This document shows positions 1-64,000 of a stretch of 64,000 nt of DNA, in pieces. The position numbers and the translations under genes are program-made. The DNA is from Eledone cirrhosa (Eukaryota): the NCBI GenBank assembly GCA_964016885.1, contig OZ024742.1:371628001-371692000 (forward strand). The letters are read 5' to 3'. Each line of letters begins with the position of its first letter. Position 1 is the stretch's first letter. The notes under the pieces are model-generated. The model was not told where the DNA came from. It made no database searches and saw only the letters and a program-made list of their open reading frames with translations.

Positions 1-3000
1 TATTGCTAGGAACCTATAAACATATATAATAAATACAATTAATTATTGCTAGGAACATATAAACATATATAATAAATACAATTAATTATTGTTAGGAACA
101 TATAAACACATATCATCATCATCATCATCATCAACGTTTAACGTCCGTGTTCCACGCTTGCATGGGTTTGGACGGGGGTAGTCCCACTTGAGGCAAGAGT
201 GATTGTCTTGCTCGCATAGGACTGTCTGGCAGGTTTTCTACAGTTGGATGCCCTTCCTAACACCAACCACATTTACAGTGTGGGTCTGGGAGGTTTTTAC
301 CGTGTTGCCTACACGGCCACATTACAGCGTGGACTGTGTGTTTTTTTGTCGTGACACCTACACGATCTCATTTGTTTCGGCCTCGATGGCGCGGCACCAA
401 CATAACTTTACATAGAACGGGGTGGTGTGGATCGGGTGGGGGTGGTGGGACGGGGTGTATTTTGTTAGAGATGCCTACTGGCTGGAGTAGGTTTTACTAT
501 ATATTTAGGTAAGGCGGGTCTTCTCTGTTACTGAGTACCGCCAAAGGTCTCGGTCCAGTGACATTGTCTTGGAGAGGTGTAAGTGTGTGATGTCGGAGTT
601 TATCAGCTCGTCCCAGGTTTTTCTAGGTCTGCCTATTCCGTGACTACCGTCTATCTTTATTGCCCTGCACTTTGTTATACAGCTATCGACTTTCATGCGC
701 ATCACGTGTCCATACCAACGTAGCCTTCTCTCGAGTAAACAACATCTGATCCCTCTTATCTCTAATTTATTCCTTAGTTCGTTTATGCTTTGCCGTTCAC
801 GTATATTACTGTTACACATCCAGCGGAGCATGCAAGCTTCGTTCCTCTCTAGTCTGCGTATATCCTCTGCACACAATGCCCAGGTCTCACTGCCATGCAG
901 CATTGCTGTTCGTATGCAGGCATCGTACAACCTGCCTTTCATTTTTAGTGAGAACCCTTTAGCAGCTAATAGTGGTATAAGCTCTCTGAACTTTTTCCAA
1001 CCAGTTCTGACTCTAGCTACAGTACTTTCAGAGCACCCTCCCCCACTGCTGATTTTATCGCCCAGGTAACGGAAGCTGTCCACTATTTCTATAGAACCCT
1101 CTGCATACAATTAATTATTGCTAGGAACATATAAACATATATAATAAATACAATTAATTATTGTTAGGAACATATAAACGCATATAATAAATACAATTAA
1201 TTATTGCTAGGAACATATAAACATATATAATAAATACAATTAATTATTGTTAGGAACATATAAACATATATAATAAATACAATTAATTATTGCTAGGAAC
1301 ATATAAACATATATAATAAATACAATTAATTATTGCTAGGAACAAATAAACATACATAATGAATACAATTAATTATTGCTAGGAACATATAAACATATAT
1401 AATAAATACAATTAATTATTGTTAGGAACATATAAACATATATAATAAATACAATTAATTATTGCTAGGAACAAATAAACATATATAATAAATACAATTA
1501 ATTATTGCTAGGAACATATAAACATATATAATAAATACAATTAATTATTGCTAGGAACATATAAACACATATAATAAATACAATTAATTATTGCTAGGAA
1601 CATATAAACATATATAATAAATACAATTAATTATTGCTAGGAACAAATAAACATATATAATGAATACAATTAACTATTGCTAGGAACATATAAACATATA
1701 ATAAATACAATTAATTATGGCTAGGAACATATAAACATATACGATAAATACAATTAATTATTGCTAGGAACATATAAACATATATAATAAATACAATTAA
1801 TTATTGCTAGGAACATATAAACATATATAATAAATACAATTAATTATTGTTAGGAACATATAAACATATATAATAAATACAATTAACTATTGCTAGGAAC
1901 ATATAAACATATATAATAAATACAATTAACTACTGCTAGGAACAAATAAACATATATAATAAATACAATTAATTATTGCTAGGAACATATAAACATATAA
2001 TAAATACAGTTAATTATTGCTAGGAACATATAAACATATAATAAATACAGTTAATTATTGCTAGGAACATATAAACATATATAATAAATACAATTAATTA
2101 TTGTTAGGAACATATAATAAATACAATTAATTATTGTTATGAACATATAAACATATATAATAAATACAATTAATTATTGCTAGGAACATATAAACATATA
2201 TAATAAATACAATTAACTATTTCTAGGAACATATAATAAATACAATTAACTACTGCCAGGAACAAATAAACTTATATAATAAATACAATTAATTATTGTT
2301 AGGAACATATAAACATATAATAAATACAATTAATTATTGCTTGGAACATATAAACATATATAATAAATACAATTAATTATTGCTAGGAACATATAAATAT
2401 ATATAATAAATACAATTAACTATTGCCAGGAACAAATAAACATATAGAATAAATACAATTAATTATTGCTAGGAACATATAAATATATAATAAATACAAT
2501 TAATTATTGCTAGGAACATATAAACATATAATAAATACAATTAATAATTGTTAGGAACAAATAAACATATATAATAAATACAATTAATTATTGCTAGGAA
2601 CATATAAACATATATAATAACTACAATTAATTATTGTTATGAACATATAATAAATACAATTAATTATTGTTAGGAACATATAAACACATATAATAAATAC
2701 AATTAATTATTGTTAGGAACATATAAACATATAATAAATACAATTAATTATTGCTAGGAACATATAAATATATAATAAATACAATTAATTATTGCTAGGA
2801 ACACATAAACATATAATAAATACAATTAATTATTGCTAGGAACATATAAACATATATAATAAATACAATTAATTATTGTTAGGAACAAATAAACATATAT
2901 AATAAATACAATTAACTATTGCTACGAACATATACACATATATCATAAATACAATTAATTATTGCTAGGAACAAATAAACATATATAATAAATACAATTA

Positions 3001-3805
3001 ATTATTGCTAGGAACATATAAACATATATAATAAATACAATTAACTACTGCTAGGAACATATAAACACATATAATAAACACAATTAACTATTGCTAGGAA
3101 CAAATAAACATATATAATAAATACAATCAATTATTGCTAGGAACATATAAACATATATAATAAATACAATTAATTATTGCTAGGAACATATAAACATATA
3201 TAATAAATACAATTAATTATTGCTAGGAACATATAAACATATATAATAAATACAATTAATTATTGCTACGAACATATAAACATATATAATAAATACAATT
3301 AATTATTGCTAGGAACATATAAACATATATAATAAATACAATTAATTATTGCTAGGAACATATAAACATATATAATAAATACAATTAATTATTGCTAGGA
3401 ACATATAAACATATATAATAAATACAATTAACTATTGCTAGGAACATATAAACATATATAATAAATACAATTAATTATTGCTAGGAACCTATAAACATAT
3501 ATAATAAATACAATTAACTATTGCTAGGAACCTATAAACATATATAATAAATACAATTAATTATTGCTAGGAACCTATAAACATATATAATAAATACAAT
3601 TAATTATTGCTAGGAACATATAAACATATATAATAAATACAATTAATTATTGTTAGGAACATATAAACACATATAATAAATACAATTAATTATTGCTAGG
3701 AACATATAAACATATATAATAAATACAATTAATTATTGTTAGGAACATATAAACACATATAATAAATACAATTAATTATTGCTAGGAACATATAAACATA
3801 TATAA
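1..3805. repeat. 43-bp AT-rich satellite block (interrupted by RTE at 114-1104)
   Basis: Tandem AATAAATACAATTAATTATTGCTAGGAACATATAAACATATAT (gctagg at 5 and 48), with 41-bp and shorter variants. Confidence 0.97.
114..1104 (-). mobile_element. 5'-truncated RTE-clade LINE (subfamily B): C-terminal ORF end, 3'UTR and (ATG)n tail
   Basis: ORF 505-1110 (YLGD...RLRWYGHVMR...GRPRKTW) is homologous to the C-terminus of the full-length element. A (CAT)n tail starts at 114 on the + strand. Confidence 0.93.
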
Positions 3806-4762
3806 CTAGACATGAAAAATGCGCAAGCTCAAAAGTGCCACAGAATGTTATAATAAACCTTCAAAAGTGTGGGACTAGAGTTGTTGCTAAAAAATATTGT
3901 AATCATTATATATCGTACATTCTGTGGCATCCTTTATAAAAATAGCTTAAACCAACGAAGCCTTTATTTTTACGCTATTTCACTTAGTTAATTCTTAGAG
4001 TGTAACATATAAAAATATGATTTACAACTATAAAATAAATTAATTAATATAATAACAGAGCTGCGGAGCTGAAATTTAGGAAATAATGGAGTATCGGATC
4101 CTGAGTTGGAGCCAGTCAATTTTTGGCCGACTCCGCAGCCCTGTATAATACATTTCATATTAAAGTTATTAATAAACCTATTTTACACTTCATGCAAATT
4201 ACCACGAGATATTGATATTAGATATAAGATACAGCGCAATATCTACAGCTGTAAAAGTACGAAAGCGAAGTAATAATAAGTGGCTTAAGGTAATTCCAAT
4301 ATGAAAGTTTGTAGTGATAAAAATTTGATAATGCAATACGATTGTTAATATTATAGTTCTATGAAAATGTAACAATAGATAACTAAATTATTTTACTATT
4401 AGTATATTTAAGAAATTATCATTATAGATTTGATCGTTCATATAAGCATCATATTAAGTTTCAACACAATTATTTTGTTACTATGAGTATATGATAATAA
4501 TATTACGTAATTATTTATAGCTGTTATTACATTAAACATAGATGTATTTATTTTTATATGTTACACTCTAAGAATTAACTAAGTGAAATAGCGTAAAAAT
4601 AAAGGCTTCGTTGGTTTAAGCTATTTTTATAAAGGATGCCACAGAATGTACGATATATAATGATTACAATATTTTTTAGCAACAACTCTAGTCCCACACT
4701 TTTGAAGGTTTATTATAACATTCTGTGGCACTTTTGAGCTTGCGCATTTTTCATGTCTAGTT
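3804..4762. repeat. 214-bp perfect inverted repeat (arms 3804-4017 and 4549-4762, 531-bp spacer)
   Basis: aactagacatgaaaaatgcgc...catataaaaata and its reverse complement tatttttatatg...gcgcatttttcatgtctagtt. Confidence 0.93.
4056..4143. mobile_element. 88-bp MITE, hAT-like (8-bp TSD)
   Basis: TIRs cagagctgcggag / ctccgcagccctg (12/13 match), flanked by tataataa / tataatac. Confidence 0.7.
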
Positions 4763-5356
4763 TAATATTTTTTTAAGGCAACGCTTGTAATAACTCTAGT
4801 TAAACAGGATATATATTAATAATAAATTATCGTTGTAATGTAATTAGATTATGTAATTGTTATTATAAATTATCTTATAAATATTAGTGTAAGATGTATA
4901 AAAATAAATTTCAGACTTTTAATATAAACAACTACAAAAAACAATCAATATTAAATCAATATATTATACATAATAGAAAACATAAAATATACAATACAAA
5001 AACAAAATATTTACATACAATTGCAATTATCAGTGTATATACATTTTCTTTATATTCCCTGAGCAAATTAATAAGATTTGTTTTTATTGTACATAATTTG
5101 ATGACTTGTTGGAGTGTATTAAAAGATAGCAACAATTTGTGATTAAATTGTTATCTTAAGCAACTCACTTTTTAATAGTTGTTGGCTGAGCGAAATTGTA
5201 AAAGCCTATGAGCAAATATAAAAAAAAATACACAAACAACATTTCCTTGTGTTATTACAACATTAGATAAAATAATTGAGCAATGTCGTTATATTTTGCT
5301 CTTATTGCACATTAATAGTGTTTCTATTTTTCGGCACAAATCCATTACGGCAGTCC

Positions 5357-5487
5357 ATTACTGGTACTTTATTTTATCGAATTAGTAAGTATGAAAGTCG
5401 AAGTTAACCTCGGCAGGATTTGAACTTAGAATGCAAAGGACCATAACAATACTGCAAAGCATGGTGTCCGACGCTCTACCAATACTT
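5357..5487 (-). mobile_element. tRNA-derived SINE fragment
   Basis: Reverse complement of the SINE at 34842-35034: actggtactttattttatcga tail, gatttgaac B box, gacgctctacc head. Confidence 0.8.
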
Positions 5488-5879
5488 GTGTTGAGCTGGT
5501 CATTAATTTATGGTGGTCGTGCGTGGAGTAGAGCAATCGCTAGTTGAAATATTATGAACAAAACATTTTTATTTGCCGAAGAACATATTTTCAATACTGT
5601 TTGTGAATGTGACGAAGGAAATACATTCTGATATGGAACAGTGTACAAAGTGTGTCTGTGAATAACATAATGTTACCTCATGTTGTTGTCAAGACATAAT
5701 GGATTTCGTATATCCAGTTAGAAGATGAAACCTAGCCATCTCGGATTAGTTATATTTCATGCCATGTGTAAACGTGTTTGAGGATAGCAAAATATGCGCG
5801 TTAATTATAATAATTAGTTAATAATATTACAAAATATACCTAATTAAACTCTTTGCTTGAAATTTTATCATTCTTCGTT

Positions 5880-5914
<35 letters not shown>

Positions 5915-6290
5915 GGAGAGAGATTTATCTAGTCCTTCGCTCAAGATTAATCTATAAGTTTAGATGTTTGCCTTCGTTTAAGTAAATATTACAGTAAGAT
6001 TTTTAATATAAACAACTACAAAAAACAATTAATATTAAAACGAAAAAATTATCAATGATAAAAGAAGCGGATGCAACTTTTTTTTTTATAAAGTTATATT
6101 CCTGTTTCTTTAAAGAACATTTCATTTTTGTTCTATTGTAGGCGAAATAATGCAATGGTTTAATAGGGAAGATATAACTTACCAATTATGTCTCTAACCG
6201 TGTAACGCTTTTTAAGTAGATAACTACAATTGAAAATACTAAAGAAATGGAACCAACAATTCAATTTGAAAGTCGTCTACTTATAGTGAC

Positions 6291-6341
6291 AGTGTATTAC
6301 TGGTACTTTATTTTATCGACCCCGTAACGATGAAAGGCAAA
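6291..6341 (-). mobile_element. SINE 3' fragment
   Basis: agtgtattactggtactttattttatcgaccccgtaacgatgaaaggcaaa, the same SINE tail. Confidence 0.7.
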
Positions 6342-7273
6342 TGCTTAAAATTTAAATTGCCTTAATTCTATCGTCTGCTGTTTCATTAAAGGGAGATTCT
6401 CGTCTGTATTTAATTCTATCGTCTACTGTTCCACTAAACAGATATACCTCCACTATCGTCTCTATTTATACATTTTAACTTATAACTTATACACATTTGA
6501 TTTGAAATATTTTATCTAGTCCCCCCTCTCAATATTATGATGATTTCTTTCGAATGAAACAGTTCTAGTCCTGTAGAAGCCATTTATATATATAATTGAA
6601 CTGAGTTAAAAATTCACAATATTTATAATTAAATAAGCTCATATATATATGTGTGTATTTATCTGTTTATTGTATTATATATAATGTGTGTATATACAGG
6701 ATGTCCCCCAAAAATATATACACACTTCAACAGCATTCTAATAACTATTGCCTGTACAGGTAATCAAAGTGTCAATCGAATGTTAGTTTCGTGTTTTAAC
6801 AGTACAAATTTACAATACACACATAAAACCAGTGTATATACATACATGAGTGTGTATACACATACATGAATGTGTATATACAATATATATGTATATATAT
6901 ATATATAGACACATATATTCACGGTGCAACGGTACATTAAAATATAGATGCGGGAGAGGGGGGGTGTATATATAGGGGCGCTGGGGATAAAGGAGTGTAA
7001 AGCGTGTGTAATTGATATATTGAAGGAGAGGAGCGTGCAGCGATAGAGTAACAAATATATAGAGAGGGGGAGAGATGGTATTGAAGGGGAGGAGTGCAAA
7101 GCGAAAGAGTAAGAGATATAAATAGAGACGGAACAGATAGAGAGAAACAGGCGTAAGTAACAGTGGAAGAGATATAGAGAGAGGTACTCTGATTGGTTGA
7201 AAATTAGCCAATGACATACGATCACCACCACCACGGCTATCCCCGAAAAATTTTTAGATAAGCTAGGCATATA

Positions 7274-7328
7274 TGTTAGAACACGAAAAGTGAACATTCT
7301 GTTGTTTCACACTTTTCGTGTTCTAACA
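7274..7328. repeat. 19-bp perfect hairpin at the island end
   Basis: tgttagaacacgaaaagtg (7274-7292) and cacttttcgtgttctaaca (7310-7328). Confidence 0.9.
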
Positions 7329-7457
7329 GATAAATACAATTAATTATTGCTAGGAACATATAAACATATATAATAAATACAATTAATTATTGCTAGGAAC
7401 AAATAAACATATATAATGAATACAATTAATTATTGCTAGGAACATATAAACATATAT

Positions 7458-10400
7458 CATCATCATCATCATTACCGTTTTACGTCCGTTCTTCCACGCT
7501 AGCATGGGTTAGACGGGTTGTCCTGTTGTGGGCAGTGTCTGGTCGGCTGACCATGCCTTGCTCATACAGGAACTGATCTGGCTTGATTTCTACAGCTGGA
7601 TGCCCTTCCTAACACCAACCTCATTTACAGTGAGTGCTGGGTGCTTTTTCGTGGCGCCTACACGTCCACTTTACAGTGTGGGCTGGGTGCTTTTTTGCCA
7701 TGGCACCTCCACGACCACCTTGCGGGGGGGGGGGGGGCATATTGTTTATATGCTTCAGCATGTACCCATGGGTGGTCGGGTACCCTGTATTACTGCGTGA
7801 CGCCAGAAGTCACGGTCGTGTGTCATTGACTTTGAGAGGTGTAGTTGGGTAAGGTCGGCTTTTATCACCTCATCCCAAGTCATCTTGGGTCTCCCCACTC
7901 CGCGGTTTCCATCAACTTCTAGTGCTCTGCACCTTTTTATGCAGCTGTCATCCTTCATACGCATCACATGTCCATACCAGCGTAACCGCCTCTCCTGCAC
8001 GCAGCATTTGATTCCTCTTATGCTCAGTCTCTCTCTCAATTCCTTTATGCTTTGTCGTTCACGTATATTACTGTTACACATCCATCGGAGCATGCAGGCT
8101 TCGTTTCTCTCTAATCTACGTAAGTCTTCCACCTTCAGCGCCCAGGTCTCACTACCATGCAACATCGCTGTTCGGATACACGCATCATACAGTCTGCCTT
8201 TCATTCTGAGGGAGAAGCCTTTTGCAGCTAGCAGTGGTAGTAGTTCCCTAAACTTCTTCCATCCCGTTCTTACCCTAGTTATTGTACTTTCTGAGCACCC
8301 ACCTCCGTTGCTAATTCGGTCACCTAGGTAGCAGAAGCTGTCTACTGTTTCTACAGGGCCCTCCCAGAGATTGGTGGTACTTGTTTCCTGTGGCTGTTTG
8401 CTTGCTGTTTCAGCACAGCTGCTGCATGTGAATCCTACATTCTTAATTAAGCTTCCTGAGATCCCGCTACATCTCTTGTGTACCCATTGTTTGCATTTGG
8501 GGCAGAGAATGGAGTTCCTACCTACACCTTTCCTACATACTGAGCAAGGCCATTTCCCTGAGGGGATCTGGGTTCTGTTTTCTCGTCTACTTATAAGGAC
8601 CTTAGTCTTTGTCATGTTGACTTTGAGGCCCTTTCTCTCTAGTCCCTGCTTCCAGGTTTGGAATTTATTCTCTAGTTCTACCATAGATTCAGCTATGAGT
8701 GCGAGGTCATCAGCATACAGGAGTTCCCATGGGCATCCGGTCTTAAACTCCTCCGTTATTGCCTGCAGGACTATGATGAACAGGAGAGGGCTAAGAACAG
8801 AGCCCTGGTGGACCCCAACCTGTACGCTAAATTCCTCGCTATACTCATTGCCAATCCTAACTTTGCTGACTGCTCCCCTATACATGGCTTGTACCGCTTT
8901 CACAAGCCATTCATCTACTCCTAGTTTTCTAAGAGCCCACCAGATTACTGCACGTGGAACTCTGTCAAAGGCTTTCTCAAGGTCGACAAATGCCAAGTAG
9001 AGTGGCTTACTTTTAGCTAGGTACTTTTCCTGTAATTGCCTCACAAGGAAGAGGGCATCAGTGGTGCCTTTCCCTGGTACAAACCCAAATTGCATCTCGT
9101 CTATATTCACCCGGTCCCTAATCAGCTGTGCTATAACTCTTTCTGTTACTTTCATGACCTGGTCCATCAACTTTATACCTCTATAGTTTCCTCTATCTAG
9201 TGCATCGCCTTTACCTTTGTAGCAGTTGACAATGATGCTACTGCACCAATCTTTTGGTATGGCCCCCTCTAGTATTACCTGGTTAACGATACGTGTGGTT
9301 ATAGTGTGACCTACAGACCCAGATGCCTTCAGCATCTCGGCAGCTATACCCGATGGACCGGTTGCCTTCCCTATCTTCATATCTCTGATTGCCTTACTTA
9401 CTACGCTGCCGCTGACTTGTACTGCTGGTCCCTCTATAGGGTCTACGTGGGGTAGGGTCTCTTCTTCCCATGCATTCTCCTCATTTAGTAATCTATCATA
9501 ATGACTCTTCCATGCATCTTTCTTCTCAGCACTTGTGAGGGCAAGCTCACCTTTATCATTCCGGATACACTTCTCTCCAATGACATCACAACTATCTCTG
9601 ACACACTGCCTCGCAATCTTGAATACCTCCTGTTTCTGGTCCTCACGTTGTAAAACATGCTTGAATTTTCTATTCTCTGCTTCCCTCCTAGCTAAGTATA
9701 CTTGTCGCCTAGCTTCCCTCTTGGTCTCTATGTAATGTACCCTGCTCCCCCCGTTCTTCCATTCTTTCCATGCCTGTCTCTTGGCCTTGACTGCTTCATC
9801 TACCTTATTGTTCCACCACCAAGTCACTCTCCTCCTGCTTGAGGTCTTACTCCAGCCACAAACCTCATCCGTCGCCTCTAGTAAGTTATTTTTTAGGAAC
9901 TCCCAGTTCTCTTCTACGTTAAATGTCTCTATCTGTTCTTCTTTACTGTCGTAGGCGTTGAGTAAAATATCTTTAAATCTGTTACTGGTTGAGGGGACTT
10001 TCAGCTTCCAGATCTTTCTTCTCCAGGTTGGCCTCTGTTTCAGGGCTCGTCTAGTTCTGACCGTGAGGTCGCTGACAACTAAGCTATGTTGGGATGTACA
10101 TTCCTCACTAGGGAAGGCTTTTGTGTTTACGACCGTCCATCTGTCACGTCCTCTGATGAGGATAAAATCTAACTGACTAGAGTGCTCCCCTGATCTATAG
10201 GTGATCAGGTGGTTGTCGGGTTTTTTAAAGTTTGTGTTACATATCGACATGTCATTGGCGTCGCAGAATTCTAGAAGTCTGAATCCTTCCTCATTCCTTG
10301 TGCCAACTCCATGGCCTCCATGTACTCTATTGAAGCCGTCGCAGTGTTTACCTACGTGTCCGTTAAAATCTCCTGCAATGATTAGGAAGTCCTTGTCGTC

Positions 10401-10921
10401 TGTTAGAGCAGTAGTGTGTATTAGGGACTCGTAAAACCTATCCTTAAGTTCGTCTGGCAGCCCCGATTGGGGTGCGTAAGCTGATATTATTGTGGTAATT
10501 GTCTTATTCAGGACTAGTCTGAGTTTAATGATTCTTGCATTTACCCTGTACACTGAGATTACTTTATCTACCCACTTGTCAGCTAATAGTATACCTACAC
10601 CACCCATCCCATCGTCATTTCCCACCCAGAAAAATTTGTAGCACTGGCTTTTTCCTACAAGGACTCTAGCAGACCCTCCTCTCCATCTAGTCTCTTGCAC
10701 ACAGCATACATCAACTTCCTTTCGCTCTAGCATTTCTACGATTTCTCCTGCTCTTCCTTTCATTGAGCCTACATTGATGGTACCAACTCGGAGTTTTGGG
10801 CATTTGTCGACACTCGTAGGGGAGGGTCTCTGGGTTGGCGCTTCACGTGGGTGCTTGGTAGCTCGCAGATTCATATTTCATCTATTGATTCAGAGTTGCT
10901 CGTGTATTCCCAGCTCATAAC
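7458..10921 (-). mobile_element. RTE-clade non-LTR retrotransposon with complete ORF (subfamily A), copy 1
   Basis: Single APE+RT ORF, ~300-bp 3'UTR, (ATG)n tail, inserted in the 43-bp satellite. Only ~47 bp lie upstream of the ATG. Confidence 0.95.
7755..10874 (-). CDS. RTE ORF, 1039 aa: APE endonuclease + reverse transcriptase + PHD-type zinc finger + C-terminal domain
   Basis: EN motifs GTINVG, VQETRW, SAYAP, GDFNGH, LDFIL, SQH. RT motifs NYRGI, QFGF, FVDLEKAFD, GVHQGSVLSP, YADD, YLG. Uninterrupted frame. Confidence 0.96.
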   Translation of the reverse strand: MNLRATKHPREAPTQRPSPTSVDKCPKLRVGTINVGSMKGRAGEIVEMLERKEVDVCCVQETRWRGGSARVLVGKSQCYKFFWVGNDDGMGGVGILLADKWVDKVISVYRVNARIIKLRLVLNKTITTIISAYAPQSGLPDELKDRFYESLIHTTALTDDKDFLIIAGDFNGHVGKHCDGFNRVHGGHGVGTRNEEGFRLLEFCDANDMSICNTNFKKPDNHLITYRSGEHSSQLDFILIRGRDRWTVVNTKAFPSEECTSQHSLVVSDLTVRTRRALKQRPTWRRKIWKLKVPSTSNRFKDILLNAYDSKEEQIETFNVEENWEFLKNNLLEATDEVCGWSKTSSRRRVTWWWNNKVDEAVKAKRQAWKEWKNGGSRVHYIETKREARRQVYLARREAENRKFKHVLQREDQKQEVFKIARQCVRDSCDVIGEKCIRNDKGELALTSAEKKDAWKSHYDRLLNEENAWEEETLPHVDPIEGPAVQVSGSVVSKAIRDMKIGKATGPSGIAAEMLKASGSVGHTITTRIVNQVILEGAIPKDWCSSIIVNCYKGKGDALDRGNYRGIKLMDQVMKVTERVIAQLIRDRVNIDEMQFGFVPGKGTTDALFLVRQLQEKYLAKSKPLYLAFVDLEKAFDRVPRAVIWWALRKLGVDEWLVKAVQAMYRGAVSKVRIGNEYSEEFSVQVGVHQGSVLSPLLFIIVLQAITEEFKTGCPWELLYADDLALIAESMVELENKFQTWKQGLERKGLKVNMTKTKVLISRRENRTQIPSGKWPCSVCRKGVGRNSILCPKCKQWVHKRCSGISGSLIKNVGFTCSSCAETASKQPQETSTTNLWEGPVETVDSFCYLGDRISNGGGCSESTITRVRTGWKKFRELLPLLAAKGFSLRMKGRLYDACIRTAMLHGSETWALKVEDLRRLERNEACMLRWMCNSNIRERQSIKELRERLSIRGIKCCVQERRLRWYGHVMRMKDDSCIKRCRALEVDGNRGVGRPKMTWDEVIKADLTQLHLSKSMTHDRDFWRHAVIQGTRPPMGTC

Positions 10922-12612
10922 TATAATAAATACAATTAATTATTGTTAGGAACATATAAACATATATAATAAATACAATTAATTATTGTTAGGAACATAT
11001 AAACATATATAATAAATACAATTAATTATTGCTAGGAACAAATAAACATATATAATAAATACAATTAATTATTGCTAGGAACATATAAACACATATAATA
11101 AATACAATTAATTATTGCTAGGAACAAATAAACATATATAATGAATACAATTAACTATTGCTAGGAACATATAAACATATAATAAATACAATTAATTATT
11201 GCTAGGAACATATAAACATATACAATAAATACAATTAATTATTGCTAGGAACATATAAACATATATAATAAATACAATTAATTATTGTTAGGAACATATA
11301 AACATAATAAATACAATTAATTACTGCTAGGAACATATAAACATATATAATGAATACAATTAATTATTGCTAGGAACATATAAACATATATAATAAATAC
11401 AATTAACTACTGCTAGGAACAAATAAACATATATAATAAATACAATTAATTATTGCTAGGAACATATAAACATATAATAAATACAGTAAATTATTGCTAG
11501 GAACATATAAACATATAATAAATACAGTTAATTATTGCTAGGAACATATAAACATATATAATAAATACAATTAATTATTGTTAGGAACATATAATAAATA
11601 CAATTAATTATTGTTATGAACATATAAACATATATAATAAATACAATTAATTATTGCTAGGAACATATAAACATATATAATAAATACAATTAACTATTGC
11701 TAGGAACATATAATAAATACAATTAACTACTGCCAGAAACAAATAAACTTATATAATAAATACAATTAATTATTGTTAGGAACATATAAACATATAATAA
11801 ATACAATTAATTATTGCTTGGAACATATAAACATATATAATAAATACAATTAATTATTGCTAGGAACATATAAATATATATAATAAATACAATTAATTAT
11901 TGCTAGGAACATATAAACATATATAATAAATACAATTAATTATTGTTAGGAACATATAAACATATATAATAAATACAATTAATTATTGCTAGGAACATAT
12001 AAACATATATAGTAAATACAATTAATTATTGCTCGGAACATATAAACATATATAATAAATACAATTAATTATTGTTAGGAACATATAAACATATATAATA
12101 AATACAATTAATTATTGCTAGGAACATATAAACATATAATAAATACAATTAATTATTGCTAGGAACATTTAAACATATATAATAAATACAATTAATTATT
12201 GCTAGGAACATATAAACATATAATAAATACAATTCATTATTGTTAGGAACATATAAACATATATAGTAAATACAATTAATTATTGCTAGGAACATATAAA
12301 CATATATAATAAATACAATTAATTATTCCTAGGAACATATAAACATATATAATAAATACAATTAATTATTGTTAGGAACATATAAACATAATAAATACAA
12401 ATAATTATTGCTAGGAAAATATAAACATATATAATAAATACAATTAATTATTGCTAGGAACATATAAACATATATAATAAATACAATTAATTATTGCTAG
12501 GAACATATAAACATATATAATAAATACAATTAATTATTGCTAGGAACATATAAACATATATAATAAATACAATTATTTATTGCCAGGAACATATAAACAT
12601 ATAAACATATAT

Positions 12613-13013
12613 CATCATCATCATCATCATCGTTTAACATCCGTGTTCCATGCTTGCATGGGTTTGGACGGGAGTTTTCCCACTTGAGGCAAGAGTGGTT
12701 GTCTTGCTCGCATAGGACTGTCTGGCGGGTTTTCTACAGTTGGATGCCCTTCCTAACACCAACCACATTTACAGTGTGGGGCTGGGAGGTTGTTACCGTG
12801 TTGCCTACACGGCCACATTACAGCGTGGACTGTCTGGTGGGTTTTCTACAGCTGGATGCCCTTCCTAACACCAACCACATTTACAGTGAGGGACTGGGAG
12901 GTTTTTACTGTGTTGCCTACACGGTCACATTACAGCGTGGACTGTGTGTATTTTTGTCGTGACACCTACACGATCTCATTTGTTTCGGCCTGGATTTTGT
13001 GGCACCAACATAA
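12613..13013 (-). mobile_element. 400-bp RTE 3'UTR-only fragment with internal 112-bp duplication
   Basis: (CAT)n tail plus a 3'UTR homologous to 114-405. Confidence 0.9.
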
Positions 13014-15438
13014 ATAATAAATACAATTAACTATTGCTAGGAACATATAAACATATATAATAAATACAATTAATTATTGTTAAGAACAAATAAACATATA
13101 TAATAAATACAATTAATTATTGCTAGGAACATATAAACATATAATAAATACAATTAATTATTGCTAGGAACATATAAACATATATAATAAATACAATTAA
13201 TTATTGCTAGGAACATATAAACATATAATAAATACAATTAATTATTGTTAGGAACATATAAACATATATAATAAATACAATTAATTATTGCTAGGAACAT
13301 ATAAACATATATAATAAATACAATTAATTATTGCTAGGAACAAATAAACATACATAATGAATACAATTAATTATTGCTAGGAACATATAAACATATATAA
13401 TAAATACAATTAATTATTGTTAGGAACATATAAACATATATAATAAATACAATTAATTATTGCTAGGAACAAATAAACATATATAATAAATACAATTAAT
13501 TATTGCTAGGAACATATAAACATATATAATAAATACAATTAATTATTGCTAGGAACATATAAACACATATAATAAATACAATTAATTATTGCTAGGAACA
13601 TATAAACATATATAATAAATACAATTAATTATTGCTAGGAACAAATAAACATATATAATGAATACAATTAACTATTGCTAGGAACATATAAACATATAAT
13701 AAATACAATTAATTATGGCTAGGAACATATAAACATATACGATAAATACAATTAATTATTGCTAGGAACATATAAACATATATAATAAATACAATTAATT
13801 ATTGCTAGGAACATATAAACATATATAATAAATACAATTAATTATTGTTAGGAACATATAAACATATATAATAGATACAATTAACTATTGCTAGGAACAT
13901 ATAAACATATATAATAAATACAATTAACTACTGCTAGGAACAAATAAACATATATAATAAATACAATTAATTATTGCTAGGAACATATAAACATATAATA
14001 TATACAGTTAATTATTGCTAGGAACATATAAACATATAATAAATACAGTTAATTATTGCTAGGAACATATAAACATATATAATAAATACAATTAATTATT
14101 GTTAGGAACATATAATAAATACAATTAATTATTGTTATGAACATATAAACATATATAATAAATACAATTAATTATTGCTAGGAACATATAAACATATATA
14201 ATAAATACAATTAATTATTGCTAGGAACAAATAAACATACATAATGAATACAATTAATTATTGCTAGGAACATATAAACATATATAATAAATACAATTAA
14301 TTATTGTTAGGAACATATAAACATATATAATAAATACAATTAATTATTGCTAGGAACATATAAATATATATAATAAATACAATTAATTATTGCTAGGAAC
14401 ATATAAACATATAATAAATACAATTAATAATTGTTATGAACAAATAAACATATATAATAAATACAATTAATTATTGCTAGGAACATATAAACATAAATAA
14501 TAAATACAATTAACTATTGCTAGGAACATATACACATATATAATAAATACAATTAATTATTGCTAGGAACATATAAACATATATAATAAATACAATTAAT
14601 TATTGCTAGGAACATATAAACATATAATAAATACAATTAATTATTGTTAGGAACATAGAAACATATATAATAAATACAATTAATTATTGCTAGGAACATA
14701 TAAACATATAATAAATACAATTAATTATTGCTAGGAACATATAAACATATATAATAAATACAATTAATTATTGCTAGGAACATATAAACATATAATAAAT
14801 ACAATTAATTATTGTTAGGAACATATAAACATATATAGTAAATACAATTAATTATTGCTCGGAACATATAAACATATATAATAAATACAATTAATTATTG
14901 TTAGGAACATATAAACATATATAATAAATACAATTAATTATTGCTAGGAACATATAAACATATAATAAATACAATTAATTATTGCTAGGAACATATAAAC
15001 ATATATAATAAATACAATTAATTATTGCTAGGAACATATAAACATATAATAAATACAATTCATTATTGTTAGGAACATATAAACATATATAGTAAATACA
15101 ATTAATTATTGCTAGGAACATATAAACATATATAATAAATACAATTAATTATTCCTAGGAACATATAAACATATATAATAAATACAATTAATTATTGTTA
15201 GGAACATATAAACATAATAAATACAAATAATTATTGCTAGGAAAATATAAACATATATAATAAATACAAGTAATTATTGCTAGGAACATATAAACATATA
15301 TAATAAATACAATTAATTATTGCTAGGAACATATAAACATATATAATAAATACAATTAATTATTGCTAGGAACATATAAACATATATAATAAATACAATT
15401 ATTTATTGCCAGGAACATATAAACATATAAACATATAT

Positions 15439-15839
15439 CATCATCATCATCATCATCGTTTGACATCCGTGTTCCATGCTTGCATGGGTTTGGACGGGAG
15501 TTTTCCCACTTGAGGCAAGAGTGGTTGTCTTGCTCGCATAGGACTGTCTGGCGGGTTTTCTACAGTTGGATGCCCTTCCTAACACCAACCACATTTACAG
15601 TGTGGGGCTGGGAGGTTGTTACCGTGTTGCCTACACGGCCACATTACAGCGTGGACTGTCTGGTGGGTTTTCTACAGCTGGATGCCCTTCCTAACACCAA
15701 CCACATTTACAGTGAGGGACTGGGAGGTTTTTACTGTGTTGCCTACACGGTCACATTACAGCGTGGACTGTGTGTATTTTTGTCGTGACACCTACACGAT
15801 CTCATTTGTTTCGGCCTGGATTTTGTGGCACCAACATAA
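15439..15839 (-). mobile_element. 400-bp RTE 3'UTR fragment (duplicate, offset 2826)
   Basis: Near-identical to 12613-13013, including flanking satellite variants. Confidence 0.9.
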
Positions 15840-18543
15840 ATAATAAATACAATTAACTATTGCTAGGAACATATAAACATATATAATAAATACAATTAAT
15901 TATTGTTAAGAACAAATAAACATATATAATAAATACAATTAATTATTGCTAGGAACATATAAACATATATAATAAATACAATTAATTATTGCTAGGAACA
16001 TATAAACATATAATAAATACAATTAATTATTGCTAGGAACATATAAACATATATAATAAATACAATTAATTATTGCTAGGAACATATAAACATATAATAA
16101 ATACAATTAATTATTGTTAGGAACATATAAACATATATAATAAATACAATTAATTATTGCTAGGAACATATAAACATATATAATAAATACAATTAATTAT
16201 TGCTAGGAACAAATAAACATACATAATGAATACAATTAATTATTGCTAGGAACATATAAACATATATAATAAATACAATTAATTATTGTTAGGAACATAT
16301 AAACATATATAATAAATACAATTAATTATTGCTAGGAACAAATAAACATATATAATAAATACAATTAATTATTGCTAGGAACATATAAACATATATAATA
16401 AATACAATTAATTATTGCTAGGAACATATAAACACATATAATAAATACAATTAATTATTGCTAGGAACATATAAACATATATAATAAATACAATTAATTA
16501 TTCCTAGGAACAAATAAACATATATAATGAATACAATTAACTATTGCTAGGAACATATAAACATATAATAAATACAATTAATTATGGCTAGGAACATATA
16601 AACATATACGATAAATACAATTAATTATTGCTAGGAACATATAAACATATATAATAAATACAATTAATTATTGCTAGGAACATATAAACATATATAATAA
16701 ATACAATTAATTATTGTTAGGAACATATAAACATATATAATAAATACAATTAACTATTGCTAGGAACATATAAACATATATAATAAATACAATTAACTAC
16801 TGCTAGGAACAAATAAACATATATAATAAATACAATTAATTATTGCTAGGAACATATAAACATATAATAAATACAGTTAATTATTGCTAGGAACATATAA
16901 ACATATAATAAATACAGTTAATTATTGCTAGGAACATATAAACATATATAATAAATACAATTAATTATTGTTAGGAACATATAATAAATACAATTAATTA
17001 TTGTTATGAACATATAAACATATATAATAAATACAATTAATTATTGCTAGGAACATATAAACATATATAATAAATACAATTAACTATTTCTAGGAACATA
17101 TAATAAATATAATTAACTACTGCCAGGAACAAATAAACTTATATAATAAATACAATTAATTATTGTTAGGAACATATAAACATATAATAAATACAATTAA
17201 TTATTGCTTGGAACATATAAACATATATAATAAATACAATTAATTATTGCTAGGAACATATAAATATATATAATAAATACAATTAACTATTGCCAGGAAC
17301 AAATAAACATATAGAATAAATACAATTAATTATTGCTAGGAACATATAAATATATAATAAATACAATTAATTATTGCTAGGAACATATAAACATATAATA
17401 AATACAATTAATAATTGTTAGGAACAAATAAACATATATAATAAATACAATTAATTATTGCTAGGAACATATAAACATATATAATAAATACAATTAATTA
17501 TTGTTATGAACATATAATAAATACAATTAATTATTGTTAGGAACATATAAACACATATAATAAATACAATTAATTATTGTTAGGAACATATAAACATATA
17601 ATAAATACAATTAATTATTGCTAGGAACATATAAATATATAATAAATACAATTAATTATTGCTAGGAACACATAAACATATAATAAATACAATTAATTAT
17701 TGCTAGGAACATATAAACATATATAATAAATACAATTAATTATTGTTAGGAACAAATAAACATATATAATAAATACAATTAACTATTGCTACGAACATAT
17801 ACACATATATCATAAATACAATTAATTATTGCTAGGAACAAATAAACATATATAATAAATACAATTAATTATTGCTAGGAACATATAAACATATATAATA
17901 AATACAATTAACTACTGCTAGGAACATATAAACACATATAATAAACACAATTAACTATTGCTAGGAACAAATAAACATATATAATAAATACAATTAATTA
18001 TTGCTAGGAACATATAAACATATATAATAAATACAATTAATTATTGCTAGGAACATATAAACATATATAATAAATACAATTAATTATTGCTAGGAACATA
18101 TAAACATATATAATAAATACAATTAATTATTGCTAGGAACATATAAACATATATAATAAATACAATTAACTATTGCTAGGAACATATAAACATATATAAT
18201 AAATACAATTAATCATTGCTAGGAACCTATAAACATATATAATAAATACAATTAACTATTGCTAGGAACCTATAAACATATATAATAAATACAATTAATT
18301 ATTGCTAGGAACCTATAAACATATATAATAAATACAATTAATTATTGCTAGGAACATATAAACATATATAATAAATACAATTAATTATTGTTAGGAACAT
18401 ATAAACACATATAATAAATACAATTAATTATTGCTAGGAACATATAAACATATATAATAAATACAATTAATTATTGTTAGGAACATATAAACACATATAA
18501 TAAATACAATTAATTATTGCTAGGAACATATAAACATATATAA

Positions 18544-20614
18544 CTAGACATGAAAAATGCGCAAGCTCAAAAGTGCCACAGAATGTTATAATAAACCTTC
18601 AAAAGTGTGGGACTAGAGTTGTTGCTAAAAAATATTGTAATCATTATATATCGTACATTCTGTGGCATCCTTTATAAAAATAGCTTAAACCAACGAAGCC
18701 TTTATTTTTACGCTATTTCACTTAGTTAATTCTTAGAGTGTAACATATAAAAATATGATTTACAACTATAAAATAAATTAATTAATATAATAACAGAGCT
18801 GCGGAGCTGAAATTTAGGAAATAATGGAGTATCGGATCCTGAGTTGGAGCCAGTCAATTTTTGGCCGACTCCGCAGCCCTGTATAATACATTTCATATTA
18901 AAGTTATTAATAAACCTATTTTACACTTCATGCAAATTACCACGAGATATTGATATTAGATATAAGATACAGCGCAATATCTACAGCTGTAAAAGTACGA
19001 AAGCGAAGTAATAATAAGTGGCTTAAGGTAATTCCAATATGAAAGTTTGTAGTGATAAAAATTTGATAATGCAATACGATTGTTAATATTATAGTTCTAT
19101 GAAAATGTAACAATAGATAACTAAATTATTTTACTATTAGTATATTTAAGAAATTATCATTATAGATTTGATCGTTCATATAAGCATCATATTAAGTTTC
19201 AACACAATTATTTTGTTACTATGAGTATATGATAATAATATTACGTAATTATTTATAGCTGTTATTACATTAAACATAGATGTATTTATTTTTATATGTT
19301 ACACTCTAAGAATTAACTAAGTGAAATAGCGTAAAAATAAAGGCTTCGTTGGTTTAAGCTATTTTTATAAAGGATGCCACAGAATGTACGATATATAATG
19401 ATTACAATATTTTTTAGCAACAACTCTAGTCCCACACTTTTGAAGGTTTATTATAACATTCTGTGGCACTTTTGAGCTTGCGCATTTTTCATGTCTAGTT
19501 TAATATTTTTTTAAGGCAACGCTTGTAATAACTCTAGTTAAACAGGATATATATTAATAATAAATTATCGTTGTAATGTAATTAGATTATGTAATTGTTA
19601 TTATAAATTATCTTATAAATATTAGTGTAAGATGTATAAAAATAAATTTCAGACTTTTAATATAAACAACTACAAAAAACAATCAATATTAAATCAATAT
19701 ATTATACATAATAGAAAACATAAAATATACAATACAAAAACAAAATATTTACATACAATTGCAATTATCAGTGTATATACATTTTCTTTATATTCCCTGA
19801 GCAAATTAATAAGATTTGTTTTTATTGTACATAATTTGATGACTTGTTGGAGTGTATTAAAAGATAGCAACAATTTGTGATTAAATTGTTATCTTAAGCA
19901 ACTCACTTTTTAATAGTTGTTGGCTGAGCGAAATTGTAAAAGCCTATGAGCAAATATAAAAAAAAATACACAAACAACATTTCCTTGTGTTATTACAACA
20001 TTAGATAAAATAATTGAGCAATGTCGTTATATTTTGCTCTTATTGCACATTAATAGTGTTTCTATTTTTCGGCACAAATCCATTACGGCAGTCCATTACT
20101 GGTACTTTATTTTATCGAATTAGTAAGTATGAAAGTCGAAGTTAACCTCGGCAGGATTTGAACTTAGAATGCAAAGGACCATAACAATACTGCAAAGCAT
20201 GGTGTCTGACGCTCTACCAATACTTGTGTTGAGCTGGTCATTAATTTATGGTGGTCGTGCGTGGAGTAGAGCAATCGCTAGTTGAAATATTATGAACAAA
20301 ACATTTTTATTTGCCGAAGAACATATTTTCAATACTGTTTGTGAATGTGACGAAGGAAATACATTCTGATATGGAACAGTGTACAAAGTGTGTCTGTGAA
20401 TAACATAATGTTACCTCATGTTGTTGTCAAGACATAATGGATTTCGTATATCCAGTTAGAAGATGAAACCTAGCCATCTCGGATTAGTTATATTTCATGC
20501 CATGTGTAAACGTGTTTGAGGATAGCAAAATATGCGCGTTAATTATAATAATTAGTTAATAATATTACAAAATATACCTAATTAAACTCTTTGCTTGAAA
20601 TTTTATCATTCTTC

Positions 20615-20664
<50 letters not shown>

Positions 20665-22082
20665 GGAGAGAGATTTATCTAGTCCTTCGCTCAAGATTAA
20701 TCTATAAGTTTAGATGTTTGCCTTCGTTTAAGTAAATATTACAGTAAGATTTTTAATATAAACAACTACAAAAAACAATTAATATTAAAACGAAAAAATT
20801 ATCAATGATAAAAGAAGCGGATGCAACTTTTTTTTTTATAAAGTTATATTCCTGTTTCTTTAAAGAACATTTCATTTTTGTTCTATTGTAGGCGAAATAA
20901 TGCAATGGTTTAATAGGGAAGATATAACTTACCAATTATGTCTCTAACCGTGTAACGCTTTTTAAGTAGATAACTACAATTGAAAATACTAAAGAAATGG
21001 AACCAACAATTCAATTTGAAAGTCGTCTACTTATAGTGACAGTGTATTACTGGTACTTTATTTTATCGACCCCGTAACGATGAAAGGCAAATGCTTAAAA
21101 TTTAAATTGCCTTAATTCTATCGTCTGCTGTTTCATTAAAGGGAGATTCTCGTCTGTATTTAATTCTATCGTCTACTGTTCCACTAAACAGATATACCTC
21201 CACTATCGTCTCTATTTATACATTTTAACTTATAACTTATACACATTTGATTTGAAATATTTTATCTAGTCCCCCCTCTCAATATTATGATGATTTCTTT
21301 CGAATGAAACAGTTCTAGTCCTGTAGAAGCCATTTATATATATAATTGAACTGAGTTAAAAATTCACAATATTTATAATTAAATAAGCTCATATATATAT
21401 GTGTGTATTTATCTGTTTATTGTATTATATATAATGTGTGTATATACAGGATGTCCCCCAAAAATATATACACACTTCAACAGCATTCAAATAACTATTG
21501 CCTGTACAGGTAATCAAAGTGTCAATCGAATGTTAGTTTCGTGTTTTAACAGTACAAATTTACAATACACACATAAAACCAGTGTATATACATACATGAG
21601 TGTGTATACACATACATGAATGTGTATATACAATATATATGTATATATATATATATATAGACACATATATTCACGGTGCAACGGTACATTAAAATATAGA
21701 TGCGGGAGAGGGGGGGTGTATATATAGGGGCGCTGGGGATAAAGGAGTGTAAAGCGTGTGTAATTGATATATTGAAGGAGAGGAGCGTGCAGCGATAGAG
21801 TAACAAATATATAGAGAGGGGGAGAGATGGTATTGAAGGGGAGGAGTGCAAAGCGAAAGAGTAAGAGATATAAATAGAGACGGAACAGATAGAGAGAAAC
21901 AGGCGTAAGTAACAGTGGAAGAGATATAGAGAGAGGTACTCTGATTGGTTGAAAATTAGCCAATGACATACGATCACCACCACCACGGCTATCCCCGAAA
22001 AATTTTTAGATAAGCTAGGCATATATGTTAGAACACGAAAAGTGAACATTCTGTTGTTTCACACTTTTCGTGTTCTAACAGA
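18544..22082 (-). mobile_element. 3.5-kb Helitron-like island, copy 2 (IR 18542-19500, MITE 18794-18881, SINE ~20095-20225)
   Basis: Near-identical to 3806-7330 at an offset of 14738-14752. Confidence 0.5.
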
Positions 22083-22209
22083 TAAATACAATTAATTATT
22101 GCTAGGAACATATAAACATATATAATAAATACAATTAATTATTGCTAGGAACAAATAAACATATATAATGAATACAATTAATTATTGCTAGGAACATATA
22201 AACATATAT

Positions 22210-25200
22210 CATCATCATCATCATTACCGTTTTACGTCCGTTCTTCCACGCTAGCATGGGTTAGACGGGTTGTCCTGTTGTGGGCAGTGTCTGGTCGGCT
22301 GACCATGCCTTGCTCATACAGGAACTGATCTGGCTTGATTTCTACAGCTGGATGCCCTTCCTAACACCAACCTCATTTACAGTGAGTGCTGGGTGCTTTT
22401 TCGTGGCGCCTACACGTCCACTTTACAGTGTGGGCTGGGTGCTTTTTTGCCATGGCACCTCCACGACCACCTTGCGGGGGGGGGGGGGGGGCATATTGTT
22501 TATATGCTTCAGCATGTACCCATGGGTGGTCGGGTACCCTGTATTACTGCGTGACGCCAGAAGTCACGGTCGTGTGTCATTGACTTTGAGAGGTGTAGTT
22601 GGGTAAGGTCGGCTTTTATCACCTCATCCCAAGTCATCTTGGGTCTCCCCACTCCGCGGTTTCCATCAACTTCTAGTGCTCTGCACCTTTTTATGCAGCT
22701 GTCATCCTTCATACGCATCACATGTCCATACCAGCGTAACCGCCTCTCCTGCACGCAGCATTTGATTCCTCTTATGCTCAGTCTCTCTCTCAATTCCTTT
22801 ATGCTTTGTCGTTCATGTATATTACTGTTACACATCCATCGGAGCATGCAGGCTTCGTTTCTCTCTAATCTACGTAAGTCTTCCACCTTCAGCGCCCAGG
22901 TCTCACTACCATGCAACATCGCTGTTCGGATACACGCATCATACAGTCTGCCTTTCATTCTGAGGGAGAAGCCTTTTGCAGCTAGCAGTGGTAGTAGTTC
23001 CCTAAACTTCTTCCATCCCGTTCTTACCCTAGTTATTGTACTTTCTGAGCACCCACCTCCGTTGCTAATTCGGTCACCTAGGTAGCAGAAGCTGTCTACT
23101 GTTTCTACAGGGCCCTCCCAGAGATTGGTGGTACTTGTTTCCTGTGGCTGTTTGCTTGCTGTTTCAGCACAGCTGCTGCATGTGAATCCTACATTCTTAA
23201 TTAAGCTTCCTGAGATCCCGCTACATCTCTTGTGTACCCATTGTTTGCATTTGGAGCAGAGAATGGAGTTCCTACCTACACCTTTCCTACATACTGAGCA
23301 AGGCCATTTCCCTGAGGGGATCTGGGTTCTGTTTTCTCGTCTACTTATAAGGACCTTAGTCTTTGTCATGTTGACTTTGAGGCCCTTTCTCTCTAGTCCC
23401 TGCTTCCAGGTTTGGAATTTATTCTCTAGTTCTACCATAGATTCAGCTATGAGTGCGAGGTCATCAGCATACAGGAGTTCCCATGGGCATCCGGTCTTAA
23501 ACTCCTCCGTTATTGCCTGCAGGACTATGATGAACAGGAGAGGGCTAAGAACAGAGCCCTGGTGGACCCCAACCTGTACGCTAAATTCCTCGCTATACTC
23601 ATTGCCAATCCTAACTTTGCTGACTGCTCCCCTATACATGGCTTGTACCGCTTTCACAAGCCATTCATCTACTCCTAGTTTTCTAAGAGCCCACCAGATT
23701 ACTGCACGTGGAACTCTGTCAAAGGCTTTCTCAAGGTCGACAAATGCCAAGTAGAGTGGCTTACTTTTAGCTAGGTACTTTTCCTGTAATTGCCTCACAA
23801 GGAAGAGGGCATCAGTGGTGCCTTTCCCTGGTACAAACCCAAATTGCATCTCGTCTATATTCACCCGGTCCCTAATCAGCTGTGCTATAACTCTTTCTGT
23901 TACTTTCATGACCTGGTCCATCAACTTTATACCTCTATAGTTTCCTCTATCTAGTGCATCGCCTTTACCTTTGTAGCAGTTGACAATGATGCTACTGCAC
24001 CAATCTTTTGGTATGGCCCCCTCTAGTATTACCTGGTTAACGATACGTGTGGTTATAGTGTGACCTACAGACCCAGATGCCTTCAGCATCTCGGCAGCTA
24101 TACCCGATGGACCGGTTGCCTTCCCTATCTTCATATCTCTGATTGCCTTACTTACTACGCTGCCGCTGACTTGTACTGCTGGTCCCTCTATAGGGTCTAC
24201 GTGGGGTAGGGTCTCTTCTTCCCATGCATTCTCCTCATTTAGTAATCTATCATAATGACTCTTCCATGCATCTTTCTTCTCAGCACTTGTGAGGGCAAGC
24301 TCACCTTTATCATTCCGGATACACTTCTCTCCAATGACATCACAACTATCTCTGACACACTGCCTCGCAATCTTGAATACCTCCTGTTTCTGGTCCTCAC
24401 GTTGTAAAACATGCTTGAATTTTCTATTCTCTGCTTCCCTCCTAGCTAAGTATACTTGTCGCCTAGCTTCCCTCTTGGTCTCTATGTAATGTACCCTGCT
24501 CCCCCCGTTCTTCCATTCTTTCCATGCCTGTCTCTTGGCCTTGACTGCTTCATCTACCTTATTGTTCCACCACCAAGTCACTCTCCTCCTGCTTGAGGTC
24601 TTACTCCAGCCACAAACCTCATCCGTCGCCTCTAGTAAGTTATTTTTTAGGAACTCCCAGTTCTCTTCTACGTTAAATGTCTCTATCTGTTCTTCTTTAC
24701 TGTCGTAGGCGTTGAGTAAAATATCTTTAAATCTGTTACTGGTTGAGGGGACTTTCAGCTTCCAGATCTTTCTTCTCCAGGTTGGCCTCTGTTTCAGGGC
24801 TCGTCTAGTTCTGACCGTGAGGTCGCTGACAACTAAGCTATGTTGGGATGTACATTCCTCACTAGGGAAGGCTTTTGTGTTTACGACCGTCCATCTGTCA
24901 CGTCCTCTGATGAGGATAAAATCTAACTGACTAGAGTGCTCCCCTGATCTATAGGTGATCAGGTGGTTGTCGGGTTTTTTAAAGTTTGTGTTACATATCG
25001 ACATGTCATTGGCGTCGCAGAATTCTAGAAGTCTGAATCCTTCCTCATTCCTTGTGCCAACTCCATGGCCTCCATGTACTCTATTGAAGCCGTCGCAGTG
25101 TTTACCTACGTGTCCGTTAAAATCTCCTGCAATGATTAGGAAGTCCTTGTCGTCTGTTAGAGCAGTAGTGTGTATTAGGGACTCGTAAAACCTATCCTTA

Positions 25201-25675
25201 AGTTCGTCTGGCAGCCCCGATTGGGGTGCGTAAGCTGATATTATTGTGGTAATTGTCTTATTCAGGACTAGTCTGAGTTTAATGATTCTTGCATTTACCC
25301 TGTACACTGAGATTACTTTATCTACCCACTTGTCAGCTAATAGTATACCTACACCACCCATCCCATCGTCATTTCCCACCCAGAAAAATTTGTAGCACTG
25401 GCTTTTTCCTACAAGGACTCTAGCAGACCCTCCTCTCCATCTAGTCTCTTGCACACAGCATACATCAACTTCCTTTCGCTCTAGCATTTCTACGATTTCT
25501 CCTGCTCTTCCTTTCATTGAGCCTACATTGATGGTACCAACTCGGAGTTTTGGGCATTTGTCGACACTCGTAGGGGAGGGTCTCTGGGTTGGCGCTTCAC
25601 GTGGGTGCTTGGTAGCTCGCAGATTCATATTTCATCTATTGATTCAGAGTTGCTCGTGTATTCCCAGCTCATAAC
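22210..25675 (-). mobile_element. RTE-clade LINE with complete ORF, copy 2
   Basis: Same junctions as copy 1, so it arose by DNA duplication. Confidence 0.95.
22509..25628 (-). CDS. RTE ORF, 1039 aa (copy 2)
   Basis: Differences I could see from copy 1 are CPKC>CSKC and NIRE>NIHE. Confidence 0.96.
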   Translation of the reverse strand: MNLRATKHPREAPTQRPSPTSVDKCPKLRVGTINVGSMKGRAGEIVEMLERKEVDVCCVQETRWRGGSARVLVGKSQCYKFFWVGNDDGMGGVGILLADKWVDKVISVYRVNARIIKLRLVLNKTITTIISAYAPQSGLPDELKDRFYESLIHTTALTDDKDFLIIAGDFNGHVGKHCDGFNRVHGGHGVGTRNEEGFRLLEFCDANDMSICNTNFKKPDNHLITYRSGEHSSQLDFILIRGRDRWTVVNTKAFPSEECTSQHSLVVSDLTVRTRRALKQRPTWRRKIWKLKVPSTSNRFKDILLNAYDSKEEQIETFNVEENWEFLKNNLLEATDEVCGWSKTSSRRRVTWWWNNKVDEAVKAKRQAWKEWKNGGSRVHYIETKREARRQVYLARREAENRKFKHVLQREDQKQEVFKIARQCVRDSCDVIGEKCIRNDKGELALTSAEKKDAWKSHYDRLLNEENAWEEETLPHVDPIEGPAVQVSGSVVSKAIRDMKIGKATGPSGIAAEMLKASGSVGHTITTRIVNQVILEGAIPKDWCSSIIVNCYKGKGDALDRGNYRGIKLMDQVMKVTERVIAQLIRDRVNIDEMQFGFVPGKGTTDALFLVRQLQEKYLAKSKPLYLAFVDLEKAFDRVPRAVIWWALRKLGVDEWLVKAVQAMYRGAVSKVRIGNEYSEEFSVQVGVHQGSVLSPLLFIIVLQAITEEFKTGCPWELLYADDLALIAESMVELENKFQTWKQGLERKGLKVNMTKTKVLISRRENRTQIPSGKWPCSVCRKGVGRNSILCSKCKQWVHKRCSGISGSLIKNVGFTCSSCAETASKQPQETSTTNLWEGPVETVDSFCYLGDRISNGGGCSESTITRVRTGWKKFRELLPLLAAKGFSLRMKGRLYDACIRTAMLHGSETWALKVEDLRRLERNEACMLRWMCNSNIHERQSIKELRERLSIRGIKCCVQERRLRWYGHVMRMKDDSCIKRCRALEVDGNRGVGRPKMTWDEVIKADLTQLHLSKSMTHDRDFWRHAVIQGTRPPMGTC

Positions 25676-27364
25676 TATAATAAATACAATTAATTATTGT
25701 TAGGAACATATAAACATATATAATAAATACAATTAATTATTGTTAGGAACATATAAACATATATAATAAATACAATTAATTATTGCTAGGAACAAATAAA
25801 CATATATAATAAATACAATTAATTATTGCTAGGAACATATAAACACATATAATAAATACAATTAATTATTGCTAGGAACAAATAAACATATATAATGAAT
25901 ACAATTAACTATTGCTAGGAACATATAAACATATAATAAATACAATTAATTATTGCTAGGAACATATAAACATATACAATAAATACAATTAATTATTGCT
26001 AGGAACATATAAACATATATAATAAATACAATTAATTATTGTTAGGAACATATAAACATAATAAATACAATTAATTACTGCTAGGAACATATAAACATAT
26101 ATAATGAATACAATTAATTATTGCTAGGAACATATAAACATATATAATAAATACAATTAACTACTGCTAGGAACAAATAAACATATATAATAAATACAAT
26201 TAATTATTGCTAGGAACATATAAACATATAATAAATACAGTAAATTATTGCTAGGAACATATAAACATATAATAAATACAGTTAATTATTGCTAGGAACA
26301 TATAAACATATATAATAAATACAATTAATTATTGTTAGGAACATATAATAAATACAATTAATTATTGTTATGAACATATAAACATATATAATAAATACAA
26401 TTAATTATTGCTAGGAACATATAAACATATATAATAAATACAATTAACTATTGCTAGGAACATATAATAAATACAATTAACTACTGCCAGAAACAAATAA
26501 ACTTATATAATAAATACAATTAATTATTGTTAGGAACATATAAACATATAATAAATACAATTAATTATTGCTTGGAACATATAAACATATATAATAAATA
26601 CAATTAATTATTGCTAGGAACATATAAATATATATAATAAATACAATTAATTATTGCTAGGAACATATAAACATATAATAAATACAATTAATAATTGTTA
26701 GGAACAAATAAACATATATAATAAATACAATTAATTATTGCTAGGAACATATAAACATAAATAATAAATACAATTAACTATTGCTAGGAACATATACACA
26801 TATATAATAAATACAATTAATTATTGCTAGGAACATATAAACATATATAATAAATACAATTAATTATTGCTAGGAACATATAAACATATAATAAATACAA
26901 TTAATTATTGTTAGGAACATATAAACATATATAATAAATACAATTAATTATTGCTAGGAACATATAAACATATAATAAATACAATTAATTATTGCTAGGA
27001 ACATATAAACATATATAATAAATACAATTAATTATTGCTAGGAACATATAAACATATAATAAATACAATTAATTATTGTTAGGAACATATAAACATATAT
27101 AGTAAATACAATTAATTATTGCTCGGAACATATAAACATATATAATAAATACAATTAATTATTGTTAGGAACATATAAACATATATAATAAATACAATTA
27201 ATTATTGCTAGGAACATATAAACATATAATAAATACAATTAATTATTGCTAGGAACATATAAACATATATAATAAATACAATTAATTATTGCTAGGAACA
27301 TATAAACATATATAATAAATACAATTATTTATTGCCAGGAACATATAAACATATAAACATATAT

Positions 27365-27765
27365 CATCATCATCATCATCATCGTTTAACATCCGTGTTC
27401 CATGCTTGCATGGGTTTGGACGGGAGTTTTCCCACTTGAGGCAAGAGTGGTTGTCTTGCTCGCATAGGACTGTCTGGCGGGTTTTCTACAGTTGGATGCC
27501 CTTCCTAACACCAACCACATTTACAGTGTGGGGCTGGGAGGTTGTTACCGTGTTGCCTACACGGCCACATTACAGCGTGGACTGTCTGGTGGGTTTTCTA
27601 CAGCTGGATGCCCTTCCTAACACCAACCACATTTACAGTGAGGGACTGGGAGGTTTTTACTGTGTTGCCTACACGGTCACATTACAGCGTGGACTGTGTG
27701 TATTTTTGTCGTGACACCTACACGATCTCATTTGTTTCGGCCTGGATTTTGTGGCACCAACATAA
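27365..27765 (-). mobile_element. 400-bp RTE 3'UTR fragment (third copy)
   Basis: Same sequence and flanks as 12613-13013. Confidence 0.9.
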
Positions 27766-30663
27766 ATAATAAATACAATTAACTATTGCTAGGAACATAT
27801 AAACATATATAATAAATACAATTAATTATTGTTAAGAACAAATAAACATATATAATAAATACAATTAATTATTGCTAGGAACATATAAACATATATAATA
27901 AATACAATTAATTATTCCTAGGAACATATAAACATATAATAAATACAATTAATTATTGCTAGGAACATATAAACATATATAATAAATACAATTAATTATT
28001 GCTAGGAACATATAAACATATAATAAATACAATTAATTATTGTTAGGAACATATAAACATATATAGTAAATACAATTAATTATTGCTAGGAACATATAAA
28101 CATATATAATAAATACAATTAATTATTCCTAGGAACATATAAAGATATATAATAAATACAATTAATTATTGTTAGGAACATATAAACATAATAAATACAA
28201 ATAATTATTGCTAGGAACATATAAACATATATAATAAATAGAATTAATTATTGCTAGGAACATATAAACATATATAATAAATACAATTAATTATTGCTAG
28301 GAGCATATAAACATATATGATAAATACAATTAATTATTGCTATTAACATATAAACATAATTAATACAAATAATTATTGCTAGGAACATATAAACATATAT
28401 AATAAATATAATTAACTATTGCTAGGAACATATAAACATATATAATAAATATATTTAACTATTGCTAGGAACATAAAATAAATACAATTAATTATTGTTA
28501 GGAACATATAAACATATATAATAAATACAATTAATTATTGTTAGGAACATATAAACATATATAATAAATACAATTAATTATTGCTAGGAACATATAAACA
28601 TATAATTAATTATTGCTAGGAACATATATAATAAATACAATTAACTATTGCTAGGAACATGTAAACATATATAATAAATACAATTAACTACTGCCAGGAA
28701 CAAATAAACATATATAATAAATACAATTAATTATTGTTAGGAACATATAAACATATAATAAATACAATTAATTATTGCTAGGAACATATAAACATATATA
28801 ATAAATACAATTAATTATTGCTAGGAACATATAAACATATATAATAAACACAATTAACTATTGCTAGGAACAAATAAACATATATAATAAATACAATTAA
28901 TTATTGCTAGGAACATATAAACATATATAATAAATACAATTAACTACTGCTAGGAACATATAAACATATATAATAAACACAATTAACTATTGCTAGGAAC
29001 AAATAAACATATATAATAAATACAATTAATTATTGCTAGGAACATATAAACATATATAATAAATACAATTAATTATTGCTAGGAACATATAAACATATAT
29101 AATAAATACAATTAATTATTGCTAGGAACATATAAACATATATAATAAATATAATTAATTATTGTTAGGAACATATAAACATATATAATAAATACAATTA
29201 ATTATTGCTAGGAACATATAAAGATATATAATAAATACAATTAACTATTGCTAGGAACATATAAACATATATAATAAATATAATTAATTATTGCTAGGTA
29301 CCTATAAACATATATAATAAATACAATTAATTATTGCTAGGAACATATAAACATAATAAATACAATTAATTATTGTTAGGAACATATCAACATATATAAT
29401 AAATACAATTAATTATTGCTAGGAACATATAAACATATATAATAAATACAATTAATTATTGCTAGGAACATATAAACATATATAATAAATACAATTAACT
29501 ATTGCTAGGAACATATAAACATATATAATAAATACAATTAATTATTGCTAGGAACATATAAACATATATAATAAATACAATTAACTATTGCTAGGAACAT
29601 ATAAACATATATAATAAATACAATTAATTATTGCTAGGAACATATAAACATATATAATAAATACAATTAATTATTGCTAGGAACATATAAACATATATAA
29701 TAAATACAATTAATTATTGCTAGGAACATATAAACATATATAATAAATACAATTAACTATTGCTAGGAACATATAAACATAATAAATACAATTAATTATT
29801 GTTAGGAACATATCAACATATATAATAAATACAATTAATTATTGCTAGGAACATATAAACATATATAATAAATACAATTAATTATTGCTAGGAACATATA
29901 AACATATATAATAAATACAATTAATTATTGCTAGGAACATATAAACATATATAATAAATACAATTAACTATTGCTAGGAACATAATAAATACAATTAATT
30001 ATTGCTAGGAACATATAAACATATATAATAAATACAATTAACTACTGCCAGGAACAAATAAACATATATAATAAATACAATTAATTATTGTTAGGAACAT
30101 ATAAACATATAATAAATACAATTAATTATTGCTAGGAACATATAAACATATATAATAAATACTATTAATTATTGCTAGGAACATATAAACATATATAATA
30201 AATACAATTAACTACTGCTAGGAACAAATAAACATATATAATAAATACAATTAACTATTGCTAGGAACATATAAACATATAATAAATACAGTTAATTATT
30301 GCTAGGAACATATAAACATATAATAAATACAGTTAATTATTGCTAGGAACATATAAACATATAATAAATACAGTTAATTATTGCTAGGAACATATAAACA
30401 TATATAATAAATACAATTAACTATTGCTAGGAACATATAACCATTTATAATAAATACAATTAATTATTGCTAGGAACATATAAACATATATAATAAATAC
30501 AATTAATTATTGCTAGGAACATATAAACATATATAATAAATACAATTAATTATTGCTAGGAACATATAAACATATATAATAAATACAATTAATTATTGCT
30601 AGGAACATATAAACATATATAATAAATACAATTAATTATTGCCAGGAACATATAAACATATAT

Positions 30664-31065
30664 CATCATCATCATCATCATCGTTTAACATCCAGTGTTC
30701 CATGCTTGCATGGGTTTGGACGGGAGTTTTCCCACTTGAGGCAAGAGTGGTTGTCTTGCTCGCATAGGACTGTCTGGCGGGTTTTCTACAGTTGGATGCC
30801 CTTCCTAACACCAACCACATTTACAGTGTGGGGCTGGGAGGTTGTTACCGTGTTGCCTACACGGCCACATTACAGCGTGGACTGTCTGGCGGGTTTTCTA
30901 CAGCTGGATGCCCTTCCTAACACCAACCACATTTACAGTGAGGGACTGGGAGGTTTTTACCGTGTTGCCTACACGGTCACATTACAGCGTGGACTGTGTG
31001 TTTTTTTGTCGTGACACCTACACGATCTCATTTGTTTCGGCCTGGATTTTGTGGCACCAACATAA
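30664..31065 (-). mobile_element. 400-bp RTE 3'UTR fragment (fourth copy, slightly more diverged)
   Basis: Same ends and flanks, with a few substitutions. Confidence 0.9.
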
Positions 31066-31398
31066 ATAATAAATACAATTAACTATTGCTAGGAACATAT
31101 AAACATATATAATAAATACAATTAATTATTGTTAAGAACAAATAAACATATATAATAAATACAATTAATTATTGCTAGGAACATATAAACATATATAATA
31201 AATACAATTAATTATTGCCAGGAACATATAAACACATATAATAAATACAATTAATTGATTGCTAGGAACATATTAACATATATAATAAATACAATTAATT
31301 ATTGCTAGGAACATATAAACACATATAATAAATACAATTAATTGATTGCTAGGAACATATTAACATATATAATAAATACAATTAATTATTGCTAGGAA

Positions 31399-32354
31399 CA
31401 TCATCATCATCATCATCATCATTTAACGGCCATATTCCACGCTTGCATGGGTTTGTACGTGAGTTTTCCCACTTGAGGCAAGAGTGGTTGTCTTGCTCGC
31501 ATAGGACGGCGGGTTTTCTACGGCTGGATGCCCTTCCTAACACCAACCTCATTTACAGTGTAGAACTGGGAGGTTTTTACCGTGTTACCTACACGGCCAC
31601 ATTTACAGCGTGGACTGTGTGTTTTTTTGTCGTGACACTTACACGACCTCATTTGTTTCGGGCTGGATGTTGTGGTACCAACATAACTTTACATTGAAAG
31701 GGGTGGTGTGGATGGGGTGGGGATAGTGGGGCGGGTGTGTATTTTGTTAGAAGTGCCTACTGACTGTAGTAGGTTTTACTTAGGAAAGGCGAGTCTTCTC
31801 TATTACTGTATAGCGCCAAAGCTCTCGGTCCAGTGACATTGTCTTGGAGAGGTGTAAGTGTGTGAGGTCGGAATTTATCAAGTCGTCCCAGGTTTTTCTG
31901 GGTCTGCCTACTCCGTGGCTACCGTCTATTTTTATTGCCCTTCACTTTTTTATACAGCTGTCGTCTTTCATGCGCATCACGTGACCATACCAACGTAGTC
32001 TTCTCTTGAGTAAACAACATCTGATCCCTCTTATTTCTAATTTTTCCCTTAGTTTGTTTATGCTTTGCCGTTCACGTATATTACTGTTACACATCCAGCG
32101 GAGTATGCAAGCTTCGTTCCTCTCCAGTCTGCGTATATCCTCTGCACACAATGCCTAGGTCTGACTGCCATGCAACATTGCTGTTCGTATGCAGGGATCA
32201 TACAGCCTGCCTTTCATTTTTAGGGAGAATCCTTTAGCGGCTAATAGTGGTATAAGCTCTCTGTGTAAGCTACTGTACTTTCAGAGCACCCTCCCCCACT
32301 GCTGATTTTGTCACCCAGGTAACGGAAGCTGTCCACTATTTCTATAGAACCATC
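31399..32354 (-). mobile_element. 5'-truncated, decayed RTE (subfamily B)
   Basis: Homologous to 114-1104, with a deletion near 32265 and a broken frame. Probable short TSD GAA(CAT). Confidence 0.9.
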
Positions 32355-32486
32355 GAACATATAAACATATATAATAAATACAATTAATTATTGCTAGGAA
32401 CATATAAACATATATACGAAATACAATTAATTATTGCTAGGAACATATAAACATATATAATAAATACAATTAATTATTGCTAGGAA

Positions 32487-34040
32487 CATCATCATCACCA
32501 TCATCATCACCGTTTTACGTCCGTTCTTCCATGCTAGCTTGGGTACGACGGGTTGTCCTGTTGTGGGCAGTATCTGGTCGGCCGACCATGCCTTGCTCAT
32601 ACAGGAACTGATCTGGCTTGATTTCTACAGCTGGATGCCCTTCCTAACACCAACCTCATTTACAGTGAGTGCTGGGTGCTTTTTCGTGGCGCCTACACGT
32701 CCACTTTACAGTGTGGGCTGGGTGCTTTTTTGCCGTGGCACCTCCACGACCACCTTGCGGTGGGGGGGAGGGGGGGCATATTGTTTATATGCTTCAGCAT
32801 GTACCCATGGGAGGTCGGGTACCCTGTATTACTGCGTGACGCCAGAAGTCACGGTCGTGTGTCATTGACTTTGAGAGGTGTAGTTGGGTAAGGTCGGCTT
32901 TTATCACCTCATCCCAAGTCATCTTGGGTCTCCCCACTCCGCGGTTTCCATCAACTTCTAGTGCTCTGCACCTTTTTATGCAGCTGTCATCCTTCATACG
33001 CATCACATGTCCATACCAGCGTAACCGCCTCTCCTGCACGCAGCATTTGATTCCTCTTATGCTCAGTCTCTCTCTCAATTCATTTATGCTTTGTCGTTCA
33101 CGTATATTACTGTTACACATCCATCGGAGCATGCAGGCTTCGTTTCTCTCTAATCTACGTAAGTCTTCCACCTTCAGCGCCCAGATCTCACTACCATGTA
33201 ACATTGCTGTTCAGATACACGCATCATACAGTCTGCCTTTCATTTTTGGGGAGAAGCCTTTTGCAGCTAGCAGTGGTAGCAGTTCCCTGAACTTCTTCCA
33301 TCCTGTTCTTACCCTAGTTATTGTACTTTCCGAACACCCACCTCCGCTGCTAATCCGGTCACCTAGGTAGCAGAAGCTGTCTACTGTCTCTACAGAGCCC
33401 TACCAGAGATTGGTGGTACTTGTTTCATGTGGCTGTTTGCTGCTTGCTGTCCCAGTACAGCTGCTGCATGTGAAGCCTACATTCTTAATTAAGCTTCCTG
33501 AGATCCCGCTACATCTCTTGTGTACCCATTGTTTGCATTTGGGGAAGAGAATGGAGTTCCTACCTACACCTTTCCTACATACTGATCAAGGCCATTTCCC
33601 TGAGGGTATCTGGGTTCTTTTTTCTCGTCTACTTACAAGGACCTTAGTCTTTGTCATGTTGACTTTGAGACCCTTTCTTTCTAGTCCCTGCTTCCAAGTT
33701 TGGAATTTCTTCTCTAGTTCTACCATAGATTCAGCTATAAGTGCGAGGTCATCAGTATACAGGAGTTCCCATGGGCATCCGGTCTTAAACTCCTCCGTTA
33801 TTGCCTGCAGGACTATGATGAACTGGAGAGGGCTAAGAACAGTGCCCTGGTGGACCCCAACCTGTACGCTAAATTCCTCGCTATACTCATTGCTAATCCT
33901 AACTTTGCTGACTGCTCCCCTATACATGGCTTGTACAGCTTTCACAAGCCATTCATCTACTCCTAGTTTTCTACGAGCCCACCAGATTACAGCACGTGGA
34001 ACTCTGTCAAAGGCTTTCTCGAGATCGACGAATGCCAGGT
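32487..34040 (-). pseudogene. 5'-truncated RTE (subfamily A) with stop and frameshift
   Basis: Homologous to 7458-8999. ORF broken into pieces (32794-33204, 33586-34040); YADD>YTDD. Confidence 0.92.
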
Positions 34041-34174
34041 TTGGCAGTATCGGTAGAGGGTCGGAGACCAGGACGGTGGATTGGCAGTCGGTAGAGGGTC
34101 GGACACCAGGACGGTGGATTAGTTTCACGCATAGTGATTCTAAGGACATGATTTATGATATATATATATATATA

Positions 34175-34209
<35 letters not shown>

Positions 34210-34846
34210 TGTGGATTGGCAGTATCGGTAGAGGGTCGGACACCAGGGCAGTGGATTGGCAGTATCGGTAGAGGGTCGGACACCAGGGCAGTGGATTGGC
34301 AGTATCGGTAGAGGGTCGGACACCAGGACGGTGGATTGGCAGTATCGGTAGAGGGTCGGACACCAGGACGGTGGATTGGCAGTATCGGTAGAGGGTCGGA
34401 CACCAGGGCAGTGGATTGGCAGTGTCAGTAGAGGGTCGGACACCAGGACGGTGGATTGGCAGTATTGGTAGAGGGTTGGACACCAGGACGGTGGATTGGC
34501 AGTATCGGTAGAGGGTCGGACATCAGGACGGTGGATTGGCAGTCGGTAGAGGGTCGGACACCAGGACGGTGGATTGGCAGTCGGTAGAGGGTCGGACACC
34601 AGGACGGTGGATTGGCAGTATCGGTAGAGGGTCGGACACCAGGACGGTGGATTGGCAGTGTCGGTAGAGGGTCGGACACCAGGACGGTGGATTGGCAGTG
34701 TCGGTAGAGGGTCGGACACCAGGACGGTGGATTGGCAGTATCGGTAGAGGGTTGGACACCAGGACGGTGGATTGGCAGTGTCGGTAGAGGGTCGGACACC
34801 AGGGCAGTGGATTGGCAGTGTCGGTAGAGGGTCGGACGCCAGGGCG
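34041..34846 (+). repeat. 40-bp GC-rich minisatellite derived from a SINE 5' head
   Basis: GTGGATTGGCAGTATCGGTAGAGGGTCGGACACCAGGACG: 16 units from 34211 (two are 38 bp) plus about 2 units at 34041-34120, separated by (TA)n(CA)n. Confidence 0.92.
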
Positions 34847-35034
34847 GTGGATTGGCAGTGTCGATAGAGGGTCGGACGCCATGCTTTGCAGCAAAGAGTT
34901 ACGGCCCTTTATGGTCTGAGTTCAAATGCCGCCGAGGTTAACTTTGCCTTTCATCCTTACGGGGTCGATAAAATAAAGTACCAGTAATACACTGGAATAA
35001 TTGCTGGCCTTGTGCCAAAAGTAGAAACAATTAT
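34842..35034 (+). mobile_element. tRNA-derived SINE
   Basis: A-box-like TGGCAGTGTCGA, B-box GAGTTCAAATGCC, tail ggggtcgataaaataaagtaccagt. Confidence 0.88.
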
Positions 35035-35083
35035 TGCATATACTTCCATTTGTTAATGCTTTCATTTTACTAAATACTTAAAA

Positions 35084-35233
35084 GGTGGTAGATTGAAAGA
35101 ATCAGTAGAGCATCGGACAATGTTTTGTGGTGTAGTGTTACAGCTTTTTACATACTGATTTCAAATCCCACTCAGCTTTTCGTTCTTACGGGGGACGATA
35201 AAATAAAGTATCAGTAACGCACTAGGTCGATTT
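35084..35233 (+). mobile_element. Diverged SINE of the same family
   Basis: gatttcaaatccc B box and gataaaataaagtatcagt tail. Confidence 0.75.
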
Positions 35234-35308
35234 GTGGTAGTAGTAGTAGTAGTAGGCTAAACGTAAAGCTAGACATTTTATTCATTATGTCTTCCAATTT
35301 CATGTTGA

Positions 35309-35493
35309 TAATAATTGTTTCTACTTTTGGCACAAGGCCAGCAATTATCTCAGTGCATTACTGGTACTTTATTTTATCGACCCCGTAAGGATGAAAGGCA
35401 AAGTTAACTGGCGGGATTTGAACTCAGAATGGCAAGGGCCATAACTCTATGTGTGAAAGCATGGTAACTGACGCTCTACTGATACTGCCAACC
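35309..35493 (-). mobile_element. SINE of the same family, inverted
   Basis: Reverse complement of 34850-35034. Confidence 0.88.
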
Positions 35494-35789
35494 ATGTTGA
35501 TAATATGAATGAGGGTAATGCCAGATTTTAACAATGTCAGATCTGATGAAAATAAAAAGAATCAAGTAATTTTAACATTAAATAAAAAAAAAAAAAGAAG
35601 AAAGAATAGCTGGACAGATTTCATGGGCAAAACCAACCAGTAGGAGACCCAGGGGTAGAACCCAAGCCAGATAGCTGGATAACATCCATGAGCTTGGCTG
35701 GTCTCACTTGCAGATCCAGCTGGATCAGTTGGAGTCAGTTGCTTCTGACAGGACCTACTGGAAGGAGGGTTTCAGGAATCTCATTTCTA

Positions 35790-35918
35790 CACCTGAGTAA
35801 ACTGGAGTAATGTGAAATAAAGTGTCTTGCTGAAGGAAATAACACATCACCGAGAATTGAACTCACAACCTTTCGATTGCAAGCCCAATGCTCTAACCAC
35901 TAAGCCATGCGCCTTCAC
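35790..35918 (-). mobile_element. Second tRNA-derived SINE family (5' part)
   Basis: Minus strand shows A box TGGCTTAGTGG, B box GAGTTCAATTC, then a core-like CCTTCAGCAAGACACTTTA. Confidence 0.8.
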
Positions 35919-35984
35919 TGGATTGAATTGACTGGTGATATACCATAACACAAAAGATACTTCATATAATCTAATGATTTGTTA

Positions 35985-36007
35985 TGTTTTTCTATTTTGT
36001 TTTACAG
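35985..36007 (+). promoter_or_regulatory. U2-type 3' splice site (polypyrimidine tract + CAG)
   Basis: T-rich tract ending in ttttacag immediately before the DCP2-coding frame. Confidence 0.85.
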
Positions 36008-36159
36008 CCGTTTCATCATCAACATCCCACAAGAGGAACGACTTAATCCCATCCGTATCTTCTTCCAGATAGAACTAGCTCATTGGTTCTATTTAGATTT
36101 TTATTGTATAGAGAATCCAGATTTACATACGTGTGGAATCAAAGACTTCTCCTCTCAAA
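36008..36159 (+). CDS. DCP2: Internal coding exon of mRNA-decapping enzyme 2 (Dcp2 Box A domain)
   Basis: A pyrimidine-rich acceptor (ttttctattttgttttacag) precedes 1 nt + 50 codons + 1 nt reading (S)[50 protein letters not shown]. This matches the metazoan Dcp2 Box A as I recall it (human [33 protein letters not shown]...CGIRDF). The exon ends at the donor GTATCCTTT. Confidence 0.95.
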
Positions 36160-36169
36160 GTATCCTTTT
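36160..36169 (+). promoter_or_regulatory. U12-type (minor spliceosome) 5' splice site
   Basis: GTATCCTTTT directly after the DCP2 exon matches the RTATCCTTT U11-binding consensus, not the U2-type GTRAGT. Confidence 0.9.
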
Positions 36170-36208
36170 TAATTGATTGATTGAAATAGGTCATCTATTG
36201 CAGCTTTT

Positions 36209-36477
36209 ATCATCACCACCACCACCATCATCATCATCACCAACACCACCACAACCATCATCATCACCACCACCATCATCATCATCACTATCATCATCAC
36301 CACCAATATCACCACCACCACCATCGTCATCATCTCCACCACTACCACCATCATCACCATCACCACCACCACCACCACCACCGCACTACCATCACCACCA
36401 CCACCACTATCATCATCATCACCACCACTACCACCATCACCACCACCACTACCACCATCACCACCACCACCCCATCA
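36209..36477. repeat. (CAT/CAC)n compound microsatellite
   Basis: Directly visible. Confidence 0.95.
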
Positions 36478-36596
36478 CACTTTGTTCCACCTCCAAAGGT
36501 AATTTATTTGATTTTCTTAACTATTATTATTGTCATTTACATTGGGACAGCTACATTTCAAATTTTTTTCAAAGTTTCTTAAATCAATAAGATATA

Positions 36597-38050
36597 GTTA
36601 TGACAGTGTTATATTTAAACTAGACCCTCTCATAAGTGTTATGACAGTGTTATATTTAAATTAGACCCTCTCATAAGTGTTATGACTTATATTTAAACTG
36701 GACTCTCATAAGTGTTATGACAGTGTTATATTTAAACTAGACCCCCTCATAAGTGTTATGACAGTATTATATTTAAACTAGACCCTCTCATAAGTGTTAT
36801 GACTGTTATATTTAAACTAGACCCTCTCATAAGTGTTATGACAGTGTTATATTTAAACTGGACTCTCATAAGTGTTATGACGGTGTTATATTTAAACTGG
36901 ACTCTCATAAGTGTTATGACAGTGTTATATTTAAACTAGACTCTCTCATCTCTCTCTATATAAAACTGAGGATGTCTGTCTGTGTGTGTGTGTGAGTTTC
37001 AATCCCTAAAACTCGAGAACCACCCAACCGACTGTTTTCAAACTTTACACATGTAATACTTATGTCTCGGGAGTATTCTGAGCAAAAAAGATTTCAAATT
37101 TTCAATGCCCTAGGGACCGCATTAGGCGATTTAGCGATCTCTCTCTATAATTCTTTCTCTTTTTAGATAGATACATACATATAATGTTGCGCCCTTATAA
37201 TATCTGTCTGTATGTCTGGCTGTCTGCATTACGTCACTTCCCTGAGGATGTCTGTGTGTGTGTCTGTGAGTTTGAATCCTGAAAACTCGAGAAGTACCCA
37301 ACCGACTGTTTTCAAACTTTACATGTGTATTACTTATGTTTCAGGGAGTGTTATGCACATAAATAAATTCAATATTTTGATCTCCTACGGCCCGCATTAG
37401 GTGAAAAACTGCATTTTTAAAGCTTTTTAGGGCTTTTTGGAGGTGTTACGTCTAACCGATTTGCCCGAAATTTCAAAGCATATTATGCACATAAAAAAAT
37501 TCATTTTCATGATCCCTAGGGCCGGCATTAGGTGAAAACCTGCATTTTTCCTGCTTCATCGAGGAAAATCTTAAAGATTAACCAGCTACCAGAGTATTCG
37601 ATTTATTTTCTTTACATATTGTCCAGGCATGCAGTTTTTCCACGATTAGGTCTGTTGGCGGTCCGCGTTCCAAAATACCTTATCCCGTGCAACGCCGCGT
37701 ACCACTGCTAGTAAGTGTTATGACTGTTCCACAGTGTTTTGTTTAAACTAGACTCTCTCATAAGTGTTATGACAGTGTTATATGTAAACTAGAATCTCTC
37801 ATAAGTGTTATGGCAGTGTTATATTTAAACTAGACCCCCTCATAAGTGTTATGACAGTGTTATATTTAAACTACTCTCTCTCATAAGTGTTATAACAGTG
37901 CTATATTTAAACTAGAATCTCTCATAAGTGTTATAACAGTGTTATATTTGAACTAGACTCTCATAAGTGTTATGACAATGTTCCACAGTGTTATATTTAA
38001 ACTAGACTCTCTCATAAGTGTTATGACAGTGTTATATTTAAACTAGACTC
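36597..38050. repeat. 41-bp minisatellite (ATAAGTGTTATGACAGTGTTATATTTAAACTAGACCCTCTC), split by a Helitron
   Basis: Tandem units at 36597-36948 and 37712-38050. Confidence 0.93.
36949..37711 (+). mobile_element. Non-autonomous Helitron (763 bp)
   Basis: ctctctca|TCTCTCTCTATATAAAA ... cccgtgcaacgccgcg-taccactgCTAG|taagtg: 5' TC, 3' CTAG with a GC-rich subterminal hairpin-like motif, A|T target, no TSD. Internal ~160-bp duplication. Confidence 0.88.
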
Positions 38051-38237
38051 ATGTGTTTTAAGGCCATTTTCTTTGTTATAACGGGGGTTAGTTAGCCTTG
38101 CAGGCTTTCATGGTTCCCTTTTTAAGGCAATGTTTTGCAGCCAGATATTTTACCTGTTGCTGACCCATTAGTTCTTACAACATACAAGGGGATGGTGTAC
38201 CTCCTTTAAATAATAGTGTACCTATTCTAAACCAGAA

Positions 38238-41200
38238 ACAGTCTACCTACTGTAAATGATAGTCTACCTACTCTAAATGATAGTCTACCTACTCTAAATA
38301 ATACAGTCTACCTACTCTAAATGATAGCCTACCTACTCTAAATGATAGCCTACCTACTCTAAATAATAGTCTACCTACTCTAAATGATAGTCTACCTACA
38401 CTAAATAATACAGCCTACCTACGCTAAATGATAGCCTACCTGCTCTAAATGATAGTCTACCTACTCTAAATGATACAGCCTACCTACTCTAAATGATAGT
38501 CTACCTACTCTAAATGATAATCTACCTACTCTAAATGATAGTCTACCTGCTCTAAATAATAGTCTACCTACTCTAAATGATAGTCTACCTACTCTAAATG
38601 ATAGTCTACCTACTCTAAATGATACAGTCTACCTACTATAAATGATAGTCTACCTACTCTAAATAATAGTCTACCTACTCTAAATAATAGTCTACCTACT
38701 CTAAATAATAGTCTACCTACTCTAAATAATAGCCTACCTACTCTAAATGATAGTCTAACTACTCTAAATGATAGTCTACCTACTCTAAATGATAGTCTAC
38801 CTACTCTAAATAATAGTCTACCTACTCTAAATAATAGTCTACCTACTCTAAATAATAGTCTACCTACTCTAAATAATACAGCCTACCTACTCTAAATAAT
38901 ACAGTCTACCTATTCAAAATAATAGTCTACCTACTCTAAATGATAGTCTACCTTCTCTAAATAATAGTCTACCTACTTTAAATGAGAGTCTACCTACTCT
39001 AAATAATACGGCCTACCTACTCTAAATGGTAGTCTACCTACTCTAAATGATAGTCTACCTACTCTAAATGATAGTCTACCTACTCTAAATAATAGTCTAC
39101 CTACTCTAAATAATACAGTCTACCTACTCTAAATGATAGTCTACCTACTCTAAATAATACAGTCTACCTACTCCAAATGATACAGCCTACCTACTCTAAA
39201 TTATAGTCTACCTACTCTAAATAATAGTCTACCTACTCTAAATAATAGTGTACCTACTCTAAATGATACGGTCTACCTACTCTAAATGATACAGTCTACC
39301 TACTCTAAATAATAGTCTACCTACTCTAAATAATAGTCTACCTACTCTAAATAATAGTCTACCTACTCTAAATGATACGGTCTACCTACTCTTAATAATA
39401 CAGCCTACCTACTCTAAATGATACAGCCTACCTACTCTAAATAATAGTCTACCTACTCTAAATAATAGTCTACCTACTCTAAATGATACAGCCTACCTAC
39501 TCTAAATAATAGTCTACCTACTCTAAATAATAGTCTACCTACTCTAAATGATACAGTCTACCTACTCTAAATGATACAGCCTACCTACTCTAAATGATAG
39601 TCTACCTACTCTAAATGATAGTCTACTTTCTCTAAATGATAGCCTACCTACTCTAAATGATAGTCCACCTACTCTAAATGATACAGCCTACCTACTCTAA
39701 ATGATAGTCTACCTACTCTAAATGATAGTCTACCTACTCTAAATGATAGTCTACCTACTCTAAATGATAGTCTACCTACTCTAAATGATAGTCTACCTAC
39801 TCTAAATGATAGTCTACCTACTCTAAATAATAGTCTACCTACTCTAAATGATAGTGTACCTACTCTAAATGATACAGCCTACCTACTCTAAATGATAGTC
39901 TACCTACTCTAAATAATAGTCTACCTACTCTAAATGATAGTCTACCTACTCTAAATGATACAGTCTACCTACTCTAAATGATACAGTTTACCTACTCGAA
40001 ATGATAGTCTACCTACTCTAAATAATACAGTCTATCTACTCTAAATAATACAGTCTACCTACTCTAAATGATAGTCTATCTACTCTAAATAATAGTCTAC
40101 CTACTCTAAATGATAGCCTACCTACTCTAAATGATAGTCTACCTGCTCTAAATAATAGTCTACCTGCTCTAAATGATAGTCTACCTACTCTAAATGATAG
40201 TCTACCTACTCTAAATGATACAGCCTACCTACTCTAAATGATAGCCTACCTACTCTAAATAATACAGTCTACCTACTCTAAATAATAGTCTACCTACTCT
40301 AAATGATAGCCTACCTACTCTAAATAATACAGTCTACCTACTCTAAATAATAGTCTACCTACTCTAAATGATAGCCTACCTACTCTAAATAATACAGTCT
40401 ACCTACTCTAAATGATACAGCCTACCTACTCTAAATGATAGTCTACCTACTCTAAATGATACATCCTACCTACTCTAAATGATACAGCCTACCTACTCTA
40501 AATGATACAGCCTACCTACTCTAAATGATACAGTCTACCTACTCTAAATGATAGTCTACCTACTCTAAATGATACAGCCTACCTACTCTAAATGATAGTC
40601 TACCTACTCTAAATGATAGTCTACCTACTCTAAATGATAGTCTACCTACTCTAAATAATAGTCTACCTACTCTAAATGATACAGCCTACCTACTCTAAAT
40701 AATAGTCTACCTGCTCTAAATGATACAGTCTACTTACTCTAAATAATAGTCTACCTACTCTAAATGATACAGCTTACCTACTCTAAATAATAGTCTACCT
40801 ACTCTAAATAATAGTCTACCTACTCTAAATGATAGTCTAACTACTCTAAATAATAGTCTACCTACTCTAAATGATACAGCCTACCTACTCTAAATAATAG
40901 TCTACCTACTCTAAATAATAGTCTACCTACTCTAAATGATAGTCTAACTACTCTAAATAATAGTCTACCTACTCTAAATGATAGTCTACCTACTCTAAAT
41001 AATACAGCCTACCTACTCTAAATGATAGTCTACCTACTCTAAATGATAGTCTAACTACTCTAAATAATAGTCTACCTACTCTAAATGATACAGCCTACCT
41101 ACTCTAAATAATAGTCTACCTACTCTAAATAATAGTCTACCTACTCTAAATGATACAGTCTACCTACTCTAAATGATACAGTCTACCTACTCTAAATGAT

Positions 41201-44200
41201 AGTCTAACTACTCTAAATAATACAGTCTACCTACTCTAAATAACACAGTCTACCTACTCTAAATAATAGTCTAACTACTCTAAATAATAGTCTACCTACT
41301 CTAAATGATAGTCTAACTACTCTAAATAATAGTCTACCTACTCTAAATGATACAGCCTACCTACTCTAAATAATACAGTCTACCTATTCTAAATAATAGT
41401 CTACCTACTCTAAATAATACAGTCTACCTACTCTAAATGATAGTCTACCTACTCTAAATGATAGTCTAACTACTCTAAATAATACAGTCTACCTACTCTA
41501 AATGATAGTCTACCTACTCTAAATGATAGTCTAACTACTCTAAATAATACAGTCTACCTACTCTAAATAATAGTCTACCTACTCTAAATAATACAGCCTA
41601 CCTACTCTAAATAATAGTCTACCTACTCTAATTTATACAGTCTACCTACTCTAAATGATAGTCTACCTACTCTAAATGATACAGCCTACCTACTATAAAT
41701 AATACAGCCTACCTACTCTAAATAATAGTCTACCTACTCTAAATAATAAAGTCTACCTACTCTAAATAATAGTCTACCTACTCTAAATAATACAGTCTAC
41801 CTACTCTAAATGATAGTCTACCTACTCTAAATGATAGTCTACCTACTCTAAATGATAGTCTACCTACTCTAAATGATAGTCTACCTACTCTAAATAATAG
41901 TCTACCTACTCTAAATAATAGTCTACCTACTCTAAATAATAGTCTACCTACTCTAGATAATAGTCTACCTACTCTAAATAATAGCCTACCTACTCTAAAT
42001 GATACAGCCTACCTACTCTAAATAATAGTCTACCTGCTCTAAATGATACAGTCTACCTACTCTAAATAATAGTCTACCTACTCTAAATGATACAGCCTAC
42101 CTACTCTAAATAATAGTCTACCTACTCTAAATAATAGTCTACCTACTCTAAATGATAGTCTAACTACTCTAAATAATAGTCTACCTACTCTAAATGATAG
42201 TCTACCTACTCTAAATAATACAGCCTACCTACTCGAAATGATAGTCTACCTACTCTAAATGATAGTCTACCTACTCTAAATGATAGTCTACCTACTCTAA
42301 ATAATAGTCTACCTACTCTAAATGATACAGTCTACCTACTCTAAATGATAGTCTACCTACTCTAAATGATACAGTCTACCTACTCTAAATGATAGTCTAC
42401 CTACTCTAAATGATACAGTCTACCTACTCTAAATGATAGTCTACCTACTCTAAATGATAGTCTACCTACTCTAAATGATACAGTCTACCTACTCTAAATG
42501 ATAGTCTACCTACTCTAAATGATACAGTCTACCTACTCTAAATGATAGTCTACCTACTCTAAATGATACAGTCTACCTACTCTAAATGATAGTCTACCTA
42601 CTCTAAATGATAGTCTACCTACTCTAAATGATACAGTCTATCTACTCTAAATGATAGTCTACCTACTCTAAATGATACAGTCTACCTACTCTAAATGATA
42701 GTCTACCTACTCTAAATGATACAGTCTACCTACTCTAAATGATAGTCTACCTACTCTAAATAATAGTCTACCTACTCTAAATGATACAGCCTACCTACTC
42801 TAAATAATAGTCTACCTACTCTAAATAATAGTCTACCTACTCTAAATGATACAGTCTACCTACTCTAAATGATACAGCCTACCTACTCTAAATGATAGTC
42901 TACCTACTCTAAATGATAGTCTACTTTCTCTAAATGATAGCCTACCTACTCTAAATGATAGTCCACCTACTCTAAATGATACAGCCTACCTACTCTAAAT
43001 GATAGTCTACCTACTCTAAATGATAGTCTACCTACTCTAAATGATAGTCTACCTACTCTAAATGATAGTCTACCTACTCTAAATAATAGTCTACCTACTC
43101 TAAATGATAGTGTACCTACTCTAAATGATACAGCCTACCTACTCTAAATGATAGTCTACCTACTCTAAATAATAGTCTACCTACTCTAAATGATAGTCTA
43201 CCTACTCTAAATGATAGTCTACCTACTCTAAATGATAGTCTACCTACTCTAAATGATAGTCTACCTACTCTAAATAATAGTCTACCTACTCTAAATGATA
43301 GTGTACCTACTCTAAATGATACAGCCTACCTACTCTAAATGATAGTCTACCTACTGTAAATGATAGTCTACCTACTCTAAATGATAGTCTACCTACTCTA
43401 AATAATAGTCTACCTACTCTAAATAATAGTCTATCTACTCTAAATAATAGTCTACTTACTCTAAATAATAGTCTACCTACTCTAAATAATAGCCTACCTA
43501 CTCTAAATGATACAGCCTACCTACTCTAAATAATAGTCTACCTGCTCTAAATGATACAGTCTACTTACTCTAAATAATAGTCTACCTACTCTAAATGATA
43601 CAGCCTACCTACTCTAAATAATAGTCTACCTACTCTAAATAATAGTCTACCTACTCTAAATGATAGTCTAACTACTCTAAATAATAGTCTACCTACTCTA
43701 AATGATACAGCCTACCTACTCTAAATAATAGTCTACCTACTCTAAATAATAGTCTACCTACTCTAAATGATAGTCTAACTACTCTAAATAATAGTCTACC
43801 TACTCTAAATGATAGTCTACCTACTCTAAATAATACAGCCTACCTACTTTAAATGATAGTCTACCTACTCTAAATGATAGTCTAACTACTCTAAATAATA
43901 GTCTACCTACTCTAAATGATACAGCCTACCTACTCTAAATAATAGTCTACCTACTCTAAATAATAGTCTACCTACTCTAAATAATAGTCTACCTACTCTA
44001 AATAATAGTCTACCTACTCTAAATGATACAGTCTACCTACTCTAAATGATACAGCCTACCTACTCTAAATAATACAGTCTACCTACTCTAAATAATAGTC
44101 TACCTACTCTAAATAATAGTCTACCTACTCTAAATGATAGTCTAACTACTCTAAATAATAGTCTACCTACTCTAAATGATACAGCCTACCTACTCTAAAT

Positions 44201-47200
44201 AATACAGTCTACCTATTCTAAATAATAGTCTACCTACTCTAAATAATACAGTCTACCTACTCTAAATGATAGTCTACCTACTCTAAATGATAGTCTAACT
44301 ACTCTAAATAATACAGTCTACCTACTCTAAATGATAGTCTACCTACTCTAAATGATAGTCTAACTACTCTAAATAATACAGTCTACCTACTCTAAATAAT
44401 AGTCTACCTACTCTAAATAATACAGCCTACCTACTCTAAATAATAGTCTACCTACTCTAATTAATACAGTCTACCTACTCTAAATGATAGTCTACCTACT
44501 CTAAATGATAGTCTAACTACTCTAAATAATACAGTCTACCTACTCTAAATAATAGTCTACCTACTCTAAATAATACAGCCTACCTACTCTAAATAATAGT
44601 CTACCTACTCTAATTAATACAGCCTACCTACTATAAATAATACAGCCTACCTACTCTAAATAATAGTCTACCTACTCTAAATAATAAAGTCTACCTACTC
44701 TAAATGATACAGCCTACCTACTCTAAATAATACAGTCTACCTACTCTAAATAATAGTCTACCTACTCTAAATAATAGTCTACCTACTCTAAATGATAGTC
44801 TAACTACTCTAAATAATAGTCTACCTACTCTAAATGATACAGCCTACCTACTCTAAATAATACAGTCTACCTATTCTAAATAATAGTCTACCTACTCTAA
44901 ATAATACAGTCTACCTACTCTAAATGATAGTCTACCTACTCTAAATGATAGTCTAACTACTCTAAATAATACAGTCTACCTACTCTAAATGATAGTCTAC
45001 CTACTCTAAATGATAGTCTAACTACTCTAAATAATACAGTCTACCTACTCTAAATAATAGTCTACCTACTCTAAATAATACAGCCTACCTACTCTAAATA
45101 ATAGTCTACCTACTCTAATTAATACAGTCTACCTACTTTAAATGATAGTCTACCTACTCTAAATGATACAGCCTACCTACTGTAAATAATACAGCCTACC
45201 TACTCTAAATAATAGTCTACCTACTCTAAATGATAGTCTACCTACTCTAAATAATAGTCTACCTACTCTAAATAATACAGTCTACCTACTCTAAATGATA
45301 GTCTACCTACTCTAAATGATAGTCTACCTACTCTAAATGATAGTCTACCTACTCTAAATAATAGTCTACCTACTCTAAATAATAGTCTACCTACTCTAAA
45401 TAATAGTCTACCTACTCTAAATAATAGTCTACCTACTCTAAATAATAGCCTACCTACTCTAAATGATAGTCTACCTACTCTAAATAATAGTCTACCTACT
45501 CTAAATGATACAGCCTACCTACTCTAAATAATAGTCTACCTGCTCTAAATGATACAGTCTACCTACTCTAAATAATAGTCTACCTACTCTAAATGATACA
45601 GCCTACCTACTCTAAATAATAGTCTACCTACTCTAAATAATAGTCTACCTACTCTAAATGATAGTCTAACTACTCTAAATAATAGTCTACCTACTCTAAA
45701 TGATACAGCCTACCTACTCTAAATAATAGTCTACCTACTCTAAATAATAGTCTACCTACTCTAAATGATAGTCTAACTACTCTAAATAATAGTCTACCTA
45801 CTCTAAATGATACAGCCTACCTACTCGAAATGATAGTCTACCTACTCTAAATGATAGTCTACCTACTCTAAATGATAGTCTACCTACTCTAAATAATAGT
45901 CTACCTACTCTAAATGATACAGTCTACCTACTCTAAATGATAGTCTACCTACTCTAAATGATACAGTCTACCTACTCTAAATGATAGTCTACCTACTCTA
46001 AATGATACAGTCTACCTACACTAAATGATAGTCTACCTACTCTAAATGATAGTCTACCTACTGTAAATGATACAGTCTACCTACTCTAAATGATAGTCTA
46101 CCTACTCTAAATGATACAGTCTACCTACTCTAAATGATAGTCTACCTACTCTAAATGATAGTCTTCCTACTCTAAATGATACAGTCTACCTACTCTAAAT
46201 GATAGTCTACCTACTCTAAATGATACAGTCTACCTACTCTAAATAATAGTCTACCTACTCTAAATGATACAGTCTACCTACTCTAAATGATACAGCCTAC
46301 CTACTCTAAATGATAGTCTACCTACTCTAAATGATACAGTCTACCTACTCTAAATGATACAGTCTACCTACTCTAAATGATACAGTCTACCTACTCTAAA
46401 TGATACAGTCTACCTACTCTAAATGATAGTCTACCTACTCTAAATGATACAGCCTACCTACTCTAAATGATAATCTAACTACTCTAAATAATAGTCTACC
46501 TACTCTAAATGATACAGCCTACCTACTCTAAATAATAGTCTACCTACTCTAAATAATAGTCTACCTACTCTAAATGAAAGTCTAACTACTCTAAATAATA
46601 GTCTACCTACTCTAAATGATAGTCTACCTACTCTAAATAATACAGCCTACCTACTCTAAATGATAGTCTACCTACTCTAAATAATAGTCTACCTACTCTA
46701 AATAATAGTCTACCTACTCTAAATGATACAGTCTACCTACTCTAAATGATACAGCCTACCTACTCTAAATAATACAGTCTACCTACTCTAAATAATAGTC
46801 TACCTACTCTAAATGATAGTCTAACTACTCTAAATAATAGTCTACCTACTCTAAATGATACAGCCTACCTACTCTAAATAATACAGCCTACCTACTCTAA
46901 ATAATACAGTCTACCTATTCTAAATAATAGTCTACCTACTCTAAATAATACAGTCTACCTACTCTAAATGATAGTCTACCTACTCTAAATGACAGTCTAA
47001 CTACTCTAAATAATACAGTCTACCTACTCTAAATGATAGTCTACCTACTCTAAATGATAGTCTAACTACTCTAAATAATACAGTCTACCTACTCTAAATA
47101 ATAGTCTACCTACTCTAAATAATACAGCCTACCTACTCTAAATAATAGTCTACCTACTCTAATTAATACAGTCTACCTACTCTAAATGATAGTCTACCTA

Positions 47201-50200
47201 CTCTAAATGATACAGCCTACCTACTATAAATAATACAGCCTACCTACTCTAAATAATAGTCTACCTACTCTAAATAATAGTCTACCTACTCTAAATAATA
47301 CAGTCTACCTACTCTAAATGATAGTCTACCTACTCTAAATGATAGTCTACCTACTCTAAATGATAGTCTACCTACTCTAAATGATAGTCTACCTACTCTA
47401 AATAATAGTCTACCTACTCTAAATAATAGTCTACCTACTCTAAATAATAGTCTACCTACTCTAAATAATAGTCTACCTACTCTAAATAATAGCCTACCTA
47501 CTCTAAATGATACAGCCTACCTACTCTAAATAATAGTCTACCTACTCTAAATGATAGTCTACCTACTCTAAATGATAGTCTACCTACTCTAAATGATACA
47601 GCCTACCTACTCTAAATGATAGTCTACCTACTCTAAATGATAGTCTACCTACTCTAAATAATAGTCTACCTACTCTAAATGATACAGTCTACCTACTCTA
47701 AATGATAGTCTACCTACTCTAAATGATACAGTCTACCTACTCTAAATGATAGTCTACCTACTCTAAATGATACAGTCTACCTACTCTAAATGATAGTCTA
47801 CCTACTCTAAATGATAGTCTACCTACTCTAAATGATACAGTCTACCTACTCTAAATGATAGTCTACCTACTCTAAATGATACAGTCTACCTACTCTAAAT
47901 GATAGTCTACCTACTCTAAATGATAGTCTACCTACTCTAAATGATACAGTCTACCTACTCTAAATGATAGTCTACCTACTCTAAATGATAGTCTACCTAC
48001 TCTAAATGATACAGTCTACCTAGTCTAAATGATAGTCTACCTACTCTAAATGATACAGTCTACCTACTCTAAATGATAGTCTACCTACTCTAAATGATAC
48101 AGTCTACCTACTCTAAATGATAGTCTACCTTCTCTAAATGATAGTCTACCTACTCTAAATGATACAGTCTACCTACTCTAAATGATAGTCTACGTACTCT
48201 AAATGATACAGTCTACCTACTCAAAACGATACAGCCTACCTACTCTAAATGATAGTCTACCTACTCTAAATGATACAGTCTACCTACTCTAAATGATAGC
48301 CTACCTACTCTAAATGATAGTCTACCTACTCTAAATAATAGTCTACCTACTCTAAATAATAGTCTACCTACTCTAAATAATAGTCTACCTACTCTAAATG
48401 ATACAGTCTACCTACTCTAAATGATACAGCCTACCTACTCTAAATGATAGTCTACCTACTCTAAATGATACAGTTTACCTACTCTAAATGATACAGTCTA
48501 CCTACTCTAAATGATAGTCTACCTACTCTAAATGATACAGCCTACCTACTCTAAATGATACAGTCTACCTACTCTAAATGATAGTCTACCTTCTCTAAAT
48601 GATACAGTCTACCTACTCTAAATGATAGCCTACCTACTCTAAATAATACAGTCTACCTACTCTAAATGATACAGTCTACCTACTCTAAATGATACAGCCT
48701 ACCTACTCTAAATGATAGTCTACCTACTCTAAATGATACACTCTACCTACTCTAAATGATACAGTCTACCTACTCTAAATGATAGTCTACCTACTCTAAA
48801 TGATACAGCCTACCTACTTTAAATGATACAGTCTACCTACTCTAAATGATAGTCTACCTACTCTAAATGATACAGTCTACCTACTCTAAATGATAGCCTA
48901 CCTACTCTAAATAATACAGTCTACCTACTCTAAATGATACAGTCTACCTACTCTAAATCATAGTCTACCTACTCTAAATGATACAGTCTACCTACTCTAA
49001 ATGATACAGTCTACCTACTCTAAATGATAGTCTACCTACTCTAAATGATACAGTCTACCTACTCTAAATGATAGTCTACCTACTCTAAATGATACAGCCT
49101 ACCTACTCTAAATGATACAGTCTACCTACTCTAAATGATAGTCTACCTACTCTAAATAATACAGACTACCTACTCTAAATAATAGTCTACCTACTCTAAA
49201 TGATAGTCTACCTACTCTAAATGATAGACTGTATTATTTAGAGTAGGTAGACTATCATTTAGAGTAGGTAGACTATCATTTAGAGTAGGTAGACTATTAT
49301 TTAGAGCAGGTAGGCTGTATCATTTAGAGTAGGTAGACTGTATCATTTAGAGTAGGTAGACTATCATTTAGAGTAGGTAGACTGTATCATTTAGAGTAGG
49401 TAGACTGTATTATTTAGAGTAGGTAGGCTATCATTTAGAGTAGGTAGACTGTATCATTTAGAGTAGGTAGACTGTATCATTTAGAGTAGGTAGACTATCT
49501 ACTCTAAATGATAGTCTACCTACTCTAAATAATAGTCTACCTACTCTAAATAATAGTCTACCTACTCTAAATGATAGTCTACCTACTGTAAATAATACAG
49601 CCTACCTACTCTAAATGATAGTCTACCTACTGTAAATAATACAGACTACCTACTCTAAATAATAGTCTACCTACTCTAAATGATACAGCCTACCTACTCT
49701 AAATGATAGTCTACCTACTCTAAATAATAGCCTACCTACTCTAAATGATAGTCTACCTACTCTAAATGATAGTCTACCTACTCTAAATGATAGTCTACCT
49801 ACTCTAAATGATAGTCTACCTGCACTAAATGATAGTCTACCTGCACTAAATAATACAGCCTACCTACGCTAAATGATAGCCTACCTGCTCTAAATGATAG
49901 TCTACCTACTCTAAATGATACAGCCTACCTACTCTAAATGATAGTCTACCTACTCTAAATGATTGTCTACCTACTGTAAATGATAGTCTACCTGCTCTAA
50001 ATAATAGTCTACCTACTCTAAATAATAGTCTACCTACTCTAAATGATACAGTCTACCTACTCTAAATGATAGTCTACCTACTCTAAATAATAGTCTACCT
50101 ACTCTAAATAATAGTCTACCTTCTCTAAATAATAGTCTACCTACTCTAAATAATAGCCTACCTACTCTAAATGATACAGCCTACCTACTCTAAATGATAG

Positions 50201-53200
50201 CCTACCTACTCTAAATGATAGTCTACCTACTCTAAATGATAGTCTACCTACTCTAAATAATAGTCTACCTACTCTAAATAATAGTCTACCTACTCTAAAT
50301 AATAGTATACCTACTCTAAATAATACAGCCTACCTACTCTAAATAATACAGTCTACCTACTCTAAATAATAGTCTACCTACTCTAAATAATAGCCTACCT
50401 ACTCTAAATGATACAGCCTACCTACTCTAAATAATAGTCTACCTGCTCTAAATGATACAGTCTACCTACTCTAATTAATAGTCAACCTACTCTAAATGAT
50501 ACAGCCTACCTACTCTAAATAATAGTCTACCTACTCTAAATAATAGTCTACCTACTCTAAATGATAGTCTAACTACTCTAAATAATAGTGTACCTACTCT
50601 AAATGATACAGCCTACCTACTCTAAATAATACAGCCTACCTACTCTAAATAATACAGTCTACCTATTCTAAATAATAGTCTACCTACTCTAAATAATACA
50701 GTCTACCTACTCTAAATGATAGTCTAACTACTCTAAATAATACAGTCTACCTACTCTAAATGATAGTCTAACTACTCTAAACAATACAGTCTACTTACTC
50801 TAAATAATAGTCTACCTACTCTAAATAATACAGCCTACCTACTCTAAATAATACAGCCTACCTACTCTAAATAGTAGTCTACCTACTCTAAATGATAGTC
50901 TACCTACTCTAAATGATACAGCCTACCTACTCTAAATAATACAGCCTACCTACTCTAAATAATAGTCTACCTACTCTAAATAATAAAGTCTACCTACTCT
51001 AAATAATAGTCTACCTACTCTAAATAATACAGTCTACCTACTCTAAATGATAGTCTACATACTCTAAATAATAGTCTACCTACTCTAAATAATAGTCTAC
51101 CTACTCTAAATAATAGTCTACCTACTCTAAATAATAGTCTACCTACTCTAAATGATACAGCCTACCTACTCAAAATATTAGTCTACCTACTCTAAATAAT
51201 ACAATCTACCTACTGTAAATGATAGTCTACCTACTCTAAATGATAGTCTACCTACTCTAAATAATAGTCTACCTACTCTAAATGATACAGTCTACCTACT
51301 CTAAATGATACAGTCTACCTACTCTAAATGATAGTCTACCTACTCTAAATGATACAGTCTACCTACTCTAAATGATACAGTCTACCTACTCTAAATGATA
51401 CAGTCTACCTACTCTAAATGATAGTCTACCTACTCTAAATGATAGTCTACCTACTCTAAATGATACAGTCTACCTACTCTAAATGATAGTCTACCTACTC
51501 TAAATGATAGTCTACCTACTCTAAATGATAGTCTACCTACTCTAAATGATACAGTCTACCTACTCTAAATGATATAGTCTACCTACTCTAAATGATAGTC
51601 TACCTACTCTAAATGATAGTCTACCTACTCTAAATGATACAGTCTACCTACTCTAAATGATAGTCTACCTACTCTAAATGATAGTCTACCTACTCTAAAT
51701 GATACAGTCTACCTACTCTAAATGATAGTCTACGTACTCTAAATGATACAGTCTACCTACTCTAAATGATAGCCTACCTACTCTAAATCATAGTCTACCT
51801 ACTCTAAATAATAGTCTACCTACTCTAAATAATAGTCTACCTATCTAAATGATACAGTCTACCTACTCTAAATGATAGTCTACCTACTCTAAATGATACA
51901 GTCTACCTACTCTAAATGATACTGTCTACCTACTCTAAATGATAGTCTACCTACTCTAAATGATACAGCCTACCTACTCTAAATGATACAGTCTACCTAC
52001 TCTAAATGATAGTCTACCTACTCTAAATGATAGTCTACCTACTCTAAATGATACAGTCTACCTACTCTAAATGATAGCCTACCTACTCTAAATAATACAG
52101 TCTACCTACTCTAAATGATACAGTCTACCTACTCTAAATCATAGTCTACCTACTCTAAATGATACAGTCTACCTACTCTAAATGATACAGTCTACCTACT
52201 CTAAATGATAGTCTACCTACTCTAAATGATACAGTCTACCTACTCTAAATGATAGTCTACCTACTCTAAATGATACAGCCTACCTACTCTAAATGATACA
52301 GTCTACCTACTCTAAATGATAGTCTACCTACTCTAAATAATACAGACTACCTACTCTAAATAATAGTCTACCTACTCTAAATGATAGTCTACCTACTCTA
52401 AATGATAGTCTACCTACTCTAAATAATACAGTCTATCTACTCTAAATGATAGTCTACCTACTCTAAATAATAGTCTACCTACTCTAAATAATAGTCTACC
52501 TACTCTAAATGATAGTCTACCTACTGTAAATAATACAGCCTACCTACTCTAAATGATAGTCTACCTACTGTAAATAATACAGACTACCTACTCTAAATAA
52601 TAGTCTACCTACTCTAAATGATACAGCCTACCTACTCTAAATGATAGTCTACCTACTCTAAATAATAGCCTACCCACTCTAAATGATAGTCTACCTACTC
52701 TAAATGATAGTCTACCTACTCTAAATGATAGTCTACCTACTCTAAATGATAGTCTACCTGCACTAAATGATAGTCTACCTGCACTAAATAATACAGCCTA
52801 CCTACGCTAAATGATAGCCTACCTGCTCTAAATGATAGTCTACCTACTCTAAATGATACAGCCTACCTACTCTAAATGATAGTCTACCTACTCTAAATGA
52901 TTGTCTACCTACTGTAAATGATAGTCTACCTGCTCTAAATAATAGTCTACCTACTCTAAATAATAGTCTACCTACTCTAAATGATACAGTCTACCTACTC
53001 TAAATGATAGTCTACCTACTCTAAATAATAGTCTACCTACTCTAAATAATAGTCTACCTTCTCTAAATAATAGTCTACCTACTCTAAATAATAGCCTACC
53101 TACTCTAAATGATACAGCCTACCTACTCTAAATGATAGCCTACCTACTCTAAATGATAGTCTACCTACTCTAAATGATAGTCTACCTACTCTAAATAATA

Positions 53201-56200
53201 GTCTACCTACTCTAAATAATAGTCTACCTACTCTAAATAATAGTATACCTACTCTAAATAATACAGCCTACCTACTCTAAATAATACAGTCTACCTACTC
53301 TAAATAATAGTCTACCTACTCTAAATAATAGCCTACCTACTCTAAATGATACAGCCTACCTACTCTAAATAATAGTCTACCTGCTCTAAATGATACAGTC
53401 TACCTACTCTAATTAATAGTCAACCTACTCTAAATGATACAGCCTACCTACTCTAAATAATAGTCTACCTACTCTAAATAATAGTCTACCTACTCTAAAT
53501 GATAGTCTAACTACTCTAAATAATAGTGTACCTACTCTAAATGATACAGCCTACCTACTCTAAATAATACAGCCTACCTACTCTAAATAATACAGTCTAC
53601 CTATTCTAAATAATAGTCTACCTACTCTAAATAATACAGTCTACCTACTCTAAATGATAGTCTAACTACTCTAAATAATACAGTCTACCTACTCTAAATG
53701 ATAGTCTAACTACTCTAAACAATACAGTCTACTTACTCTAAATAATAGTCTACCTACTCTAAATAATACAGCCTACCTACTCTAAATAATACAGCCTACC
53801 TACTCTAAATAGTAGTCTACCTACTCTAAATGATAGTCTACCTACTCTAAATGATACAGCCTACCTACTCTAAATAATACAGCCTACCTACTCTAAATAA
53901 TAGTCTACCTACTCTAAATAATAAAGTCTACCTACTCTAAATAATAGTCTACCTACTCTAAATAATACAGTCTACCTACTCTAAATGATAGTCTACCTAC
54001 TCTAAATGATACAGTCTACCTACTCTAAATGATAGTCTACCTACTCTAAATAATACAGTCTACATACTCTAAATAATAGTCTACCTACTCTAAATAATAG
54101 TCTACCTACTCTAAATAATAGTCTACCTACTCTAAATGATACAGCCTACCTACTCAAAATATTAGTCTACCTACTCTAAATAATACAATCTACCTACTGT
54201 AAATGATAGTCTACCTACTCTAAATGATAGTCTACCTACTCTAAATAATAGTCTACCTACTCTAAATGATACAGTCTACCTACTCTAAATGATAGTCTAC
54301 CTACTCTAAATGATACAGTCTACCTACTCTAAATGATACAGTCTACCTACTCTAAATGATACAGTCTACCTACTCTAAATGATAGTCTACCTACTCTAAA
54401 TGATAGTCTACCTACTCTAAATGATACAGTCTACCTACTCTAAATGATAGTCTACCTACTCTAAATGATAGAGTCTACCTACTCTAAATGATAGTCTACC
54501 TACTCTAAATGATACAGTCTACCTACTCTAAATGATATAGTCTACCTACTCTAAATGATAGTCTACCTACTCTAAATGATAGTCTACCTACTCTAAATGA
54601 TACAGTCTACCTACTCTAAATGATAGTCTACCTACTCTAAATGATAGTCTACCTACTCTAAATGATACAGTCTACCTACTCTAAATGATAGTCTACGTAC
54701 TCTAAATGATACAGTCTACCTACTCTAAATGATAGCCTACCTACTCTAAATCATAGTCTACCTACTCTAAATAATAGTCTACCTACTCTAAATAATAGTC
54801 TACCTATCTAAATGATACAGTCTACCTACTCTAAATGATAGTCTACCTACTCTAAATGATACAGTCTACCTACTCTAAATGATACTGTCTACCTACTCTA
54901 AATGATAGTCTACCTACTCTAAATGATACAGCCTACCTACTCTAAATGATACAGTCTACCTACTCTAAATGATAGTCTACCTTCTCTAAATGATACAGTC
55001 TACCTACTCTAAATGATAGCCTACCTACTCTAAATAATATAGTCTACCTACTCTAAATGATACAGTCTACCTACTCTAAATGATAGTCTACCTACTCTAA
55101 ATGATACAGTCTACCTACTCTAAATGATACAGTCTACCTACTCTAAATGATAGTCTACCTACTCTAAATGATAGTCTACCTACTCTAAATGATAGTCTAC
55201 CTACTCTAAATGATAGTCTACCTACTCTAAATGATACAGTCTACCTACTCTAAATGATAGTCTACCTACTCTAAATGATACAGCCTACCTACTCTAAATG
55301 ATACAGTCTACCTACTCTAAATGATAGTCTACCTACTCTAAATGATAGTCTACCTACTCTATATAATAGTCTACCTACTCTAAATGATAGTCTACCTACA
55401 CTAAATAATACAGCCTACCTACGCTAAATGATAGCCTACCTGCTCTAAATGATAGTCTACCTACTCTAAATGATACAGCCTACCTACTCTAAATGATAGT
55501 CTACCTACTCTAAATGATAGTCTACCTACTCTAAATGATAGTCTACCTACTCTAAATGATAGTCTACCTACTCTAAATGATACAGTCTACCTACTCTAAA
55601 TGATAGTCTACCTACTCTAAATAATAGTCTACCTACTCTAAATAATAGTCTACCTACTCTAAATAATAGTCTACCTACTCTAAATAATAGCCTACCTACT
55701 CTAAATGATACAGTCTACCTACTCTAAATGATAGCCTACCTACTCTAAATGATAGCCTACCTACTCTAAATGATAGTCTAACTACTATAATTGATAGTCT
55801 ACCGACTCTAAATGATAGTCTACCTACTCTAAATAATACAGTGTACCTACTCTAAATGATAGTCTACCTACTCTAAATAATAGTCTACCTACTCTAAATA
55901 ATAGTCTACCTACTCTAAATAATAGTCTACCTACTCTAAATAATACAGCCTACCTACTCTAAATAATACAGTCTACCTACTCTAAATAATAGTCTACCTG
56001 CTCTAAATGATACAGTCTACCTACTCTAAATAATAGTCTACCTACTCTAAATAATAGTCTACCTACTCTAAATAATAGTCTACCTACTCTAAATAATAGC
56101 CTACCTACTCTAAATGATACAGCCTACCTACTCTAAATAATAGTCTACCTGCTCTAAATGATACAGTCTACCTACTCTAAATGATACAGCCTACCTACTC

Positions 56201-59200
56201 TAAATAATAGTCTACCTACTCTAAATAATAGTCTACCTACTCTAAATGATAGTCTAACTACTCTAAATAATAGTCTACCTACTCTAAATGATACAGCCTA
56301 CCTACTCTAAATAATAGTCTACCTACTCTAAATAATAGTCTACCTACTCTAAATGATAGTCTAACTACTCTAAATAATAGTCTACCTACTCTAAATGATA
56401 GTCTACCTACTCTAAATAATACAGCCTACCTACTCTAAATGATAGTCTACCTACTCTAAATGATAGTCTAACTACTCTAAATAATAGTCTACCTACTCTA
56501 AATGATACAGCCTACCTACTCTAAATAATAGTCTACCTACTCTAAATAATAGTCTACCTACTCTATATGATACAGTCTACCTACTCTAAATGATACAGCC
56601 TACCTACTCTAAATAATACAGTCTACCTACTCTAAATAATAGTCTACCTACTCTAAATGATAGTCTAACTACTCTAAATAATAGTCTACCTACTCTAAAT
56701 GATACACCCTATCTACTCTAAATAATACAGCCTACCTACTCTAAATAATACAGTCTACCTATTCTAAATAATAGTCTACCTACTCTAAATAATACAGTCT
56801 ACCTACTCTAAATGATAGTCTACCTACTCTAAATGATAGTCTAACTACTCTAAATAATACAGTCTACCTACTCTAAATGATAGTCTACCTACTCTAAATG
56901 ATAGTCTAACTACTCTAAATAATACAGTCTACCTACTCTAAATAATAGTCTACCTACTCTAAATGATAGTCTACCTACTCTAAATGATACAGCCTACCTA
57001 CTCTAAATAATACAGCCTACCTACTCTAAATAATAGTCTACCTACTCTAAATAATAAAGTCTACCTACTCTAAATAATAGTCTACCTACTCTAAATAATA
57101 CAGTCTACCTACTCTAAATGATAGTCTACATACTCTAAATAATAGTCTACCTACTCTAAATAATAGTCTACCTACTCTAAATAATAGTCTACCTACTCTA
57201 AATGATAGTCTACCTACTCTAAATGATACAGCCTACCTACTCTAAATGATACAGTCTACCTACTCTAAATGATACAGTCTACCTACTCTAAATGATAGTC
57301 TACCTACTCTAAATGATAGTCTACCTACTCTATATAATAGTCTACCTACTCTAAATGATAGTCTACCTACACTAAATAATACAGCCTACCTACGCTAAAT
57401 GGTAGCCTACCTGCTCTAAATGATAGTCTACCTACTCTAAATGATACAGCCTACCTACTCTAAATGATAGTCTACCTACTCTAAATGATAGTCTACCTAC
57501 TCTAAATGATAGTCTACCTACTCTAAATGATAGTCTACCTACTCTAAATGATACAGTCTACCTACTCTAAATGATAGTCTACCTACTCTAAATAATAGTC
57601 TACCTACTCTAAATAATAGTCTACCTACTCTAAATAATAGTCTACCTACTCTAAATAATAGCCTACCTACTCTAAATGATACAGCCTACCTACTCTAAAT
57701 GATAGCCTACCTACTCTAAATGATAGTCTAACTACTATAATTGATAGTCTACCGACTCTAAATGATAGTCTACCTACTCTAAATGATACAGTCTACCTAC
57801 TCTAAATGATACAGTCTACCTACTCTAAATGATAGTCTACCTACTCTAAATGATAGTCTACCTACTCTAAATGATACAGTCTACCTACTCTAAATGATAG
57901 TCTACCTACTCTAAATGATACAGCCTACCTACTCTAAATGATACAGTCTACCTACTCTAAATGATAGTCTACCTACTCTAAATGATAGTCTACCTACTCT
58001 AAATGATAGTCTACCTACTCTATATAATAGTCTACCTACTCTAAATGATAGTCTACCTACACTAAATAATACAGCCTACCTACGCTAAATGATAGCCTAC
58101 CTGCTCTAAATGATAGTCTACCTACTCTAAATGATACAGCCTACCTACTCTAAATGATAGTCTACCTACTCTAAATGATAGTCTACCTACTCTAAATGAT
58201 ACAGTCTACCTACTCTAAATGATAGTCTACCTACTCTAAATAATAGTCTACCTACTCTAAATAATAGTCTACCTACTCTAAATAATAGTCTACCTACTCT
58301 AAATAATAGCCTACCTACTCTAAATGATACAGCCTACCTACTCTAAATGATAGCCTACCTACTCTAAATGATAGTCTAACTACTATAATTGATAGTCTAC
58401 CGACTCTAAATGATAGTCTACCTACTCTAAATAATACAGTGTACCTACTCTAAATGATAGTCTACCTACTCTAAATAATAGTCTACCTACTCTAAATAAT
58501 AGTCTACCTACTCTAAATAATAGTCTACCTACTCTAAATAATACAGCCTACCTACTCTAAATAATACAGTCTACCTACTCTAAATAATAGTCTACCTACT
58601 CTAAATAATAGCCTACCTACTCTAAATGATACAGCCTACCTACTCTAAATAATAGTCTACCTGCTCTAAATGATACAGTCTACCTACTCTAAATGATACA
58701 GCCTACCTACTCTAAATAATAGTCTACCTACTCTAAATAATAGTCTACCTACTCTAAATGATAGTCTAACTACTCTAAATAATAGTCTACCTACTCTAAA
58801 TGATACAGCCTACCTACTCTAAATAATAGTCTACCTACTCTAAATAATAGTCTACCTACTCTAAATAATAGTCTACCTACTCTAAATGATAGTCTAACTA
58901 CTCTAAATAATAGTCTACCTACTCTAAATGATAGTCTACCTACTCTAAATAATACAGCCTACCTACTCTAAATGATAGTCTACCTACTCTAAATGATAGT
59001 CTAACTACTCTAAATAATAGTCTACCTACTCTAAATGATACAGCCTACCTACTCTAAATAATAGTCTACCTACTCTAAATAATAGTCTACCTACTCTATA
59101 TGATACAGTCTACCTACTCTAAATGATACAGCCTACCTACTCTAAATAATAGTCTACCTACTCTAAATAATAGTCTACCTACTCTAAATAATAGTCTACC

Positions 59201-62200
59201 TACTCTAAATGATAGTCTAACTACTCTAAATAATAGTCTACCTACTCTAAATGATAGTCTACCTACTCTAAATAATACAGCCTACCTACTCTAAATGATA
59301 GTCTACCTACTCTAAATGATAGTCTACCTACTCTAAATAATAGTCTACCTACTCTAAATGATACAGTCTACCTACTCTAAATGATAGTCTACCTACTCTA
59401 AATGATACAGTCTACCTACTCTAAATGATAGTCTACCTACTCTAAATGATACAGTCTACCTACTCTAAATGATAGTCTACCTACTCTAAATGATAGTCTA
59501 CCTACTCTAAATGATACAGTCTACCTACTCTAAATGATAGTCTACCTACTCTAAATGATACAGTCTACCTACTCTAAATGATAGTCTACCTACTCTAAAT
59601 GATAGTCTACCTACTCTAAATGATACAGTCTACCTACTCTAAATGATAGTCTACCTACTCTAAATGATAGTCTACCTACTCTAAATGATACAGTCTACCT
59701 AGTCTAAATGATAGTCTACCTACTCTAAATGATACAGTCTACCTACTCTAAATGATAGTCTACCTACTCTAAATGATACAGTCTACCTACTCTAAATGAT
59801 AGTCTACCTTCTCTAAATGATAGTCTACCTACTCTAAATGATACAGTCTACCTACTCTAAATGATAGTCTACGTACTCTAAATGATACAGTCTACCTACT
59901 CAAAACGATACAGCCTACCTACTCTAAATGATAGTCTACCTACTCTAAATGATACAGTCTACCTACTCTAAATGATAGCCTACCTACTCTAAATGATAGT
60001 CTACCTACTCTAAATAATAGTCTACCTACTCTAAATAATAGTCTACCTACTCTAAATAATAGTCTACCTACTCTAAATGATACAGTCTACCTACTCTAAA
60101 TGATACAGCCTACCTACTCTAAATGATAGTCTACCTACTCTAAATGATACAGTTTACCTACTCTAAATGATACAGTCTACCTACTCTAAATGATAGTCTA
60201 CCTACTCTAAATGATACAGCCTACCTACTCTAAATGATACAGTCTACCTACTCTAAATGATAGTCTACCTTCTCTAAATGATACAGTCTACCTACTCTAA
60301 ATGATAGCCTACCTACTCTAAATAATACAGTCTACCTACTCTAAATGATACAGTCTACCTACTCTAAATGATACAGCCTACCTACTCTAAATGATAGTCT
60401 ACCTACTCTAAATGATACACTCTACCTACTCTAAATGATACAGTCTACCTACTCTAAATGATAGTCTACCTACTCTAAATGATACAGCCTACCTACTTTA
60501 AATGATACAGTCTACCTACTCTAAATGATAGTCTACCTACTCTAAATGATACAGTCTACCTACTCTAAATGATAGCCTACCTACTCTAAATAATACAGTC
60601 TACCTACTCTAAATGATACAGTCTACCTACTCTAAATCATAGTCTACCTACTCTAAATGATACAGTCTACCTACTCTAAATGATACAGTCTACCTACTCT
60701 AAATGATAGTCTACCTACTCTAAATGATACAGTCTACCTACTCTAAATGATAGTCTACCTACTCTAAATGATACAGCCTACCTACTCTAAATGATACAGT
60801 CTACCTACTCTAAATGATAGTCTACCTACTCTAAATAATACAGACTACCTACTCTAAATAATAGTCTACCTACTCTAAATGATAGTCTACCTACTCTAAA
60901 TGATAGTCTACCTACTCTAAATAATACAGTCTATCTACTCTAAATGATAGTCTACCTACTCTAAATAATAGTCTACCTACTCTAAATAATAGTCTACCTA
61001 CTCTAAATGATAGTCTACCTACTGTAAATAATACAGCCTACCTACTCTAAATGATAGTCTACCTACTGTAAATAATACAGACTACCTACTCTAAATAATA
61101 GTCTACCTACTCTAAATGATACAGCCTACCTACTCTAAATGATAGTCTACCTACTCTAAATAATAGCCTACCTACTCTAAATGATAGTCTACCTACTCTA
61201 AATGATAGTCTACCTACTCTAAATGATAGTCTACCTACTCTAAATGATAGTCTACCTGCACTAAATGATAGTCTACCTGCACTAAATAATACAGCCTACC
61301 TACGCTAAATGATAGCCTACCTGCTCTAAATGATAGTCTACCTACTCTAAATGATACAGCCTACCTACTCTAAATGATAGTCTACCTACTCTAAATGATT
61401 GTCTACCTACTGTAAATGATAGTCTACCTGCTCTAAATAATAGTCTACCTACTCTAAATAATAGTCTACCTACTCTAAATGATACAGTCTACCTACTCTA
61501 AATGATAGTCTACCTACTCTAAATAATAGTCTACCTACTCTAAATAATAGTCTACCTTCTCTAAATAATAGTCTACCTACTCTAAATAATAGCCTACCTA
61601 CTCTAAATGATACAGCCTACCTACTCTAAATGATAGCCTACCTACTCTAAATGATAGTCTACCTACTCTAAATGATAGTCTACCTACTCTAAATAATAGT
61701 CTACCTACTCTAAATAATAGTCTACCTACTCTAAATAATAGTATACCTACTCTAAATAATACAGCCTACCTACTCTAAATAATACAGTCTACCTACTCTA
61801 AATAATAGTCTACCTACTCTAAATAATAGCCTACCTACTCTAAATGATACAGCCTACCTACTCTAAATAATAGTCTACCTGCTCTAAATGATACAGTCTA
61901 CCTACTCTAATTAATAGTCAACCTACTCTAAATGATACAGCCTACCTACTCTAAATAATAGTCTACCTACTCTAAATAATAGTCTACCTACTCTAAATGA
62001 TAGTCTAACTACTCTAAATAATAGTGTACCTACTCTAAATGATACAGCCTACCTACTCTAAATAATACAGCCTACCTACTCTAAATAATACAGTCTACCT
62101 ATTCTAAATAATAGTCTACCTACTCTAAATAATACAGTCTACCTACTCTAAATGATAGTCTAACTACTCTAAATAATACAGTCTACCTACTCTAAATGAT

Positions 62201-64000
62201 AGTCTAACTACTCTAAACAATACAGTCTACTTACTCTAAATAATAGTCTACCTACTCTAAATAATACAGCCTACCTACTCTAAATAATACAGCCTACCTA
62301 CTCTAAATAGTAGTCTACCTACTCTAAATGATAGTCTACCTACTCTAAATGATACAGCCTACCTACTCTAAATAATACAGCCTACCTACTCTAAATAATA
62401 GTCTACCTACTCTAAATAATAAAGTCTACCTACTCTAAATAATAGTCTACCTACTCTAAATAATACAGTCTACCTACTCTAAATGATAGTCTACATACTC
62501 TAAATAATAGTCTACCTACTCTAAATAATAGTCTACCTACTCTAAATAATAGTCTACCTACTCTAAATGATACAGCCTACCTACTCAAAATATTAGTCTA
62601 CCTACTCTAAATAATACAATCTACCTACTGTAAATGATAGTCTACCTACTCTAAATGATAGTCTACCTACTCTAAATAATAGTCTACCTACTCTAAATGA
62701 TACAGTCTACCTACTCTAAATGATAGTCTACCTACTCTAAATGATACAGTCTACCTACTCTAAATGATACAGTCTACCTACTCTAAATGATACAGTCTAC
62801 CTACTCTAAATGATAGTCTACCTACTCTAAATGATAGTCTACCTACTCTAAATGATACAGTCTACCTACTCTAAATGATAGTCTACCTACTCTAAATGAT
62901 AGAGTCTACCTACTCTAAATGATAGTCTACCTACTCTAAATGATACAGTCTACCTACTCTAAATGATATAGTCTACCTACTCTAAATGATAGTCTACCTA
63001 CTCTAAATGATAGTCTACCTACTCTAAATGATACAGTCTACCTACTCTAAATGATAGTCTACCTACTCTAAATGATAGTCTACCTACTCTAAATGATACA
63101 GTCTACCTACTCTAAATGATAGTCTACGTACTCTAAATGATACAGTCTACCTACTCTAAATGATAGCCTACCTACTCTAAATCATAGTCTACCTACTCTA
63201 AATAATAGTCTACCTACTCTAAATAATAGTCTACCTATCTAAATGATACAGTCTACCTACTCTAAATGATAGTCTACCTACTCTAAATGATACAGTCTAC
63301 CTACTCTAAATGATACTGTCTACCTACTCTAAATGATAGTCTACCTACTCTAAATGATACAGCCTACCTACTCTAAATGATACAGTCTACCTACTCTAAA
63401 TGATAGTCTACCTACTCTAAATGATAGTCTACCTACTCTAAATGATACAGTCTACCTACTCTAAATGATAGCCTACCTACTCTAAATAATACAGTCTACC
63501 TACTCTAAATGATACAGTCTACCTACTCTAAATCATAGTCTACCTACTCTAAATGATACAGTCTACCTACTCTAAATGATACAGTCTACCTACTCTAAAT
63601 GATAGTCTACCTACTCTAAATGATACAGTCTACCTACTCTAAATGATAGTCTACCTACTCTAAATGATACAGCCTACCTACTCTAAATGATACAGTCTAC
63701 CTACTCTAAATGATAGTCTACCTACTCTAAATAATACAGACTACCTACTCTAAATAATAGTCTACCTACTCTAAATGATAGTCTACCTACTCTAAATGAT
63801 AGTCTACCTACTCTAAATAATACAGTCTATCTACTCTAAATGATAGTCTACCTACTCTAAATAATAGTCTACCTACTCTAAATAATAGTCTACCTACTCT
63901 AAATGATAGTCTACCTACTGTAAATAATACAGCCTACCTACTCTAAATGATAGTCTACCTACTGTAAATAATACAGACTACCTACTCTAAATAATAGTCT
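38238..64000. repeat. 21/23-bp satellite array, >=25.7 kb: (AC)AG[T/C]CTACCTACTCTAAAT[G/A]AT
   Basis: Continuous tandem array to the window end; no ORFs. Confidence 0.98.
49228..49494 (-). other. Inverted block (~12 monomers) within the 21/23-bp satellite
   Basis: Reads tttagagtaggtagact, the reverse complement of the monomer. Confidence 0.95.

Follow-up and report, generated by a model that had tools for sequence, protein, structure and literature searches.

A predicted U12-type intron of DCP2 spans 128 kb, nearly all of it locus-private satellite, in the octopod Eledone cirrhosa

The window, the whole 64-kb stretch of scaffold C3 of Eledone cirrhosa analysed here, contains one exon of the decapping-enzyme gene DCP2 flanked by parts of its first and second introns. 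DCP2 is a general mRNA decay enzyme and belongs to the housekeeping genes. Exon 2 (36008–36159, 152 nt, plus strand) is preceded by a CAG acceptor and encodes RFIINIP...KDFSSQ plus the first base of an isoleucine codon. Its translation matches the Dcp2 Box A domain (Pfam PF05026, E 1.4e-18, 67.3 bits against a cut-off of 28), in line with the first-pass annotation, which had recognized a Box A exon ending at a U12-type donor. All 50 residues are identical to those of Octopus vulgaris DCP2. The flanking exons were located on the same scaffold, giving an intact gene of 9 exons, 421 aa and 418 kb. Exon 1 is found about 92.6 kb before the window begins, exon 3 at C3:371,792,283–410 (extended start 164,283; extended positions are C3 positions minus 371,628,000), and exons 4–9 further downstream, up to C3:371,953,091. 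All nine exons are colinear, in the same orientation and free of internal stops, and the predicted protein shares 88.7% identity with O. vulgaris DCP2. The Nudix box GX5EX7REUXEEXGU is intact in the DCP2 frame (GKINEDETEQECAVREVFEETG), and the O. vulgaris orthologue matches the structures of fungal Dcp2 and human DCP2. In the available text of PMC4066798, DCP2 appears only as a knock-down target.

Exon 2 has a single match genome-wide, indicating a single-copy gene. Together with the nine colinear exons and the open frame, this rules out a pseudogene or an orphan duplicate, the latter being a possibility raised in the first-pass annotation. In addition, a public contig (contig 32 of run X4, 1,519 nt), taken as RNA from its shape only, matches the window solely at 36005–36159, ending exactly at the donor. 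Its remaining 1,186 nt equal in length the 1,028 coding nt plus 158-nt UTR of the spliced model, so that by position and length it looks like spliced mRNA.

Intron 2 begins in phase 1 with a putative U12-type 5′ splice site of the GT-AG subtype, GTATCCTTTT (36160–36169, plus strand), whose positions +4 to +10 pair over 7 bp with the 5′ end of the genome's own U11. It is the sole RTATCCTT on the plus strand of the window. The motif alone is not significant, because about 1.2 chance matches to RTATCCTTT are expected per 64 kb; what is significant is that it sits precisely where the exon ends (p about 2e-5 per site). The branch-site motif TCCTTRAY is absent from both strands of the window, and the intron ends outside it. 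This agrees with the earlier observation that the window holds neither the next exon nor a U12 acceptor, and both the branch site and exon 3 are located about 100 kb past the window end. The predicted branch site TCCTTGAC (C3:371,792,264–271, extended 164,264–164,271, plus strand) places the branch A at −13 from the acceptor, a spacing with a chance of about 8e-4 in a 10-nt slot, and pairs with U12 GUAAGGA with the A bulged. From the donor to a point 200 kb beyond the window, TCCTTRAY occurs just once, in TTAATCCTTGACCTGTGTGTCAG, which lacks a long pyrimidine tract. Delimited by this donor, this branch site and a CAG end, intron 2 measures 128,123 bp, and the exon 2–exon 3 junction is in frame. 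Searches of the genome for the two small RNAs found a U12 gene (128 bits) and two U11 copies (94–96 bits). Judged from these sequence features, DCP2 intron 2 is classified as a U12-type (minor) intron of an intact single-copy gene.

Other animals also appear to have a minor intron at the position of intron 2. Among 16 related proteins, eight break off at the intron 2 site; six of these continue with [N/D/S]-I-L, the translation of RTATCCTT, and the other two look U2-like in this protein-level footprint. The first-pass annotation had suggested a probable U12-type intron at this position in vertebrate DCP2; we take the human minor intron to be intron 2, interrupting the same codon as that of the octopod. 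Human and mouse DCP2 are listed as minor-intron genes (Olthof et al. 2019, PMC6717393, supplements 1 and 8), and the rows of that source give an RTATCCTTT donor with a TCCTTRAC branch site (human ACTTCCTTGACA) and a donor context, CTG/ATATCC, that fits a phase-1 intron at the end of the Box A exon. The suggestion holds for class and, as judged from the donor context, fits for position, whereas the subtype differs, being AT-AC in these mammals (PMC6717393) and GT-AG in the octopod.

The sizes also differ, with 6,134 bp in human and 3,599 bp in mouse against 128,123 bp in the octopod. The largest human minor introns among the rows listed are those of DIAPH2 (100,276 bp), SLC9A9 (94,503 bp) and EIF4G3 (86,961 bp), indicating that the minor spliceosome already bridges about 100 kb in human. 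The octopod intron exceeds every row listed and differs further in that 98% of it is one tandem repeat. Across species, according to the available text of PMC10639083, the lengths of minor and major introns track each other. In long-read assemblies of other cephalopods, the octopod gene is on contigs of 38–90 Mb. Within the octopod genome, family searches (KAP, DER1, Alg6/8, CDC45, Na/H-exchanger) turned up two genes with U12-like introns that could be measured, four introns in all, with approximate lengths of 0.6–1.4 kb and none of them placed in a terminal domain; at the ALG6/8 and CDC45 loci, a usable U12 donor-branch pair was not found. DCP2 intron 2 is exceptional among the minor introns measured, since the four others reach only these lengths.

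The interior of intron 2 is occupied by a 21/23-bp satellite with the unit CTACCTACTCTAAATRATA[CA]GY, which starts at 38198, runs on the plus strand to the window end at 64000 and continues to C3:371,791,963 (extended 163,963). A 5′ shoulder of about 2.0 kb (36170–38197) precedes the array, carrying a CAC microsatellite (36214–36471) and small 41-bp arrays (36597–36949 and 37731–38050) with other sequence between them. At the opposite end, a 3′ shoulder of 319 bp separates the array from exon 3 and holds the branch site and the acceptor. In this one assembly the array is 125.8 kb long, about 5,800 units or 98% of intron 2, and TRF assigns 98.9% of the intron to tandem repeat. The portion inside the window (period 21, 1,188 copies) had been described as pure satellite. 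The array runs from 38198 to 64000, with 87% matches among its units, but it holds an inverted patch at 49220–49500 (minus strand), predicted to form a hairpin of about 200 bp with its flank. Three shorter inverted patches lie beyond the window at extended 121.2, 124.9 and 130.5 kb. The proposal of a conserved minor intron enlarged by satellite growth is supported.

The array is private to this locus. A 40-base array word has 1,095+2 matches genome-wide, and all 1,097 lie in the DCP2 locus; the 21-bp unit has no match in the sampled genomic background. A dispersed or centromeric satellite family is thus ruled out for the tested 40-base word, with diverged copies elsewhere being possible. A coding role of the satellite is also ruled out, the longest stop-free run on either strand being 111 aa. 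Long homogeneous arrays are error-prone in assembly, and an exact 3.9-kb internal repeat at an offset of 5,584 bp could be taken as a sign that the array is far shorter in the animal, or that exons 2 and 3 were joined over a mis-scaffolded repeat. We give such an artefact only a very small probability. No N occurs across 464 kb around DCP2, and the nine exons are ordered and oriented. Moreover, the unit composition drifts along the array, exact repeats are all shorter than 4 kb, and degenerate units with a common AAACCARAAACA are found at both array edges. Degenerate units at both edges fit growth of the array in place.

The transcribed strand of the satellite contains no RTATCC and no CCTTRAY, and its density of U2 donor-like sites is 0.01 per kb versus 1.07 on the opposite strand. 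Because this strand is free of decoys for the U12 donor and branch site and has hardly any U2 donor-like sites, the main cost of the insert would be the time needed to transcribe it. At a transcription rate of 2–3 kb/min, intron 2 would take about 45–65 min. The minor spliceosome would join exons that lie 128 kb apart, and the flanking U2 sites would probably assist through exon definition. The same strand bears on whether intron 2 might instead be removed stepwise, by recursive or nested U2 splicing at array AGs, or with RNA-binding helpers such as those of the fly Y-loop genes. A TAG or CAG occurs in every unit, CTRAY words number 125 on the sense strand of the array, and in flies giant satellite introns depend on co-transcriptional splicing and on the proteins Blanks and Heph (PMC6508621, PMC11207136). 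However, AG/GT ratchet points are nearly absent, as the sense strand of the array has no GTRAG and only one CAGGT, and no 10-nt pyrimidine tract precedes an AG. To our knowledge, U12 donors are not expected to be spliced to U2 acceptors, which also counts against stepwise removal. We therefore regard it as improbable.

Satellite growth at this locus extends beyond the minor intron. Intron 1, of the U2 type (GTTTGT...TTTTACAG), measures 128,579 bp, of which 75% is tandem repeat, chiefly a 43-bp satellite; its 3′ part fills positions 1–36007 of the window (plus strand), and it contains 2,220 sense AATAAA motifs. A high-copy SINE-like repeat lies at about 35.6–35.9 kb of the window. Intron 6, also U2-type, is 109.8 kb long and carries a 70-bp satellite whose unit has one weak match in the sampled background. 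Tandem repeat makes up 87% of all DCP2 intron bases, and intron 2 contributes 31% of the total intron length (128.1 of 416.5 kb). The neighbouring gene mTOR, upstream of DCP2, has intronic arrays of 22, 55.7 and 9.7 kb. On a larger scale, 10-kb pieces were sampled and scored when more than half of their length was covered by long-unit arrays. Over the terminal 19 Mb of C3, 13 of 20 samples are mostly long-unit array, versus none of 20 at 10–352 Mb (P=4e-5). The five other ends of scaffolds C1–C3 give 21 of 40, so that the pooled ends of the three largest scaffolds reach 34/60 against 0/20 along C3, and all six ends are array-rich. Taking scaffold ends as chromosome ends, the terminal 15–30 Mb are enriched in long-unit tandem arrays, as in the frog type of chromosome end. 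Because U2 introns 1 and 6, mTOR and the scaffold ends are array-rich as well, enlargement is not a peculiarity of the minor intron.

This distribution weighs on the suggestion, made in the first-pass annotation, that the length of the array in a minor intron tunes decapping output, acting through slow U12 splicing or transcript delay as a selected or polymorphic dial. Intron 2 is predicted to be U12-type, its 128 kb would lengthen transcription by roughly an hour, and for Drosophila Y genes it has been proposed that intron size times development (PMC6508621). Nevertheless, U2 introns 1 and 6, mTOR and the scaffold ends are affected too, and intron 2 holds less than a third of the DCP2 intron length. 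In addition, the more retained minor introns of mouse are the shorter ones (PMC6717393), which argues against a simple model in which longer introns are more rate-limiting. Such a dial is accordingly very unlikely, and the idea that the minor intron is special finds no support.

The reading we favour, with a probability of roughly 0.7, is that DCP2 intron 2 is a conserved U12-type intron that reached 128 kb through a locus-private satellite, and that the array is likely tolerated as a by-product of satellites growing across the chromosome ends and is not a regulator. A by-product is more likely than dedicated control of DCP2 because ordinary introns and mTOR are swollen too. A short local sequence may have been duplicated in a terminal domain rich in recombination, where slippage and unequal crossing-over then amplified it; nested duplications of about 2.9, 5.6 and 11.4 kb would be the traces of this process. 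The amplification would have spared the 2.0-kb 5′ shoulder and the 0.3-kb 3′ shoulder, and the U11 and U12 sites and the flanking exons are presumably intact because both shoulders were spared. The array itself may be neutral. The AATAAA motifs of intron 1 would represent a cost needing suppression and count against neutrality.

A comparable pattern is known from frog chromosome ends, where the satellite-rich state has been attributed to unequal crossing-over (Bredeson et al. 2024, PMC10794172). The frog subtelomeres resemble those of the octopod in being gene-bearing terminal domains of about 20 Mb with tandem arrays of units >10 bp. Some frog units are SINE-derived; their octopod counterpart is the 26-bp unit of DCP2 intron 7, which matches a dispersed SINE-like repeat. 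The main text of the frog paper, as available, does not mention introns (PMC10794172), whereas octopod arrays reach 50–126 kb inside one intron, every array having a unit of its own. For cephalopod terminal satellites, our literature search found nothing relevant, and word searches of the main texts of Albertin 2022 and the O. vulgaris genome paper returned no description of such arrays.

The first-pass annotation likened the intron to the Drosophila Y loops, and the analogy holds in anatomy: introns of kl-3 and kl-5 are almost all satellite, transcribed and then spliced out (PMC6508621, PMC11207136). It fails in setting and scale. According to these sources, the Y loops are megabase-scale, Y-linked and spermatocyte-specific and consist of simple repeats such as AATAT, in contrast to the octopod arrays of about 0.1 Mb, with complex private units of 21–70 bp, in the housekeeping genes DCP2 and mTOR and with one intron assigned to the U12 type. 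No publication joining giant satellite DNA introns with minor introns was found in the literature searched. In a bolder reading, essential single-copy DCP2 and mTOR would be routinely transcribed through private arrays of 50–130 kb in end domains of 15–20 Mb, with a dedicated long-gene programme and a heritable allele-specific delay. We hold this to be unlikely. If true, it would give the fly Y loops a counterpart in somatic, housekeeping genes, in which the programme would consist of suppressing thousands of intronic poly(A) signals and of U12 splicing over near-pure satellite, and the allele-specific delay would stem from hypervariable array length.

DCP2 intron 2 represents a natural extreme of minor splicing, with two short signals separated by 128 kb without U12 decoys. 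With it, one could test directly whether U12 introns are recognized by intron or by exon definition, and whether length affects how often minor introns are retained. Of possibly greater importance is the broader finding of long, locus-private satellites in housekeeping introns at octopod scaffold ends, for which we found no earlier description in cephalopods. Short-read assemblies would collapse arrays of this kind, which would also disrupt gene models and surpass the intron limits of aligners. At the same time, the intronic satellite arrays are candidate hypervariable markers.

Exon 2 of DCP2 (152 nt, window 36008–36159, forward strand) follows a TTTTACAG acceptor and translates to Dcp2 Box A, as the first-pass annotation had proposed, its 50 residues matching DCP2 of Octopus vulgaris at 100% and that of Argonauta at 96%. 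The window is C3:371,628,001–371,692,000, and the end of C3, a 378.9-Mb scaffold of the 3.0-Gb assembly, is some 7 Mb away. A search with the O. vulgaris protein, the suggested route to the flanking exons, gave eight colinear matches at the locus, and an additional 25-nt exon was located by script. The resulting model comprises 9 exons encoding 421 aa over 417,749 bp of assembled sequence without N, contains no internal stop, keeps the Nudix box intact, and is 88.7% identical to the O. vulgaris protein, a level pointing to a different octopod. That the exon might be an orphan duplicate is not borne out, as it has a single match across the whole genome and belongs to this intact gene.

Intron 2 is 128,123 bp long and in phase 1 (A|TA = Ile, the same in the O. 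vulgaris protein). Its donor GTATCCTTTT starts at 36160 and is the sole RTATCCTT on the forward strand of the window; since this motif arises by chance about once per 64 kb, its exact placement at the exon end carries the weight. The earlier observation that the rest of the window lacks a U12 branch point is correct: TCCTTRAY is absent from the window, and the only copy within the window and 200 kb downstream is the branch site at the intron 3′ end, TTAATCCTTGACCTGTGTGTCAG, whose branch A lies at −13. The genome contains U12 as well as two U11 genes. U11 base-pairs with donor positions +4 to +10, and U12 GUAAGGA base-pairs with TCCTTGAC through one G–U pair and one bulged A. Among four public sequencing runs, contigs from X1–X3 continue from exon 2 into the intron, whereas a 1,519-nt contig from X4 aligns to 36005–36159 with zero mismatches, the flanking intron having no depth. 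Beyond the donor it carries 1,186 nt, which corresponds to 1,028 nt of coding sequence followed by a 158-nt UTR whose end falls inside an AT-repeat tract. Judged by extent and length rather than junction letters, this contig is what spliced mRNA would yield. Intron 2 would probably be removed by U12 splicing in one step.

Human and mouse DCP2 are listed as minor-intron genes, in agreement with what the first-pass annotation expected for vertebrates; their AT–AC introns span 6,134 and 3,599 bp (PMC6717393, supplements 1 and 8), in contrast to 128,123 bp in the octopod. Eight of 16 related proteins examined run off at this exon end, six continuing with N/D/S-I-L, the translated RTATCCTT (five AT-type, one GT-type), and two appearing U2-like. 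Together with the human and mouse introns, these protein footprints indicate that the U12 intron is ancient and has changed subtype between AT–AC and GT–AG.

The intron has grown by satellite, as proposed: a 21/23-bp array of about 5,800 units runs from 38198 through the window end to 163,963 in continued numbering (the C3 coordinate less 371,628,000), occupying 125.8 kb. Most of it consists of a small number of 21- and 23-bp variants, and the composition shifts along the array. Nested duplications of about 2.9, 5.6 and 11.4 kb are present, and every exact repeat is shorter than 4 kb. All genomic copies of a 40-base array word (1,095+2) lie in the DCP2 locus, which makes the satellite private by this measure. 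Units are degenerate at both edges, and the shoulders on either side, 2,038 and 319 bp long, separate the splice signals from the array. Its transcribed strand contains 25 AATAAA and none of RTATCC, CCTTRAY or GTRAG; the opposite strand holds 5,217 GTAGGT. This asymmetry of donor-like sites, in one array, is suggestive only: among 11 arrays in the gene, the sense strand is clearly donor-poorer in two and richer in one, the others having few or none on either strand. Four inverted patches are located at 49220–49500 and at 121.2, 124.9 and 130.5 kb in continued numbering. For the first, a long hairpin with some 200 bp of double-stranded stem is predicted in pre-mRNA, speculatively an ADAR substrate in this editing-rich lineage.

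Tandem repeats make up 87% of intron bases over the whole gene. The U2 introns 1 (128,579 bp) and 6 (109,838 bp) are 75% and 99% tandem repeat, with 43- and 70-bp units, and introns 3, 5, 7 and 8 carry arrays of 47-, 28-, 26/45/33- and 30-bp units, respectively. The 43-bp unit holds a sense AATAAA (2,220 sense versus 53 antisense copies in intron 1), and early polyadenylation must somehow be escaped. The 70-bp unit looks tRNA/SINE-like, with one weak match only. The 26-bp unit of intron 7 (C3:371,915,308–371,917,560) matches a dispersed, high-copy SINE-like repeat that also lies just 5′ of exon 2 (35600–35920). Further upstream, a 14.4-kb tandem duplication (1105–15429 and 15847–30152, 97% identity) carries in each copy an intact 1,040-aa minus-strand ORF (7755–10877 and 22509–25631), whose endonuclease, reverse transcriptase and embedded PHD finger mark it as a young LINE; similar ORFs occur at loci L202, L209 and L048.

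The upstream gene is mTOR (Pfam FAT, kinase and FATC; C3:371,308,000–371,440,000, L191–L204), on the same strand and ending about 96 kb before DCP2. The best PDB match was mTOR in four of five exon searches, the remaining one having no match. A 22-kb array of a 42/126-bp unit separates the exons joining at human residue 1667, and intronic arrays of 55.7 kb (41-bp unit) and 9.7 kb (27-bp unit) lie further in. A trypsin-family exon (L209:3967–4170) is located between the two genes. On the other side, a 200-N gap is followed by a 25-bp array that is at least 110 kb long (C3:372.06–372.17 Mb), and a near-identical 23-bp unit fills samples 500 kb apart at 372.5 and 373.0 Mb, possibly one very long array.

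We scored 10-kb samples as array-rich when more than half their length was occupied by arrays of units 10 bp or longer. Of 20 samples from the final 19 Mb of C3, 13 are array-rich, versus 0 of 20 between 10 and 352 Mb (mean 0.62 versus 0.05, P = 4e-5). The other five ends of the three largest scaffolds give 21 of 40, with units nearly all different, so that the terminal 15–20 Mb of C1, C2 and C3 (L070–L089, L113–L152) total 34/60. Measured across matched exons, two interior genes of the Alg6/8 family cover about 15 and 24 kb, four other U12-like introns measure 0.6–1.4 kb, and the O. vulgaris median intron is given as 2,467 bp in a table of PMC10700109.

The most likely origin of the array is slippage and unequal exchange acting on a short local sequence within the terminal domain, a route put forward for the subtelomeres of frogs in PMC10794172. 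It was probably tolerated because the signals stayed intact and no decoys were introduced. The idea that array length tunes decapping-enzyme output finds no positive support here; in mouse, retention is greater for shorter minor introns (PMC6717393). Across species, minor intron length follows major intron length and genome size, according to PMC10639083 and PMC7367187. In one of nine parts of a human minor-intron table and in six individual genes, minor introns of 87–100 kb occur, and against these the 128-kb octopod intron is at or just above a known range.

The DCP2 minor intron, satellite mega-introns (PMC6508621 and PMC11207136) and satellite-rich chromosome ends are known already. In the open-access literature, including the main texts of cephalopod genome papers, we found no description of a minor intron that is 98% one satellite or of satellite-rich terminal domains in cephalopods. 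The satellite-filled DCP2 minor intron is real. It exceeds the other minor introns seen about 100-fold in length, yet is normal for its address, as seen from U2 introns 1 and 6, the mTOR arrays and the array-rich scaffold ends. These satellite-rich ends may be a larger finding than the DCP2 intron itself.
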